From: Squalus acanthias | Lineage: Eukaryota | Length of the DNA: 64,000 nt | Direction: 5' to 3' | NCBI GenBank assembly: GCA_030390025.1 | Contig: CM059431.1 | Span: forward strand, 148,492,001 to 148,556,000 | Shown here: piece by piece, positions 1 to 64,000 of the stretch | Layout of the letters: each line of letters starts with the position of its first letter | How positions within the stretch are numbered: the first letter of the stretch is position 1 | Translations under genes and position numbers: made by a program | Notes under the pieces: generated by a model | Database searches by the model: none | The model's input: the letters and a program-made list of their open reading frames with translations, nothing else | What the model was told of the DNA's origin: nothing

Positions 1-1520
1 ACATACGGTGGGAGATAGAGAGAGAGAGAGACCAACAGGGGGACAGAGAGAAACATATGTTGGAAGATAGAGAGCCAGACCATCAGCGGGAAAGAGAGAG
101 AGAGAAAAACGGTGTGAGACAGAGAGAGAGAGACGAACAAGTGGGCAGAGAGAGACTTAGGGTGGGAGATAGAGAGAGAAAGACCAGAAGGAGGATAGAG
201 CGAGAGACATTGAGTAGGAAAGAGAGAGACAGAGACCAACATGGGGACAGAGAGGGACAAAGGGTGAGAGATAGTTAGAGAGAGAGAGAGAAACCTACAG
301 GGGGACAGAGTGAGACATACGGTTGTAGATAGAGAGAGAGACCAACAGCGGGACAGAGTGAGAAATAGGCTGGGAGATAGAGATAGAGATAGAGACCAAC
401 AGAGGGACAGAGAGAGACATACGGTTGGAGCTCGAGAGAGACCAACAGGGGGACAGAGAGAGGCATACGGTGGGAGATAGAGAGAGAGAGAGAGAGAGAG
501 ATAAACTGGGGGACAGAGAGAGAAATAGGGTGGGAGATAGAGAGCCAGACCTTCAGGGGGACAGAGAGAGAAACAAAGGGTGGGAGATATATAGAGAGAG
601 AGAGACCAACAGAGGGACAGAGAGAGACAAACGGTGGGAGTTAGAGAGAGAGAGAGAGACGAACAGGGGGACAGAGAGATTCATACGCTGGGAGAAAGAG
701 AGAGAGAGATCAACAGGGGGACAGAGAGAGACATACGGCGGGAGATAGAGAGATATACCACATAGGGACAGAGAGCGACATAGGGTGGGAGAGAGAGAGT
801 GAGAGAGAGACCAACAGGAGGACAGAGAGAGACATACAGTGGGAGATAGAGAGAGAGAGAGACCAACAGGGGGAAAGAGAGAGACATAGGGTGGGAGATA
901 CAGAGAGGCCAACAGGGGGACAGAGAGAGACATACGGTGGGAGATAGAGAGAGAGACCAACATGGGGACAGAGAGAGCCATACGGTGGGAGAGAGTGAGA
1001 GAGAGAGGGAGACCAGCATGGGGACAGAGAGAGACATAGGGTGGGAGATAGAGAGAGAGAGAGACCAACAGGGGGACAGAGAGCGACATAGGGTGGGAGA
1101 TAGAGAGAGAGAGAGAGAGAGAACAACAGGGGGACAGACTGAGACATAGGGTGAGAGTTAGAGAGAGAGCGAGAGACCAACAGGGGGACAGAGATTGAAA
1201 TACGGTGGGAGAGAGAGAAAGAGAGAGAGACCAACATGGAGACATTGAGAGACATACGGTGGGAGAGAGAGAGAAATCAACAGGGGGACAGAGAGAGACA
1301 TACGGTTGGAGAGAGAGAGAGCCCAACAGGGGAACAGAGTGAGACATAGGGTGGGAGATAGAGAGAGAGAGAGACCAACAGGGGGACAGAGAGAGGGAGA
1401 CATAGGGTGGGAGATAGAGAGAGCGAGATCAACAGGGGGACATCGAGAGAGAGTTAGGGTGAGAGATAGAGAGAGAGAGACCAACAGGGGGACAGAGTGA
1501 GACATATGGTGGGAGATAGA
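1..1520. repeat. GA-rich degenerate minisatellite, ~50 bp unit (gagaccaacagggggacagagagagacatacggtgggagatagagaga)
   Basis: Unit recurs throughout with variable (GA)n length; overlapping ORFs are ER/SL low-complexity. Confidence 0.9.
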
Positions 1521-2204
1521 CAGCGACAGGCAATATGGGGAGACAGACCGATGGGGATGGAGAGGGATGGAGACAGCCTAGGTCGAGTCAGATTGTGGGT
1601 GACAAAGAGAGAGACAGATAGGGCGGACAGAAGGGGGGAGGCAGACGGGGAGACAGAAAAAATCAGTCGGATTTGACGCAGAGAGAGATAAACAGACAGG
1701 GCTAGACAAATGAGGTGACACCGACGGTGGAGACCGACGGGGGAGAGAGTCGGGAATTCCAGACCAGTCAGGACGAGAGCTCTGGGAAGACAAAGAGAGA
1801 GTCAGACGGTAGTGGGCAGACGGGGAAGATTGGCGCGGGACACAGTGTAAGAGAGGTATATGGGGGAGTGTGAGCGGGAGACAAACGGGGCTAGAATGAC
1901 AGAGGTTGAGAGCAATATTGAAAGAGGCGGGGGAAGAGTAATAAGAATTCCTCTGGTTCCTCGCCATATATTTTCAGGATACTGAACCCCAGCTTTATTA
2001 CAGTCCACTCCCGGAGGCCCCTCTCCGTGAACCTACAATCTTCAGCAAGCTCAGTGGTGGGGTTCCGGTACAGGAGTGATCCCAGAGTAACTGTCGGCAT
2101 CGCACTCCCGTGGATGTTCTTGGTCGTGTAATTTTAGTAATCCTGGTGTCTAACAAGCATATATCAATCAAATAGGGTATTCCTGGAAACACGCTGCAGG
2201 TCCT

Positions 2205-2565
2205 TCTTTATCTGACAGAGTAGATGCAGGGAGCATGATTCCCCTGGCTGGGTAGTATAGAACGAGAGGTCACAGTCTCAGAATAAGGGGTCGGCCATTT
2301 AGGACTGTAATCAGGCGAGATTTCTTCACTCAGAGGGTGATGAATCTTTGGAAATCTCTACCCCAGAGGACGATGGAGGCTCAGTCGTTGAGTATATTTA
2401 AGAGAGTGATTGATAGATTTTTGGATATTAAGGGAATCAAGGGATATGGGGACAGTGCAGGAAAGTGCTGGTGAGGAAGAAAATCAGCCATGATCTTATT
2501 GAATGGCGGCGCAAGCTTGAAGAGCTGAATGGCCTACTCCTGCTCCTATTTATTATGTTCTTATT
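2205..2565 (+). mobile_element. CR1 LINE, 3' end fragment
   Basis: Decayed RGHSLRIRGRPFRT...FTQRVxNLW C-terminal coding, 3'UTR ending atggcctactcctgctcctattt..tatgttcttat. Confidence 0.85.
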
Positions 2566-2608
2566 TCTTCTTATCTGTTGTGGAAATGTCTGTTGAATAA
2601 TTGCACCA

Positions 2609-2886
2609 GCCTATACTGAAGGTAAAGAGTGATGGTGGGGTTCGATCCCAGTCACTGATTGCCTTCTAGTGCCTTGCCAAGTGGTAATACTGAGCTGCGA
2701 ACCTATAATGAAGGTGCAGCGTGATGGTGGGGTTCGGTCCCAGTCACTGTTTGCCCTCCACTAACTTGCCAATTGGTATTCCTGAGCTGCGAGCCTATAC
2801 TGAATGTGTTGCATGATGATGGGATTCGGCACCAGTCACTGTTTGCCCTCCAGTACCTTGCCAATTGGTAATTCTTAGCTGTGAGC
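2609..2886. repeat. 92-bp tandem repeat, 3 copies
   Basis: cctata(c/a)tgaa...ccagtcactg...cttgccaa...agctg starts at ~2609, 2701, 2793. Confidence 0.85.
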
Positions 2887-3389
2887 ATGTAAAGCAAACT
2901 GCCAGCATTTCTACCATGGGGATCAGCACAGCCTTTCAGGAAGTGCATTCCAGGACATAACAGCACGATGAGTAAACATTTTCCCCTCTTGTCACCTCCG
3001 GCTCCTTCACCAATTACCTTAAGTCCTACACCGCTGGTTACCGACCCTTCTGTCACTGGAAACAGTTTATCTTTATTAAGAGGACTGTAGGACTGGAGGA
3101 GGTCACAGAGATAGGGAGAGACGAGGCCATAAAGGGATTCGAACAAGTGGATGAGAATTCTACAGTCTGAATCCACCAGCCGTCTCTCCCAGTACAAAAT
3201 GTGTCTCACTGCTAACAGGAAGGATTTTACTTTAACTCCTAAAGATGCAGAAAGGTGAGACATTATCCCTCTCAATATTACAAATAGATGCATAATAAGG
3301 GGAAATCAATCTCTGTACCTTTAACTGACAGCGACATGGAAAGAGAGAAATGAATGAGCTTTAAACAACTGGTCGATAATCCATGACAA

Positions 3390-4300
3390 AAAGAACAGTC
3401 ACTTGGACAAGTGTGGATTAATGAATGAAACCCAGCACTGATTTGTTAAAGGGAATTCGTGTTTAACTAACTTGATTGAGTTTTTTGATGAGGTAACACA
3501 GAGGGTTGATAAGGACAATGCGGTTGATATGGTGTATATGGATTTCCAAAAGGCGTTTGATAAAATGCCACGTAATAGAATTGCCAGCGAAGGTGAAGCC
3601 AGGGGAATAAAGGAAACAGTGCCAGCATGAATACGAAATATATGTGCACAAATCGTTGAATGTGGCAGGGCAGGTTGCGAATGCGGTAAAAAAAAAACAC
3701 ATATGGGATCCTGGGCTTCATAAATAGAGGCATAGCACTGGTTCGGCCTCAATTGGAGTATTGTGTCCAATTCTGGACACCACACTTTAAGAAGGATGAT
3801 GAGGCCTCAGCGAGGGTGCAGAAAAGATTTACGAGAATGGTTCCAGGGATGAGGGACTTCAGTTACATGGATAGACTAGATAAGCTGGGGTTATTTTCCT
3901 TAGAACAGAGAAGCTTGAGAGGAGATTTGTTAGATGTTTTCAAAATCATGAGGTGTCTGGAGAGAGTAGATAGAGAGAACCTGTTCCCTTTGCGGATATC
4001 GAGAGCCAGAGGACACAGATTTAAGGTGATTGGCAAAAGAACCATCGGCGACATGAAGAAAAATATTTTTATGCAGCGAGTGGTTAATATCTTTAATGCA
4101 CTGCCTGAAAGGGTTTTGGAGGCAGACTCAATCGTGGCTTTCAAATGGGATTTGGATAAGCACCTGAAGGAAAACAAATGCTGGACTAGAAGGAAAGGGC
4201 GGGGGAGTGGGACTAGCTGAAGTGCTCTTGCAAAGAGCCGTCACGGGATCGACGGGCCGAATGGCCTCCTTCTGTGCTGTAACCATTCTATGATTCTATG
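3390..4300 (+). mobile_element. CR1 LINE fragment (RT part, internal deletion, 3' end)
   Basis: SCLTNLIEFF..DMVYMDFQKAFDK, then EYCVQFW..RGHRFKV; tail attctatgattctatg. Confidence 0.9.
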
Positions 4301-4859
4301 GTCCACTTGGCACTGAAGTGACTGAAACTCATAATATGAAATCCAGGAAAACACAACACAAACAAATGTTAAACTGTTTCCTTGACAAACGAAATCTCGA
4401 TTTAACCTTTAAACGATAAATTGTTTAACAAGGGTTCACACTGACTCACCTGACTGTCCGACTCAAGCACCGCGATTGGTTGCAGAAAACACTGTTCCCT
4501 TGACCTTCCGGCCTCTGAGGTCTCTTCCTGTTGGTTTCCAGGGCAATCGATCACCACTCGCCAACATTACGCTGCCAGATGAGGTTCAGGGGCTCAGAAG
4601 AAGAAAATAAATGAGGCCTTGAATCTGAGTTGGGAAGTACAATTCGAGAAGTATGATTCAATTCATAAACTAAACCATTTAATATACGTCTTCTGTGCCA
4701 AGTGCGAAACAAGTGATATCTGGGGCTGTGCAGGAGTGTTTGCGCCGGGTTACACTGCGTGATCGATGCTCTCCACTCCAAGTGAGCTTCTTTCAGCTCA
4801 CGGTCTCATTCACACATCCAGCTGACTGGATTAACCTCGCCCTTCTAAACCCATCACAT

Positions 4860-5270
4860 AAATAGCATTATTTGTTATTTTGCCTTCCTAAACCTTTATA
4901 AAACACTGGTTAATCCTCAGCTGGAGAATTGTGTACAATTCTGTGCGCCACCCTTTAGGAAGGATGTCAAGGCCTTAGAGAGGGTGCGGAGCAGATTTAC
5001 TAGAATGGTACCAGGGATGGGAGACTTTGGTTGTGTGGATAAACTGAAGCAGCTTATTGCATGGCGGAGCAGGCTCGAGGGGACGTATGGTCTACACTTC
5101 CTCTTATTTCTTATGTTATTAAGCTGGGGTAGTTCTCCTTGGAGCAGAGAAGTTTAAGAGGAAATTTAATAGATTAGTAAACAAGCAGAAACTGCTTCCA
5201 CTGGCAGAAGGGTCTGTAACCGGAGGACCCAGATATAAGGAGATTGGCAAAAAGAAACACAGGTGACGTT
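4860..5270 (+). mobile_element. CR1 fragment with a ~65 bp CR1 3'-tail nested at ~5054-5120
   Basis: PQLENCVQF..RKDVKALERV coding interrupted by tattgcatggcggagcagg...cttatgttatt, then resumes aagctgggg. Confidence 0.75.
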
Positions 5271-5378
5271 AAATGAGGCAGGGCCTGTGTGAAACCCGTT
5301 CTCCCGGGTTTCCCGCCCGTTGTACCAGCGACTCTCCCCCCTTGCCCCCAACCAACCAAAGCATTACAATTCAGGCCG

Positions 5379-5525
5379 TTAACTCTGTTTCTCTCTCTGA
5401 CACCTCCCCTCGCCCCCGCCCGCACACCCCACCCCACAGATACTGCATGAATTGCTCAGCATATGCAGCACTTTTCTCTCTTTATTTCAGGTTTCCAGCC
5501 TCTGCAGTATTTTGCTTTGGTTTTA
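5379..5525 (+). mobile_element. Penelope-like element terminal fragment
   Basis: gttaactctg...tttcaggtttccagcctctgcagta matches the terminus downstream of the GIY-YIG ORF at 35555-35650 (reverse complement). Confidence 0.65.
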
Positions 5526-5892
5526 TTGCAGGCGTCGCTCGCAGAACCGAGTCTGGAATCACAGGCGGACCAATTAAGTGCCGGTTTGCACCAGGGTGGG
5601 CGTTGGATGCAGAAGTTGGTCCCTCGCCTCCCGTGAAGGTCTTTTTTGTTGCGTCAGTTTGAGCTGGAATGGAGATGGTTGAGAAGCTGCTGGTTTTAAC
5701 GCCGGGTACCTTTGAGCCCAATGGGGCCCAACAATTTCCAATGTGAGAGTTGCAAAGGAGGTAGATTCTTGGGGAGATTAGTTTGTTAAACAGACACTGT
5801 CCGTACAATGTAAGAGGTTATTGTTTTAGTAACAAGTATTTCTGTAGAGGCTTATAATCCATTTTACATGTCCAGATTTTTAAATTAATTAT

Positions 5893-6215
5893 TGGGTTGT
5901 GGGCATCGCTGACAATGCCAGCATTTATTGCCCATCCATAATTGCCCTTAAGAAGGTGCTGGTGTGCCACCTTCGTGAACCGCTGCAGTCCGTGTGGTGT
6001 AGGTGCTCCCACAGTGCTGTTAGGGAGGGAGTTCCAGGATTTTGACCCAGCGACGTTGAAGGAACAGCGATATACTTCTAAGTCAGGAAGGTGTGTGACT
6101 TGGACGGGAGCATCAATGTGATGGTGTTCCCATGCACCTGCTGCCATTGTCCTTCTAGGTATTGGAGGTCGCTGGTTTGGGAGGTGCTGTCAAATTTCTG
6201 GTGAAGTTGCACATG
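5893..6215 (-). mobile_element. CR1-clade LINE family B, 3' end
   Basis: AGSKSWNSLPNSTVGAPTPHGLQRF; same terminus as 61710-61950 and 28510-28700. Confidence 0.8.
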
Positions 6216-6284
6216 TACAATGTCCCTCGACTTCGCCCCGTCCCACCTCTCTGTCTCTGCTCCCATAGAGGCCAGAGTCATGTG

Positions 6285-6440
6285 TGGCCCTGACCGGTTG
6301 ACGGGTTCCCTTCCCTGAAGGACATTAGTGAACCAGTTGGGTTTTATGACAATCGGCAGCTTTCATGGTCATTTTTTTCTCGTGTCGACCCCACACATAT
6401 CCAGACTCATTAAGCTCAATTTCACAACATGCCCTTGGCC
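6285..6440 (-). mobile_element. tRNA-derived SINE fragment (same family as 44670-45100)
   Basis: cttccctgaaggacattagtgaaccagttggg...ttcatggtc shared with 44885-44950. Confidence 0.6.
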
Positions 6441-6603
6441 TTCTGTGGGCTCACTCTCACGCTCACTTTTTCCTGTTTTAAATTAATTTTACAGGGTGTT
6501 CGAGGAGGAAGATTTGCACTAAGGAAGCTCAACGTAAACATCAGGTCAAGATCTGACAGAGTCAATCGATTCAACGGGTCCTGAATATCAGCAGCCTTTG
6601 AAT

Positions 6604-7107
6604 ATGGAAGCAAAAAGCACCGTTCTGTGAGTGGACGAGGATTCAGCCGACCCACTGACCTGTCGAGACACAAGCTCAGTCACACTGGGGAGAGGCCGTT
6701 CACCTGCTCCGTTTGTCGGAATGGATTCACTCAGTCATCCACCCTGCTGACACAGCAGCGAGTTCACACTGGGGAGAGGCCGTTCACCTGCTCCGTGTGT
6801 GGGAATGGAAAAACTGCGTCACCCACCCTCCTGACACACCAGCGGGTTCACACTGGTGAGCGGCCGTTCAGCTGCTCCGTGTGTGGGAAGGGATTCACTC
6901 AGTCACCCACACTGCTGACACACCAGCGGGTTCACACTGGAGAGGCCGTTCACCTTCTCTGTGTGCGGAAAGGGATTCACTCAGTCATCCACCTTGCTGA
7001 GACACTAGCGAGTTCACACTGGGGAGAGGCCGTTCACCTACTTTGAGTGTGGGAAGGGGTTAATTTCTACATCCAGCCAGCTAACACAACAGCGAGTACA
7101 CAACTGA
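6604..7107 (+). pseudogene. C2H2 (Kruppel-type) zinc-finger pseudogene, about 6 fingers
   Basis: Repeated HTGERPFxCxxCGxGFTQS..L..HQRVH; first finger truncated, 2-nt frameshift at ~6940, in-frame TAG at ~7006, Cys/His losses; acceptor tttacag at 6488-6494 and AATAAA at 7253. Confidence 0.88.
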
Positions 7108-7899
7108 CATCATAGGTTGGATTCTGCTGTATTTGCTGCTGTTACTTACATCCAAGACCGAACAATGTTCACTCTGACAGTTGGGGGTTGTTTCTGCTGA
7201 TGTTAGTAACTCCTGTAACTGGGCAGGAGTTTAATATGCTGTATAAATTTCAAATAAATCTGTTTGTTTTAAACACATCATTGTAGATTGTCGTCTTTCC
7301 CAACTGGGTGTTTAGCATCACCTGGCTGGAGCTCAGAAAGGAAAATCTGGGGGGAGGATCGCACGGCGGGAACAGGTCTTCAGTTTGGACACATTCATTA
7401 AAGGCCACACTGAGAGGGGAAAACGGCACTTTGGTCTTTCTCGTCTCTCTTCACTGACAGCAAAATCCCCATGCGGTTTAATCTTGAGGCGTGTAAGAAA
7501 TGTGTCCCAGCTGCTCTCTTCCATGGTTCAGAGCTCCTCAGCACGAAACAGAAGCCTCCATTACAGCTGTGTTTAGAATCAGGAAGAACAACGGTGAATG
7601 CTGGACACGTGCTGTCAAATCAGAGATTGATGTAAAATTGCAATCTGTTCCTGAGTTAAAGTGAAACGGCAGGTTTCAGTTTCCAGTCTAAAAATGACTG
7701 TGGTTATTATTCCATGAAGATTTAATGTGTTTGTGTGACAGTCCTGGGACTACCATTTTAAGGCAGGTGTTAACTCATTTAACATAAACTCATTTCAATT
7801 TGCTTAAAGTCTGCATTAACATAGGAGAGTGGAGAGTTCACAGGTGCCTGTTTACTGTTGGTACATTTAATGAACAGACATTTGATCTCCAGCTGAAGA

Positions 7900-8385
7900 A
7901 GGACCTGCAGCGGATTTCAGCCCAACTGGTCTGTGCCGGTGTTTATGCTCTATTCAAGCCTCCGCCCATCCCTCTTCTTCTAAACTAATTAGCACAATAA
8001 ACTATTCCTATCTCCCTTATGTGTTGATCGAGCTTCTCCTTAAAGGCATCTATGCTATTCGCCTCAACTACTCCCTGTGGTAGCGAATTCCACATTCTCA
8101 CCACTAGCAGAAAGTTTCTCCTGAATTCCCTATTGGATTTATTAATGACAATCTTATATTGATGGCCTCTAGATTTTGACTTCCACAAGTGAAAACATTT
8201 TCATCAAGACCACCCTTTATAACCTTTTTCATAATATTAAATACCTCTACCAGGTCACCCATCAGCCTTCTCTTTTTTCGGGTGAAAAGAGCCCAGCCTG
8301 TTCAGCCTTTCCTGATAAGTGTATCCTCTCAGAACCAGGATCATCCTTCCTAATGTTTCTACCACCTTCTCCAGTGCCTCTATAT
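7900..8385 (-). mobile_element. CR1 LINE 3' fragment
   Basis: SRGHQYKIV...RMWNSLPQGVVEANSIDAFK on minus strand. Confidence 0.8.
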
Positions 8386-8800
8386 CAAAGGGAACAGAGG
8401 AGGCTGAGGGGAGACGTAATTGAGGTGTATATAATTATGAGGGCAATTGAGCGAGTTGATAGGAAGGACCTATTTCCCTTAGCTGAAGTGTCAATACCAA
8501 GGGGGCATAGATTTAACCTAATTGGTAGGAAGTTTAGGGGGGAGTTAAGGAGAAATGTTTTCACCCAGATACTGGTGGGGGTCTGGACCTCTCTGTGTGA
8601 ATGGGTGGTAGAGGCAGAGAACCCCATTTCTTTTGAAAAGTACTTGGATATGCACTTGAAGGGCCATAAATTACAAGGCTACGGAGCAAGTGTTGGAAAG
8701 TGCAATTAAGGTGGATAGCTCTTTGTCGGCAGCACGGACACGATGGGCCGAATGGCCTCCTTCTGTGCTGTGAATTTCTATGCTTCTGTGATTCTATGAC
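8386..8800 (+). mobile_element. CR1 LINE 3' fragment
   Basis: EQRRLRGDVIEVY..RGHRFNL; tail ttctatgcttctgtgattctatga. Confidence 0.85.
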
Positions 8801-9055
8801 TGTTGATGGAGCCTTACCCTGAATCTAACCCGTGCTATGCCTGCCCTTGGTGTATTTTATGGGACAGTGCAGAGGGAGCAATAATATAGAGAGTCACCAG
8901 CAGAGGGGGGCAGGGAGAGGTATGCAGCTGAGTGAGCAATGATACAGAGAGACACCATCAGAGGGAAATAGATAAAGGTGAGACTGGGCACTGTGATACA
9001 GAGAGACCCCAGCAGAGGGAGATAGATAAAGGTGAGACTGAGTGCTGTGATACAT

Positions 9056-9543
9056 GATGCGGAGATAGCGGGTTAGCGTTCCCCAAGGCGGCCTTCGAGA
9101 CACACGACAACGCAAAATCATCGTGCAGAAACTGATAGCCAAGTTCCGCACCCATGAGGACGGCCTCAATAGGGATATTGGGTTTGTGTCACGCTACAGA
9201 ACGTGACTCGACATCGTTGTCTGTCTACCCAGTTTAAAAAAAAACACAACAAAAAAACAAAAAAAAGGTTAAAAGGTCAACTGCAGACGGCAGGATTTGA
9301 CACGTTGGAGCCCCTGTGACCCATCTCATTGTCTTGGCTGTGCTCTGTTGTGTCTTTGATGTAATGCCTCCCTGAAAGATTGTATCTCTGCAGACAAATT
9401 GCTTTCTGTGTTTATATACTGTGTAATACTGTAGATTCCCTCATTGTACCTTTACCTGACGAAGGGGCAACAGCTCCGAAAGCTTGTAATTTTAAATAAA
9501 TCTGTTGGACTATAACCAGGTGTTGTGCGACTTCTCATTTTTT
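9056..9543 (+). mobile_element. Penelope-like element 3' end (GIY-YIG C-terminus plus terminal region)
   Basis: RVSVPQGGLRDTRQRKIIVQKLIAKFRTHEDGLNRDIGF at ~9068-9186, followed by a hammerhead motif. Confidence 0.85.
9452..9489 (+). ncRNA. Minimal type I hammerhead ribozyme motif (intact core)
   Basis: ttac-CTGACGA-A-GGGGC(AACA)GCTCC-GAAA-GCTT-gtaa: stem I ttac/gtaa, 5-bp stem II, palindromic AGCT helix III. Confidence 0.85.
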
Positions 9544-9679
9544 GTGTGATACAGAGAGACACCAGCAGAGGGAGACAAATAAACGTGAAACTGATTACTG
9601 TGATACAATGAGACACCAGCAGATGGAGATAGAGAAAGGTGAGACTGAGCACTGTGAAACAGAAAGACACCAGCAGAGA

Positions 9680-10240
9680 CACCTGGAGTATTGTGCACAG
9701 TTTTGGTCTCCTTACCTCATGATGGATATACTTGCCTTAGAGGGAGTGCAACGAAGGTTCACCAGACTGGTTCCTGGGATGGGGGCATTGCCCTATGAGG
9801 AAAGATTGAGTAGACTAGGCCTCTATTTCCTAGAGTTTAGTGGAATGAGAGGTGATCTCATTGAAACATAGAACATTCTTATAGGGCTTGACAGGGCACT
9901 TGCTGAGAGGATGTTTCACCTGGCTGTGGAGGCCGAGAACCAAGGGTCACAGTCTCAGAATAAGGGGTCAGCCATTTAGGACTGAGATGAGACATTTCTT
10001 CACTCAGAGGGTGGTGAATCTTTGGAATTCTCTACCCCAGAGGGCTGTGGAGGCTCAGTCGTTGAGTATATTCAAGACAGAGAGCGATATATTTTTGAAT
10101 ATTAGGGGAATCAAGGGATATGGGGAAAGTGCAGGAAAGTGGAGATGATGTACGAGATCAGCCATGATCTTATGGAATGGTGGAGCAGGCTCGAAGAGCC
10201 AAATGACCGACTCCTGCTCCTATTTCTTATGTTGTTCTGA
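9680..10240 (+). mobile_element. CR1 LINE 3' fragment
   Basis: HLEYCAQFWSPYL..ALEGVQRRFTRL..RVVNLWNSLPQ and 3'UTR. Confidence 0.9.
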
Positions 10241-10739
10241 TCTTAAGTGCGGGTTCAGAGCAAATGGGTGGCTGTGCAAGTGTAAGAAATGCAGAGTGAA
10301 CGAAACGAGGGAAGCGCCAGAGGTTTCTATTGAGAGCTGCCAGTGAGAACACTGCTGCCCAGGGAGGAGACGCTTGGGCAAACCATGCTTGCAGTGACTC
10401 TCAGGCTGTTCCTCCATCGCAAACCCAGCTCCCAACAGCCGATTTTACAACTCCAACGAATTTCGCCAGATTTAAACGTTGGAGGGTTTCAAGGGAATTC
10501 TGATTTTTGCAGTATGGAGAAAGGATTGTTTTAAAAATGCCACATTCCCAAACAACGTTTAAAGAAATAAATACATGATTTTATTTAACCAGTCGGGCAG
10601 CAGGTTGATGAGAAACTCCATTGAAATGTAGCAGCGGTGCTGATTTCTGTGCAATATCAGCAAGCTGGCTCATTTCAGTCAGAGTTCCAAACGCCAACAG
10701 CTGCTCTGTGAAAAGTTGCCAGCGGTTTTTACCGGCCAA

Positions 10740-10860
10740 CTTGATGCCGCGGTTGATTGACAGCCGCACCAGCCAATCCAGTGCGAACCGGTCTTGCACG
10801 GTACCCAATGGGCGGTGAGCGGTGCACAGTCCGGTGATTGACAGGTCGGATCCGGAGCGA
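10740..10860. promoter_or_regulatory. Candidate promoter/enhancer: two TGATTGACAG (Pbx/Prep decamer), two CCAAT boxes, GC box
   Basis: TGATTGACAG at 10754 and 10835, CCAAT at 10773 and 10805, GGGCGG at 10810, CpG-retaining unique DNA. Confidence 0.5.
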
Positions 10861-12360
10861 GTGTTTGGGAAGCTTTTCATACAGGGATCAAACTTCAAAT
10901 GGAAATTTTGCTGATTTTGTGGGGATATTTTGCTGATGCGCGTTGTGCATATTTAAAAATATATATTTTTTTTCAGAGATGTCATGATGGATTCTTCCAT
11001 ATAGCCTCAATTTAGAAATAGAAAGTGGTGAGAATGTGAAACGTCCTCCCGCCTCGCTCTCTCTCTCACCCTCAGTGTCCCGCTCTCTCTCCCCGCATCG
11101 CTCTCTCACCCCCAGTCTCTTTCTCTATATAATACCCCCAGTCTCTCTCTCTCACCCCCAGTCGCTCTCTACCCAGTCTCCCTCTATCACCCCCAGTCTC
11201 TCTGTCCCCAGTCTCTCTCTCTCTCTCGCAACCAATCTCTCTCTTCACCAGTCTCTCTCTCTCTCTCCAGTCTTTCTCACTCTGCCCCAGTCCTACTCCC
11301 CGCCTGTCTACCACTCACTCCCCAGTCACTCTCTCCCCAGTCAATCTCTCTCCTGTCTCTCTCTCCCCCAGTCTCTCACTCTCTCCCCCGTCTCTCTCTC
11401 TTTCAAGTCACTCTCCCTCCACCAGCCTCTCTCGCTCTCTCCCAGTCATTCTCTCTTTCCAGTCTCTCTCTCGCCGCAATCTCTCTCTAACCCCCGTCTC
11501 CACTCTCTCCAGTCCCTCTCTATCTATCTTTCCCCCAGTCTCTCTCAGTCCCAGTCTCTCTCCCTCTCCCCCAATTTCTCTCTCTCCCCCGAATCTCACT
11601 CTCTCCAGTCTCTCTCTCTCCCCATTCTCTCTCTCGCCGAATCTCTCTCTCTCCCTAGTCTCTCACTCTCTCCTTGTACCTCCATCTCCCCCAGTCTCTC
11701 GCTCTCTCTCCCCAGTCTCTCTCTCTCCCACATTCTCTTTCTCTCTCCCCAGTATCTTTCTCTCCCCCAGTCTCTCTCACTCCCAGTCTCTTTCTCACAC
11801 CCAGTCTCTCTTTCACTCCGCCAGATTCTCTCTCTCTCCAGTCTCTCTCTCTCCCCGTCTCTCTCTCAACCAATCTCTCTCTCTCTTTCTCCCCAGTCTT
11901 TCTCTCGCACAATCTCCCCCTCTCCCCCAGTCTCTCTCTGTCCAGTCTCTCTCCCAACCCCGATCTCTCTCTCTCTCCAGTCTCTCTCTCCCCAGTCTCC
12001 CTGTCTCCCCAGTCTCACTCTCCCCAACCTCCCGCTCTCTGCAGTCGCTCTCTCTCTCTCTCTCTCACCCCCAGTCTCTCTCTCCCCAATCTCTCTCTCG
12101 CTAGTCTTTCTCACCCCAGTCTCTCTCTCTCCCCCTGACCCTCAATCACTCCAGTCTCTCTCCCTCCCCCAATCTCTCTCTCCCCAGTCCATCTCTCTCC
12201 CCCGTCACTCTCTCTCTCTAGTCTCTCTCTAGCCCCCGTCTTCACTATCTCCAGTCCCTCTCACTCCCCAGTCTCTCTCAATCTCCAGTCTCTCTCTCTC
12301 TCCCACAGTCTCTCTGACCCCCAGTATCTCTCTATCCCCCAGTCTGTACTATCGGCCCCA

Positions 12361-12413
<53 letters not shown>

Positions 12414-14317
12414 GTCTCTCTCACTCTCTCTCCAGTCTCTCTCTCTCCCCAGTCACTCTCTCGCCGAATCTCTCTCTCTCCCTAGTCTCTCACTCTCTCC
12501 CCAGTGCCTCCAATTCCCCCAGTCTCTCTCTCGCTTCCCTAGTCTCTCTCTCTGTCCCCCAGTCCCTCTCTCTACTGTCTTTCTATCTCGACAGTCTATC
12601 TGCCTCTCCCAGTCTCTCTCTAGCTTCAGTCTATCTCTCCCCGTCTCCCTGTTACCCCCAGTCTCACTCAGCCACAGTCTATCTCTCTCCAGTCTCTCTC
12701 TCTCCCCCAGTCACTCTCTCCCCCTATCTCTTTTTCCCTAGCCTCTTTCTCCCCCAGTCTCTCTCGCTCCCCAGTCTCTCTCTCTCTTCCCAGTCTCCCT
12801 GTCTCTACCATTCTCATTGTCCCCAGTCCATTTCTCCGACAGTCTCTCTCTATCCCGCAGTCTCTCTCTCTTCATCCTCTCTCTCCCAGTCAGTCTCTCG
12901 ACAGTAACTCTATCTCCAATTTCTCTCTCCGCCAGTCTCTCTCTCTGACCCCAGTCGCTATCTCTTTCCCCCAGTCTCTCTCTCTCCTCAGTCTCACTAT
13001 ATCTCCACCAGTCTCTCTCTCTCCTCCCGTCTCTCTCTCTCCCCATTTTCTCAATCCCCCGTCTCCTGTCTCTCCAGTCCCTCTCTCTGCCGCAGCCTCT
13101 CTCTCTCCCCAGTGTCTCTCTCCCCAGTCCCTCTCTACGTCCAGTCTCTCTCTCCCCAGTCTCTCTCGCTCCCCCTGTCTCACTCTCTCCCCCTGTCTCT
13201 CTCTCTCCAGTCACTCTCTCTCTCCCCCAGTAACACTCTCTCCCAGTCTCCCTCTCTCTCCCCATTCCCTCTCTCTCTCTCTCCCCCAGTCTCTATCTCA
13301 CCTGCAGAGTCTTTCTCTCCCCAGTCTCTCTGCCCCCCAGTCTCTCTATACCTCCAGTCTCTCACTCCACAGTCTTCTTGTCTCCCCTAGTCTCAATCTC
13401 CCCAGTTTTTCCTTCTCCCCAGTCTCTTTCTGTCACCCATTCTCTCTATCTTCAGTCTCTCTCACCTCCAGTCTCTCTCTCTCCCCAGTCTCTCTGTCGC
13501 CCCCTGTCTCACTTTCCCCAGTCTCTCACTCTACCCAATCTCTCTCTCGCCCACATTCTCTCCCTTCCCATTCTTACTCTCTCTCCCAGTCTCTCTCTCC
13601 CCAGTCACTCTTCAACACCAGTTTCTCTCTCCGCCAGTCTCTCTCTCTCTCTCCCCCGAGTCCCTATCTCTCTCTCCCCAGTCTCTCTTTCTCTCTCTCT
13701 GCACCCCAGTCTCTCTCTCTCTCCCCCAGACTCACTATCTCCCCTCCAGTCTCTCTCTCTCCTCCAGTCTTTCTCGCTCCCCCAGTCTCACGCTCTCCCC
13801 CGTCTCTCTCTCTCCAGTACCCCTCTCTCTGACCCTCTCCCACAGACACTCTCTCTCCACAGTCTCTCTCACTCCTCCAGAGTCTCTCACTATGCCCAGT
13901 ATCTCTCTTTCTCCCCCAGTCTCTCGCTATCTCCAGTCTCTATCTCCCCAGTCTCCCTGTCTCCCCTGCTTCACTCTCCCCAGTCTCTCTCTCTCCTCAG
14001 TCTTTTTCTCGCACCCAGTCTCTCTCTCTCCAGTCTCTCTTACATCCATTCTCTCTCTCTCCCTAGTCTTCCTGTGTCCCCCAGTTTCACGCTCCCCAGT
14101 CTCTTTCTCTCTCCAGTCTCTTTATCTCACCTAGTGTTTCTCTCCCTATGCAGTCTTTCTCACCTCCAGTCTCTCTCTCTCCCCAGTCTCTCTCAGTCTC
14201 CGGTCTCTCTCTATCCCCCACTCTTCCTCGCTCGCCGCCATTCGCTCTCTCTCTCTCCTCCAGCCTCTCTGTCTTTGCCGGACTCTCTCTCTCCCCCATT
14301 CTCTCTCTCTCTCAAAC

Positions 14318-14650
14318 AGTTATTTTCCCTGGCTGGAGTATCTAGAACTAGGGCACATAGTCTCAGGATAAGGGGTATGCCATTTTAGACTCAGATGAGG
14401 AGGAATTTCATAACTCAGAGTGTTGTGAATGTTTGGAATTCTCTGCCCCAGACGGCTGTGAAAGCTGAGTTTTGAGTATATTCAAGGCTGGGTTAGATAG
14501 ATTTTTGGACTCTCGGGGAATCAAGTGATTTGGAGATCGGGCGGGAATGTGGAATTGAGGTGTATGATCAGCCATGGTCTCATTGAATGGCGGAGCAGTC
14601 TCGAGGTGCCGTAAGGCCTTCTCCAGTTCTTATTTCTTTTTTTCTTATCT
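14318..14650 (+). mobile_element. CR1 3' fragment, copy 1 of 4 with shared 5' truncation
   Basis: cagttattttccctggc..tctagaactagg..aggataagggg through 3'UTR. Confidence 0.85.
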
Positions 14651-15451
14651 TCTTATTATCTCTCATTCTCCCGAGTCTCTCTCTCTCTATCTCTCAGTCT
14701 CTCTCTCTCCCTCAGTCTCTCTCTATCTCTAGTCTCTCTCTGCCACCGTCGCTCTCTATCCAGTCTCTCTCTCCCCCAGTCTCTCTCTCGGCCCCAGTCT
14801 TTCCAACTCTCTCCCAGTTTCTCTCCAACCCCCTGTCTCTCTTTCTCAACATTCTCTCTCTCTCTCCAATCTTCCTTTCTCTCAAGTCTCCGCTCTCACC
14901 CAATCTCTCTCTCTCCCCAGTCTCTCTCTCTCTTCCCCAGTCTGTCAGTCTCTCCAGTCTCTCTCTCCCCAGGCTATCTCACTCACTCCAGTCTCTCTCT
15001 CTTCCCAGTCTCTCAAACCCCCAGCACTCTCTCACCTCAGCCCCTCTCTCTCCCCAATTATTTCTCTCTCTCCAGTCTCCCTCTCTGCGACAGTCTCTCT
15101 CACTCACTCCCCATTCTCTCTCTCCACAGTCTCTCTCTCTCTCCAGTCTCTCTCTCTCCCACAATCTCTCTCTCTCCCTCTCCCCATTCTCTCTCTCCCC
15201 AGTATAACTCTCACCAGTCTCTAACTCACTCCAGTTCTCTCTCCCCCAGTCTCTCTCTCTCTCTCCCGTTCCCTCTCTATCTCCACAGTCTCTCTCTAGC
15301 TCTGTCCCAGTCGCCCCCTCACACCTAGTCTCACTCTCTCTGCTCCAGTCTCCCTCTCTCACCCCCATTCGCTCTCTCACTCTCTCTCTCTCTCCCCTTG
15401 CCTCTCTCTCTGTTTCAGACTCTCTCTCTCGCATAGTCTCGCTATCTCTAC

Positions 15452-15780
15452 CGGTCGTTTCCACTGGCTGGAGTGTCTCGAACTAGGGCACATAATATCA
15501 GGATAAGGTGTCGGCCATTTAAGACTCAGATGTGGAACAATTTCATAAGAGAGAGTGTTGTGAAAATTTGGAATTCTCTGCCCCAGAAGGCTGTGAATGC
15601 TGAGTTTTGAGTTTGAAGGATTTTTGGTCTCATGGGGAATCCTGGGATTTGCAGATCGGGCGGGAATGTGGAGTTGATATGTATGATCAGCCATGTTCTC
15701 ATTGAATGGCGGTGCAGTCTCGAGGGGCCTTTTGTCCCACTCCTGTTCTTATTTCTTATTTTCCCATGTTTTTATGTTCT
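15452..15780 (+). mobile_element. CR1 3' fragment, copy 2 of 4
   Basis: Same start point and extent as copy 1. Confidence 0.85.
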
Positions 15781-18700
15781 CTCAATTTCTCAAATCTCTC
15801 TCTCTCTCCGCAGTCTCTCGCTCTCTCCAGCCTCTCTCTCCCAGAGTCTCTCTCTCTCTCTCCAGTCTCTCTCTCTCTCCCCCAGTTTCTCTCTCTCTCC
15901 AGTCTCTTTCTCTCCCACAGTCTCCTTCTCTCACCATTCTCTCTCGCTCCCCAGTATCTCTCTCCCTGCAGTCTCTCTCTCCGACAGTCTGACTTTCTAT
16001 CCCAATTCTCTCTCGCTCTCCAGTCTCTCTCTACTCTATGTCTATTTCTCTCTCCAGTCTCTCTCTCCCCTAGTCGCTCTCACTCCCCCTCCAGTTCCTT
16101 TCTCTCTCTCTCAATTGTCTCAGTCTCTCTCCCCAGCCTCACTCTCTCTGCTCCAGTTGCGCTCTCTCCAGAACTTCTTCATCTCCAGTCTCTCTCTCTC
16201 CCCCCAATCTCTCTCTCTCCCCAGTCTCTCTCTTCCCCATCTCTCTCTCTCTCTTCAGTTTCTCTCTCTCCCAGTCACTGTCTCTCTGCAGTTTCTCTCT
16301 CCCACAGTATCTCAATCTCTCCCCATTGCTCCTCTCGACAATTCCATCTCTCTCATCAGTCTCTCTCTCTCTGCTTTCTATCTCACCCCTAGTACCTCTT
16401 TCTCGCCAAGGCTCTCTCTCCCGCAGACTCTCTAAATCTCCAGTCGTTCACTCCCGCAGTCTCATTCTCCTCCAGTCTCCCGCTGTCACCACACTCTCTC
16501 TCACCCAGTCTCTCTCTCTCCACTCTCTCTCCGATAGTCTCTCTCTCTCTCCCCATACGCCCTCTCTACTCAGTCTCTCTCTCCAATCTCTCTCTCTCTC
16601 CATTCTCTCTCTCCGCTAGTCTCTCTCTCTCCCCAGTCCCTCTCTCCCCAGTCTCTCTCTCTACAGTCTCTCTCTCTCCCCAGTCTCTCACTCTGCCAGT
16701 CTTTCTCTCTATGCAGACTCTCTCTCCCACAGTCTCTCACACTTGCTCCATTGTCTATCTCGCCATTCCATCTCTCTTACCAGTCTCTCGCTCTCTGTTT
16801 TCGATCTCTCCCTAGCACCTCTCTCTCCCGCAGTCTCACTCTCCTCCAGCCTCTCTCTCTCCCCAGTCTCTCTATCTCCCCAGTCACTCCCTTACCCAGT
16901 CTCTCTCTATTTCCTGTCTCTCGCTCTCCCCAGTCTCTCTCTCCCCCGTCTTTCTCTCTCCAATCACTCTCTCCAGTCTCTCTACAGCTAGTCTCTCCCT
17001 CTCTCCCCAGTCCCTCTCTCTCTCTCTCTCTCAAGTCTCCCAGTCTCTCACGCCCAGTCTCTCTCTCTCTCCCCAGAATCTCTCTCCCCATTCTCTCTCT
17101 CTACAGTCTCTCAACCTCCCCAGTCTCTCTCTCTCTCTGCCAGTCTTACTCTCTCTGCAGACTCTCTGTCACACAGTCTCTCACACTCTCCACATTGTCT
17201 CTCTCCCCCATTCCATCTCTGTCACCAGTCTCTCTCTCTCTTCAGTTTCTCTCTCTCCCAGTCACTGTCTCTCTGCAGTTTCTCTCTCCCACAGTATCTC
17301 AATCTCTCCCCATTGCTCCTCTCGACAATTCCATCTCTCTCATCAGTCTCTCTCTCTCTGCTTTCTATCTCACCCCTAGTACCTCTTTCTCGCCAAGGCT
17401 CTCTCTCCCGCAGACTCTCTAAATCTCCAGTCGTTCACTCCCGCAGTCTCATTCTCCTCCAGTCTCCCTCTGTCACCACACTCTCTCTCTCCCAGTCTCT
17501 CTCTCTCCACTCTCTCTCCGATAGTCTCTCTCTCTCTCCCCATACGCCCTCTCTACTCAGTCTCTCTCTCTCCAATCTCTCTCTCTCTCCATTCTCTCTC
17601 TCCGCTAGTCTCTCTCTCTCCCCAGTCCCTCTCTCCCCAGTCTCTCTCTCTACAGTCTCTCTCTCTCCCCAGTCTCTCACTCTGCCAGTCTTTCTCTCTA
17701 TGCAGACTCTCTCTCCCACAGTCTCTCACACTTGCTCCATTGTCTCTCTCGCTATTCCATCTCTCTTACCAGTCTCTCGCTCTCTGTTTTCGATCTCTCC
17801 CTAGCACCTCTCTCTCCCGCAGTCTCACTCTCCTCCAGCCTCTCTCTCTCCCCAGTCTCTCTATCTCCCCAGTCACTCCCTCGCCCAGTCTCTCTCTATT
17901 TCCTGTCTCTCGCTCTCCCCAGTCTCTCTCTCCCCCGTCTTTCTCTCTCCAATCACTCTCTCCAGTCTCTCTACAGCTAGTCTCTCCCTCTCTCCCCAGT
18001 CCCTCTCTCTCTCTCTCTCCCAAGTCTCCCAGTCTCTCACGCCCAGTCTCTCTCTCTCTCCCCAGTTTCTCTCTCCCCATTCTCTCTCTACAGTCTCTCA
18101 ACCTCCCCAGTCTCTCTCTCTCTCTCTCTCTGCCAGTCTTACTCTCTCTGCAGACTCTCTGTCACACAGTCTCTCACACTCTCCACATTGTCTCTCTCCC
18201 CCATTCCATCTCTGTCACCAGTCTCTCTCTCTCTGCTTTCGATCTCTCCCAAGTAGCTCTCTCTACCACAGTCTCACTCTCCTCCAGCCTCTCTCTCTCC
18301 CCAGTCTATCTCTCTCCCCAGTCACTCCCTCACCCAGTCTCTCTCGATCTCCAGTCTCTCTCTCTCTCCCAGTCTCTCTCTCCCCCGTCTCTCTATCCAC
18401 AGTCTCTCTCTCCGCACATTGACTCACCCTCTCCAGTCTCTCCCTCCCGCAGCCTCTCTCGCTCTCTCCCAATATTGCACTCCATATTATCTCTCTCTCT
18501 CCCATCTCTCTCTCGCTCAGTCTCTCTCTCTCTCTCCAGTCTCTCTCTCTCCCCAGTCTCTCTCTTCCCCCCAGTTTCTCTCTCCAGTCACTCTCTCTCC
18601 GATAGTCTATCTCTCTCTCCCCATTCTCTCTCTCTCCCCAACCTCATCTCTCTCCAATCTTTTTCTCTCCCCCAGTCTCCCTCTCTCACCATTCTTTCTC

Positions 18701-19214
18701 TTTCCCCAGTCTCTCTCTCTCTCCAGTTAGCCTCTCTCCGGCAGTATCTCTCTCTCCACCCATTCTCTCTCTCTCCCCAATTTCTCTCTCTCCAGTCTTT
18801 CTCTCTCTCAAGTCTCTCTCTCTCAAAAGTATCTCTCTCTCTCCCCAGTCCCTTTCTCTGCCTCCCAAGTCTTTCAGTCTCTCTCCCCAGTCTCTCTCTC
18901 TCTACATTCTCTCTCTCTCTCCCCAGTCTCTCTCTTTACCAGTCTCGCTCTCTGCAGACTCTCTCTCCCACAGTCTTTCACTCTCTCTCCATTGTCTCTC
19001 TACCGCATTGCATCTCTATCACCAGTCTCTCTCTCTCTGCTTTCTATCTCTCCCCTAGTCCCACTCTCTCCCCAAGGATCTCGCTCTCCCGTAGTCTCTA
19101 TCACAATCCATGTCTCTCTCTCTCCAGTCTCTCTCTCGCTCTCCAGTCTCTCTCTCTCCCCTAGCATCTCTCTCTGTGCCAGTCTCTCCCTCACCCCAAG
19201 TCTCTCTCTCTCTA

Positions 19215-19553
19215 ACAGTTGTTTCCCCTGGCAGGTGTGTCTAGAACTTGAGGGCATAATCTCAGGATAAGGGTTAGGCAATTTAAAACCGAGATGATGA
19301 GGAATTTCTTATGTCAGAGTGTTGTGAATCTTTGTAATTCTATTCCCCAGACGGCTGTGAATGCTGAGTCTTTGAGTATATTCAACGTTGAGATAGATAG
19401 CTTTTTGGATTCTTGGGGAATCAAGGGATTTGGATATCGGGCGGGAAAGTTGAGGTCGATGATCATCCATGATCTGATTGAAAGGCAGTGCAATCTAGGG
19501 GCCCCGTATGGCTTACTCCTGCTCTAATTTCTTATTTTCATATGTTGTTATGA
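19215..19553 (+). mobile_element. CR1 3' fragment, copy 3 of 4
   Basis: cagttgtttcccctggcagg start, same extent. Confidence 0.85.
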
Positions 19554-20106
19554 TCTCTCTCTCTCCCAGGTCACTCTCTCGCTCTCCCCAAGTCTCTCTC
19601 TCTCTCTAGTCTCTCTCTTATTGGTCTCTCTCTCTATCTCCCAATCTCTCTCTCTCGCACAATCTCTGTCCTTATCCCTATTATCTCTCTCTTCCCAGTC
19701 ATTCTCGCTCCAGTCTCTCTCTCTCCAGTGTCTCTCTACTCAGTCTGTCTCGCTCTCCCCCTGTCCCTCTCTCTCCCCAGTCTCTCTCTCTCCCTCTGCC
19801 CCAGTCTCTCCCTTTCCCCGAGTCTCTCTCTCTCTCTCTGCTCCATTCTATCTCTCTCCAGTCTCACTCTCTCTCCAGTCTTTCTCTCTCCACAATCACA
19901 CCGTCTCCCCATTCTCTCTCTCTCTCTCTCTCTCTCAGTCTCTCTATCTCTCCAATCTCTCTCTCTCTCTCTCCGGTTTCTATCTCCCCAAGTTTCTCCC
20001 TCTCTGCAGTCTCTATCTCCTACAGTCTGTCTCTCTCTCCCCATTCTCTCTCTCCCCACAGTCTCACTCTCTCCAGTCTCTTTCTCTCCCACAGTCTTCC
20101 TCTCTC

Positions 20107-21355
20107 ATAGAAGCATAGAAGCATAGAAGATAGGAGCAGGAGTAGGCCATTCGGCCACTCGAGACTGCTCCGCCATTTAATGAGACCATGGCTGATCATC
20201 CAAATTCAGTACTCTGTTTCTGCTTTCTCCCCATATCCCTTGATCCCTTTAGCCTGAAGAAATATATCTATCTCCCTCTTGAATATATTCAATGAATTGG
20301 CCTCAACTGCCTTCTGTGGTAGAGAATTCCACAGGTTCACCACTCTCTGGGTTAAGAAATACGTCCTCATCTCAGTCCTAAATGGCTTACCCCTTATCCT
20401 TAGAATGTGACCTCTGGTTCCAGACTCCTCCGCCATCGGGAACATCTTTCCTGCATCTAGTCTGTCTAGTCCTGTTAGAATTTTTTTAAGTTTCAATGAG
20501 ATGCCCTCTCATTCTTCGAAAATCTAACGAGTATAAGCCTAATCGACCCAATCTCTCTTCATACTTCATTCCTGCCATTCCAGATTTCAGTCTGTTAAAT
20601 CTTCGCTGCATTCCCTCCATGGCAAGAACATCCTTCCTCAGATAAGGCGACCAAAACTGCACACAATACTCAAGGTGTAATCTCACCAAGGCCTTGTACA
20701 ACTGTAGCAAGACATCCTTGCTCCTGTACTCGAATCCTCTCGCTGTGAAGGCCAACATACCATTTGCCTTCTTAACCGCCTGCTGCACCTGCATGCTTAC
20801 CTTCAGCGACTGGTGCACAAGGACACTCAGGTCTCGTTGCACTACCCCTTTTCCCAGTCTATTGCCGTTCAGATGATAATCTGTCCTCCAGTTTTGCCAC
20901 CAAAGTGGAGAATCTCGCATTTATCCACATGATACTGCATCTGCCATGCATCTGCCCAATCACCCAACCTGTCAAAATCATGCTGGAATTTCGCTGCATC
21001 CTCCTCAAAGCACACATGCCCACCCAGCTTTGTGTCGTCTGCAAACTTAGATATATTACATCTAGTTCCCTCAGCTAGATCATATATATATATTGTGAAT
21101 AGCTGAGGTCCTAGCACCGATTCCTGTCGTACCCCACTAGTAACTGCCTGCCACTCGAAAAAAGACCCGTTTATTCCAACTCTTTGCTTCCTGTCTGCCA
21201 ACCAGTTCTCTATCCAAATCAGTACCTCATCTCAAATCCCATGTGCTTTAACTTTGCACGCTAATCTCTTATGCGGGACCTTATCGGAACCCTTCTGAAA
21301 GTCCAAATGCACCACATCCACTGTTTCTCCCTCATCTTTTCTTCCAGTTAAATCA
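20107..21355 (-). mobile_element. CR1 LINE, RT-containing 3' 1.25 kb
   Basis: DVVHLDFQK..SVLGPQLF..SKFADDTKL..EYCVQFW; (atagaagc)n tail; same subfamily as 56985-60455. Confidence 0.92.
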
Positions 21356-22326
21356 TCTCTTGCTCTCCCCCCGTCTCTCTCTCTCTCCAGTCTCTCTCTC
21401 TCTACGACTGTCTCTCTCTCTCCACATTCTCTCTCGATCTCTCCAGTTCCCTTACTCCCGTATCTCTTTCCAGTCTCTCTCTCCCCAAGTCTCTCTCTCA
21501 CCAGTCCCTCTCTCTCTCTCACAAGTCTCTCAGTCTCTCTCCCCCAGACTCCCTCTCTCCCCTATCTCTCTCTTTCCCCAGTCTCTCTCTCTCCCGGTCT
21601 CTTTATTCTCTGCAGTCTCTCTCTCCCACAGACTCTCACTCCCTCCCCATTGTCTCTCTCCCCCATTACTTCTGTCTCACGAGTCTCTCTCTCCGCTTTG
21701 TATCTCTCCCCAGTCCCTCTCTCTCCCCAAAGCTCTCTCTCTCCAGCAGTCTTTCTCACTCTGCAGTCTATCTCTCCCAGTCTCACTCTCCTCCAGCCTC
21801 TCACTCTCCCCAGTCTCTCTCTCCCACCACAGTTTCTCCCTGCTGAAGTCTCTCTCTATCTCCAATCTCTCTCTCTCCAATGTCTCTCTCTCTCCCCAGT
21901 CTCTCTCGCTCCCTCAGTCACTCTCTGTCTCCAATTTCTCTCACCGCTAGTCTCTCTCGCTCTCTCCCAATCTTGCTTTCCCTAGTCTCTCTCAAACACA
22001 GTCTCACTATCCTACAGCCTCTCAATCTCCACAGTCTATCTCTCTCCCCAGTCTATCCCAACCCCAGTCTCTCTCTATCTCCAGTATATCTCTCTCCGCT
22101 GTCTCTCTCTCGCCCCTGTCTCTCTCGCACCCCCAGAAACTCTCTCTCTCTGCAGTCTCTCTCTCACCCCCAGTCTCTCTTTCTGTTTCCTAATCTTGTG
22201 CTCCCAAGTCTCTCTCTCCCCTAGTCTCTCACTCTACCCCAGTCTCTCTCTCTCTCTGGTCTCCCTCTCGCTCACCATTCGCTAATTTCCCAGTCTCTTA
22301 CTCTCCCCCAGTCTCTCTCCCTCCTC

Positions 22327-22360
<34 letters not shown>

Positions 22361-22700
22361 CAGTTGTTCCCCTGGCAGGTGTGTCTAGAACTAGTGGGCA
22401 TAGTCTCAGGATAAGGAGTATCCCATTTAATACCGAGATGATGAGGAATTTCTTACGTCAGAGTTTTCTGATTCTTTGCAATTCTCTGCCCCAGAAGGCT
22501 GTGAATGCTGAGTCTTTGAGGTTATTCCAGGCTGAGATAGATAGATTTCTGGAATCTTTGGGAATAAAGGGAAATGGAGATCGGGTAGTAAAGTTGAGGT
22601 CGATGATCACCCATGATCTGATTGAAAGGTGGAGCAGGCCCGGGGCCACGTATGGCCTAATCTTGTTCTACGTTCTAATTTTCTTATGTTGTTATATTCT
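22361..22700 (+). mobile_element. CR1 3' fragment, copy 4 of 4
   Basis: cagttgttcccctggcagg start, same extent. Confidence 0.85.
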
Positions 22701-23984
22701 CTCTCATCTCTCCCCAGTCTCTCTCTCTGTCTCCCAGTCTCTATCTCCCCCAGTCGCTCTCTGTCTCTAACTGTCTCTCTCTCTCTCCCCAGATTCTCTC
22801 TCTCCTCCCTAAGTGTGTGAGATAGAGACTGAGAGAGAATGTGGCAGAAACTGAGAGAGATTGAGATAGAGACTGAGAGAGAGTGAGACCGAGACTGAGA
22901 GAGTGAGACAGAGACTCAGAGAGTGAGACAGAGACTGAGAGAGAGTGAGACCGAGACGGAGAGAGAGTGAGACAGAGAATGAGAGAGAGTGAGATCGGGA
23001 CTGAGAGAGAGTGAGACCGAGACTGAGAGAGAGTGAGACCGAGACTGAGAGAGAATGAGACCGAGACTGTGAGAGAGTGATACCGAGACTGAGAGAGAGG
23101 GAGACCGAGACTGAGAGAGAGTGAGACCGAGACTGAGAGAGTGTGAGACAGAGACTGAGGGAGTGTGAGACCGAGACTGAGAGACAGAGCGCGAGACTGA
23201 GAGAGAGTGAGAAGGAGACTTGGAGAGAGTGAGACCGAGGCGGAGAGAGAGTGAGACCGAGACTGAGAGAGTGTGAAACCGAGACTGAGAGTGTAAGACC
23301 GAGACTGAGAGAGCGAGACCAAGACTGAGAGAGTGTGAGACCGAGACTGAGAGAGAGTGAGACCGAGACTGAGAGAGAGTGAGACCGAGACTGAGAGAGA
23401 GTGATACCGAAACTGAGAGAGAGTGAGACCGAAACTGAGAGAGAGTGAGACCGAGACTGAGAGAGAGTGAGACCGAGACTGAGAGAGAGTGAGACCGAGA
23501 CTGAGAGAGAGTGATACCGAGACTGTGAGAGAGTGATACCGAGACTGTGAGAGAGTGAGACCGAAACTGAGAGAGAATGAGACCGAGACTGAGAGTGAGA
23601 CCGAGACTGAGAGAGAGTGAGACCGAGACTGAGAGAGAGTGAGACCGAGACTGAGAGAGAGTGATACCGAGACTGTGAGAGAGTGAGACCGAAACTGAGA
23701 GAGAATGAGACCGAGACTGAGAGTGAGACCGAGACTGAGAGAGAGTGAGACCGAGACTGAGAGAGAGTGAGACCGAGACTGAGAGAGAGTGATACCGAGA
23801 CTGTGAGAGAGTGAGACCGAAACTGAGAGAGAGTGAGACCGAGACTGAGAGAGAGTGAGACCGAGACTGAGAGTGAGACCGAGACTGAGAGAGAGTGAGA
23901 CCGAGACTGAGAGAGTGACAGAGACTGAGAGAGAGTGAGACCGAGACTGAGAGAGAGTGAGACCGAGACTGAGAAGAGAGAGAA

Positions 23985-24112
23985 AATGTGGAGATGCCGG
24001 TGTTGGACTGGGGTGGGCAAATGTGAGAAGTCGCTCAGCACCTGGTTATATTCCAACAGCGTTATTTGAATCCACAAGCTTTCGGAGCGCTGCTCCTTCG
24101 TCAGGTGAAGAC
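23985..24112 (-). mobile_element. Solo Penelope-like terminal fragment (~125 bp) inside the minisatellite
   Basis: Reverse complement aligns with 9452-9540 (..aaataa..ctgttgga.tataaccaggtg.tg.gcgacttctca). Confidence 0.85.
24072..24108 (-). ncRNA. Minimal type I hammerhead ribozyme motif (intact core)
   Basis: Minus strand: tcac-CTGACGA-A-GGAGC(AGC)GCTCC-GAAA-GCTT-gtgg. Confidence 0.85.
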
Positions 24113-24994
24113 CGATACTGAGAGAGAGTGAGAACGAGACTGAGAGAGAGAGTTCGAGACTGAGAGAGAGTGAGACCGAGACTGGGAGAGAGTGAGACCG
24201 ATACTGAGAGTGAGGCCGAGACTGAGAGAGTGAGACCGAGACTGAGAGAGAGTGAGACCGAGACTGAGAGAGAGTGAGTCCGATACTGAGAGTGAGACCG
24301 AGACTGAGAGAGTGAGACCGAGACTAAGAGAGAGTGAGACCGATACTGAGAGTGAGGCCGAGACTGAGAGAGTGAGACCGAGACTGAGAGAGAGAGAGAC
24401 CGAGACTGAGAGAGAGAGCACGACATAGTGAGGACGTCGGGCAGAGTGGCAGAGATAGACAGGAGAGATAGATGGAGATAGAGAGATTGGAGAGGTTAAT
24501 AGATATAGATAGGGAGAGAGAGGGTAACGGAGATAGAGGAGAGATAGAGCGATGTGAAATTATTTCATAGCGAAAGGGAGAGAGAGAGAAAGGTTGGCAG
24601 AGATAGAGGAGAGATAGATGGTAGCAAACAAACGCGGAGTGAAAGCGGATTATAGAAAGAGTGAGATGATTTTTCCTCTTGCTTCTGTGAAATTATGTAT
24701 GAGGTGGGCCCTTTGAGCTGGTAGTGATCCTTTGATAAAATGTACTTTATTACTGAGTGTGATCTCAGCTTTTTTATCTCCAAAAATGGGACAGAGCGGA
24801 GTTGCTGACAGCTCAACAGAAGCCAATTGTTGGAAGGACAGTAGAGTTGTTCCAGGAAGAATGTGTATTAATTTAAATGCACTGGGATGACAGAAGCAGG
24901 AATTGATATCTCGACACTGGTCCGACAGAGACTGGAGCTGAGCATCCCAGGGAGCGGCATCACTGAGAGAGGGGAGGCAGTGATCGTTGGGTAA

Positions 24995-25340
24995 GGCACA
25001 GGCTCCATCCACGCCCTGTGTTTAGTTAGCCTTATCTCACACCCGTTGTGGCACTGAGCATCACATACACACACAGAGCAGGAGAGGCCCAGGCTCCATC
25101 CCCGGCCTGTGCTAAGTTAGCCTGAATTCAACCGATGTGATACTGAGCCCCACACACACACAGAGCAGGAAAGCCCCAGGCTCCATCCCCGGCCTGTGCT
25201 GAGTTAGCCTGAATTCAACCGCTGTGGTACTGAGTTCCACACTCGCAGAAATCAAGAAAGGCCCAGGCTCTATCCCCGGGCTGTGCTGAGATAGCCTGAA
25301 CTAACACCCCGTGTGGTACTGGGCCCCACATAGACCGAGA
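24995..25340 (+). repeat. 87-91 bp tandem repeat, ~4 copies, resembling a tRNA-derived SINE head
   Basis: caggctccatccccggcctgtgctgagttagc at 24999, 25090, 25177, 25264. Confidence 0.8.
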
Positions 25341-25344
25341 TTCG

Positions 25345-27415
25345 GACAGTGTAGAGGGAGTTTTACGCTATATCTAACCCATGCCATATCTGCCGTAGTA
25401 GCGTTTGATGGGGCCGTGTAGAGTGAGCTTCACGCTTTATCTAACACGGGGTGTATATGCCCTGTGAGAGCCTGATGGGACAGTGTAGAGAGAGCTTTAT
25501 TCTGTATCTAATCCCTGCTGTGCCAGCCCTGGGAGTGTTTGATGGGACAGTGTAGAGGGAGCTTTACTCTGTATCTAATCCGTGCTTTATCTGCCTTGGT
25601 AATGTTTTATGGGACAGTGTAGAGGGAGCTTTACTCTGTATCTAGCCTGTGCTGTACCTGCCCTGGGAGCATTTGATGGGAAACTGTAGAGGGAGCTTTA
25701 CTCTGCATATAATCCGTGCTGTACCTGCCCTTGGTAGTGTTGAAGTTGAAAGTGTACAATGAGCTTTACTCTCTAACTAATACGTGCTGTATCTGCCCTG
25801 AAAGTATAGAAGGGCAGTGTAGAGGCAGATTTACTTTGTATCTAACCCGTTCATTATCTGCCCTTGGAGTGTTTCATGGGACAGTGTAGAAGGAGCATTA
25901 CTTTGTATCTATCGCGTGCTGTTCATGCCCTGGGCGTGTTTGATGGGACAGTGCAGAGGGAGCTTTACTTTCAATCGAAACCATGCTAAACCTGCCCTGG
26001 GAGTATTTGCTGGGACAGTGTAGAGGGAGCTTTACCCTGTATCTATCCCTTGTTATACCTGACCTGGGAGTGTTTGATGGGACAGTGTTGATGAAGTTTT
26101 ACTTTGTATCTATCGCGTGCTGTTCATGCCCTGGGAGTGTTTGATGGGACAGTGTAGAGGGAGCTTTACTCTGTATCTAAACGTTGTTATACCTCCCCTC
26201 GGAGTGTTTGCTGGGACAGTGTAGAGGGAGCTTTACTCTGTATCTAACCCGTGCTGTATCTGCCCCTTGAGTGTTTGAGGGGGCTGTGCAGAGGGAACTT
26301 TACTCTGTATCTAACCCGTGCTATACCTGCCCTGGGAGTGTTTGATGGGACAGTGTAGAGGGAGGTTTACTCGGTATTTATCCCGTGCTGTACCTGCCCT
26401 GGGAGTGTTTGATGGGACAGTGTAGATGGAGCTTTACTCTGTATCTAACCCCATGCTGTACCTGACCTGGGAGTATTTGATGGGAATCTGTAGAGGGAGC
26501 TTTACTCTGTATATAATCCGTGTTGTACCTGCCCTTGGTAGTGTTGAAGTTGACAGTGTACAGAGAGCTTTACTCTCTAACTAATACGTGCTGTATCTGC
26601 CCTGGGAGTATTTGATGGGAAACCGTAGAGGGAGCTTTACTCTGTATCTAACCCTGTGCTGTACCTGCCCTGGGAGTGTTTGATGGGACAGTGTAGAGGG
26701 AGCTTTACTCTGTATCTAACCATTTTTATACCTGCCCTGGGAGTGTTTGATGTGACAGTGTACAGGGACCATTACTCTATCGAACCCCGTGCTGTACCTG
26801 CCCTGGGAGTGTTTGATGGGACAGTGTAGAGGGAGCATTACTCTCTATCTAACCGTTGTTATACCTCCCTTCGGAGTGTTTGCTGGGACAGTGTAGATGG
26901 AGCTTTACTCTGTATCTAACCCGTGCTGTATCTGCCCCGGGAGTGTTTGAGTGGGCTGTGCAGAGGGAACTTTACTCTGTATCTAACCCGTGCTGTACCT
27001 GCCCTGGGAGTGTTTGATGGGACAGTATAGAGGGAGCTTTACTCTGTATCTAACCCGTGCTGTACCTGCCCTGGGAGTGTTTGATGGGATAGTGCAGAGG
27101 GAGCTTTACTCTTTATTTAACTCGTGCTGTACCTGCCCTGGGAGTGTTTGATGGGACAGTGTAGAGGGAGCTTTACTCTGTATCTAACCCCGTGATCTAC
27201 CTGCCCTGGGAGCGTTTGATGGGGCAGTGCAGAGGGACCTTTACTCTGTATCGAACCCTTGTTATACCTGCCCTGTGAATGTTTGATGGGACAGTGTAGA
27301 GGGAGCTTTACTCTGTATCTAACCCCGTGCTGTACCTGCCCTGGGAGTGTTTGATGGGACAGTGTAGAGGTTACTTTACTCTGTATCGAACCTCGTTCTG
27401 TACCTGCCGGGGGAG
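25345..27415. repeat. 67-bp satellite, ~31 copies
   Basis: gtgtagagggagctttactctgtatctaacccgtgctgtacctgccctgggagtgtttgatgggaca; a dispersed monomer also at ~8800-8880. Confidence 0.95.
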
Positions 27416-27854
27416 CAGTTTAAACTAAGATGGCTGTCATTACCCATGCCTCACAGTACTGAGCATTAATCTGAGAATGTAGTTGTGTTCGTCATTCCTG
27501 TTAGTACAAAACTCCTTCTGTTCAGCCTGTAAGGTTCTGTCTATCGCTGGGGTCCGGTTTACTCGGCAGTTCCTTCACGGGTCAGTGCTGCGTATTGCTA
27601 TTGAACCTCGGAGACGTCACGGTCAGACTCCATCTTGATTTCTACTTCCTTAACATCGGCCGTCTCCGCCCCTGCCTGAGCTCATCTTCTGCTGAAATCC
27701 TCATACATGTCTTGGTTACCTCTAGACACGAAATCCTGAGAACAAATAGATATAAATAATGTAATAGGAATATAATCAATGATTTTTAATTCACTGATTG
27801 AAACCAGGCAAGGCCTGTGATCAGAGCGGGGCGTCATGCTCCGCTAAACAAATT

Positions 27855-28400
27855 ACATAGAATCATACAGCACAGAAGGAGTCCATTCATTCCATCGAAC
27901 CTGTGCCAGCTCTTTGAAAGAGCTATTCAATTAGTTACCTTCCCCTGTTTTTTTCCCATAGTCCTGCAAATCCCTCACTTCCATAATTGATCCCGTTCCC
28001 TTTTGAAAGTCATTATTGAACCTGCATCTATTACCTTTTAAGGCAGTGCATACCAGATCATAACAACTCGCTTCTTAGAAAAGATTCTCCTCATCATCCC
28101 TCTGGTTCTTTTCCGGATTATCTTATATATTTTTCTTCTGGTTACCGACCAGATATTTTCTCCCTATTTATTCTATAAAACCCGTCATAATTTTGAACAA
28201 CTCCAGTATATCTCCTTTTTATATTGCGTGCTCTCTGGAGAACAATTCCAGCTTCTCTTGTCACTCAGCATAAATTAAGTCCTTCATCCTTGGTATCATT
28301 CTGGTAAATCTCCTCTGTACCCACTCCAACACCTTGACATGTTTCCTAAAGTGTGCAGCCAAGAATTGGACACAATACTCCAGCCGGGGCTTAAAATTGT
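27855..28400 (-). mobile_element. CR1 LINE 3' fragment
   Basis: atagaatcatacagcacagaagg tail; ccaagaattggacacaatactccagc (LEYCVQF) end. Confidence 0.8.
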
Positions 28401-28509
28401 ACAGTTAAGTTTATATTTTCCCTATTCATTTTCCTCCCAGATTTATCGTTCACATTTCTATGCATTTAATTTCATTAGACTTGTTTTCATGTTTATTAAT
28501 ACATCTGAT

Positions 28510-29765
28510 GTGGCCATGGCTGACACGGTCAGCAATTAATGCACATCCCTAATTCCCCTTGAGAAGGTGGATTTGCCACCTTCTGGAACCGCTGCAGCTC
28601 GTGAGTTGAATGTTCTCCCACAGTGCTGTTACGAAGGGAGTTGCAGGATTTTGACCCAACGACGATGAAGGAACAACGATGTACTTCCAAACCAGGAAGC
28701 TGTCTGACTTGGAAGGGAACTTGGAGTTGGATACGTTTCCTTGCGCCTGCTGCCCTTCTCCGTCTAGATGGTAGAGTTCGTTGGTTTGGGAGGTGCTGTC
28801 GAAGAAGCCTTGGCCAGTTGCTGCAATGCATCTTGTAGATGGTACACTCTGCATCCACGGTGCGCCGGTGGTGGAGGGAGTGAATGTTTAAGGTCCTGGT
28901 TTTGGTGCCAATCAAACAGGCTGCTTTGTACTGGGTGACGTCGAGTATCTTGAGTGTTGTTGGGGCTGTACTCATCCAGGCAAGTGGAATCTATTCCATA
29001 ACACATCTGACTTGTGCCTTGTAGATGGTGGAAATGCTTTGGGATGTCAGGATGTGAGGCAATCGTCGCAGAATACCCAGGCTCTGACCTGATTTTGTAG
29101 CCACAATTTTTATGTGGCTGGTTCCGGTCCAGTTAAGTTTCTGTTGAATGGTGACCCTCAGGATATTGATGCAGGGGATTTGGCGGTGGTAATGCCATTG
29201 AATGTCACGGGAAGCTGGCTCTTGTTAGAGATCGTCATTGCCTGGCACTTTGTGGTGCGAGTGTTACTTGCCACTAATCAGCAAAAACCTGAAATTCGAC
29301 CAGGTCTTGCTGAATGCGGACACGGGCTGCTTCATTTTCTGAGGAGTTTCGAATGGAAGTGACCACTGCAAACTTAAGCGAATATCCCCATTTCTGACCT
29401 TAAGATGAAGGGATGGTCATTGATGAAGCAGCTGAAGATGGTTGGGCCTTGGAGACTTCATTGAGCAATTCCTGCAGCGATGTCCTGCGACTGAGACTGT
29501 TGACTTCCAACAACCACAGCCATCTTCCTTCTTGCTAGGTATGACTCCAGCCAATGAAGAGTTTACCCCCTCATTCCCAATGACTCCAGCTTTACGATGT
29601 TGGCAGTCACTCTCACCTCAGCTCTCGAATTCAGCTCTTTGTCCATGTTTCGACAAAGGCTGTAATGTAGTCTGGAGCCGAGCGGCCCTGTCTGAAACCA
29701 AGCTGAGCGTCGATGAGTAGGTTATTGGTGGGCAAGGACCACTTAACAGCAGTGTCGCTGACACC
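28510..29765 (-). mobile_element. CR1-clade LINE family B fragment
   Basis: LNIHSLHHRRTV..CTIYKMHCSN; colinear with 61710-63010. Confidence 0.85.
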
Positions 29766-29779
29766 TTTATCACTTTTCT

Positions 29780-30480
29780 CTTTTCACCAGTCTGTCTCTG
29801 TCTCCTGAAGCCTGCTACTATACCACTCAGTGTTTACTACATTTCCCAGTTTTGGTTCATCTGCATACGAACAAATTATGCCCTTTACATATATATATAG
29901 TCTATATCATTAATATTTATCAAAAAGATAAATGTTTCAAATAGGGAACCCTTTGGGACACCATTGTCTACTTCCCTCCAGCCTGAGCAACAGCCATTCA
30001 ACACTAACTTTTGTTTTTTGTCCCTTTGCCAAAGCTAGATCCCCACTGCCACTGCCACTTTAGTCTTATCTAGATTTTTTATGGCACTTCATTAAATGGA
30101 TTTTTAAAGTCCATATACACAACGTCAACCACGCAAAACTCATCAATCATGTACGTTACTTCATCAAAATACTTAATCAAGTTTGTCAGACACACTTTGC
30201 TGTTAACATATCTGTGCTGGTTGTCATTTATTAAACCATGTTTCTTTCCAAGTGGCAGATAATTTTATCCGGGAATATGGCCTCTAGAACTTTCCCCATC
30301 AACGACGTTAGCCTGACTGTCCTATAGTAACATTGTTCATTCCTCTCTTCTTTTTTAAACTGGGTGTAACATTTGCAACCATGCAATCCTTTGGCCCCAC
30401 TCCCATATCCAAGGAGCGTTGAAAGATTCTGGCCAGATCCTGCGCTATTTCCACCATTCCTTCCCTCAGCAACCCTCATA
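29780..30480 (-). mobile_element. CR1 RT-region fragment
   Basis: YRTVRLTSLMGKVLEAI and decayed downstream RT motifs. Confidence 0.7.
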
Positions 30481-30564
30481 CATTCCAGCTGGACCGCGGA
30501 AAAGTTCTAATTTACTATGGTAGAAAACGTGCTGGATTGAAAGGGGTTAACAGAAGCTGTTTTT

Positions 30565-30720
30565 TCAGTGATTTTAATTAATGTCAGTCTCCACTGATTA
30601 ACTGAAACTGTTTGTTCAGTGACTGTAATTAATGTCAGTCTCGGTGGACCGTAATTCTCTCAGTGCAGGGTTTCCCTCTTCTATTAATAAGGGACTCCTT
30701 TCAATGTGTTATCCCATAGT
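30565..30720 (+). promoter_or_regulatory. Putative GPCR promoter block
   Basis: ctgtttgttcagtgactgtaattaatg...g.tttccctct shared with 53581-53660, upstream of both first exons. Confidence 0.55.
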
Positions 30721-30819
30721 ATCTGTGACGGCATTACCTCTGGTACTAACAGGGATCAACGCGCTGCTTCGCAAAGAAGGAGTCGGAATCTAAGAACAGT
30801 AGATTGGAATATTACAACA

Positions 30820-31000
30820 ATGGATTGGAATCTGAGAACAGTAGATTGGAATGTTACAACAATGGGCAAGAGTTTTTCCTCGGCGTTTGACGTTCTTTAT
30901 GAATATTATGATATGCTATCATTACAAAGTCGGATCCTTTACGCACTTCAGACGATTCAAATCTTTTACTATCCCCTCCTTGCTGTTGTTGGTGTTCCTG
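30820..31000 (+). CDS. GPR139-like: Exon 1 of GPR139/GPR142-like class A GPCR (N-terminus to mid TM1)
   Basis: MDWNLRTVDWNVTTMGKS...IQIFYYPLLAVVGVP G|GTAAGG phase-1 donor; start ATG choice (30820 vs 30862) uncertain. Confidence 0.78.
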
Positions 31001-31104
31001 GTAAGGCTCTCTATATTGCTATTAAGTCTATAAACCTTGTTTAACAGGATCACTGTTCTTATCTTTTACTCTCCCCTCCTTTGCTGCGGTTGTTATTCGG
31101 TAAA

Positions 31105-31212
31105 AAAAGAAGGACTTGCATTTGTATAGGGTCTTTCATGACAACCGTACGTCACAAAGTGCTTTACAGCCAATTAAGTTATTTTTGAAGTCGATTCATT
31201 GTTGTAATGTGG
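31105..31212 (-). mobile_element. Deu-type SINE 3' fragment
   Basis: Matches 32610-32720; flanked by ggtaa on both sides. Confidence 0.7.
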
Positions 31213-31379
31213 GTAAGTCTCTGTAACCAACTATTACCTCTCCAAACCTTTGCCTACTGTATTACCTTTCTCGTAAGTTACTCTCTCATCTTTGCCGCTG
31301 TTGGTATTCCTGTGAAGTCTCTACATTCAGCAATTAGATCTATACACCACGTCTCACTCTTTTGCTGTGTTTGTTATTT

Positions 31380-31860
31380 AAATCTTGGGAACACCAAAGC
31401 CATTGTCTTCAGTCCTCGTTACAAAGTCCATGTTTTAATCTACCAATTCAATCTCCCTCCCTGACCAACGTGTGAGGATGAACCAGACTGTTCGCAAACA
31501 CGGCGTTTTCTTTGACCTTGAGCTGTGTTCCGACCTTGTATCCTCTGATTCCCCAGTCCTGCCTAAAACCATTTCCATAATATCGAACATGTCAGTCTCA
31601 CCTCAGCCCTTCCACTGCATAAACCCCCACCCATGCCTTTTTTTAAACCTGACTGGAATATTCCAATAATCTCCTGGCTTACCTCCATAAACTAGAGTTC
31701 ATCCAAATCTCTGCTGCCCATAACCGAACACGCACCATTTCCTGTTCACACATCAACCCTTTGCTCGCTGACCAACATTTGCTCCCGAGCGGGAAAAGCC
31801 TCGATCTTAATATTCTCATCATTATGATCAAATCCCACCATGACCTCACCCCTACAATTA
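31380..31860 (+). mobile_element. Old L2 LINE fragment
   Basis: LNLGNTKAIVF, TVRKHGVFFD, LEFIQISAA-like decayed L2 motifs, related to 41000-41520. Confidence 0.65.
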
Positions 31861-32034
31861 GCCCCATTCCCAAGTTATTTTCCCATAGTCCTGCAAATTG
31901 TTACCCTTCAAGTATTTATCCAATTCCCCTTTTAAAGTTAATGTCTTCCCTGCTGTGCCTCTCCCAGTCTTTCTGTCTCTATTTTTCTTTCTCTCTGTCT
32001 CTCATTCTCCCTCTTCTCTCTCCCTGTTTCATGC

Positions 32035-32410
32035 TCATAGAATTATAAAATGGTACAGCACAGATTGGGGCCATTCGGCCAATCGTTTCCGTGCCATCTG
32101 TTTGAAAGAGCTGTCTCATTATTCCTACTGTTTACCCAGAGGACTGAAAAAAATTCCTCTTCAACTAATTATCCCATTCCCTTTCGAAGGTTACTATTGA
32201 ATACACTTCCACCACGTTCTCACACAGTGCATTCCAGATCACAGCAACTCACTGCAAAAAGAAAATTCTCCTCATCTCTGCTCTGGGTCTTTTGCCTATT
32301 ATCTTAGATCTGTGACCTCTGGTTAACCACCTTTCTGCCACTGGAAAGAAACTGACAAATGCACACTTTAAAACCCATCAAAGTTTTGAAATCTTTATTA
32401 AATCTTCCTT
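32035..32410 (-). mobile_element. CR1 3' fragment
   Basis: catagaattataaaatggtacagcaca tail; similar to 27855-28200. Confidence 0.7.
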
Positions 32411-32609
32411 TATGAAAAAGGACAGAGATAGACAAGGTGTGAACGCTTTCAACTAGGGAAAGGCCAATTTTATTTAGCTGAAATGTGATTCAGCAAGAGT
32501 GTACTGGAAACAGCTACTTGAAGGTAAATCAGTGTCAGAACAATGGGGGGCATTCAAGGAGGAGATAGTGAGGCTTCAGAGCAAATATGTTCCCAGAAAG
32601 AAAAAAAGG

Positions 32610-33063
32610 AAAGGAAAGACCTGCTTTTATATAGCGCCTTTTACGACCAGTGGACGTCTCAAAGCGCTTTTCAGCCAATGAAGTACTTTTGAAGTGGAGT
32701 CACTGTAGTAATGTGGGAAACACGGCAGCCAATTTGCAAACAGCAAGGTCTCAGAAACAGCAAATGATAATGACCAGAGAATCTGTTTTGTTATGTTGTT
32801 TGAGGGAAACATATTGGCCAGGACACCGGGGATAACTCACCTGCTCTTCTTCGAAATGGTGCCATGGTGTCTTTTACGTCCACCTGAGAGAGCAGACGGG
32901 CCCTCGATTTAACGTCTCATCCGGAAGACGGCACCTCCGACAGTGCAGCACTCCCTCAGCACTGTACTGGAGTGTCAGCATAGCTTATGTGCTCAAGTCC
33001 CTGGAGTGGGACTGAGAACCCACAACCTTTTGACTCAGAGGCGGTTGTGCTGCCAACTGAGCT
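32610..33063 (-). mobile_element. Full-length tRNA-derived Deu-domain SINE (SacSINE1-like), inserted in a plus-strand CR1 fragment (32415-33200)
   Basis: Minus strand: A-box agctcagttgg, B-box-like gggttctcagtcc, core ggaggtgccgtcttccggatgagacgttaaa, tail ggcgctatataaaagcagg shared with the L2 end at 40650. Confidence 0.8.
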
Positions 33064-35554
33064 ACAGCTAACAAAAAGAATGGTACTCAAAAACTGGAGC
33101 CCACTGAATGTCAAGGAGCATACAGGGAAGTATAAGCTAAATAAGAGTAGCTTTTCTCATATACTGAGAGCTCACAACTACAGAAAGCCTATAGGGGTAT
33201 AGAAATTGCAGGGTTTAAATAGGACTACATAGGATTACATAGCATATACGGCACAGAAATAGGCTATTTTACCCAACCAGTCTAGGTCGGCGTTTATGCT
33301 TCTCTCGAGCCTGTTCCCGTCTTTCCTCATCTTATTCTATCAGCATAACACTCTAATCCCTTCTCCCTCATATGCTTATCTAACGGCTCCTTAAATGCAT
33401 CTATGCTATTCGCTTAAACCACTCCCTGTGTTAGCGAGTTCCACATTCTCACCACTCTCTGGGTAAAGAAGTCTATTCTGAATTCCCTATTTGATTTTTT
33501 GGTGACTATTTCATATTGATGACCTCTAGATTGCTCTCCCCCAAAAGTGGAATCACTCTCTCTGTATCTACTCTTTCAAAAGCTTTCATGATTTTAAAGA
33601 GCTCTATCAGTTCACCACTCAGCCTTCACTTTGCAAGAGAAAATAAACCAAGACTCTTCATCCTTTCCTGATAGGTGTTCCCTCGCATTTCTGGTATCTT
33701 CTTTGTAATCTACTCTGCCCCCTCTCCAGTGCCTCTATATCCTGTTTTATAATGTGGCGATCGGAATTGCACACAATTATCCAAGTGTGATCTAACCAAG
33801 TCCACACCAAGGTTCAATACAAGTTTAGCATAACTTCACTACTTTACAATTCTATCTTTCTAGAAATAAACCCTAGTGTTTGGTTTGCTTTTTGTTTGTC
33901 CTTGTTAACCTGTGCCAATAGATTTCAATGATTTGTGTATTTGTTCTCCTAGATCCCTTTATTCCTCTACCCCATTGTTGTTTCTTATTTCCCAAGTAAT
34001 ATGTGACCTCCCTATTCGTCTTACCAAAATGAAACACCTCACCTTTCTTTTTGTTTAATTTCATTTTCTAATTATATGCCCATTCTGCAAGTTTATTAAA
34101 GTCTTCTTGTAATTTGTTGCAGTCCTCCTCAGTATTGGCCATCCTCTCCAATTTGGTGCCGTCCACAAATTTAGAAATTGTGTTTTAGATTACAAAGTCT
34201 AATTCATTAATATAAATTTTGAACAACAGTTGTCCCAGCACTGATCCTTGTCGAACACCACTACCCACCTTCTGCCACTCTGAATAGCTACCCTTTACCC
34301 CTATTCTTCGCTTTCAGTGTTGAAGCCTGGTAGCTATCCATTCTGATGTCATTACTGCATTTGCATTGTCTACTCTCTCTGTTAACTCTTCAATAAATAC
34401 CATTCGTTTGATCAAGCAAGGTTATCCCTTTTGAAATCCATGCTGACTATTCATTCTTATATTTTTCATTTCTAGATGTACTTAAATGTTACCTTTAGCA
34501 GGGATTCCATTATTTTTCCAACCACCGATGTTAATCTGATTGGTCTACAGTTCCCTGGATATGTTATATCTCCCATCTTAGATAAAAGTATTACGTTAGC
34601 ACTCCACTCGTCCTCTGGCCCTACACCATTTTCTAACGAATTGTTAAGTATGTGTAGTAATGCCTCTGCTATCTCTTCCCTAGATTCTCTTAAATACGTG
34701 GATGTAACCGCCCACACCAGGGGTTTTATCCTCTTTGAGTTTGATTAGATTATTTAGTATATCTCTTCATTTTATATTAAATGCAGTGAACTCATTACTA
34801 ATCTCGTCATCCGATTTCATCTCCACCTCTTCTATCTCCCTGGAAAATACTGAAGCAAAGGTATTATTTAATATCTCTGCCTACTCACTTTTGCTGCCTG
34901 TGGTATTATCGTCTCCATCGCTTAGTGGCTCTATTCCCAACACGACCTTCCTTTTTAAATGATATGACTCTGAATTATTTCTACATTTTGTTTTATATTC
35001 CTTGATAATTTAATTTCTTAGTCCCTGTTGCCTTCCTAATTGTTTTTTTGACTCCTCTTCTAATTCCTTCATATTCTCCATTATCACTCTCCCCTGCTGA
35101 CCATGAACTTAATGTATGCCGCTTTCCTAATGCTCATTGTTTCCCTTATGCCTTTTTTCATCCACGGTGTCTCGTTAATGTTTAGCTTGTTCTTGTTTAT
35201 TAGCAGAATATATTTTTCCTGGAATCTGTTGAAGACTGTTTTTATTGTTTCCCATTGCTGTTCTATATCATTGTTTGCCAATGTTGTCCATTTTATTTTC
35301 CTCACTTCTATTCTTAGTCCCTCAAAGTCAGCTGTTCTCCAATCTATTACCCTTGTCTTTGTCATACCTATTTCCTTCTGAATTATTATCTTAAAGCGTG
35401 TTATGTTATGGTCACTATTGCCTCGATGTTCCACTATGTTTTCTTCTCTTATCTGCTCTGATTCATTCCCCATCACTATATCCAATAGTGAATCCCACCT
35501 TGATGGGCTTTTTTCATATTGGGTTAGAAAGGAGAATTGTACACATTATGATAG

Positions 35555-36578
35555 CAAACTACTGCGGATGCTGGAAATCCGAAATAACAACAGAAAACGC
35601 TGGAAAAACTCAGCAGGCCAGACAACATCCGTGGAGAGAGAAAGAGAGTTAACGTTTCCGGTCGAAACCCTTCGTCGGAACTGAAAGAGCAGGAAATAAA
35701 CAGATACAAATGCAAGGGGGATGCTGGGGGGAGGAATAAACGAACAAAAGGGATGGTCTATAGTAAGTAGAGACATTAAGAGATGCTCAAGGCAAGACTA
35801 GATGGTAATGGGACAGGATGAGAAACAAAAGGTTAGGTGTGAAATGCTGGCAGAATCAGAGACAGCGGCCTTGGGGGCGAGAGAGAAAAAAAAAAGGAAA
35901 AAGGCACGGACCAAAAGAGTGGATAAAATGCATACATATGTGGTCGGGGCCGGGGTTATCATCTGAAATTGTTGAAATCGATAATGAGTCTGGATGGCTG
36001 TAAAGTGCTTAAACGAAAGATGAGGTGCTGTTCCTGGAGCTTACGCTGCACTTCTGTGGAACAATGCAAGAGGCTGAGGACGGTGAGGTCTGAGTGAGCG
36101 TGGAGGGGTAAATTAAAATGACATGCGACCGGAAGCTCGGGGTCATCCTTATGGACTGAACGGAGGTGTTCCGCTAAGCGGTCACCCAATCTGCGTTTGG
36201 TCTCCGCAATATAGAGGAGACCACATCGTGAGCAGCGAATACAGTATACTAAATTGCAAGAAGTACAAGTAAATCGCTGTTTCAACTGGAAGGGGTGTTT
36301 GGGGCCCTGGAGAGTGGGAAGGGGGGATGTATAAGGGCAGGGTTAGCATCTCCTGCGCTTGCACGGGAAGGCGCCGGGTGAAGGGGAAGGGGTGCTGGGG
36401 GTGATAGAGGAGTGGACGAGGGTGTCTCGGAGGGAACGGTCCCTACGGAATGCCGAAAGGGGAGGTGAGGGGAAGATACGTTTGGTGGTGGGATCACGTT
36501 GAAGGTGACGGAAATGGCGGAGGATGATCCGTTGAATGTAAAGGCTGGTGGGGTGAAAGGTGAGGACAAGTGGAACTT
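35555..36578 (-). mobile_element. Penelope-like retroelement 3' part with GIY-YIG endonuclease remnant
   Basis: QRFTCTSCNLVYCIRCSRCGLLYIAETKRRLGDRLAEHLRSV..VACHFN; upstream VPLVLTFHP..FRRDRSLRDTLVHS. Confidence 0.92.
35647..35682 (-). ncRNA. Minimal hammerhead ribozyme motif with a core U4C substitution
   Basis: agtt-CCGACGA-AG-GGT(TTCG)ACC-G-GAAA-CGTT-aact; palindromic ACGT helix III. Confidence 0.7.
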
Positions 36579-36989
36579 GTACACTTTGTTGTAGACCCAT
36601 TCTCTTATTCCCTTTACCTGCCTCATTTGTCCAATTAATATCTGGGTATTTGAAATCCCCCATGATTATTTTTCTTTGTTTTTTACTAATTTCCCTAATT
36701 TGTCTTCATATTTCTTCCTCCACCTCTCTTCCAATATTAGGTGGTATCTTGACAACCCCTATTAGTGTGATTGGTCCTTTAAAATATTTAATCTATATCC
36801 ACTTTTTTTATATTTCTGTCTTGCTGCTACCTGCGTCACTTTTATCTAATGCCATTATGTTATCCCTAATAAGTACAGCTACTCCACCTCCCCTTTTTCC
36901 CTCTTTCTATATTTTCTAAATATGTCATAACCAGCAATGTTTCATTCTCAGTCCTTATTTTTCGGTAGCCATGTCTCAGTGAAATCAAA

Positions 36990-39325
36990 GAGAGGGGATG
37001 AAAAAAATATTAACCAATTACATCAAGAAAAAAACAAATATATTTCAGAAACAGATAAAGAGCAAGAGGATAACTAAGGAAAGAGTAAGGCCTATTAGAA
37101 ACCAAAAATAAACCTGTGTTGAAGAGAAATACATGGGTATGGCTGTTAAGGAATGCTTTGCATCTCTCATCACAGAAAACAGGAATAATGCAGACTTTGT
37201 AGTTAAAGAGGAAGTGCGTGAACTATTACATGAGCTTAGCATAGAGAAAGAGGAAGTATTAAGAGGTTTTGCATATTTGAAAGCAGATAAATTGCCAGGC
37301 CCGGATGAAATGTATCCGAGGCTGTTAAGAGAGGCAAGAGAATGTTGTTTCTGAGAGACTAGATTGCATTTTTTGAGGAGCTAACGAGGAGGGTCGATGA
37401 GGGTAGTGTATTTGATGTAGTCCACATAGATATTAGCTAGGCGTTTGACAAGGTTTCAAATGACAGGTTGGTCAAAAAAGTAAAAGCCCATGAGATCCAA
37501 GGGACAGTGGCAAGTTGGATCCAAAATTGGCTCAGTGGCAGGAAGCAAAGAGTAATGATCGATGGGTGTTTTTGTGACTGGAAGGCTGTTTCCAGTGGGA
37601 TTCTGCAGGTCTTAGTACCAGGTGCCTTGCTTTTTGTGGTATGCATCAATGATTTAGATCTCAATATAGGGGGCATGATTAAAAAGCTTGCAGTTGCTAC
37701 AAAAATTGGTCATGTGTTTGGCAGTGAGGAAGAAAGCTGTAGACTGCAGGAAGATATCAATGGACTGGTCAGTTGGGGAGAAAAGTTGCATAAGGAATTC
37801 AATCCGAGGAAATGGGGAGCTCTAACAAAGCAAGGGAATACACAACAAATGGTAGGATACTGAGAATTGTAGAGGAACAGAGGGACACTGAAGTGCATGT
37901 CCAAAGAAGGTAGCAGGACAGGAAAATAAGTGGGTAAGAAGGTATACTGGATAATCTCTTTTATTAGCCGAGGCATACAGTGTAACAGCATAGAGGTAAT
38001 GCCAGAACTGTAAAAAAACACCAGTTAGGCCACAGCTAGAATATTGCGTACATTTCTGGTTACTTTAAAGGAAGATGTGATTGCACAAGAGAGGGCACAG
38101 AAGAGATTTACGAGGATGTTGCCAGGAATGGATAATTTTAGCTATGTGGAAATATTGCACAGGCTGGGGCTGCTTTCTTTGGAGCAGAGGAGGCTGAGGG
38201 AAGATTTAATTAAAGTGCATAAAATTATGGCCCAGAAATTGATCTCGCTCTGTTCCCGCGGGGGTAAGGCTTCCACGCGATCTCTCACTCCACTTGTGCT
38301 TTTTCAGATCCAGCTCGCACGAACTTGATGTTCCAGACATCAGCTGGGCAATGCTTGCGTATCCCACCGGCGTAGTGAATTCGTGCGAGCTGTGGGATCA
38401 CGTGACTCAGTTAGAGCCAATGGCAGCACACCATCTTCCATTCATAAGTTTCACATACTTGCTGTGAAATCTATGAATCTTACACCCCCCCAAAATAACA
38501 GCTAAACCTCAATTAAATTTAAAAAAAAACCATCACATTAATAAAATAAGTATAGTTAAATAAATTAACCATTTTAAATAAAAAATTAAATTTTTGAAAA
38601 AATTTAAAATCTTTTAAAAAGTTATAAAAATAAACTTACCTGTCTTTAAAGTCTCTAAAAAAGATATACCTGTTAAAAAAAATTCAAAAACATACTTAAT
38701 TCACTACTTACCTTGTTAAAAGTGGGTCTTACTCCTCCTTTTTCCATTTCTAAAATCTTCCGTACTTACCTGCGCGTCCAAAGCATGAAGTGCACAGCGT
38801 GCGCGCAGCCTGTAGCACGCACGCGATGCACCGAGGAACCGCCCCCTTTTCAAAAGACCAAGTGCCGGTTTTCAGCGCATGCGCAGGGCATGCAGAAAAC
38901 CGGCAATTGGAGAAAGAATACGCGAGAGTACGCAGTGCGTACTCTCGCGTCGCGGGATGAATTTTTGGCCCATAGAGGCTTGGATGGAGTTGATGGGAAG
39001 CACCTATTTCCATCAGCAGAGAGGTCAATAACGAGGGGCACAGATGTAACGTTATTGGTAGAAGGATTCGATGGGAGTTGTGAATTCCTGTTACGAAGTG
39101 GGTGGTGGGAGTCTGGAACTCACTGCCTGAAAGGGTGGTAGAGGCAGAAACGCTCAGCACATTAAAAGGTACTGGGATGTGCATTTGAATTGCCACAACT
39201 TGCAAGGTTACAGACCAAGAGCTGGAGAGTGGGGTCAGTCTGGATAGCTCTTTTGCGACAGGGACAGACACGATGGGCCGAATGGCCTCCTTCTGTGCCG
39301 TACATTACTATGATTCTATAATTCT
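36990..39325 (+). mobile_element. CR1 fragment with internal deletions, split by a TIR element
   Basis: DKLPGPDEMYPRLLRE, WIQNWLSGRKQRV, EQRRLREDLIKVHKI, resumes at 38975, tail tatgattctat. Confidence 0.85.
38228..38972. mobile_element. Non-autonomous TIR DNA transposon (MITE-like), 745 bp, TA target duplication
   Basis: TA|tggcccagaaatt ... aatttttggccca|TA (11/13 inverted match); host CR1 rejoins across it. Confidence 0.75.
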
Positions 39326-39329
39326 ATGT

Positions 39330-40090
39330 TGCTTAACCTTCGCTGCTGTAAAAAGAACAATCCCAGCTTCTCCAGTCTATCCACGTAACTGATGTCCCAG
39401 ATCCCTGGTACCATTCTGGTAAATCCCTACACTTCTCTAATCCTTGACATGCTTTACAAAGTGTGGTGCCCAGAATTGGACACAATTCTCCAGCTGGGGC
39501 CAAACCAGTGATTTAGAAAAGGTTAGCATTTCTTCCTGGATTGTGTTACTTTGTATCTCTGTTTGTAAAGCCAAGGACTCAGTATGTTTTACTCGCAGCT
39601 GTCGCACCTTCAGCAATTTGCACAATACTCCCGAGGTCTGTCTGATCGTGCACCCACTTTAAAATTGTACCTTTTAGTTTATATTGCCTCTGCTCATACT
39701 TCCTACCAAAATGTATCACTTCACACTTCTCTGTATTAAATTGTTTCTGCCATGTAACTGCCCAATTCACCAATCTATCTATGTGCTCCTCAAGTCTGTT
39801 ACTACCTTCACACTGTTAATTAACATTTCCTTGTTTTCTATCATCTGCAAGCATTAAAATTACGTGCTGTATACCCAAGTCCATGGTATTGATAGACATG
39901 AAAAGAGGAATGGTCCCAATACAGAAACCTGGGGAACGCCAATTTATATTTCCCACCAGTCTGAAAAACAATCGTTTACCACTACTTTCTGTCTCTTAGA
40001 CAATTTCCGAGCCATGTTGCCACTGCCCGTTTAATCCAATGGGATTCAATTTTGATATTATGTGGTAATTTATCAAACACTTTTTGAAAA
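39330..40090 (-). mobile_element. CR1 RT/C-terminal fragment
   Basis: WQKQFNTEKCEVIHFGRK; PQLENCVQFWAPHF. Confidence 0.8.
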
Positions 40091-40269
40091 GATAGGGGAA
40101 TTTGGAAAGTGTGAGTAGTATCAATCATAAAATCATAGAATTGGTGAGCCAAGTTGCTTTGACAATTTGTTTAGCGAAGCATGACGTCCGCATGGATCAT
40201 ATGTCACGCCTGGTTTCAATTAATTAATTACAAAATAATTGACATTATTCCCATTTTATTATTCACATT

Positions 40270-40450
40270 TAGATATATAGGTGGCGCTGTCAAGGCCGGT
40301 ATTATTTGCCCTCCCTCGTTACCAATGATAAAATGGTGGGCCTTCATCTTGAGCCGCTGCAGTCCGTGAGGTGGAGGTGCTCCCACAGTACAATTACGGA
40401 AGGAATTTCAGACTTTTGACCAAGTGACGATGAAGGAACGGCGATAAATT
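40270..40450 (-). mobile_element. CR1-clade family B 3' end
   Basis: gccgctgcagtccgtg..tcccacag..gatgaaggaacggcgata as in 5980-6075. Confidence 0.7.
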
Positions 40451-40456
40451 TGAAGG

Positions 40457-40640
40457 GTACGGTAGCATAGTGGTTATGTTGCTGGACTAGTATACCAGAT
40501 GCCCGGACGATTAACCCTGAGTTCCAATCCCAACAGCTGGGGAAATTGAACTCAATTAATTAAACAAAGCTGGAATATAAAGTTAATGTAAGTAATGGTG
40601 ACCACGAAACTACCGGATTGGAGTAAAAACCCAGCTGGTC
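40457..40640 (+). mobile_element. tRNA-derived SINE 5' part
   Basis: A-box tagcatagtgg, B-box gagttccaatcc; inverse of 44930-45100. Confidence 0.7.
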
Positions 40641-40644
40641 TTCT

Positions 40645-43600
40645 TTAACAACAACTTGTTATATAGCGCATTTAACGTAGTAAAACGTCACAAGGCGCTG
40701 CACAGGAGTATTATGAGACAAAAAAAATGACACCAAGCCACGTAAGAAGAATTTAGGGCAGGTGACCTAAAGCTTGGTGAAAGAGGTAGATTTCAATGTG
40801 CCTCTTTAAGAAGGAAAGGGAGTTAGCGAGCCGGAGAGGTTTAGGCAGGGAATTCCAGAGGTTAGGGCCTAGACAACAGAAGGCAAGGCCACCAATGGGT
40901 GAGCGATTATCATCAGGAATGCTCAAGTGGGCAGAATTAGAGCAGCGCAGATATCTCGATGGGCGGGGCAGGGCGGGGTGGGCTGGGCGGGCGGGTTGTG
41001 GTGAAGAAGATTAAAGAGATAGGGAGAGGCGAGGCCATGGAGGAATTTTAAAAAATGGATCAGAAAATTTAAATCGAGGCGCTGCTTAACCAGGAGTCAA
41101 TCTAGTTCAGCGAGAGCATGGGAGATGGGCGAACGGAACTTGGTTGATTTAGGATATGTGCAGCCGTGTTTTGTATGACCTCAAATTTCCGTAGGGTTAA
41201 AATATGGGAGGCCAGCCAGGAGTGCATTTTAATATTCAAGTCTAGATGTAACAAAGGCATGGATGAGGGTTTCACCAGTGGATGTACTCAGGCAGGTGTG
41301 CAGACGGTCGACGTTACGGAGGTGGAAATAGGCGCTATTAGTTATGCTGCAGATATGTGTTCGGAAGCTCATTTCAGGGTCAAATACGACACCAAGGTTG
41401 CGAACAGTGTGGATCAGCCTCACAAAAATATGAGGGAGAGGGATGGAGTTAGTGGCTAGGGAGCAGAGTTTGTGGCAGGGGCCAAAAACAATGGCATCGG
41501 TCCAAACAATAATTAATTCGAGAAAATGTCTGCTCATCCAGAACTGTATGTATAACAAACAGCCGAGAGAAGAAGTAGTGACGTAGACCTGGGTGTTGTC
41601 AGCGTACATGTGGAAACTAACGCTGTTTTCCGATGATGTCGCCAAGTGGTAACGTGTATAAGAAACAGGAGGGGGCCGAGGATAGATCCTTGGGGGACAC
41701 CAGAGTAACGATGCGGGAGCGGGAAGATAAAATCGTTGCATGTGATTCTCTGGCTACGATTAGATAGATAAGAATGGAACCAGGAGAATGCAGTCCCACG
41801 CAGCTGGTCGACGGTGGAGCGGCGTTGGAGAAGGATGAAGTGGTCAAACTTGTCAAAGGCTGCAGACAAGTCACGAAGGACGATGAGGGATAGTTTACCT
41901 TTGTGACAGTCACAAAGGACGTCATTTGTGATTTTGATGCGAGCGGTTTCGGCAGTGAGGCCATGGCGGAAGCCTGATTGGAGGGATTCAAACAAGGAAT
42001 TGCAGGAAAGATAGGCACGTATTTTGACACATTCAATGGATATGGAGAGGAAAGAGAGTTGGAAATGTGGCGCTAGTTTGCAAGGCCGGTGGGGTCAAGG
42101 GTCCTTTATTGAGTAGAGGGGTTCTGACGGCAGTTTTGAATAATAGGGGGACAGTATCTGAGGAGAGAGAATCGATAACAACGTCAGCTAACATGGGAGG
42201 TTAAAAGGAATTTGGGTGGTCAGTAGTTTGCTGGGAATAGAGTAGAGGGAGGGGGACGTGGGTCTCATGGACAAGTTGAGCGTGGAGAGGTCATGATGGG
42301 AAATCAGAGAAAAACTGGAAAATGTTGTGAGTTGGAATTGGGGGGGGGGTAATATACTAGCATGGATTGATAATTGGTTAACAGAGAGAAAACAAAGAGT
42401 AGGAATAAACGGGTCTTTTTCAGAATGGCATGCTATGACTAGTAGGGTAACGCAAGGATCAGTTCTTGGGTCCCAGCTATTCACAATCTATATGAATGAT
42501 TTGGATGAGGGAAATAAATTTGCAAATTTCCAAATTTGTTGATGATACAAAGCTAGGTGGCAGTGTCAGTTGTGAAGAGGTTATGAAGAGTCTTCAAGGG
42601 GATTTCGAAAGGCTCAGCGAGTGTGCGAAGATATGGAAGATGGAATATAGCGTGGATATGTGTGAAGTTCACAACTTTGGTATGAGAAACAGAAATGCAG
42701 AGCATTTCCAAAATGGTGAAAGATTGGGGAATGCATGCTCAATGGGACCTGGGTGTCCTTGTACATGAGTCACTGAAAGTGACTGTGCAGGTGTAGCAAG
42801 CCATTAGCAAGGCAAATGGTATGCTGGCCTTCATTACAAGAGCATTTGAGTACAGGAGTAAAGAAGTCTTACTCCAATTATATTGGGCCTTGTTGAAACC
42901 ACACCTGGAGTACTGTGTACAATGTTGGTCTCCTTATCTAAGGAAGGATATACTTGACATAGAGCGAGTGCAACGAAGGTTCACGACATTGATTGCTGGG
43001 ATGGCAGGACTGTTGTATGAGAAGAGATTGAGTAAACTAGGCCTGTATTCACTTGAATTCTGAAGAATGAGAGGGGATCTCATTGAAGCATACAAAATTA
43101 TTACAGGGCTTGATATGCTGAATGCTTGGTGAATGTTTCCCTTTTCTGGGGATTTTAGAACCAGGGGCCACAGCCTGAGGATAAAGGGCAGGCCATTCAG
43201 GACTGAGATGAGAAGTAATTTCTTCACACAGAGGGTGATGTATATTTGGAATTCTCTACCCCAGAGGGCTATGGAGCTCAATCATTGGGTATATTCAAAT
43301 CATAAGTCGCCAGATTTCTGACAACTAATGGCCTCAAGGGATATGGCGATAAGGCCGGTGAATGGAGTTGAGGCAGAAGATCAGCCATGATCATATTGAA
43401 TGGCGGAGCAGAATCGAACTGCCGTATGGCCTACTCCTGCTCCAATTTCTTATGTTATTATGTTCTTATGTTCTTATTTCAGGGCTAGTGCAGGGGGGAA
43501 CTATAGAGCAAGTTTGGCCCAGTGGGCTAGAGGAAGGAAGTGAAGTGGCAGACGCAGCTTAACGGGTGGTCTCAATCTTAGAGACAAGAAGTCCATGAGC

Positions 43601-43790
43601 TCCTTACACTTGTTATCGGAGGTGAGGGTGGGCGGCACAAGGGAGACGGGTTTAAGAAGACGGTTAGCAGTAGAGAATACGAGCCGGAATTTATCTTTGC
43701 ATTCCAGAATGATTGTGGAATACTGAGCAGTTTTGGCAGATGAGAGCAGGGCCCGAAAATGAATTATGAGGTCCTGCCTGATCTGTCACA
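40645..43790 (-). mobile_element. L2 LINE (RT to 3' end) split by a CR1 insertion
   Basis: ESLQSGFR..AETA..LSAAFD..SGVPQGSILGPLLF, HMYADNTQVY, LIHAFVTSRLEY; continues after 43478. Confidence 0.88.
42330..43476 (+). mobile_element. CR1 3' 1.15 kb nested in L2
   Basis: WIDNWLTERKQRV..QGSVLG..FVDDTKL..EYCVQCW; tail (tatgttct)n. Confidence 0.9.
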
Positions 43791-43794
43791 CCAG

Positions 43795-44412
43795 TTAAAG
43801 ACACAGCAGTCACACAGGCTTCTTTATCAGACAGGACCAGTCACACAGGCTTTTTAAACAGATAGAACCAGTCACAATGTTTATTAAAGAGACAGGATCA
43901 GTAACACAGAATTCTTTAAGAGACAGGACAAAACACATTCGTTTTTAAAGAGACAGGACCAGTCGCAGAGCCTTTATAACGAAGCAGGAACAGTCACATA
44001 GGCTATTTAAAGAGACTGAACGAGTCACTCAAGCTTTTTAAGGTTACAGGACCATTCACTTAGGATTTTAACGAGACAGGACTATTCACTCAGGAATTGT
44101 ATAGATACAGGACTGGTCACAAAGGCTTTATAAAGAGACAAGTCCAGTCACACAGGTTTTACAAAGAGATAGTACCTGTCATACAGATATTTTAAAGAGA
44201 CAGGACCAGTCACAAAGGCTTTTTAAAGAGCCAGCACCAGACAAGGAGGCATTTTTAAAGAGACAGGACCAGTCATACAGGCTTTTTAAAGAGACAGGAC
44301 TAGTCACACAGCCTTTTTAATGAATCAGAAACACTGAGAAAAACTTTATCAAGAAAAAGGACCAGACACATAGATTTTTTTAAGAGACAAACCCAGTCAC
44401 ACAGGCGTTTTA
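43795..44412. repeat. 30-31 bp degenerate minisatellite, ~20 copies
   Basis: taaagagacaggaccagtcacacaggcttt consensus. Confidence 0.85.
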
Positions 44413-44669
44413 TGGAGAAAAAACGGTGAAAGCTCAAGGGTGTGGAACTCCCTCTCAAGCGAACGCAAAAAACAGAAGGTTTCGGACCGGAAATTCTCGG
44501 ACCTCATATCTGTCCTTACAGATTCTTAGACAATTAATGTTCGAACACAGATTGTAATCTTGTCCTGAATATGATCCCTTAGAACCTGCTTGTTTTGCAG
44601 AACTTAGTTTGAATATGTTTAATTATCCTTAATTTTGAGAAAGGTTCATGGTTTTTATTTAGTGATTCA

Positions 44670-45100
44670 TTCACGGAATGTGGGCATCACTGGCAAGTCA
44701 AGCCACTTCCTAATTGTCCGTGAGAAGGTGGCGGTGAGCCGCCTTCTTGAAACGCTTCAGTCCTTGAATTTAAGATACCCCCAAAGTGTCTGACTTTGAT
44801 GCAACTGAGTGGCTTTCTGGGCCATTTCAGAGTGCAGTTAAGTGTCAACCACATAAGGGCAGCCAAGGTAAGGGTGGCAGATCTCCTTCCTTAAAGGACC
44901 TCAGTGAACAAGTTGTGTTTTTCCAACAATCCGGTAATTTCATGGTCTTATTTACAGATAACAGCTTTTTAATTCCAATTTTATTTAGTTAAATGAATTT
45001 AAATTACCCAGCTGCCCTGGTGGGATTTGCAATCACGTCTCACGGATTATTAGTCCAGGCCTCTGGAATACTAGTCCAGTAAAATAACCACTATGCTAAT
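44670..45100 (-). mobile_element. tRNA-derived SINE with CR1-family-B-like 3' tail
   Basis: Head tagcatagtggtta (minus, ~45098); tail gagaaggtggcggtgagccgccttcttgaa shared with the LINE end at 61769-61800. Confidence 0.72.
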
Positions 45101-45510
45101 GTATTCGGTGTCTACAGATAGTAATCCATAATGCTCTTCACTTGTGCCTTTTAGGTTTTGGAAATGCTTTGGTGAGTCAGGAGGTGAGTTACACACCTCA
45201 GAATCCCCAGCCTCTGATAAGCTGATATAGTCATTTATGTGGCTTTTCCAGTTGATATTCTGATTAATGGCGACGCCTAGGGTATTGATGCTGGAGGATT
45301 CGGTGATGGAAATGCAATTGACTGTCAAATGGAGCAATTTAGAATGTCTCTTGCTGGAGGCGGTCATTGACTGTTGCTTGTGTGGAGTGAATTTATCATA
45401 ATGACACCAGGGGTAAGGGACTTCAATTATGTGGAGAGACTGGTGAAGCAAGAGCAGAGAAGGTCAGGGGGGGATTGAATGGAAGCGTTCAAAATGTTGA
45501 GGCTTCTGAT

Positions 45511-46320
45511 AACCCGGGAGAGTTCAAAAGCAGCAGGAGCAGAGCGACAGCGATAAAACCCGGTAGAGTTCAAAAGCAGCGGGGGCAGAGCCAGAGCGCC
45601 AAAACACGGGAGAGTTGAAGACAGCGGGAGCAGAGCGAGAGGGCCAAAACCCGGGAGTTTTCAAAAGCAGCGGGAGCAGAGCCAGAGCGCCAAATCCCAG
45701 GAGAGTTCAAAAGCAGCGGGAGCAGAGCGAAATCGCCAAAACCCGGGAGAGTTCAAAAGCAGCGGGAGCAGAGCGAGAGCGCAAAAACCCGAGAGAGATC
45801 AAAAGCAGCGGGTGCAGAGCGAGAGTACCAAAACACGAGAGAGTTCAAAAGCAGCGGGTGCGGAGCTAGAGCGCCAGAACCCGAGAGAGTTCAAAAGCAG
45901 CGGGAGCAGTGCGAGAGCGCCAAAATTCGGGAGAGCTCAAAAGCAGCGGGAGCAGAGCGAGAGCGCCAGAACCCGAGAGAGTTCAAAAGCAGCGGGAGCA
46001 GTGCGAGAGCGCCAGAACCCGAGAGAGTTCAAAAGCAGCGGGAGCAGAGCGAGAGCGCCAGAACCCGAGAGAGTTCAAAAGCAGCGGGAGCAGTGCGAGA
46101 GCGCCAAAACCCGGGAGAGTTCAAAAGCAGCGGGAGCAGTGCGAGAGCGCCAAAACCCGGGAGAGTTCAAAAGCAGCGGGAGCAGTGCGAGAGCGCCAAA
46201 ACCCGGGAGAGTTCAAGAGCAGCGCGAGCACTGCGAGAGCGCCAAAACCCGGGAGAGTTCAAAAGCAGCGGGAGCAGTGCGAGAGCGCCAAAACCCGGGA
46301 GAGTTCAAGAGCAGCGGGAG
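45511..46320 (+). repeat. 46-bp CpG-rich tandem monomer array (~17 copies) at the CR1 5' end
   Basis: aaaacccgggagagttcaaaagcagcgggagcagtgcgagagcgcc. Confidence 0.93.
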
Positions 46321-49300
46321 ACGCTGAGATACAAAGTGCAAAGAAGTAAAAAGTAATCGAAGTGTGACCTCACCAGAAAGCAGGTAAGTGATTGGTTGGT
46401 GAGTATTTCTCTATTTCTCGCCTTTTTTCCAAACTTAAGCTATATATTTAAGTGCTTTGGTGTAGATTAAAAGATATAAGTGTTCCAAATTTTAAAACTA
46501 ATTAATTAACTGAAATCGGACACCATGCAATGTGGTGCTGTTGTTGCATGTGGGAGCTGGTGGATACCATTGAGGTTAAGACGACCACATCTGCAGCAAA
46601 TGTTGGCTTTTCGAGGAACTTCGGCTCAGAGTTTTGAGCTGGAGTCCGAGATTCAGACACTGCGACACATTAGGGAGGGGGAGCGTTACCTGGACACTGT
46701 GCTCCAGGAGGCAGTCACACCCACTAAATAATAACTTCCAATTTGGCCCATGGTCAGGGACAGGAGGGTGTGACGACAAGCGAGGCATGTATTGGGATCC
46801 AGGAGGTAATGGTGGAGGAGCCTCAGCCCTAGGCCTTGTCTAAAAGGTACGAGATTCTTGTTCCCTGTGTGGAATTGGCCAGGGACTGCAGGGAGGAGGA
46901 GCAAACTGACCACAGAAAGGTGGTACAGGGAGCCATTCAAGTGGAGGGAGCAACAAGAAGTGTTGTAGTGATTGGGGAAAGTATAGTGAGGGGGATAAAT
47001 AGTGTTCTCTGCAGCCGAAAGCGTAAGTCCAGAAGGCTGTGCTGGCTGCCCGGTGCCAGGGTTAAGGACATTTCCTCTGGGCTGGAGAGAAACTTGAAGT
47101 GAGAGGGGGAAGATCCAGTTGTCATGATCTACGTAGGTGCCAATGATATATGTTGGACAAAGAAAGAGGTTCTGCTGACAGAGCAGCTAGGGGCCTAATT
47201 AAAAAAGCAGAACCACAAAGGTAATAATCTCTGGATGACGACATGAGCCATGAGCGAGTTTGCATAGGGAAAATAAGATCAGATAAATGAACGAGTGGCT
47301 CAAAGACTGGTGTGGGAGAAATGGGTTTTGAATTGTGAGGCACTGGCACCCGTACTGGGATAAGGGGGAGCTGTTCCGTTTGAACGGGCTTCACTTCAAC
47401 GATTCTGGGGCTAGAGTCCTGGCAAATCTAATAACTAGGATTGAGAGAGGGCTTCAAACTAAATAGTCGGGGAGGATCCAGGTGAGCAGCAAAATAAAAA
47501 GTCAATGAGAAATGAGAAAGCAATAGAGCAGGTTAGAGATGGGGGAAATAATAACCAGACTGTGATAGGAAGGGACAGAATGCTTAAAAATAAGAGTGTA
47601 ATAGAAAAAAAGGCCAAAACAACGAAAATGGTAAAAAGACAAAGTTAAAATTTCTATATCTGAATGCTCGCAGCATTCGTAACAAGATAGATGAGTTGAA
47701 GGCTCAAATAGATAAAAATAGGTCTGATCTGATCGTCATTACAGAGACGTGGTTGCAAGGCGACCGGGGCTGTGAACTGAATATTGCAGGGTATATGCGT
47801 ATTCGGAAGGATAGAAAGAAAGGAAAGGGTGGTGGGGTGGCTTTGTTGTTAAAAGATGGGATCAGTGCAGTGGTGACAAGTGATATTGGCTCAGAAGATC
47901 AAGATGTAGAACCGGTTTGGGTGGAGATAAGAAATAATTAGTGGAAGAAGTCTCTGGTGGTAGTAGTCTACAGGCCCCCGAACAGTAGCAATGCTGTTGG
48001 ACAGAGTATACATCAACAAATAATGGAAGCCTGTAAAAAAGGTACGGTAATAATCATGGGTGAATTTAATCTCCATATTGATTGTACAAATCAAATTGGC
48101 CATGGTAGCCTGGAGGAGGAATTCATAGAGTGCATCCGGGATATTTTCCTAGAACAGTATGTAATGGAACCAACCAGGGAGCAGGCTATCTTGGATCTGG
48201 TACTATGTAATGAGACAGAATTAATAAATGATCTCATAATAAAGGATCCTCTAGGAAAGAGTGATCATAGTATGTTTGAATTTTAAATTCAGTTGGAGGG
48301 TGAGAAGGATGTATCCCAAACCAGTGTCCTGATGTTAAACAATGGCAAATAAAATGGCATGAGGGCAGAACTGGCTAAAGTGGACTGGAAAAACAAATTA
48401 AAGGATAAGGAAGTTGACATGCAGTGGGTGACATTTAAGGAGATATTTCATAACTCTCAAGAAAAATATATTCCAGGGAGAAAGAAAGGTTTTAATAGAA
48501 AGGTGCACACTCCGTGGCTAACTAAGAAAATAAAGGATGGTATCAAATTGAAAACGAAGGCATACAATATTGCCGAGATTGGTGGGAGACCAGAGGATTG
48601 GCAATTTTTTAAAAAACCAGCAAAGGATGACTAAAACAATAATAAAGAGAGAGAAGATAAATTATGAGAGTAAGCTGGCAAGAAACATTAAAACAGATAG
48701 TAAGAGCTTCGACAGATACATAAAAAGGAAGAGGGTAACTAAAGTAAACGTTGGTCGCTTAGAGGATGAGACTGGGGAATTAATAATGGGGAAATGGCAG
48801 AGACACCTGAACAAATATTTTGCATCTGTCTTCACTGTAGAAAACACTAACAACATCCCAATAATGGATAATCAAGTGCCACAGGGAGTGGGGAACGAAA
48901 GACAATCACTATCCCTGAGGAAATGGTACTCTGTAAAATAATGGGACTAAAAGACGACACGTCCCCTGGACCAGATAGCCTGGATCCTAGAGTCGTAAAA
49001 GAAGTGGCTGCAGAGATAATGGATGCATTGGGTGCAATAAACCAAAATTCCCTGGAATCTGGAGAGGTCTCAGCGGATTGGAAAACGGTTAATTTGACAC
49101 TCCTATTTAAGAAATGAGGGAGACAGAAAGCATGAAACTATAGGCCAGTTAGCCTAACATCTGCTGTTGGGAAAATGCTGGAGTCCTTCATTAAGGAAGC
49201 AGTTGCATGGCTTTAGAAAAACATACTGTAGTCAAACAGATTCAGCATGGATTTAGGAAAGGGAAATCATGTTTAACAAATTTGCTGGATTTTTTGGAGG

Positions 49301-50536
49301 ATGTAACACGCAGGGTGGACAAGGGTGAGTAAGTGGATGTGGTGCATTTGGATTTCCAGAAGGCATTCTATAAGGTGCCACATAAAAGGTTGCTGCATAA
49401 GCTAAGAGCTCAAGGAGTTGGTGGTAACATATTGGCAAGGATAGAGAATTGGCTAATTAACAAAAAACAGAGAGTCGGGGTAAATGGGTCATTTTCTGGT
49501 CGGCAAACGGTAACTAGTGGAGTGCCACAGGGATCGGTGCTGGGGCCTCAACTATTTACAATCTACATTAACGACTAAGATGAAGGGTCCGAGTGGAATG
49601 TAGCCAAGTTTTCGGATGATACAACGATGGGTTGGAATGCAAGTTGTGCAGAGGACTCAAAGAATCTGCAAAGGGATATAGACAGGTTAGGTAAGTAGGC
49701 AAAACATTGCCAGATGGAGTATAATGTGGGAAAGTGCGAGGTTATCCACTTTGGCAGGAAAAATAAAAAAGCAAACTATTATTTAAATGGAGAGAGATTA
49801 CAAAATGCTACCGATCAGAGGGACCTGTGAGTCATTGAGCATGAAACACAAAAGGTTAGCATGCAGATACAGAGAATAATCAAAAAGGCAAATGGAATGT
49901 TGGATTTATTGCAAGGGGGTTGGAGTATAAAAACAGTGACGTCCTGGTACAACTGTACAAGTTATTGTTGAAACCACACCTGGAGTACTGCGTACAGTTT
50001 TGGTCTCCTTATTTAAGGAAGGATATACTTGCATTGGAGGCAGTTCAGAGACGATTCACTAGTTTAATTCCAGAGATGAGGGTGTTGACTTATGAGTAAA
50101 GGTTGAGCTGGCTGGGCCAATACTCATTGGAATTAAGATAAATGAGTGTTGATCTTATTGAAACATATAAGATACTGAAGGGGCTCGAAAGGATAGATGC
50201 AGAGAGGATGTTTTCACTCGTGGGGAAATCTAGAACTCGGGGCCACAGTCTCAGAATAAAGGGTCGCCTTTTAGAACTGAGATGAGGAGGAACTTCTTCC
50301 CTCAGAGGGTCGTAAATCTGTGGAATTATCTGCCCCAGAGAGCTGTGGCGACTGAGTCATTAAATACATTTAAAGTGGATATATAAACATTTTTCCGAGG
50401 TAAGGGAGTGAAGGGTTATGAGGAGCGGGCTGGGAAGAGTCTTTGAGCCCAAGATCAGCCATGATCTTATTCAATGGCGGAGCAGGCTCGAGGGACCAAG
50501 TGGCCTATTCCTGATCCTATTTCATATGTTCTTATG
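45511..50536 (+). mobile_element. Near full-length, inactive CR1 LINE (5' monomers, ORF1 with SGNH/GDSL esterase, ORF2 APE+RT, 3' tail)
   Basis: ORF1 VVVIGESIVRG..CWLPGARVKDI..VGANDI; APE YLNARSIRNK..ITETWL, SDHSM; RT LDFQKAF, GVPQGSVLGP, FSDDT; many stops and frameshifts. Confidence 0.92.
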
Positions 50537-50661
50537 ATGGAGTAAGTAAGGGGGAATTTTTCCACTGGCTGACATGTTATTGCCAAATGGCCAAACATTG
50601 ATCACGCAGTGAGGTGATCTGGAATGGAATCTCTGAAAGGCTGGTGGAAGCAGATTCAATC

Positions 50662-52323
50662 GGCTCAGTTGACAGCAAACTCGCCTCTGAGTCAGAAGGT
50701 TGTGTGTTCAATTCCAACTCCAGCGACGTGATTACAAAAATCTAGGATGACACTCCAGTGCAGTACTTAGGGAGCGCTGCACTGTCGGAGGGGCAGTACT
50801 GAGCTATCGCTGCACTGTCGGAGGGGCAGTGCTGAGGGAGCGCGTCACTGTCGGAGGGGCAGTTTTGAGGGAGCGCTGCACTGTCGGAGGGTCTGTACTG
50901 AGGTAACACTGCACTGATGGAGGGACAGTACTGAGGGAGCGCTGCACTGTTTGTGGGTCAGTACTGAAGGTGAGCTTCACTGTCGGAGGATCAGTACACA
51001 GGGATCACTTCACTGTCTGAGCGGCAGTACTGAGGGATCGCTGCACTGTCGGAGGGTCAGTACTGAAGGAGCGCTGCTGTGTAGGAGGGGCAGTACCGTG
51101 GGATCATTGCACTGTCGTAGGGTCAGTCCTGAGGGAACGCTGCACTGTCTGAGGGGCTGTACTGAGGAAGAGCTGCACTGTCAAATGGGCAGTACCGTAG
51201 GAGCGTTTTATTGTTGAAGGGTTAGTACTGAGGGAGCGCTGCACTGTCGGAAGAGCAGTACTGAACGAGTGCTGCACTGTTGGAAGTTCAGGGAGCACTG
51301 TCTTTTCGAGGGACAGTATTGATGGAGTGTTGCACTGTCAGAGTGAAAGTACTGAGGGAGAGCTCTACTGTTGCAGAGGCATTATTGAAGGAGCGCTGCA
51401 CTGTCAGAGGGGCAGTTCTGAGGGGGCGATGCACTGTCGGAGGGGCAGTACTGAGGGAGAGCTGCACAGTCGCAGTACTGTACTGAGGGACCGATGCACT
51501 GCCGGAGTGGCAGTGATGAGGGAGCCCTGCACTGTCGGATGGTCATTACTGAGGGAGCTCTGTATTCGCGGAGGGGCAATACTGAGGGAGCGCTGCACTG
51601 TCTGAGCGGCAGTACTGAGGGATCGCTGCACTGTCGGTTGGTCAGTACTGAAGGAGCGCTGCACTGCCGTAGGTATAGTACCGAGGGATCACTGCACTGT
51701 CGGAGGGTCACTACTGAGGGAGCGCTGCATTGTCTGAGGGGCTGTACTGAGGAAGCGCTACACTGTCAAATGGGCAATACTGAGGGAGCGCTGCACTGTC
51801 GGAGGGGCAGTACTGCGGCAGCGCTGCACTGTCGGAGCGGCAGTACTGCAGCAGCGTTGCACTGTCGGAGGGGCAGTACTGAGGGATAGCTGCACTGTCG
51901 GAGGGGCAGTACTGAGGCAGCGCTGCACTGTCGGAGGGGCAATACTGAAGTGGCGCTGCACTGTTGAAGGGTCAGTACGGAGGGAGCGCTGCACTGTTGA
52001 AGGGTTAGTACTGAGGGAGCGCTGCACTGTTGTAGGGTCAGTACTGAGGGAGCGCTGCACTGTCGGAGAGGCAGTACTGAGGGAGCGCTGCACTGTCGGA
52101 AGGGCAGTACTGAGCGAGTGCTGCACTGTTCGACCTGCAGGGAGCACTGTATTGTCGAGGGACAGTAATGGCGGAGTGTTGCACTGTCAGAGTGAAAGTA
52201 CTGAGGGAGTGCTCGACTGTTGTAGAGGCAGTACTGAGGGAGTACTGTCCTGTCGGAGGGGCCGTCTTTAGGATGCTCTCTTTGGTCGTTAAAGGTGCTC
52301 TATAAATGCAAGTCTTTCTTTCT
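50662..52323 (+). mobile_element. Deu-type SINE with internal 33-bp minisatellite expansion
   Basis: Head ggctcagttg..gttcaattcc (50662-50713), array, then gccgtctttaggatg and tail ctataaatgcaagtctttcttt. Confidence 0.85.
50760..52262. repeat. 33-bp minisatellite, ~45 copies
   Basis: cagtactgagggagcgctgcactgtcggagggg. Confidence 0.95.
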
Positions 52324-52639
52324 TAATAGAAATATTCAAAAGGTAATTCGATATATACTTGAAACGGAGACATTTTCAGGACTATGGGGAAACAACTTAA
52401 TTGTTCATGACCATTCACGAAAGGAAATAACAGCTTTGAAATAATCTGATATGATGGTTGTGGGATCGCTTGAATCTGTCTAATTTCTTCCCACTGAGCA
52501 CGATGGTAGTGGCAAATAATACGATGGATGGTGTCCTCTGTGTGAAGGCCAGACTTATTCTAAACAAATATTGTGCAGTAGTCAGTCCTACTAATATTGT
52601 CATGAACAGATGTATATGCGATATCTAGATTGGTGATGA

Positions 52640-53110
52640 CGACGTCATGCAGGATATTTTCCCGTGTTGGTTCTCCCATCACCTGCCACAATCCCATACT
52701 GGCAGCTCTGTTCTTCAGGGCTTGGTTAATGATGATGCTTCCGAGTCACTCTTGGTGATGGACATTGAAGTCTCCCACTCCCCACCAAGAGCGTTATATG
52801 TTGTGCCCTTTCTGCTCTCGGTGCTCCCATCAACTGGTGTTCAGCATGAATATGTGATGATTCATCAGCAGAATGATGGCGGTAGGCGGTAATCATCAAG
52901 AAGTGACATTGCTCATATCTGACTGGAAGCCATGAGAATTCATTATATCCTTAGGCAATGTTGAGGACTCGCAGGATCTCTCCCAGCCGACTGCATATCC
53001 CTGTGCCACCGCCTCTGGTGAGTCTATCCTGCCGGTGGAACAGGATATACACTCGAATGGCGATGGAGGACTCGAGAATGTTGATTGATAGTATTGGTTC
53101 TGTGACTATG
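52640..53110 (-). mobile_element. LINE endonuclease-region fragment (probably CR1 family B)
   Basis: Minus strand VGDFNVHHQE*LG at ~52740-52778. Confidence 0.6.
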
Positions 53111-53742
53111 ATTGTCCGAGAATTCAATGTTTCCGGAGCTTTTCATTGAGTATTGAGACTTTAATAGGGTATTTATTTATTGATTAATATTTTAAGCGTT
53201 TTCCTTTGATTCCTTTGTGTCAAACCTTTGCTGGCTTTATTATTTTCTCCCGCTCGGTAAATCACCATTACAAGATTGGCAGGTTGATCTCAATCATTAG
53301 AAACACCTTGTTTTTCTTATCCGCGATTCAGGAAAATATGAATGCCCTGGGAACAACTTGCTGGACTAAGGCAGGAACATGTAACCTTGGCAGCCGTGGG
53401 AATGAAATTCCTAAACTAAGGCGGGAGCAGTGTAATCTCGGCTACCCTGGGAATTAAATTCCTGGACTGAGGGAGGGTGAAATGTCGTGCAGACGCTCCA
53501 TTTTAATTTAAAGCTGTGTACAATAATGTGAGCTAGATTGTGTTGCAGTGAAGTGTTGGGATGATAATGGCTCAATGATTCTGTTTGTTCAGTGACTGTA
53601 ATTAATGCCAGTTGCAGTGAGGCCTAATGATGTCACTCGGGGATTTCCCTCTGCTCTAAATTATGAGCTCCCTTCACTGTGTGACCTCACACAATCAGCG
53701 CGTTCCCTCCAGCACAAAGACCACCAGCCTGTCACAGAAGAG

Positions 53743-54594
53743 ATGTCATGGGTTCGAGGAGCTCCATGGAAAGTATTCTTGAACAGTGTCAGTTAACTAC
53801 AGTACTTTGGAATAACAACAGAACATGTGAAAAACACTCAGTAGGTCAGGCAGCATCCGTAGAGAGAGAAAGAGTTAACGTTTCAGGTCTGTGACCCTTC
53901 AGGAAAAGCGGGTAGGAGAGGAAAGAACAAAAGGGATTGACTGTGATAGGGTGGAAGGCAGCAGTGGTTAAATGTTTCAAATGGGGATGGGAGAATCGTC
54001 AACAGCTGCCGTCTGAAAAAAAGGGGTCGAGGTTATGGTCTGTAATTGCAGTACTCACTGCTGCGTCCAGTAGGCTGTAATGTGCCTAACAGAAAGATGA
54101 AGTGCTGTTCCTCGAGCTTAAGTTGAGCTTCATTGGTACAGTATAAGAAGCAGAGGCCGGTGATGTCAGAATGGGAGGGGAATAGAGAATTAAAGTGACA
54201 GGAAACCTGAAGCTCAGCGATACAGTTACGGAATGAACGGAAGTGTTCCGCATACCGATCACCCAATCTGCATTTGGTCTCCCAAATGTAGAGGAGACCG
54301 CATCGTCAGCAGCGAATACAGTATACTAAATTGCAAGAAGTACAAGTAAATCGCTGTTTCACCTGGAAGGAGTGTTTGGGGCCCTGGACAGTGGGAAGGG
54401 AGAAGGTAAAAAGGCCGGTGTTGCATCTCCTGCGCTTGCACGGGGAGGTTCCGTGGGGATGGGTGCGGCTGTTGGTGGTGATTAAGGAGTGAACCAGAAT
54501 ATTGTGGAGGGAGCGGTTCCTTCGGAATACTGAAAGTGAAGGAGAGGATTACCAAATATTTACTATCCCCTTCTCGCTACTGTTAATGTTCATA
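53743..54594 (+). pseudogene. Disrupted paralogous GPCR exon 1
   Basis: Promoter block at 53581; MSWVRGAPWKVFLNSVS*LQYFG [Penelope insert] LPNIYYPLLATVNVH A|GTAAGT, homologous to FYYPLLAVVGVP G|GTAAG. Confidence 0.65.
53812..54545 (-). mobile_element. Penelope-like element 3' part (GIY-YIG remnant, truncated hammerhead at 53873-53903)
   Basis: GDRYAEHFRS..VSCHFNS..KLEEQHFIF; colinear with 35580-36470. Confidence 0.88.
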
Positions 54595-54631
54595 GTAAGT
54601 ATTTATTAACAATTATTAATTCTATAAACCA

Positions 54632-55282
54632 CAGTCTCCAGAGCTGTAGTGATACCCGCCCTCCTGCATTCTTCAGAGAAGTGGACGATGTACAGCAGGC
54701 ACCTCAAAGCACTGGAGAGCAACGACCAACGCTGATTCCGCAAGATCCTGCTAATCCATTGGCAGCATAGGCGCACCAAATCAGTGTTCTCGCTCAGGCC
54801 AACATCCCCAGCATCGAAGCTTGGAGCTTGCTCGATCAGCTCCGATGGAAGGGTCACATCGCCCTCATGCCCGATACGAGACTCCCAAAGCAACGCTCTA
54901 CTCGGAGCTCCGACACGGCAGTATAGCCCCAGGTGGGCAGAGGATATGCTTCAAGGGTAACCTCAAAGCCTCCTTGAAAATGAGCAACATCCTCACCGAC
55001 ATCTGGGAATGCCTGACCCAAGATCGCAGAAAGTGCAGAAGAAGCATCTGGGAAGGCGCCGAACACCTCGACTCTCTTCGCTGGGAGCAAGCGGAAGCCA
55101 AGCGCAAGCAGCGCAAGGACCGCTCGTCAACCCAAGCACCCCAACCACCCGCCCCGTCAACCATCGTCTGCCCTACTTGTGACAGAGACTGTAGGTCCGC
55201 ATTGGACTCATCAGTCACCTGTGAACTCATTTTTAGTGTGGAAGCAAGTCATCCTCGGTTCCGAGGGATTGCCTAAGTAGAG
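54632..55282 (+). mobile_element. RTE-clade LINE 3' fragment with AAACCA target-site duplication
   Basis: RAVVIPALL..SEKWTMYSRHLKALE, LYSELRHG..GGQR..LKASLK, CPTCDRDC; aaacca at 54626-54631 and 55283-55288. Confidence 0.85.
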
Positions 55283-55794
55283 AAACCATGTTACAATCTA
55301 ATATTATTCTTGCAATTTACCGTGAAATACTCTGTTATTAATGATATTCTGTGTTTCAAGTTGTTGCATCTTCGTTAATGCAAGATTTGTTTAAAAAGAC
55401 TGACACATCCTCACTGCTGTTGGTGTTCCTGGTAAGTATATGCATCCAGCTGTTAATTCTATAAATCATGTCTAACTGTATTACGGTTCTTGTCATTTAC
55501 TGCCCCACACACCCTCGCTAATGGTGGTGTTCCTGGTAAATCTCTGGATCCAGCTATTAATTCTACAAATCATGTTTAACTGTATTTCTCTTCATGCCAT
55601 TCCTCATCCCATCGGCACTGCTGTCGGCTATTGATTCTGAAGGTGATACAGCGCTAATAAGATTCAATTGTTCTATATTCAACTTAAGAAAATATATCGG
55701 ACGAGACTCTTTGCTCAACGAATTCCGTTCTGCTGTCTGCACTGAACATTTGTAACAGATCAGAAGTATATTGTCTTGTTTGAGGAGATTTTCA

Positions 55795-55930
55795 ACTAAC
55801 GACGAAAGATCATCGACTTGAAACTAACTCTCTCTCTGCACAGATTTTGCCTGACCTGCTGAGTACTGAAAACATTTTCTGTTCTTATTTCAGATTTCCA
55901 GCATCCGCAGTAATTTGGTTTTGTTTTCAC
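55795..55930 (+). mobile_element. Solo Penelope terminal fragment with degenerate hammerhead
   Basis: gacgaaagatcatcgacttgaaactaactc..ctgacctgctgagta..tttccagcatccgcagta. Confidence 0.7.
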
Positions 55931-56984
55931 CGAATGCTCGGTATGGTTACTGACACAGAGTCACAGGAACAAATCCTGGCAGATCACACTCACATCTTTA
56001 AATGTCTGAAATATCCGCGAATCATTCAGTTCCAGTCACTGGCTCTTTTCCCACCATCTCCAGCTCTGCATTAGTGGCACTGCTTCTGAAGGATAGAAAA
56101 GGATTAGTAGGATAATTTACATTCTCAAAAAACGTTCACTCAGAAATATTTCAATGAGTTTAATTCCAATCTTTGTTTTCAATTTACAATTGGATCCCAT
56201 GCCGGCCTGTCACAGTTCAGTCGATCTCTCAGTGAACCCAGAGTGATTCTCTATTGCCTCCTGCTGTACTGCAGAATAAACAATCCCAGCTGATTGTAAC
56301 TGATTTACTGAGGATAAGAAAATCCTTTCATATTTTCTCGACTAATATTCTCTGCACAAGTTGGAAAGCAACAGGCGAAAAAGTGCAAGGATAAATCTCT
56401 TCCATTTGAGTTCAGATACTTTACAAAATCGTTCGACGGCTCGTTGCCTGTTGAATAAGTCGCGTGATTATGATGCTAATAAATGCATTTAGTGGGTTAT
56501 TACCTGGTCAATTTTAACTATTTATTTTAATTCAGAGTCCATTCTTTGCAATGTTATTTGGAAAATCTTCCTTTCAATGAGCCACAATTTGAGTATTTCA
56601 ACATAACTGTAGAAAGCTCAATCTTCAAATCACTTCTTACATCCCAGTTATCTTTATAACTGCAGGGCACTTGCCTTTATTTTCTCAGTATTTTCATAAT
56701 ACAGCCGTACATTTTAAATAAAGTTGGCTGTAATTAATGCACGCCAAGTTTACAGTTTCTGTAATTTGCCGTTGCATTCATTTTCAGTCCTAAATCTAAT
56801 GGATATCTAACCAGGAGCAGGAGTCCAAGCGGTATTTCCCCCTTTCTAACATAAAGGGCATTGAAGGAAATTGCTCCGGTCCAAATGCTGACTGATCCCG
56901 GGACACGAAGGCTTCCTGAGAGCTTCTGGTCCTGTGTGTCCCTGGTACCTCGTCGGTGCTTTTGTCTGCTGGGCTAAAGGTAGA

Positions 56985-59900
56985 TCATAGAATTATAGAA
57001 TCATAGAAGATAGGAGCAGGAGTAGGCCATTCGGCCCCTTCAAGCCTGCTCCGCCATTCAATGCGATCATGGCTGATCATCCAAATTCAGTACCCTGTCC
57101 CTGCTTTCTCCCCATATCCCTTGATCCCTTTAGCCTTAAAAATATATCCAACTCCTTCTTGAATCTATTTAATGAATAACAGTTTCACCACTCTCTGGGT
57201 GAAGAAATTCCTCCTCATTTCTGTCCTTAATGGCTTAACCCTTATCCTTTGGCTGTGACCCCTGATTCTGGACTCCTCGACCATCGGGAACATCCTTCCT
57301 GCATCTACTTTGTCCTGTCCTGTCAGAATTTTATAAGTTTCAAGGAGATCCCCTCTCATCTTCTAAACTCCAGCGAGTATAAGGCCAATCCACCCAATCT
57401 CTCTTCAACGTCATTCCTGCCATCCCAGGTATCAGCCTTGTGAATCTTCGCTGAATTCCTTCCATGGCAAGAACATCCTTCCTCAGATAAGGCGACCAAA
57501 ACTGCGCACACTACTCAAGGTGTGGTCTCACCAAGGCCCTGTACAAATGCAGCAAGACATCCTTGTTCCTGTACTCAAACCCTCTCGCTATGAAGGCCAA
57601 CCTACCATTTGCCTTCCTAACCGCCTGCTGCACCTGCATGTTTACCTTCAGCGACTGGTGCAGAAGGACACCCAGGTCTCGTTGCACTTTCCCTTCTCCC
57701 AATCTATTGCCATTCAGATAATAATCTGCCTTTCTGTTTTTGACACCAAAGTGGATAACCTCGCATTTATCCACGTTACATTGCATCTGCCACGCTTCTG
57801 CCCAATCACCCAACCTGTCCAAATCATCCTGTAGTTTATCGGCATCCTCCTCGCAGCACCCATGCCCACCCAGTTTTGTGTCGTCTGCAAACTTGGAGAT
57901 ATTGCATCTAGTTCCCTTGTCTAGATCATTAATATATATTGTGAATAGCTGTGGTCCAAGGACCGATCCCTACTGTACCCCACTAGTCACTGCCTGCCTC
58001 TCGTAAAAATACCCTTTTATTCCAACTCTTTGCTTTCTGTCTGACAACCAGTTCTCTATCCAAGTCAATACCTTGCCCCCAATCCCATGTGCCTTAACTT
58101 TACACGCTAATCTCTTATGCGGGACCTTATCAAATGCCTTTTGGAAGTCCAAATACACCAGATCCACTGGTTTTCCCTTATCTATTTTACCAGTTACATC
58201 CTCAAAAAATTCCAGTTGATTTGTCAAGCATTATTTACCTTTTGTAAATCCAAGTTGATGTTGTCCGTTCCTGTCATTCTTTTCCAAGTGCTCAGCTATT
58301 ACATCTTTTAAAATGAACACTAGAATTTTCCCCACTACCGGTGTCAGGCTTACCGGTCTGTAATTCCCCGTTTTCTCTCTACCACCCTTTTTGAATAGTG
58401 GGGTAACATTAGCTACCCTCCAATCCAAGGGAACTGTTCCCGATTCCATCGAATGTTGGATAATGATCAGCAATGCATCTACTATTTCGAGGGCCACTTC
58501 CTTATATACCCTAGGATCTAGATTATCAAGCCCTGGGGATTTATCGGCCTTCAATCCCTTCAATTTCCCTTGCATAATTTCCCTACAAATACTGATTTCT
58601 TTCAGTCCCTCCCTTTCATCAGACCCTATGTTCCTCAACATTTCTGGGAGGTTATTTGTGTCCTCCTTTGTGAAGACAGAACCAAAATATGTATTTAATT
58701 AGGCTGATATTTCTTTGTTCCCCATTATAATTTCCCCTGATTCTGACTGCAAGGGACCTATGCTTGATTTCACTAATGTTTTTCTCTTCACATATCAATA
58801 AAAGCTTTTAATGTCAGTTTTTATGTTCCCTTCAAGCTTACTCTCATAATCTATTTTCCCCTTCTTAATTAATCCCTTAGTCCTCCTTTGTTTAGTCTTA
58901 AACTGCTCCCAATCCTCAGGGTTACTGCTTTTTCTGGCCATTTTATATGCCCTCTCCTTGGATCTTATGCTATCCCTAATTTCCCTTGTTAGCGACCGTT
59001 GAGTCACCCTTTTTGTATTATTCATATGCCAAACTGGGATGAAAACATTCTGTAGTTCGTCCATGCGGTCTTTCAATGTTTGCCATTGCCTATCCACGGT
59101 CAACCCTTTGAGTGAATTTACCCAATCAATCCTACCCAACTCGCTCCTCATCCCATCGTAGTTTCCTTTAGTTAATTTTAGGAGCCTAGTCTCTGAGGCA
59201 ACTACTTCACTCTCCATCTTAATGAAGAATTCTATCATATTATGATCGGTCCGACCCAATGGGCCTCGCAGAACAACATTGCTAATTAATCCTTTCTCAT
59301 TGCATATTAGCCAGTGTAAGATAGCCTGTTCTCTGGTTGGTTCCTCTACATATTGATCCAGGAAACCATCCCGTAAACACTCCAGGAATTCCTCCTCCAT
59401 AGTATTCTTACTAATTTGGTTAGCCTACTCTATATGTATATTAAATTCACCCATGATGACTGCTGTGCCCTTATTGCACGCTTCTCTTATTTCCCTTTTA
59501 ATGCCATCCCCAACCTCCGCATTACTGTTTTGAGGTCTATATATCACGCCCACTAACGTTTTCTGCCCCTTGTTATTTATCAGTTCAACTCATACAGATT
59601 CCAAATCATCGGAGCTAATATCCTTTCATTCAATTGTGTTAATCCCCTCTTTAACCAGCAATGCTACCCCACCTCCCTTTCGTTTTTGCCTATCTTTCCT
59701 GAATATTGAGTACCCATGGATGTTGAGTTCCCAGCCTTGGCCACCCTGGAGCCATGTTTCGGTAATCCCAATCAAATCATATTCGTTTACCTCTATTTGC
59801 GCAGCTAATTCATCCACCTTGTTCCGAATGCTCCTTGCATTAAGACACAAAGCCTACAGGCTTGTTCTTTTTTAGGCTCTTAGACCTATTAGAATTAGTA

Positions 59901-60455
59901 TTTACTGTGGCCATGTTTGATTTAAACCGTTGTTTTCTCTGACTGCCACTTTTGTTTTTCACCTTCCTATGTTTTGCTGTTATCCTTGATTCCCTTCCCT
60001 CTGTCTCCCTGCTCAGGTTCCCAACCCCCTGCTATTTTAGTTTAAACCCTCGCCAGAGCACTAGAAAACACTCCCCCGAGGACATCGGTCCCGGCCCTAC
60101 CCAGATGTAGGCCGTCCGGTTTGTACTGGTCCCACCTTCCCCAGAACCGTTTCCAATGCCCCAGGAATTTGAATCCCTCCCACTTGTACCATTCCTCTAG
60201 CCACGTATTCATTTGAAATATCCTTCTATTTCTACTCTGACTAACACGTGGCACTGGTAGCAATCCTGAGATTACTACCTTTGAGGACCTATTTATTAAT
60301 TTACCTCCTAACTCCCTATGTTCTGCTTTTAGGACCTAATCCTGTTTTTTACCTATATCGTTGGTACCTATATGCACCACGACAACTGGATGTTCATCCA
60401 CCCCTTCCAAAATTCTCTGTAGCCACTCTGAGACATCCTTGAACCTTGCACCATT
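56985..60455 (-). mobile_element. Long CR1 LINE (ORF1 esterase part, ORF2 APE+RT, 3' tail), inactive
   Basis: YKPDGLHLG (ORF1); CLNARSIRNK..ITETWL; NYRPVSLT; YLDFQKAFDK; (atagaatc)n tail. Confidence 0.93.
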
Positions 60456-60739
60456 TAATCTCTCATTGATCAAATATCTGTTACTTTCCTGTTGTATTTA
60501 GCCCCGTTTCATTGATTGATTCTTCACTGTATTCCCGATCATTCTTACAATAAACCCTGTATTTAGCTCCACGGGTAATCGAATGAGATTATATCATTGA
60601 ATGTCGCTAATGAGTTGCTGATTTCTCCCCGAATTCCTCCAAACTTCTGCTCTTGCTCCCAGCCTGATGTATAATTTCCCTGTTTATTTCCCGTCCCAGC
60701 CTGATGTATAATTTCACTGTTTATTTCCCTTGCTCACAG

Positions 60740-61641
60740 TGAACTTAGTGACGATTCTGATCCTGTCTCGGGGAAAGTGCGGTCTCTCCAAATGTGTCAC
60801 TCGCTACCTGCTGGCCATGGCAGCAGCGGATCTACTGGTCGTTTTCCTCGACCTGATACTGAGGCACATTCCGATTGTTTTTTTGGAACATTTTTATTTC
60901 GTGCGGTCCATTCCCGTGTGTAATATCCACGCCGTCCTGCTTTATGCAGCCACAGACTGTTCTGTCTGGTTCACCGTCAGTTTCACCTTCGATCGATTTG
61001 TGGCCATTTGTCGCCAGAAGCTGAAAACGAAGTATTGCACCGAGAAAACGGCGTCTGTGATTCTGGGAACAGTGACTGTGCTGAGCGGCTCAAAGAACAT
61101 TTCCTGGTATTTTATGTTCACAGCTTGGTATGGGCTTTGGAACATTCCCTGGTTTTGTGAAGTAACAATCGATGTTATGAAATCACGTGCCTGGGCAGCA
61201 ATTGAGCTCCTTCATTATAGTCTCACCCCGGCGGTCCCATTTGTTCTGATTCTGCTGTTCAATGTTCTCACCGTCAAACACATTTTAGTGGCCAGCAAAG
61301 CCCGCAGGAGATTCCTGGGTCCCAGCAGTGGTGAGATTCAGAGAGACCCAGAGATGGAGAGCCGCAGGAAATCCATCATTTTACTGCTTGTTATCTCGGG
61401 CAATTTCATCCTGTTATGGGCAGTGTTTATGGTGATTTACATATGGAGCCGGATAGGGTCTATCAGTCCTGTGTCTGTAAATGCTCCTCTTTATTTACTG
61501 GAATTGGGATTGATGCTGCAGATGCTGAGTTGCTGCACAAACACAGGGATTTATGCCGTGACCCAGACTAAGTTCAGAGAGCAGTTGAAGAATATGGGGA
61601 AATATCCCTTTACTCTGATTGTAAAATTCATTAAAGGATAA
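60740..61641 (+). CDS. GPR139-like: Exon 2 of GPR139/GPR142-like class A GPCR (TM1 end to C-terminus)
   Basis: Acceptor ttccct tgctcacag|TG; VNLVTILILSRGKCGLSKC..LAMAAADL (TM2), FTFDRFVAIC (TM3), TM5-TM7, CCTNTGIY, helix 8 KFREQL; no stops. Confidence 0.92.
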
Positions 61642-61709
61642 TGTTAAACGGATAATTTGCACCTGACAGCTTCCTTGGTGTGATTTTTATTTTAAACATT
61701 TTCATTTAT

Positions 61710-63710
61710 GTATGGGATCCGGGCGTCGCTGGAAATGCCAGCAATTATTGCCCATCCCTAGTTGCCCTTGAGAAGGTGGGGGTGAGCCGCCTTCTTGAAC
61801 TGCTTCAGTCCGTGTGGTGAAGGTACTCCCACAGTGCTGTTAGGTAGGCAGTTGCAGGATTTTGCCCCAGCGACGATTAAGGATCGGCGATATTCTTCTA
61901 AGTAAGGATGTTGTGTGACTTGGAGGGGAAATTGGGAGTCGTGGTGTTCCCATACGCCTTCTTCCCTTATCCTTCTAGGTGGAAGAGGTCACGGGTTTAG
62001 GAGGTCCTGCCGAAGAAGCCTTGGCGAGTTGCTGAAGTGCATTCTGTAGATGGTACAAACTGCAGCCACGGTACGCCGGTGGTGGAGGGAGTGAATGTTT
62101 AATGTGGTTGATGGGATGCCAATCAAGCGGGCTGCTTTGTCCTGGATGGTGTCGAGCTTCTTGACGGTTATTGGAGCTACACTCATCCAGGCAAGTGAAG
62201 AGTTTACAATCACACTCCTTACTTGTGCCTTGTAGATTGTGTTTAGGCTTTGGAGAGTCAAAGGTAAGACACTCGGCGCAGAATACCAAGCCTCTGAACT
62301 GCTCTTGCTCCACAGTATTTATGTGGCTAGTGCAGTTAAGTTTCTGGTTAATGGTGACACCCAAGATGTTGATAGTGGGGGATTCGGCGATGGTAATGCC
62401 ATTGAATGTCAAGGGGAGGTGTTTAGACTCTCGCTTGTTGGAGATAGTCATTGCCTGGCATTCTGTGGCGCGAATGTTACCTGCCACTTATCAGCCCAAG
62501 CCTGAACGTCATGCAGGTATTGTTGTATGCGGGCATGGACTGCTTCATTATCTTTTGAGTTGTGAATGGCGCAGAACACAATGCATTCACCAGCGAACAT
62601 CCCCATTTCTGACCTAATGTTGGAGGCAAGGTCATTGATGGACCAGCTGAAGATGGTTGGGCCCAGGACACTGCCCTTATGAACTCCTGCAGTGATGTCC
62701 TGGGGCTGTGATGATTGACCTTTAAACCACGACAATCATCTTCCTTTGTGATAGATAGGAATCCAGCCAGTGGAGCGTTTTCCCATTGACTTCAGTTTTA
62801 CTGGGGCTCCTTGATGCCACACTCGGTCATATGCTGCCTTGATGTCAAGGGCAGTCACTCTCCCCTCACCTCTGGAGTTCTGCTCCTTTGTGCATGTTTG
62901 GACCAAGTCTGTAATGAGGTTGGGAGCCGAGTAGTCTTGGCGGAACCCAAACTGGGCATCAGTGAGCAGGTTATTGGTGAGTAAGTGCCGCTTGATAGCA
63001 CTGTCGATGACACCTTCCATCACTTTGCTGAGGATTGAGAGTAGATTGATGGCGCGTTAATTGGCCGAGTTGGATTTGTCCTGCTTTTTGTGGACAGGAC
63101 ATACCTGGGCAGTTTTCCACATTGTCGGATAGATGTCAGTGTTGTAGCTGTACTGGAACAGCTTGGCTAGTGGCGTGGCTAGTTCTGGAGCACAAATCTT
63201 CAGCACGATAGCCGGGATGTTGTAGGGGTCCATAGCCTTTGCTGTACCCAGTGCACTTCGCCGTTTCTTGATATCACGTGGAGTGAATTGAATTGGCTGA
63301 AGATTGGCATCTGTGATGGTGGGGATCTCGTGAGTAGGCCGATATGGTCCATCCACTCGGCAGTTCTGGTTGAAGCTGGTTGCGAATGCTTGAGCCATGT
63401 CATTTGCACTCATGTGCTGGGCTCTACCATCATTGAGGATGGGGATATTCTTTGAGCCTCCTTCTCCCGTTAGTTGGATGTGGGAAGCCTGAAGAGCAGA
63501 TCCGTTCATTTTGGGATCGCTTCGCTCTCTCTATAGCTTGCTGCTTCCGCTTTTAAGCATGAATGTAGTCCTGCGTTGTAGCTTCTCCAGTTTGGCACCT
63601 CATGTTTAGGTACGCCTGGTGCTGCTCCTGACATGCTCTTCTGCACTCGTTGTTGAACCAGGGTAAATCCCCTGCTTCGTGGTAATTCTAGTGGAAACCA
63701 TATGCCGGGC
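61710..63710 (-). mobile_element. CR1-clade LINE family B, 3' 2 kb with RT
   Basis: WKTAQVCPVHKK, DAQFGFR, ALDIKAAYDRVWH, GSVLGPTIF, GMFAGEC. Confidence 0.9.
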
Positions 63711-63779
63711 TATTAGAAATATTATGGATGACCGCAATCCCCAGGCCGCACGACCTCCCGCCGGCGTGGAAATTCACAT

Positions 63780-64000
63780 CACAAAGATGGCGCATCCGGC
63801 GCATGGTTCAAAGATGGCGGAAACGGCACCCGTCACAAATATGGTGACGCCGTTGACTCGCATAAAGATAACGGCGCCGACGCGTCGCACAAAGATGGTG
63901 GTTCCGTTGCCTCACACCAATGGCGGAACGCACGTTCCGGACAAAGATGGCGGCTCCGGCGCCGGGCACAAATTTAGCGGCTCTGGCGCCCCTAACAAAG
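63780..64000 (+). repeat. 27-bp period CpG-rich degenerate array with YY1-like CAAAGATGGCG core
   Basis: Cores at 63782, 63809, 63836, 63863, 63890, ~63915, 63942, 63969, 63996. Confidence 0.75.

Follow-up and report, generated by a model that had tools for sequence, protein, structure and literature searches.

The 3.7-Gb genome of the shark Squalus acanthias carries, within a stretch of 64,000 nt (the window), a sequence at positions 9452-9489 with the layout of a minimal hammerhead ribozyme. The locus raises the question of whether this motif works in its own right or is a passenger of the mobile element in which it lies, and what the ribozyme would do in the family to which that element belongs.

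The hammerhead motif and its folding

The motif and the insertion around it are made up of the following features.

9046-9054, forward strand: left copy of the 9-bp target-site duplication, TGTGATACA, in a host tandem repeat and overlapping the inverted tail by 2 nt
9053-9066, reverse strand: minimal second arm of the insertion, 14 nt left over in inverted orientation from the optional family tail; it is the reverse complement of the sequence that ends the tail after the pseudo-LTR (pLTR) in other copies
9067-9206, forward strand: 5'-truncated ORF end: the final 45 codons with the stop, closing the putative GIY-YIG region, with the C-terminus found in the 892-aa ORFs of loci L127-L129
9207-9542, forward strand: 3' non-coding part, or pLTR, ending without a tail; 93-97% identical to 29 other loci
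9413-9418, forward strand: TATA-like box TATATA of putative function, 30 nt before the candidate start; spacing kept within the subfamily
9440-9445, forward strand: initiator-like CTCATT, its A at 9443 being the candidate transcription start, 13 nt before the CUGA
9452-9489, forward strand: minimal type I hammerhead, recognised by sequence, descriptor, folding and variant alignment; predicted cut 9485/9486
Hammerhead parts, forward strand, 5' portion: TTAC 9452-9455; CTGACGA 9456-9462; unpaired A 9463; GGGGC 9464-9468
Hammerhead parts, forward strand, 3' portion: AACA 9469-9472; GCTCC 9473-9477; GAAA 9478-9481; GCTT 9482-9485; GTAA 9486-9489
9545-9553, forward strand: right copy of the target-site duplication, the same 9-mer as at 9046-9054

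The window motif has the core CUGANGA ... GAAA ... NUH. Stem I (TTAC/GTAA) has four pairs and stem II (GGGGC/GCTCC) five, one of them G-U. Helix II is preceded by the unpaired A 9463 and has the G10.1-C11.1 pair, which is G-C in all 35 aligned variants described below. The palindrome AGCT occupies 9481-9484, loop 3 is absent and the triplet CUU predicts a cut after U17 (9485), a base that satisfies the NUH rule (PMC3884650). The original prediction had named these bases, stems, palindrome, triplet and cut position, in exact agreement with the sequence. It had also proposed two computational checks, which came out differently. A descriptor search of the window returned 9452-9489 (forward strand) and 24071-24109 (reverse strand) as its only two matches, and none in 100 dinucleotide shuffles, while an Rfam scan of positions 7000-12000 at E<=10, where Hammerhead_1 was expected, gave four matches with no hammerhead among them.

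Folded alone, the 38-nt stretch forms stems I and II (-9.0 kcal/mol), with pair probabilities of 0.41-0.92 for stem I and 0.98 for stem II. In a context of 143 or 336 nt stem II is kept (0.78-0.96) and stem I is not (~0.01). A modelled dimer reaches -15.3 kcal/mol vs -8.1 per monomer, a stability not above that of two monomers, and the AGCU duplex contributes -2.5. This lack of energetic advantage agrees with the weak cleavage of minimal hammerheads from Penelope-like elements (PLEs) in vitro, even as dimers (PMC4209133), and with an anole element whose hammerhead needs the element's protein for cleavage (PMC11167929).

The window insertion and its surroundings

Reading frame 9042 ends in ...KLIAKFRTHEDGLNRDIGFVSRYRT*, with its stop at 9204-9206, 246 nt upstream of the motif. 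The GIY-YIG C-terminus had been placed about 270 nt upstream on the same strand; the strand stands and the distance was slightly too long. The window copy is a 5'-truncated, protein-less insertion (9067-9542) of a Neptune-type PLE. The proposal of a minimal type I hammerhead in a PLE is thus borne out, the motif being located in the pLTR and its core and stems being kept across genomic copies; a lack of such conservation, which had been named as an outcome that would speak against the proposal, was looked for and is not what the copies display. Positions 9068-9542 are 93-97% identical to 29 other fetched loci and 99.6% identical to a segmental duplicate. This inverted duplicate (L142, G000:C7:150270000-150279999) lies on the same contig and matches window positions 7330-17312 with 98.4% identity over 10,001 nt. 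It contains the insertion, which is older than the duplication.

The window copy passively carries the hammerhead and is one among ~20,000 family end-pieces, not a special one. It is likely inert or nearly so, because it cannot make protein and has no partner in cis: there is no second same-strand hammerhead for it within the 64-kb window, the sole other one being on the opposite strand. The latter belongs to an older, short copy of a sister subfamily (24024-24110, reverse strand) with an intact hammerhead (stem I TTCAC/GTGGA) and a tail, inside a simple repeat. A C2H2 zinc-finger frame (6585-7100, forward strand; zf-H2C2_2, E 8e-23), with stops and frameshifts in its vicinity, is found 2.3 kb upstream of the insertion and is probably a decayed gene end. 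None of 21 sequencing runs, all available as contigs in which molecule ends are not visible, contains half of the words of the stretch. Runs guessed to be RNA contain related family sequence, with no position at which molecule starts or ends accumulate, a result that in contigs has no bearing on cleavage or on the window copy.

The parent family

A 40-mer downstream of the ribozyme core has 19,908 exact matches in the genome, and the 31-nt core itself (N7 = C or T) has 863, while its control has none. Upstream, related loci continue for varying distances into an open frame for reverse transcriptase and endonuclease that ends in ...LNRDIGFMSRYRT, like the window frame. In three of the 15 long loci (L127, L128 and L129) an intact ORF of 892 aa is flanked by two hammerheads of the same strand, spaced by 3,031-3,044 nt (~3.03 kb), one in each pLTR. 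The ATG of intact copies lies ~90 nt after the cut site, so the ribozyme falls wholly in the 5' UTR.

The L128 ORF matches Pfam RVT_1 (E 6.7e-8, 32.9 bits vs a cut-off of 29.6) in a part that the window copy does not have. Many copies encode the linker CHGNLCKTC, which corresponds to the Neptune-type CX2-5CxxC motif before the endonuclease (motif as given in PMC8557442). A Pfam search of the family protein and of the window gave no match to GIY-YIG; the motif VYLI...YIGE was recognised by eye at the C-terminus, and the Atlas clusters nearest to this region (0.96) have PF01541 (GIY-YIG) in 31-34% of their members. A search of solved structures gave no match.

The pLTR, the one-end tail and the inverted truncated copy are all seen in the family. 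Among the first 100 of the 19,908 matches, outward inverted pairs have exactly one tail in 24 of 24 cases and same-strand pairs number two. The anatomy of the window copy, with its short inverted tail arm and target-site duplication, is the usual form of insertion (PMC8557442). At L162, L166 and L201 the arms of the inverted pair come from distinct subfamily variants, implying two RNA templates per insertion. The independent insertions L204 and L421 have 22-24 nt of filler between their arms, derived from ~90-110 nt into the ORF and joined at or near the cut site, which points to a jump of the template to one fixed place in the RNA; a comparable jump at L265 ends ~28 nt into the ORF. Two long open frames lie beside a family copy at another locus (L036:337-1545 and L036:4952-6001). 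We take them to resemble a Harbinger-type transposase and the gag of an LTR retrotransposon.

Variation of the hammerhead

Fetched loci yielded 100 distinct hammerhead variants, of which the 35 seen at least twice were aligned. In these rows, which share descent and were collected by a parser that demanded a near-intact core, C3, G5, A6, G8, A9, G12, A13, A14, A15.1 and U16.1 are invariant (35/35) and U4 is C in one. C, A and G occur at N7 and U and C at N17, and loop II has 3 to 9 nt. The AGCT palindrome (15.2-16.2) is unchanged in all 35. Pairing is preserved in 95.9% of 315 cells (100% in stem II, 90.7% in stem I), a level that none of 500 shuffles reaches, and the outermost pair of stem I is broken in 13 of the 35 variants. 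Compensatory changes are found at two of nine pairs, UA to CG in stem I (9/35) and CG to UA in stem II (one variant); they amount to about two independent events since related rows share descent. The 60 nt past the ribozyme, which also served as search anchor, are as conserved as the core, and therefore conservation alone is not specific to the hammerhead. As read from sequence, the pattern of variation is that expected from hammerhead selection in active lineages and says nothing on selection at the window copy.

One subfamily (L039, L046, L051 and others) combines CCGACGA, with U4 changed to C, and a compensated U-A pair that closes stem II. A 2.53-kb host tandem unit present in dozens of copies (L243, L244; contigs C354, C526, C977 and C1021) has a short inverted family pair inside, and the hammerhead in this unit is without G8 (CTGACAA).

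Where copies begin

The front edge was mapped in the first 100 of the 863 places with an identical core, all of them fetched and the arms of a pair counted apart. Only the upstream edge is informative in this sample because a full core is needed for a place to enter it. Copies that start within 15 nt before C3 are 41 of 100 (2.6 per nt), while the next 230 nt upstream account for 37 (0.16 per nt) and longer copies for 22. The edge is sharp at 13-15 nt, on the A of CTCATT (9443), 30 nt past TATATA (9413). We assume that the elements at 9413 and 9443 match the TATA and initiator consensus. To judge from the sequence, the front edge is likely the 5' end of the RNA, with transcription starting at this TATA- and initiator-like pair. 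A junction map with ORF-bearing references placed 3 of 100 starts at the cut site and 18 of 100 at 32-58 nt upstream.

Starts at the cut site itself were sought genome-wide with a pattern that has three flank mismatches directly before G1.1. It gave 77 matches, 62 of them on contigs C1-C27, and the 20 joints fetched were all true, 13 to an inverted arm and seven to other DNA. Shifted 3 nt upstream, the pattern had 29 matches (27 on C1-C27; 18 of 20 fetched were true). Placed 3 nt downstream it gave 173, mostly 1-nt deletions and the 2.53-kb host array, and 27 of 46 C1-C27 rows were left after removal by hand. At L245 and L246 one cut-site insertion was amplified repeatedly with a host minisatellite array, which inflates raw counts.

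Window patterns of equal capture over 12 positions gave 141, 91 and 144 matches; 291 of these 376 rows were tallied by hand, and a script check on the first 30 of each agreed in all but two rows, which the hand tally had taken for variants. Chance-corrected rates are 61-69 at +1 (the cut site), 58-72 at +2, 15-38 at +3 to +6 and 2-40 at -1 to -4, with 43-44 at the AGCT palindrome. The peak at +2 probably results from AT-rich microhomology. A sister group that starts with GTGA has 645 matches, of which the first 100 were tallied. Position +1 has a rate of ~20, +2 one of 6-8 and the control G at +3 one of no more than 7-8, while -1 to -4 range from 0 to 7. The comparison in this group is 11 vs 5 rows (p 0.03-0.05), and the palindrome has 17 rows per 100. 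Throughout these counts the rows are not independent, and the null takes no account of microhomology. In two subfamily groups, copies begin exactly at the cut site ~3 times as often as at the bases next to it, an excess of ~1% of copies. The +1 excess recurs in the sister group, and a sequence-driven peak of like size is found five bases away.

Insertion of a second element at the cut site was considered as a source of these joints and rejected: among 30 G1.1-joint flanks, shared non-family sequence is limited to the duplicated locus L207/L208 and one locus counted twice. L215 and L216 are partial tandems in which the first pLTR stops after ...GACTAT, followed by an A run and then by a second copy that begins exactly at G1.1.

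A possible role of the ribozyme

In the family-wide reading, which we hold to be probable, the motif is present in every full pLTR, likely makes up the first ~45 bases of the RNA of active elements and is predicted to cut only occasionally, with a second copy supplying helix III; in the window copy it is passive. Transcription would start at 9443 from the TATA/initiator pair. Two AGCU palindromes could then pair to a 4-bp helix III, contributed either by both pLTRs of one 3-kb transcript or by two RNAs held by protein. A cut after U17 would release a 43-nt capped piece and leave an RNA with a 5'-OH. Reverse transcription would begin past the ribozyme, from either the tail or the end of the pLTR, and for this reason copies that reach past the ribozyme, the window copy included, would stem from RNA uncut at that pLTR. 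Most templates would thus be uncut. That the excess at G1.1 records cleavage in vivo, in the germ line, is a tentative addition to which we give somewhat less than even chances: ~1% of copies would be run-off products of RNA cut at U17/G1.1, beside a larger class from the start 13 nt before the CUGA.

It is unlikely that the motif persists as a structural or sequence signal (in promoter function, protein binding or reverse transcription) and hardly ever cuts, the G1.1 excess then coming from microhomology and AT-rich joints. Ribozyme mutants of the anole element leave insertion in vitro unchanged and no RNA-seq reads end at its cut site (PMC11167929), at several G1.1 joints the target or the partner arm offers AC/GTA microhomology, and the sequence-driven AGCT peak five bases upstream is similar in size (43 vs 58-72; 17 of 100 rows in the sister group). 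Such a signal would not account for the fact that the positions that vary are exactly those free to vary in catalysis, nor for the G1.1 excess being found again in the sister group, whose start is less AT-rich and whose control G two bases off has about one third of the rate. Somewhat less probable still is that the cluster of starts upstream of the CUGA reflects a splice acceptor, or a stop of reverse transcriptase after the ribozyme structure, and not a transcription start. A D. virilis intron does end at the 5' end of helix I (PMC4209133), and one subfamily has a pyrimidine run with CAG 9 nt before the CUGA. The subfamily of the window copy has no AG at the edge (CTCATTG), and a conserved AG does lie 21 nt before C3, yet only four of 100 copies start there (18-20 nt); the edge instead coincides with an initiator-like A that has a TATA-like box 30 nt before it.

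The idea that the host uses the window copy as an active ribozyme, cutting read-through RNA of the zinc-finger frame or RNA from its own promoter, is very improbable. In its favour are the intact core, the retained putative promoter, the C2H2 zinc-finger frame (6585-7046) located upstream in the same orientation, and the segmental duplicate of 98.4% identity on the same contig. An intact core needs no selection on the window copy, as it is identical to 863 other cores; the window's single further hammerhead is encoded on the complementary strand, and no run, all being contigs, has half of the words of the stretch. The passive reading of the window copy and the occasional cutting in the family are retained, and the family-level junction signal matters more than the window copy, which itself matters little. 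A young family of ~20,000 copies with intact 892-aa elements makes base-by-base comparison of junction statistics, 5' ends and in vitro assays possible. If true, the cut-site reading would tell how large a share of templates is cut, roughly a tenth or less, and would be direct evidence of cutting in vivo by hammerheads of endonuclease-bearing PLEs, which is missing from the available text of the papers compared here.

Relation to known systems

A literature search, covering openly available main texts, found no report of the shark family or of cut-site junction counts. The words 'shark', 'Callorhinchus' and 'skate' have no match in the main text of PMC4209133, which leaves the shark family unnamed and whose supplements may name it; the available text of that paper has no in vivo evidence. 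The function of the hammerhead in endonuclease-bearing PLEs is described as 'still unclear' (PMC8557442).

The shark motif belongs to an already known kind, the minimal hammerheads (min-HHR) in the pLTRs of metazoan PLEs described by Cervera and de la Pena (2014, PMC4209133) and reported there also for Neptune elements of fish. It shares with them the core, the unpaired base between 9 and 10.1, the G10.1-C11.1 pair, the palindromic 15.2-16.2 without loop 3, the 4-bp helix I, the presence in both pLTRs and the thousands of solo copies. Its helix II of 5 bp differs from the 7-8 bp of the Schistosoma families (PMC4209133). The promoter of D. virilis Penelope is TATA-less and internal (PMC2377424), unlike the one proposed here for the shark family. 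Animal non-LTR retrozymes (bioRxiv 10.64898/2026.07.22.740005) likewise have a type I hammerhead, whose proposed origin is the pLTRs of PLEs, but they are non-coding tandem arrays; the window copy is single and carries an ORF end, and its single same-strand hammerhead together with this ORF end rules out a retrozyme array.

PAc, a Poseidon element of Anolis carolinensis (Frangieh et al. 2024, PMC11167929), also has a hammerhead in its pLTR. Its tail is bounded by two starts of reverse transcription and both strands are extended, which is consistent with the single tail in 24 of 24 shark pairs. The PAc ORF starts inside stem II and the cut falls 26 nt into it, whereas the shark ATG lies ~90 nt after the cut; the Neptune-type cysteine motif in the shark linker is a further difference from PAc. 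The shark family also resembles the endonuclease-bearing PLEs of the Neptune clade (Craig et al. 2021, PMC8557442), in 5' truncation, partial tandems, the inverted arm, the 30-40 bp one-end tail and the CX2-5CxxC linker, which in the shark precedes a putative C-terminal GIY-YIG. No difference from the Neptune elements was found in the available text of that paper, and by these features, used here in place of a tree, the shark family probably belongs to the Neptune clade.

Follow-up and report, generated by a model that had tools for sequence, protein, structure and literature searches.

The stretch of DNA analysed here, hereafter the window, spans 64,000 nucleotides of the Squalus acanthias genome (assembly GCA_030390025.1, contig CM059431.1, positions 148,492,001 to 148,556,000). 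At 23986..24110 it carries a 125-bp insert on the minus strand, running from 24110 (5′) to 23986 and corresponding to the 5′ leader of a Penelope/Poseidon element. With C3 of the hammerhead core taken as 0, the insert is numbered from −6 to +118; its 5′ edge lies 1 nt inside the predicted transcription start and its 3′ edge 1 nt before the ORF start codon. The host sequence is a minisatellite of period 22 with about 75 copies, delimited by a tandem-repeat scan (22817..24416), and its repeats hide any target-site duplication of the insert. At the 5′ junction (24109..24110, minus strand), a 2-nt CT microhomology links element and minisatellite. This copy has neither the start A (−7) nor a cap-derived G. 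A solo hammerhead cassette of about 125 bp within a minisatellite had been described here in the initial annotation, and we recovered both, together with the ~90 nt that follow the predicted cleavage site within the insert.

A pattern search located a minimal type I hammerhead at 24072..24108 on the minus strand, with the anatomy of the min-HHRs of PMC4209133. The core extends from 24104 to 24076, with a first block at 24104-24098 followed by a bulged A. Stem I (tcac/gtgg) pairs 24108-24105 with 24075-24072, and stem II (GGAGC/GCTCC, loop AGC) pairs 24096-24092 with 24088-24084 and is followed by GAAA; a palindromic AAGCUU replaces stem III. The insert thus presents the conserved core, stems I and II and the palindromic stem III region of a minimal type I hammerhead, and cleavage is predicted between 24076 and 24075, i.e. 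between +28 and +29. In the window, the pattern search returned two cores only, that of the insert and that of a second copy at 9452. The isolated sequence folds into the hammerhead stems with a stability no better than that of shuffles (z −0.76). An Rfam scan gave no hammerhead match at the insert and one chance miRNA match in the minisatellite. The motif is nevertheless not a chance one, since a 33-mer across the hammerhead has 14,219 exact copies in the 3.7-Gb genome compared with 0 for its reversed control.

Downstream of the hammerhead, the rest of the pseudo-LTR (pLTR) occupies 24020..24071 (minus strand) and ends near +79 to +90, the point at which arms lacking a tail stop; by analogy with Anolis PAc (PMC11167929), this would be an inner start of reverse transcription. 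The Penelope "tail" of ~34 nt follows at 23986..24019 (minus strand) and stops just before the ORF ATG, and its end would, by the same analogy, be the outer start (PMC11167929, PMC8557442).

The insert differs from a family member, L031, by 9 mismatches over 122 nt. An identical insert is found 1.75 Mb away, inside an inverted segmental duplication of at least 10 kb that joins 20361-30607 of the window to G000:C7:150258000-150267999 with 93-96% identity; the twin is therefore not an independent insertion. The insert is a decayed, probably inert copy of a known kind of element.

The window also contains tandem arrays at 2610-2881 (period 92), 25344-27415 (period 67), 45511-46320 (period 46) and 50760-52262 (period 33). 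Elsewhere, the Penelope stubs L133, L249, L250 and L086 lie in sequence resembling the 67-bp repeat. A further repeat at 6680-7102, with an 84-bp period and about 5 copies, is one that we take to resemble a C2H2 zinc-finger array.

The Penelope source family and the variation of its stems

A 24-mer of the pLTR, taken from the 3′ part of the insert, has 98,558 exact matches genome-wide, i.e. at least 98,558 end repeats. Longer family copies run upstream into the pseudo-LTR, and in some copies an ORF begins right after the last base of the insert, the same tail followed by the ORF being found in L011 and L113. In L113, the ORF immediately following the same pLTR and tail encodes a reverse transcriptase (RT; PF00078, E 2e-9) along with a GIY-YIG endonuclease at its C-terminus (PF01541, E 3e-5), as expected of a source of EN+ Penelope-like elements (PLEs). 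The pLTRs in partial tandem, the inverted 5′-truncated copy and the 30-40-nt tail at one end only are likewise those of EN+ PLEs, and the Penelope origin proposed at the outset is thereby borne out. A PDB search with the L113 ORF gave no match. We take the clade to be putatively Penelope/Poseidon from the domain order and the likeness of the ORF ends. L113:1125-6397 is a nearly complete element preceded by a long inverted copy; the upstream pLTR of its direct ORF starts at −18, without a TATA box, and the ORF frame is broken near the C-terminus. In L057, two pLTR ends of different subfamilies stand in direct tandem, 127 nt apart, the second beginning exactly at its own TATA box.

The second copy in the window is a truncated Penelope-like insertion at 9053..9544 on the plus strand. 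It comprises an inverted tail stub of 14 nt (9053-9066), the ORF's C-terminal end (9069-9203, 86% identity over 43 aa to that of L113), a full pLTR with a TATA box at 9413 and an initiator-like A at 9443 (plus strand), and a hammerhead at 9452-9489 (plus strand); its 3′ end has no tail, and a duplication of ~9 bp flanks it (9046-9054 and 9545-9553). The insert is 85% identical to this copy over 88 nt. Both are truncated Penelope-like insertions, of different subfamilies, and the insert corresponds to the leader stretch from inside the pLTR to the start codon.

Three stem differences had been listed between the two copies and read as structural selection in the source elements. All three are present, and each preserves pairing. 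Their weight was examined on 223 parsed arms. At the third pair of stem I, C-G is found in 179/223 arms and U-A in 26/223; this is the sole true double change and it separates subfamilies. The third pair of stem II is A-U in 201/223 arms and G-U in 22/223, and the fifth pair of stem II is U-A in place of C-G in 4 of the 223. Loops vary from 3 to 9 nt in the same arms, while the core is held constant. The U-G pair of stem I, counted as a further sign of selection, is found in 1/223 arms and genome-wide only in the insert and its segmental-duplication twin, and the pair that bears it is unpaired in 26/223 arms; it is most simply explained by decay after insertion and does not stand as evidence of selection. 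On 15 variants, 97% of the cells pair, compared with 21-46% in slid controls, and a change on both sides was seen in one pair only, so that the covariation is thin. The pairing retained across subfamilies indicates that the ribozyme structure was probably kept in the source elements, as reported for other PLE hammerheads (PMC4209133), and this part of the earlier claim holds. Three loci (L091, L092 and L108) form a subfamily with the core CCGACGA (U4 to C) and a UUUA loop, in which a compensatory change of C-G to U-A is found at the top of stem II.

Position of the 5′ ends and the base that precedes them

The 5′ ends were read from 101 arms, the first in genome order among those selected by a 3′ anchor; the locus samples come mostly from the start of contig C1. 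Of these arms, 51 extend beyond −50, 8 end at −50 to −13, 18 at −12 to −4 and 24 at −3 to +47. The density is about 2 ends per nt at −12 to −4, compared with 0.2 upstream and 0.5 downstream, and from this excess over the flanks roughly three in four or more of the ends at −12 to −4 belong to the hot spot. Exactly −7 is the end of 7/101 arms (nominal p 4e-8, the arms of one insertion not being independent). When loci were picked by the ribozyme instead, 18/30 started at −10 to −4. The best 40 of 2,147 scored matches were left out of these statistics because they are biased to junctions sharing the first two satellite bases of the query. A random distribution of 5′ boundaries had been named as the outcome that would speak against a distinct unit; the ends are non-random.

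An initiator-like A occupies position −7, and 24/26 distinct parent sequences have a TATA-like box 30-33 nt upstream of such an A; in the other two the spacing is 27 nt in one and no box was matched in the other. The same TATA spacing places the initiator-like A at −7 in some subfamilies and at −13/−14 in others, among them the 9452 copy. In the −13 subfamilies, 31/35 loci proved to be copies of the element, each beginning at its own initiator. The A of TC-ACTT, which precedes the hammerhead by 7 nt, is thus the predicted start of RNA made from the pLTR promoter, and the pLTR of Adineta likewise has a TATA box and a TCACT initiator (PMC3846280). RNA contigs of three other organisms show a step in depth at this place, although a start is not visible in contigs, whose depth may reflect the number of genomic copies. 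We also considered a splice acceptor at the −7 boundary, the intron of the D. virilis Penelope ending at helix I (PMC4209133); this was rejected because no AG precedes −7 and 0/30 of the loci with G before the start share an upstream exon.

The base before the −7 A is G 3,845 times genome-wide and A 571 times, while in the common parents −8 is C or T. The neighbouring control, one position farther upstream, gave a G:A ratio of 25:18 among the first 100 of 2,419 matches (Fisher p 3e-6); only the ratio was used, since a subfamily with C at −9 raises the counts of this control, 4/15 loci continuing into it. None of 30 loci with G (26 paired, 4 solo) continues into a parent pLTR, and the G is therefore not a subfamily allele. 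Among solo copies with G inspected by eye (n = 15), 7 have a G from neither parent nor target, 5 are explained by microhomology and 3 are ambiguous; by the same inspection, the A comes from the target in 9 of the 11 solo copies that have one. Where copies are paired, the other arm could in most cases equally have supplied the G at −8 as its final base, and the G can often be taken as microhomology. In the −13 subfamilies, the G:A count for one motif is 35:14 on C1-C24 and 4:46 in the other 50 rows, where the 46 A-preceded rows (G000 C29 and unplaced contigs) are probably one copy amplified inside a larger repeat; a second count gave 36:25, and this replicate is small, weak and without a neighbouring-position control. 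As the insert at 23986-24110 itself has neither the A nor the G, the cap signature is read from its sister copies. An extra cap-derived G is documented for full-length L1 insertions (PMC11702581).

Four independent pairs (L144, L145, L151 and L153) have one common junction, with the partner arm ending at +12 and TG standing before the start A, and the solo copies L187 and L199 likewise show TG before the start. After the C derived from the cap, one more base may be added by the enzyme.

Ribozyme cleavage was also considered as a source of the 5′ ends. In the 3′-anchored sample, 0/101 arms end at the cleavage site, +29. Genome-wide, 597 ends were counted at +29, 230 at +28 and 459 at +30 before removing point mutants; true ends made up 14/20, 5/10 and ~8/15 of the loci inspected at these positions, respectively, and 4 of the 14 true ends at +29 are accounted for by stem I microhomology, leaving a small bump at most.

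Head-to-head pairs and solo copies

An adjacent inverted arm accompanies 35/42 short arms. Among the remaining 7, a tail is present in 2, one of which is accompanied by a long partner arm at a distance of 1.2 kb. The solo form, to which the tailed insert at 23986-24110 belongs, is thus rarer than the head-to-head pair. Exactly one tail was found in 48/52 short and 28/31 long inverted pairs (76/83 in total), and two tails were never seen. Target duplications measure 11-14 bp (about 12 bp) in 61/85 loci.

In 12/48 short pairs, the loop alleles, both of them common, differ between the arms, and 4 of these pairs show a further difference linked to the first; the pair set is not fully de-duplicated and the alleles were assigned by a rough rule. 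This discordance (0.25) falls short of the 0.57 that random pairing of the pooled sample would give. Since fold-back copying would give identical arms, the simpler reading is that discordant arms were copied from two RNA templates. Loop hypermutability or gene conversion may also be the source of such differences, and in 71 pair alignments 18 indels fall in the loop and 4 elsewhere.

Head-to-tail arrangements were searched for in 289 arms at 278 loci, and 1 direct pair within 600 nt was found, joining two different subfamilies. On L031:1270-1640, one contig of run X9 joins the tail end back to the start of the ribozyme, 121 nt back. This joint, seen at the level of contigs only, occurs in 1 contig of 1 of 4 RNA runs, from another organism, and does not lie at the cleavage site; a tandem or circular form in that organism is possible.

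Probable run-off reverse transcription and competing explanations

The initial annotation had offered either an extreme 5′-truncated Penelope or a tiny non-autonomous unit. The insert is indeed a Penelope fragment, and what this choice misses is a fixed 5′ end without an independent unit. The best reading, which we hold to be probable as a whole, is that this end is set by the predicted transcription start: the insert would be a Penelope/Poseidon leader produced by reverse transcription from the internal tail site, running off the capped 5′ end of an RNA that starts 7 nt before the hammerhead. Thousands of sister copies share almost this start, preceded by an extra G, a likely mark of run-off, and the ribozyme in the insert is therefore likely a passenger and not a new self-spreading unit.

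In such a mechanism, the pLTR promoter would start the RNA at the A of TC-ACTT. The protein would nick both target strands ~12 bp apart and prime at two internal sites, +79 to +90 and +118 to +128, a step modelled on Anolis PAc in vitro (PMC11167929). For that protein, nicking and extension of both strands have been described, with two internal RT starts that bound the tail; ribozyme cleavage was not needed, and a dimer is predicted (PMC11167929). Only ~90 or 125 nt of a pLTR-started RNA would lie 5′ of the internal sites, so that a short cDNA would result, its terminal C copied from the cap, while the long arms would stem from read-through RNAs. Microhomology would join two of the short cDNAs, in many cases copied from different RNAs, head-to-head; alternatively, one cDNA would join the target and yield a solo copy like the insert. 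The insert at 23986-24110 may have been such a solo product from the outset, or else a pair whose second arm was lost afterwards. The ribozyme would remain uncleaved in the template, its stems having been shaped in autonomous source elements, and short copies, having no TATA box, would be silent and dead on arrival.

A more elaborate version, to which we give a rather low probability, is that Penelope integrates as a protein dimer with two leader RNAs joined through the AAGCUU palindrome, each subunit priming one nicked strand at a different internal site and copying to the cap. The hammerhead would then be mainly a signal for RNA dimerisation and packaging, as the dimer-initiation site is in retroviruses, with tens of thousands of head-to-head stubs and solo leaders as strong-stop products of the element. 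When two copies of the ribozyme were folded together, they exchanged stem II and formed no palindrome duplex, and the dimer idea gains no support from this.

The same hot spot could arise if the reverse transcriptase stalled at the base of the folded hammerhead, or at a bound protein, with 5′ ends unlinked to the transcription start. The hot spot does lie 2-3 nt outside stem I, 24/101 arms end inside or just past the ribozyme, and the Anolis protein assists ribozyme folding (PMC11167929). We nevertheless judge stalling improbable: it leaves the G excess at one position unexplained, the enzyme would have to halt after passing the structure and not before it, and where the leader is 6 nt longer the G-preceded ends move to −13, again ~30 nt behind the TATA box. 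Random 5′ truncation, ending next to the ribozyme by chance and aided by the CT microhomology with the minisatellite, would fit the generality of 5′ truncation in PLEs (PMC8557442), the 59/101 arms that reach past −12, the 24/101 that end downstream of −4, and the missing cap G of the insert at 23986-24110. The step in end density at −12 to −4 over both flanks speaks against it, and there is little chance, in our estimate, that it accounts for the insert.

A tiny retrozyme-like or SINE-like unit, transcribed and re-mobilised as such, would explain a fixed length in thousands of copies; animal retrozymes do derive from pLTRs (bioRxiv 10.64898/2026.07.22.740005), and the X9 contig joins tail to ribozyme. 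This second half of the original proposal is largely refuted and now very improbable. Tandem arrays are lacking, with the single direct pair among 289 arms; the ends are not at the cleavage site, unlike those of a monomer; and junctions and duplications are copy-specific. The private changes of the insert recur only in its segmental-duplication twin, giving no sign of descent from short masters, and the TATA box lies outside the short copies, which thus have no promoter of their own. Finally, the inverted pairs could come from fold-back self-priming, on antisense RNA (PMC3846280) or at a cDNA end, the insert being a pair minus one arm. Many junctions are near-palindromic, and the four junction bases of the insert recur in a common pair junction, so that loss of an arm by microhomology is possible. 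Yet fold-back predicts identical arms, which the 12/48 discordant pairs are not; many junctions are asymmetric, one arm ending at +12 to +62, and the strict one-tail rule and the duplication outside both arms also run counter to it. We regard it as highly unlikely.

Much of the architecture is already known: inverted arms, one-sided tails and pLTR hammerheads have been described (PMC8557442, PMC2377424, PMC6155905), the tandem and inverted structures of PLEs being called unexplained (PMC8557442), and self-priming on antisense RNA has been proposed for them (PMC3846280). Anolis PAc (PMC11167929), D. virilis Penelope (PMC2377424) and Adineta Pen2a (PMC3846280) likewise have an ORF with RT and C-terminal GIY-YIG and a pLTR hammerhead, and share the 30-40-nt tail at one end only, the inverted 5′-truncated arm and AT-rich targets with a duplication. 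A TATA box and initiator in the pLTR are common to the dogfish family and Adineta (PMC3846280), whereas the D. virilis promoter is TATA-less and internal (PMC2377424); the ORF starts after the tail here but inside the ribozyme in PAc (PMC11167929). With the minimal hammerheads of metazoan PLEs (PMC4209133), the dogfish motif, known from its sequence, shares type I, the bulged base after the core, G10.1-C11.1, a short stem I, the palindromic stem III region, the many motifs that occur singly, the dual motifs on opposite strands and the variation between families; its stem II has 5 bp versus 7-8 bp in Schistosoma (PMC4209133). In what is accessible of the EN+ PLE literature, the inverted or upstream copy is variably truncated, with no class at the transcription start bearing a cap G and no arms from two RNAs. 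Our own search, of limited coverage, found no run-off to a capped start and no two-template pairs in PLEs.

Non-LTR retrozymes (bioRxiv 10.64898/2026.07.22.740005) are also non-coding, pLTR-derived and endowed with a type I hammerhead, and monomers exist; they are, however, tandem repeats with the ribozyme in at least 2 consecutive units, whereas the insert is single and its sisters are head-to-head. L1 shares the extra G at the 5′ junction and priming on both target ends (PMC11702581). The arms made by L1 twin priming come from neighbouring segments of a single RNA that scarcely overlap (PMC11702581), whereas both arms of the dogfish pairs span the same leader and their alleles can differ. 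The short Penelope cDNA appears to be integrated as is. In this it differs from retroviral strong-stop DNA, a short cDNA that runs off the 5′ end of the RNA and is then transferred onward.

With this non-random class of products, the insertion mechanism of PLEs becomes testable, and the pattern ties the internal start sites defined in vitro (PMC11167929) to genomic products. The predicted promoter start was mapped from fossil copies alone. The pattern also calls for caution, as many vertebrate "solo hammerheads" or "retrozyme monomers" may be run-off products.

Follow-up and report, generated by a model that had tools for sequence, protein, structure and literature searches.

The DNA analysed here (the window) comprises 64,000 nucleotides of Squalus acanthias contig CM059431.1, and carries on its forward strand a predicted two-exon gene for a G-protein coupled receptor of class A, preceded by a promoter-like region and interrupted by a long intron in which decayed first-exon units are found (Table 1). 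Only one intact exon 1 and one exon 2 occur in the window. When joined they give 1083 nt encoding 360 amino acids with a single terminal stop. Both splice sites, the donor that follows 31000 and the acceptor that precedes 60740, are phase 1, and the intron closes with a pyrimidine tract and CAG. The initial annotation had proposed these exon ends with matching phases and an unbroken seven-transmembrane frame containing DRF and NTGIY motifs, and the stop-free join bears it out. If left unspliced, the frame of exon 1 is closed by a stop codon 14 codons past the donor. A start further upstream was considered and rejected, as the frame above 30820 is open for about 45 codons and contains no in-frame ATG.

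Table 1. Coordinates of the receptor gene and of related features in the window.
Feature	Position	Strand	Remarks
Promoter-like region and predicted 5′ UTR	30530-30819	+	putative promoter function
TATA-like element	30682-30690		within promoter-like region
Exon 1	30820-31000	+	181 nt; 60 codons + 1 nt; end CTG/GTAAGG
Intron	31001-60739	+	29,739 nt; GT-AG, phase 1; splicing predicted
Degenerate second exon-1-end/donor unit	31212-31380	+	67% identical to 30966-31098; just inside intron
Decayed second exon 1 (relic)	53553-54630	+	no open frame from ATG
Relic: promoter-like block	53553-53696		
Relic: insertion	53830-54545		about 716 nt
Relic: exon 3′ end	54543-54594		
Relic: donor	54595		GTAAGT
Two further exon-1-end/donor-like units	55399-55637	+	donors at 55432 and 55536
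Exon 2	60740-61641	+	902 nt; 299 codons + stop; remainder of TM1, then TM2-TM7 and helix 8

The agreement with homologous proteins goes beyond chance. An exon-1 profile gives E 2.5e-29 for this exon, whose peptide has 65% identity across 60 aa to shark homologue P0058, and of the 120 shark homologues that match best, 85 have the same YYP..L helix end directly before the start of exon 2. A profile built from 119 homologous regions of exon 2 and searched against the six frames of the window has its sole match at 60742-61635 (E 6e-164). The same search detected no other exon 2 or exon-2 remnant in the window (next best E 0.25), so that the earlier statement that none lies between the two exons stands; the weak profile matches at 62451-62561 (E 0.25) and 38615-38830 (E 0.57) were dismissed as noise. 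Contigs of four runs over 60300-61700 are nearly all those of relatives, most of them less than 95% alike, and the absence of loose ends at 60740 among those listed speaks neither for nor against splicing. No read or contig across the junction was seen; splicing from 31000 to 60740 is predicted from the sequence, and we consider it likely.

The promoter-like region is paralogous to the promoter-like block of the relic first exon, with 72-73% identity, and a 26-nt array was not found ahead of either block. Upstream, in the predicted 5′ UTR, the 42-nt N-terminal repeat is present once more but has no ATG there (TRF: period 42, 1.9 copies, 30785-30865), and the translation of this UTR is similar to the N-terminus of model P0045. 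Exon 1 itself codes for a single 14-aa repeat, in which N11 gives an N-glycosylation sequon, and also for an N-terminal helix that is predicted and for the opening stretch of TM1, the helix boundaries being taken from homologue P0004. The NxT repeat motif occurs between 0 and 5 times per protein among 86 homologues.

The earlier description of the intron as filled with transposable elements is justified. Of its 29,739 nt, a minimum of 16,027 (at least 54%) have a second copy in the window or fall in three tandem arrays with units of 31, 46 and 33 nt, and among the 66 intron ORFs scanned, out of 80 on the list, 5 resemble families of LINE endonuclease or reverse transcriptase. The intron also holds a decayed second exon 1 and its neighbouring units (53.6-55.6 kb), which the initial annotation, having sought only another exon 2, had missed. 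The relic gives an exon-1 profile match of E 0.012 at 54558-54590, and its insertion has a sibling copy at 35946-36468, with 78% identity across 523 nt. Alternative first exons ending at 54595, 55432 and 55536 were rejected, each having an in-frame stop and no ATG. An old insertion broke the relic whereas exon 2 is intact, which speaks for the exon at 30820 as the one used. A 1083-nt frame remained free of stops after 10% random substitution in only 3% of 2000 simulations, in which the relic was dated from one repeat-copy pair, possibly of different subfamilies.

The encoded protein is a class A (rhodopsin-like) receptor. Exon 2 matches Pfam 7tm_1 with E 8.4e-19 (68.5 bits against a curated cut-off of 30.5), and the core motifs include D2.50, the Cys3.25-ECL2 pair (C121/C200), DRF, W287 and N328-x-x-x-Y332; Pro6.50 and Pro7.50 are missing, as in most of the shark subfamily. 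Hydropathy gives only four peaks above 1.5, and the seven-helix bundle with helix 8 is seen in the folded exon 2 alone and in the full-length homologue P0004. The AlphaFold model of exon 2 has a mean pLDDT of 85 and a pTM of 0.84, Foldseek matches class A GPCR structures with a TM-score of about 0.7, and in P0004 a single unbroken TM1 helix (35-70) spans the position of the junction.

A single search yields 2368 clusters of related proteins, whose 120 best matches all come from four sharks, with one species supplying 52. In a quick tree calculated without GPR139 or GPR142 sequences the window protein nests inside a 20-row shark-type clade (SH-aLRT 100). Judged by its sequence, the protein is one shark-subfamily member of a very large chondrichthyan expansion; its place in this clade and its identity of about 23% to human GPR139 support the earlier view of a lineage-expanded orphan family member that is not the strict GPR139 orthologue. 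Shark and ray models in RefSeq and UniRef are called "probable G-protein coupled receptor 139" (for example P0004, P0058 and P0094), and some relatives bear the name "vasopressin V2 receptor-like" or else "neuropeptides capa receptor-like"; these names are automatic and free of function. The models share with the window gene the exon-1 end, the N-terminal repeat and a length of about 360 aa, and most of the best 120 matches have 68-75% exon-2 identity; no match listed is more than 75% identical, and the window copy is thus absent from the listed models. What sets the window gene apart from them is the decayed exon 1 inside its intron. To call the gene "hidden" was therefore an overstatement, since RefSeq models many shark paralogues with the same exon-1 end: the copy itself is ordinary, and the family is already catalogued under automatic names.

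The presence of a relic first exon allows for two other histories of the locus. Exon 2 may have lost its own exon 1, now the relic at 53.6-54.6 kb, with the exon at 30820 the orphan of a neighbouring copy and the 29.7-kb splice never made, leaving a young or silent pseudogene whose frame is intact. Such a history would suit a relic that retains its own promoter-like block 6.1 kb upstream of exon 2, the strong donor-like sequences that lie nearer to the acceptor, at 55432 and 54595, and the lack of a canonical polyadenylation signal (AATAAA or ATTAAA) between the stop codon and the end of the window, a distance of 2.3 kb. It would also suit the departures from consensus at 11 of 158 conserved sites, Cys152Arg and Leu178Ser among them, a count that 7 of 119 homologues equal or exceed (median 5); a lone catshark row has 13 such departures, and a species effect could therefore explain the 11. 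Against decay, frame, length and splice sites have been kept in both exons despite a heavily decayed relic between them, where a second exon-2 remnant is absent, and rare residues link exon 1 and exon 2 to the same homologues (Spearman 0.35, n = 86), the two best exon-1 partners taking ranks 6 and 4 among the 86 when exon 2 is compared. A motif of exon 1 and a motif of exon 2 also co-occur in the same 3 of 120 homologues, although this pair was picked post hoc and the three are near-copies that come from a single species. We regard a pseudogene as unlikely.

That exon 1 comes first, then its decayed counterpart and then exon 2 would also fit a collapsed tandem pair, from which a functional chimera could have arisen by exon shuffling, through deletion within an array that left one paralogue without exon 2 and the next without exon 1. 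The promoter blocks, only about 73% alike, would then be those of old paralogues, and the concordance of whole identity between the exons is indeed flat (rho -0.07; in another test 0.04 against a homologue median of 0.08). The concordance of rare residues is nonetheless positive, the best exon-1 partner stands in the top 21% for exon 2 where the RefSeq models have a median of 63%, and no exon-2 remnant is found in the window; a chimeric origin appears quite improbable.

The outer face of these receptors varies far more in sharks than in their amphibian relatives. Mean pairwise differences in ECL1, ECL2 and ECL3 are 0.38, 0.54 and 0.57 among 40 sampled shark paralogues and 0.17, 0.21 and 0.10 among 20 amphibian relatives, whereas ICL2, ICL3 and the C-tail follow the opposite trend (0.21, 0.24 and 0.30 in sharks; 0.30, 0.37 and 0.48 in amphibians). 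A large family, a diversified ligand side and gene decay, as expected of a vertebrate chemoreceptor repertoire that works like the OR, TAAR and V1R families, are all present. The diversified loops support in part the chemosensory role that had been raised, and the best reading of the sequences is that the window gene is a unit of a ligand-diversified sensor repertoire, a family likely to sense many different chemicals. Across 119 subfamily rows, Asp is found at 2x57 and at 3x37 in 118 each, Glu at 5x40 in 108 and Glu at 7x35 in 106; of these four positions only 2x57 is a listed GPR139 ligand contact, and Asp2x57 is not general, the wider family having Asp in 8 and Glu in 8 of 42. None of the 119 rows has Asn at 7x38 and none of the 118 listed has Arg or Lys at 6x51, while all 20 amphibian relatives carry Lys6x51 and Asn7x38. 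The pattern suggests that the ligands of this repertoire are probably cationic.

Nutrient sensing, the other role that had been raised, does not hold up as well. Human GPR139 (PDB 7vug, 9m42) is the best solved sequence match (38 bits with a single sequence, 97 bits with a profile), and in the alignment to these structures its deep pocket of Phe3x33, His5x43 and Trp6x48 is retained as Tyr129, His219 and Trp287, which would be consistent with a sensor of aromatic amino acids of the GPR139/GPR142 type. Its polar pocket of Arg6x51, Asn7x38 and Glu3x32 is, however, replaced by Phe290, Leu318 and Leu128. The loss of Arg6x51 and Asn7x38 leaves sensing of Trp or Phe unsupported; in GPR139 itself the N271A substitution strongly lowers the potency of both. 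GPR139 is strongly conserved across vertebrates, is not a large family and is 70% identical between human and zebrafish (PMC7318219), whereas the window protein has 22-24% identity to human GPR139, the one orthologue compared, and lacks the high identity of GPR139/GPR142 orthologues. We consider such a sensor very improbable.

A family spliced as predicted might also serve internal signalling or defence, responding to neuropeptides or to gonadal or immune peptides and not to outside chemicals. After GPR139 the best solved profile relatives are the neurotensin, prolactin-releasing peptide, CCK and ghrelin receptors, melanocortin peptides act on GPR139, an expansion of FMRFamide-receptor-like genes in a snail has been tied to reproduction (PMC11589774), and basic peptides would suit an acidic pocket equally well. 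The many paralogues with hypervariable loops would be a poor fit to the few endogenous hormones, although an immune role could still accommodate them, and an internal function seems to us possible but on the unlikely side.

We therefore favour, with a probability of about 0.5, an intact 360-aa class A receptor of a GPR139-related shark and ray family that is likely spliced and likely a unit of a ligand-diversified repertoire, whose ligand would be cationic (an amine or basic peptide) in preference to Trp or Phe. Transcription would start from the TATA-like promoter near 30690, splicing would skip the dead exon-1 copy, and exon 1 would contribute an N-terminal repeat that carries a glycan, as well as the beginning of TM1. 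Specificity may be set by the varied ECL1-3 and the tops of TM6 and TM7, beneath which lies a conserved core of the Cys3.25-ECL2 pair, DRF, His5x43, Trp6x48 and a conserved ICL3. Asp98, Asp133, Glu216 and Glu315 would take the place of the basic 6x51 anchor, and by analogy with GPR139 the receptor may signal through Gq/11. Tandem duplication and decay would drive the turnover of the family, the relic exon in the intron having been left behind.

As one more copy, a single gene carries little weight, and it is the family that matters. A relative paucity of GPCRs has been described for cartilaginous fishes (PMC8455134), and the catshark is credited with 8 OR, 5 TAAR, 6 V1R and 35 V2R genes (PMC6368271); should the present receptors be sensory, a major part is absent from current accounts of how sharks sense chemicals. 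The broader proposition, that sharks and rays, whose olfactory GPCRs are reported to be few, have an unrecognised chemoreceptor repertoire from a GPR139-related ancestor (conserved and apparently single in amphibians), in which the basic 6x51 gave way to an acidic pocket detecting amines or basic peptides and of which the window gene is a working member, is doubtful as a whole and is put forward tentatively. A literature search, with most subscription journals outside its scope, found no publication on the shark receptor family. The analysis adds a conserved amphibian and sturgeon relative that can be used as an ancestral reference, a predicted switch of pocket charge, and a caution over the "GPR139" label.

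In comparison with known systems, the human GPR139 gene also has two exons, and the shark protein shares with GPR139 His5x43, Trp6x48 and an aromatic residue at 3x33, both lacking Pro at 7x50. The Pro6x50 of GPR139 is also replaced in the shark protein, whose Cys at 3.25 is without a counterpart in GPR139 as aligned. Judged by the sequence comparison with GPR139, the window protein is distinct from true GPR139 and probably from GPR142, and the "GPR139" label of the shark and ray family is misleading. The nearest bony-vertebrate relatives form an amphibian and sturgeon clade of "probable GPR139" proteins (P0249, P0278-P0297; 29% identity), which joins the shark family at SH-aLRT 94 in the quick tree and has in common with it the ICL3/TM6 signature DPEM..RR.SI.LL and the Cys3.25/ECL2 pair. 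In the search made, each species has a single cluster; the outer loops are conserved, and Lys6x51, Pro6x50 and Asn7x38 are retained, unlike in the shark subfamily. Sister to the shark and amphibian group are GPR139-related receptors of coelacanth and teleosts (P0247, P0262; 29-32% identity), which retain Arg at 6x51 and may correspond to the subtypes GPR210A/B described by Rinne et al. (2019; PMC6504862).

Joined by script, the two exons on either side of the intron form a 1083-nt frame encoding 360 amino acids with a single terminal stop, and with splice sites at the junction this upholds the proposal of the initial annotation that a receptor spans a 29.7-kb intron; unspliced, the exon 1 frame meets a stop 14 codons inside the intron. 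Exon 2 matches Pfam 7tm_1 (68.5 bits), and its predicted structure (mean pLDDT 85) superimposes on class A GPCR structures with a TM-score of ~0.7, while in the predicted fold of a full-length shark homologue (P0004) a single TM1 helix runs continuously across the junction position. A six-frame scan of the window with profiles of homologous regions (86 for exon 1, 119 for exon 2) detected a single intact exon 1 (E 2.5e-29) and a single exon 2 (E 6e-164, against 0.25 for the runner-up), so the earlier statement that no other exon 2 lies between the two exons holds, here for the whole window.

Features of the receptor gene, its intron and the surrounding DNA
Feature	Position	Strand	Details
Zinc-finger exon	6496-7110	+	C2H2 type
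CT-rich tracts	11000-22800		largely long tracts
Minisatellite	22817-24416		22 nt
Minisatellite	25344-27415		67/134 nt
42-nt repeat coding 14-aa N-terminal unit	30778-30865		1.9 copies in window DNA
Exon 1	30820-31000		181 nt; ends CTG/GTAAGG
~100-nt exon-end/donor unit, at intact exon	30966-31380		two copies
Element, second copy	35946-36705	-	
Minisatellite	43807-44412		31 nt
Minisatellite	45511-46320		46 nt
Minisatellite	50760-52262		33 nt
Promoter-like block of relic	53553-53696	+	72-73% identical to promoter-like DNA upstream of exon 1
Insertion in relic (element copy)	53830-54545		~716 nt
~100-nt exon-end/donor unit, at relic	54543-55637		three copies
Relic exon 3' end	after insertion		donor GTAAGT at 54595
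Two further exon-end/donor units	55399-55637	+	downstream of relic exon end
Exon 2	60740-61641		902 nt; preceded by pyrimidine tract and CAG

The intron holds a second, dead exon 1, overlooked in the initial annotation, which makes it necessary to ask whether exon 2 is partnered by the relic or by the intact exon. Three donor-like sites lie in the relic region (53553-55637, +), of which that at 55432 is nearer the usual donor consensus than the donor of the intact exon; no open frame from an ATG was found at any relic donor, and the sole intact exon-1 partner within the window is the exon at 30820. No 26-nt array was detected upstream of either promoter-like block. The relic insertion is only 78% identical over 523 nt to the copy at 35946-36468 and is therefore probably old, its age being overstated if the two copies stem from different subfamilies. 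Exon 2 has probably been under selection since the relic died, because a 1083-nt frame seldom survives heavier random substitution: 47%, 15% and 3% of 2000 simulations, with substitutions and without indels, remained stop-free at 2%, 5% and 10%.

Evidence from the homologues is mixed. Homologues that share rare residues with one exon tend to share them with the other (Spearman 0.35 across 86 rows that are not independent), and a motif of exon 1 and a motif of exon 2 turn up together in the same three of the 120 homologues, each from horn shark, in a test picked post hoc; concordance of the exons by whole identity was flat in two tests. The protein departs from the consensus at 11 of 158 conserved sites, with 7 of the 119 homologues as bad and the lone catshark row showing 13 departures, and the final 2.3 kb of the window contains no canonical polyA signal. 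We put the probability that the splice from 31000 to 60740 is used at roughly three in four. The two-exon gene is judged to be real and probably functional, an unremarkable copy within a large family that is already catalogued.

The description of the intron as filled with transposable elements is fair: at least 16,027 of its 29,739 bases are duplicated elsewhere in the window or lie within three tandem arrays, and 5 of 66 scanned ORFs matched LINE endonuclease or reverse-transcriptase families, although one of these matches fell short of the curated threshold (the scan took 66 of 80 ORFs, the other 14 being mostly in tandem arrays). The translated element whose two copies are tabulated presumably resembles a Penelope-type GIY-YIG endonuclease; Pfam gave no match to it at E 0.001. 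The ~100-nt unit, which runs from the 3' end of exon 1 through the donor into the start of the intron, has copies 67-77% identical and may be a family trait. Outside the gene, the CT-rich tracts are the source of long low-complexity ORFs, and the zinc-finger exon follows an acceptor-like site near 6495 and carries TGERP linkers and three stretches matching Pfam zf-H2C2_2 (E 8e-23); its frame shifts near 6950, which gives it the look of a decaying zinc-finger gene.

The search with exon 2 yielded 2368 protein clusters out of 3443 candidates. The best 120 of these, most 68-75% identical, belong to four sharks (52 Heterodontus, 42 Heptranchias, 25 Pristiophorus, 1 Scyliorhinus) and all bear the label "probable G-protein coupled receptor 139", the automatic name under which the family is present in RefSeq and which the top ESM Atlas clusters share. 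Among 50% representatives, searched exhaustively, 563 matched, 116 of them at E 1e-30 or better; 20 were looked up, of which 11 were shark or ray, three were coelacanth, salamander and pejerrey, and six had no useful name. The YYP..L helix end stands just before the exon-2 start in 85 of the best 120 homologues. The N-termini of many others are unrelated, and some match LINE fragments of the window, suggesting that exon 1 is often overlooked in gene prediction; for seven of the LINE-matching RefSeq/UniRef models (P0009, P0029, P0038, P0041, P0066, P0072, P0099) the annotated first exons are probably false. A 14-aa repeat bearing an N-glycosylation sequon makes up the N-terminus and occurs 0-5 times among 86 homologues; the upstream copy of the 42-nt repeat lacks an ATG, whereas as many as five coding copies are present in homologues.

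A quick maximum-likelihood tree built on 59 rows (the window protein, 17 of 120 top matches, 24 of 150 representatives, 4 chondrichthyan, 6 of 20 amphibian, sturgeon, coelacanth, pejerrey and 4 unnamed outgroups, with true GPR139 and GPR142 left out) places the protein inside a 20-row clade (SH-aLRT 100), and unites the wider shark/ray set with an amphibian/sturgeon clade (SH-aLRT 94), coelacanth and pejerrey falling outside. Among relatives of solved structure, human GPR139 scores highest, though it is remote. Since it is 22-24% identical in structural alignment and scores 38 bits on exon 2 against 100 for salamander and 102 for coelacanth, whereas human and zebrafish GPR139 are reported as 70% identical (PMC7318219), the protein is best classed as a GPR139-related receptor and not the GPR139 orthologue, in agreement with its initial assignment to an expanded family. 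Rinne et al. 2019 (PMC6504862) give GPR210A/B as additional subtypes that occur in coelacanth and fishes, and the word "shark" is absent from their main text. The amphibian/sturgeon models (P0249, P0278-P0297) form a conserved receptor mislabelled "probable GPR139", with a single cluster for each frog and salamander species and for a caecilian, joined by a sturgeon protein, and Lys6x51 and Asn7x38 kept; the 25 matches that gave this set included no amniotes or teleosts.

Pocket positions were numbered through the printed alignment to GPR139 (chain number minus 212), with ligand contacts as given by Zhou et al. (PMC8807744) and Nohr et al. (PMC5430874); a term search of PMC12287315 turned up no pocket data. 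The deep pocket of GPR139 is kept (Tyr129, 3x33; His219, 5x43; Trp287, 6x48), whereas its polar site, modelled to bind the amino-acid backbone, is replaced (Arg6x51 by Phe290, Asn7x38 by Leu318, Glu3x32 by Leu128). In the subfamily of nearest shark homologues Asn is absent at 7x38 (0 of 119 rows) and Arg or Lys at 6x51 (none in the 118 rows listed), unlike the amphibian relatives, which keep Lys6x51 and Asn7x38 in 20 of 20, and coelacanth and pejerrey, which keep Arg6x51. Acidic residues are present instead (Asp 2x57 and Asp 3x37 each 118/119, Glu 5x40 108/119, Glu 7x35 106/119; 3x37 Asp or Glu in 37/42 wider-family rows), from which we infer a pocket switched towards a putative cationic ligand; of these alignment-assigned positions, 2x57 is the one that appears among the listed ligand contacts of GPR139. 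Variability of ECL1/2/3 is 0.38/0.54/0.57 among shark paralogues (40 of 119 rows sampled) against 0.17/0.21/0.10 among amphibian relatives, and that of ICL2/ICL3/C-tail 0.21/0.24/0.30 against 0.30/0.37/0.48. With outer loops far more variable and inner loops less so, the family shows the pattern of one signalling output for many ligands. Coupling would be to Gq/11, by analogy with GPR139, and the ligands may be external (smell, taste, pheromones) or internal (peptides, immune cues).

The significance of these observations rests with the family rather than the single gene. Literature searches aimed at the family listed no paper describing it; the main text of the catshark genome paper (PMC11979771) lacks the word "GPR1", that of the whale shark paper (PMC8455134) lacks "GPR139", and that of a 2025 GPR139 review (PMC12208981) lacks "shark". 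A speculative and rather unlikely reading is that this family is a set of shark chemoreceptors so far overlooked, in which the charge of the pocket has been switched. Catshark chemoreceptor counts are reported to be small (PMC6368271), cartilaginous fishes are credited with a "relative paucity" of GPCRs (PMC8455134), and snails offer a parallel expansion, that of FMRFamide-receptor-like genes (PMC11589774).

What the first reader, a model, noticed from the sequence alone, without database searches (positions are those of the whole stretch)
53570..54600. Two promoter-plus-first-exon modules feed one GPCR second exon; the proximal one is broken by a Penelope insertion
Seen: ctgtttgttcagtgactgtaattaatg occurs at 30608 and 53581, each ~160-210 nt upstream of an ATG and an exon ending YYPLLAxVxV(P/H) N|GTAAG in phase 1. 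The proximal exon has a different N-terminus, an in-frame TAA and a ~735-bp Penelope insert flanked by gga. Inferred: either a variable-first-exon design (different extracellular N-termini on a shared 7TM body, as in protocadherin or UGT1 clusters) or a chimera in which an upstream paralogue's exon 1 replaced the dead one.
Basis: partly seen in the sequence, partly recalled or inferred. Interest (0 to 1): 0.72.

Follow-up and report, generated by a model that had tools for sequence, protein, structure and literature searches.

The report
Dead first exon, shark receptor gene
In a very large shark receptor gene family, one gene has lost its own first exon to a transposon insertion, and the intact first exon of an upstream relative probably now supplies its front end; this is most likely ordinary gene-family turnover, not a built-in system for swapping receptor ends.

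Summary
The anatomy is real. The window holds two homologous promoter/first-exon modules (30.5-31.4 kb; 53.3-55.6 kb) and one intact 7TM second exon (60740-61641) of the elasmobranch 'probable GPR139' expansion. The distal exon 1 is an intact long-type family exon; with exon 2 it gives a 360-aa ORF. The proximal exon 1 is dead: 737-bp Penelope-like insert, a frameshift, and two tail residues unseen in 166 family tails. One correction: the TAA lies outside the ancestral frame, and the 'gga' duplication is unproven. The shared 27-mer appears to be a family-wide promoter element. A variable-first-exon design is not supported: among 293 family proteins, exon 1 follows exon 2 in 291 of 298 close pairs. 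The clearest exception, a Heptranchias gene model, is a long-type exon 1 on a short-type exon 2, the layout suspected here. Best reading: two neighbouring paralogues each lost one half, and the surviving halves make a chimeric gene. Expression is unshown, and trees cannot name exon 2's native partner. Low interest.

The parts
30490..30819 (+). Distal promoter/5' region, with a partial copy (30557-30588) and the full copy (30608-30634) of the 27-mer and a TATA-like box at 30682
   Evidence: 'TATA-like' is read from the sequence, no TSS data
30820..31000 (+). Distal exon 1 CDS, intact, long type (21-nt repeats coding DWNxTT units): extracellular N-terminus plus outer half of TM1; phase-1 donor at 31001
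   Evidence: 22.8 bits on the family profile against a family median of 21.8; every tail residue seen in the family
31061..31380 (+). Decayed tandem copies of the exon-1 tail/donor region; last detected homology of the distal module, repeats follow
53365..53463 (+). Decayed tandem repeat (2 x 51 bp) upstream of the proximal promoter; no copy found at the distal module
   Evidence: back-joints in a relative's contigs show more units in other copies (table 5c)
53500..53747 (+). Proximal promoter/5' region with the 27-mer at 53581-53607
53748..53810 (+). 5' part of the dead proximal exon 1 (short type), ancestral frame from ATG 53748
   Evidence: profile score; this ATG lines up with the family start position
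53811..54547 (-). 5'-truncated Penelope-like element (3' end with C-terminal GIY-YIG region; one stop in 165 aligned codons)
54548..54594 (+). 3' part of the dead proximal exon 1: one-base loss near 54556, N at the conserved G, H at the conserved P; donor GTAAGT at 54595
55403..55601 (+). Two ~104-bp decayed copies of the exon-1 tail/donor region (82% alike)
55897..56952 (+). Family-type intron sequence, multi-copy in a relative's contigs and linked there to 60452-60455 without the intervening LINE
   Evidence: tables 5, 5c and 8; weak, the table-5 joint has only 29 letters on its short side
60740..61641 (+). Exon 2: intact 300-codon 7TM body (inner half of TM1 to C-terminus) of a GPR139-like class A GPCR
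   Evidence: 7tm_1 E 8.7e-19; 2366 relatives, best 74-75% identical; human GPR139 the only PDB match at E<=1e-5

Best explanation
Birth-and-death chimera by exon capture. Two same-strand paralogues of the shark GPR139-like family stood in tandem. The upstream, long-type gene lost its 3' intron and exon 2. The downstream, short-type gene lost its exon 1 to a Penelope-like insertion, a frameshift and decay. Transcription from the intact distal promoter and splicing 31000 to 60740 across a 29.7-kb intron (skipping the dead exon) would give a 360-aa receptor. It would carry one paralogue's N-terminus and outer TM1 on the other's 7TM body. Shown: the anatomy, the open 360-codon frame, the death of the proximal exon, the absence of another exon 2 in the window. 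Inferred: that exon 2 was natively the proximal exon's, the order of events, and that the chimera is expressed.
For: Spliced frame of 360 aa without an internal stop; 360 aa is the second commonest length among the 293 family proteins (34). No exon-2 remnant between the modules. The distal module's homology ends near 31380, whereas the proximal side carries the upstream tandem repeat and family-type intron leading to exon 2. Exon 2 has probably outlived the proximal exon: it departs at 8 of 139 conserved columns (family median 4; 32 of 166 have 8 or more), while the proximal tail has 2 residues unseen in 166 tails plus a frameshift and an insert. A neutral exon 2 stays open in 2% of simulations at 5% divergence and 0.2% at 8%. 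Precedent: Heptranchias model P0521 has a P0115-type long exon 1 on an exon 2 that is 97-99% identical to those of four short-type genes, switching at the exon junction; P0521, P0115 and P0118 list the same longest-contig length.
Against: No transcript evidence. Trees leave exon 2 unplaced: sister to long-type P0006 (SH 86; support 61), a polytomy in the careful tree, and grouping with short-type P0047/P0205 neither shown nor rejected (p-AU 0.72). The proximal exon's likeness to P0047 (score 29) lies inside the shuffle range of 21-32. The insert may be young (1 stop in 165 codons), and at 2% divergence a neutral exon 2 stays open in 21% of simulations. Gene conversion could also keep a dead exon 2 open. 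P0521 is an automatic model. The contig joint linking the proximal intron to exon 2 is short-sided.
Confidence: 0.5

Rival explanations
1. Two independent relics, no functional gene: an orphan upstream exon 1 and a recently killed downstream gene whose exon 2 has not yet decayed, or is refreshed by gene conversion.
For: Exon 2 departs at twice the family median of conserved columns, 8 against 4. Neutral survival is 21-45% at 1-2% divergence, and the 60-codon distal exon survives in 42% of simulations at 5%. The distal module has no detected upstream tandem repeat. Exon-2 trees tend to cluster by species, as under conversion.
Against: The proximal tail shows 3 replacement substitutions in two conserved codons plus a frameshift, more decay than exon 2 shows. 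The distal exon fits the family profile at the median and has a perfect donor.
Confidence: 0.22
2. The distal exon 1 is the native partner of exon 2. The proximal module is a stray relic of another paralogue, or of an older copy, sitting inside a long intron.
For: Most of the closest relatives of exon 2 carry long-type exon 1s. Exon 2 shares 5 rare residues with long-type P0006, against 1 with P0047 among strongly conserved columns, and is its sister in FastTree.
Against: Family-type intron runs from the proximal side into exon 2, while the distal module ends after about 380 bp of intron. Tree support is weak.
Confidence: 0.12
3. A maintained variable-first-exon design, as in UGT1 or protocadherin clusters, of which one member has died here.
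For: Two promoters with a conserved motif, the same splice phase and one shared exon 2. UGT1 clusters do contain pseudogene and relic variable exons (PMC1885805, passages).
Against: Only two modules in the window, one dead, of different length classes. In 293 family proteins no identical exon 2 carries unlike exon 1s (0 of 3 pairs), and 291 of 298 close pairs agree. The motif appears in other family copies.
Confidence: 0.08
4. Assembly artefact: a collapse or mis-join in the satellites between the modules removed the distal gene's exon 2.
For: Four tandem arrays or array families lie between the modules, three of them long (43.8-44.4, 45.5-46.3, 50.8-52.3 kb), in a multi-copy gene family.
Against: No N in the window. 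No family-type 3' intron follows the distal exon before those arrays begin.
Confidence: 0.08

Closest known systems
Elasmobranch 'probable G-protein coupled receptor 139' expansion (automatic NCBI/UniRef names; Heptranchias perlo, Heterodontus francisci, Pristiophorus japonicus and others)
   Same: Same 7TM body (74-75% best identity), same junction in TM1, long-type N-terminus with DWNxTT repeats, 360-aa length class.
   Different: Here a second, dead exon-1 module of the short type lies between exon 1 and exon 2. Whether that is common could not be counted without a genome.
Heptranchias perlo model XP_067836187.1 (P0521)
   Same: Long-type exon 1 joined at the exon boundary to the exon 2 of a short-type subfamily: the product predicted for this window.
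   Different: Its donor subfamilies are both known, so chimerism is visible in the protein; here it is inferred from the layout. It is an automatic model and its genomic layout was not seen.
UGT1, GCNT2 and clustered protocadherin variable-first-exon clusters (PMC1885805, passages read)
   Same: Several promoter-plus-first-exon units with a conserved upstream motif ahead of one downstream region; relic first exons occur.
   Different: Those have arrays of intact first exons of similar length, each spliced to conserved constant exons, and the layout is conserved across vertebrates. Here one of two is alive and the family co-inherits exon 1 with exon 2.
Human GPR139 (PDB 7VUG, 9M42)
   Same: Only PDB match at E<=1e-5 (E 1.1e-8).
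   Different: Distant; orthology, ligand and function are not transferable on this evidence.

Membership tests
Variable-first-exon cluster (UGT1/PCDH/GCNT2 type) | Tandem first exons, each with its own promoter and a conserved upstream motif | tested here: met
   Two modules with the 27-mer and a homologous 5' region; only two in the window
Variable-first-exon cluster (UGT1/PCDH/GCNT2 type) | No constant region between the variable exons | tested here: met
   No exon-2 remnant elsewhere in the window
Variable-first-exon cluster (UGT1/PCDH/GCNT2 type) | At least two intact variable exons of like length and frame | tested here: not met
   Proximal exon broken; 60 against about 37 codons
Variable-first-exon cluster (UGT1/PCDH/GCNT2 type) | Products that share an identical constant part under different N-termini | tested here: not met
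   0 of 3 pairs with identical exon 2, and 7 of 298 close pairs, differ in exon 1 among 293 relatives; the sample is gene models of other species
Variable-first-exon cluster (UGT1/PCDH/GCNT2 type) | Each first exon spliced to the constant exon in mRNA; layout conserved in related species | not testable with these tools
   No run on record as RNA was listed; no genome held
Elasmobranch GPR139-like expansion | 7tm_1 body with nearest relatives in this family | tested here: met
   the 120 listed hits all carry this name
Elasmobranch GPR139-like expansion | Short first coding exon ending in the YYP..GVP tail, joined within TM1 | tested here: met
   Exon-1 HMM 41.6 bits at 30922-30999; open 360-aa frame. 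The junction in relatives is inferred from their proteins, not their genes
Elasmobranch GPR139-like expansion | Orthology to mammalian GPR139 | tested here: inconclusive
   Only a distant best-PDB match; no tree with outgroups was built
Penelope-like element (EN+) | C-terminal GIY-YIG endonuclease | tested here: met
   Insert 63% identical over 124 aa to the second copy's ORF, which scores 0.96 to GIY-YIG clusters. Pfam itself is below cut-off
Penelope-like element (EN+) | Linked PLE-type reverse transcriptase | not testable with these tools
   Both copies in the window are 5'-truncated; truncation is typical of PLEs (PMC8557442, passages)
Penelope-like element (EN+) | Target-site duplication | tested here: inconclusive
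   Junction bases can be assigned to the element or to the target

The most novel reading that the evidence does not exclude
The locus is a snapshot of how a variable-first-exon gene is born. After the upstream paralogue lost its exon 2, two promoters fed one 7TM body until the proximal exon died. Such exon-1 capture may recur across the shark GPR139-like family as a route for swapping the extracellular N-terminus and outer TM1 between subfamilies, with some loci still keeping two live first exons.
Probability: 0.12. Interest if true: 0.6.

Novelty: new member of a known kind. Interest (0 to 1): 0.27.

Why it matters
As it stands, this is one case of paralogue fusion in a fast-turnover family, and a warning for annotation: gene finders will join such halves whether or not cells do. 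If transcripts confirmed it and genome-wide counts showed surplus live first exons, it would be a GPCR family that diversifies its ligand-facing end by exon capture, and a testable model for the origin of UGT1/protocadherin-like clusters. The family itself (2366 proteins at E<=1e-20) was not described in any paper listed by five searches and may deserve more attention than this locus.

Tried and rejected
No genome is held for this window, so exon-1:exon-2 counts and the orthologous locus could not be examined. Run search: no RNA holder listed; best word share 0.20. Laying 4 of the 12 listed runs on 53250-61720 was swamped by repeats. None of the 15 joints shown (527 not shown) or loose ends shown concerned the 54594/60740 junctions, which is no evidence either way; the distal exon lay outside the stretch. 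One contig of a possibly-RNA run matched 53533-53740 at about 86%; it may be DNA and was not used. A search for relatives of the P0047 N-terminus returned only itself. Assignment of the proximal exon to the P0047 subfamily was rejected as within the null. The SGxKN residue shared with P0047 proved common to the sawshark paralogues viewed, so it is not diagnostic. Three trees and AU tests did not place exon 2; they used 161 of 164, 62 selected and 29 selected relatives. The script had a faulty pattern and wrong offsets; only its junction print-outs are used. The repeat copies of the donor region are not preceded by an open frame back to a family-type start. Look-ups of earlier findings near, by words and by sequence gave nothing. 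A six-term paper search on chimeric receptor genes gave 0 papers.

Full report
Setting. The window is from a cartilaginous fish: the one large coding exon (60740-61641) is a 7tm_1 domain (E 8.7e-19). Its relatives number 2366 at E<=1e-20 among 3443 candidates; the 120 listed are all shark models named 'probable G-protein coupled receptor 139', best identity 74-75%. Human GPR139 is the only PDB match at E<=1e-5. In two fast trees the exon falls among sawshark (Pristiophorus) paralogues (12 of 12 other rows, SH 94; 15 of 15, SH 92), which hints at a squalomorph host; the careful tree does not support that clade. No genome is held.

Observation. The 27-mer occurs at 30608 and 53581, far beyond chance (about 2e-7), inside a homologous promoter block. 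Profile searches find two promoter modules, two exon-1 tails above 10 bits (41.6 and 13.6) and one exon 2 in the window. Donors are GTAAG at 31001 and 54595, both phase 1, and the acceptor opens at 60740. The distal exon (30820-31000) is an ordinary long-type family exon. It scores 22.8 bits on a right-anchored profile built from 90 representatives of 193 exon 1s, whose own median is 21.8 (biased upward, as they built the profile). With exon 2 it gives 360 codons without an internal stop.

The proximal exon. The insert spans 53811-54547. It is the 3' end of a GIY-YIG-bearing element on the minus strand; a C-terminal GIY-YIG and 5' truncation fit Penelope-like elements (PMC8557442, passages). 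The frame from ATG 53748 scores -0.8 bits, reached by 0.4% of 20,000 random peptides, and restores the family's W-D-x-Q motif; it needs a one-base loss near 54556. That ATG also aligns with the family's start position. So the lesion is insertion plus frameshift, not a stop, and a clean 'gga' duplication is not shown. The tail has N at -3 and H at -1, each seen in 0 of 166 distinct family tails. That the exon junction lies inside TM1, at the GxxN motif of class A receptors, is from my own knowledge of the fold.

Is the motif special to this pair? Probably not. Upstream sequence read through in gene models of other sharks resembles the distal 5' region (P0045, P0060, P0087). A relative's contigs cover 53250-53815 at many-copy depth, and one carries the motif twice with a spacer like the distal one (tables 2 and 5c). 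The motif is thus best read as a family promoter element, not as a sign of a local exon duplication. It holds forkhead-like and homeodomain-like words (recalled consensus, not tested).

Variable-exon test. Of 542 proteins fetched, 297 had a canonical exon-1 end, at least 23 aa of exon 1 and at least 260 aa of exon 2; 293 were distinct. Of 298 pairs with exon 2 at least 95% identical, 7 have exon 1 under 50% identical, and none of the 3 pairs with identical exon 2 does. The 7 trace to two proteins. P0521 (Heptranchias, XP_067836187.1; 4 pairs) has a P0115-type long exon 1 on an exon 2 that is 97-99% identical to short-type genes, switching at the junction. P0104 (sawshark; 3 pairs) differs between two short types. 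Supported exon-2 sister groups with unlike exon 1s also appear in the careful tree (P0045 with P0065/P0115, 98/88; P0067 with P0118, 98/91). So exon 1 and exon 2 are normally inherited together, with occasional swaps. That is the pattern of recombination in a tandem family, not of UGT1/protocadherin clusters, where arrays of intact, similar first exons splice to conserved constant exons (PMC1885805, passages). The sample consists of automatic models from other species, drawn through 90% clusters, and may under-report isoforms.

Which exon 1 is native? Layout favours the proximal one. It keeps an upstream 2 x 51-bp repeat not found at the distal module. The sequence 55.9-56.95 kb is multi-copy in a relative at about 85-89% identity and is linked there to 60452-60455 without the LINE (the table-5 joint has only 29 letters on its short side). 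The distal module's homology stops near 31380. Protein evidence is split: exon 2 shares 5 rare residues with long-type P0006 and is its sister in FastTree (SH 86); it is unplaced in the careful tree; and the tree holding it with short-type P0047/P0205 is 6.1 log units better than the quick free tree, without significance (p-AU 0.72).

Is it alive? Exon 2 departs at 8 of 139 conserved columns (median 4; 32 of 166 relatives have 8 or more), so it is at most mildly relaxed. In neutral simulations (indels set at 8% of substitutions, my assumption) it stays open in 45, 21, 10, 2 and 0.2% of runs at 1, 2, 3, 5 and 8% divergence. The proximal tail looks more decayed than that, which favours continued use of exon 2 through the distal exon. 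But the insert itself has only one stop in 165 aligned codons, and gene conversion can keep an exon open, so this is suggestive only. No expression data could be obtained.

Literature. Five searches for the family (listings and abstract starts only) gave no paper on it. 'GPR139' with 'shark' occurs in 4 papers, none on this family by title and abstract start. The catshark genome paper has no 'GPR1' string in its main text (PMC11979771, passages). The whale shark paper speaks of a relative paucity of GPCRs in cartilaginous fishes (PMC8455134, passages). Supplements were not read and may list the family; most subscription journals are not in the library.

Verdict. The feature is real, with one detail corrected. 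The most likely reading is a chimera of two half-dead neighbours (0.50); the rivals are two silent relics (0.22), a native distal exon with a stray relic (0.12), a maintained variable-exon design (0.08) and mis-assembly (0.08). It is ordinary for a birth-and-death family: interest 0.27.

Noticed in passing
window 31061-31380 and 55403-55601: Both first exons are followed by decayed tandem copies of their own tail and donor. The copy at 55413-55436 keeps the family tail and GT donor better (2 mismatches in 24) than the proximal exon itself (6). Unexplained.
   Followed up: partly
P0521 (XP_067836187.1), P0115, P0118, P0517, P0518, P0520: A Heptranchias gene model is an exact exon-boundary chimera of two subfamilies; worth checking for RNA support.
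   Followed up: partly
family trees: Exon 2 tends to cluster by species while long-type exon 1 motifs recur in several shark orders, hinting at concerted evolution of the 7TM exon. Not formally tested.
   Followed up: no
window 30785-30865: The distal N-terminus is built from 21/42-bp repeats whose number varies among relatives (1 to 5 units). The first unit has lost the family's ATG here, and an out-of-frame upstream ATG lies near 30704.
   Followed up: partly
window 54632-55285 and 56997-60450: Two further LINE-like fragments in the proximal intron. The second has an RVT_1 hit; the labels RTE-like and CR1-like are recalled, not from a call.
   Followed up: no
window 25344-27415, 43807-44412, 45511-46320, 50760-52262: Tandem arrays of period 67, 31, 46 and 33 bp; three lie between the two modules and are possible assembly weak points.
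   Followed up: no
window 60657-60729: A 37-bp duplication (97% alike) in the polypyrimidine region just before the exon-2 acceptor.
   Followed up: no
family as a whole: A family of thousands of shark and ray GPCR models with no paper found in five searches, although a genome paper describes GPCRs as relatively scarce in cartilaginous fishes.
   Followed up: partly
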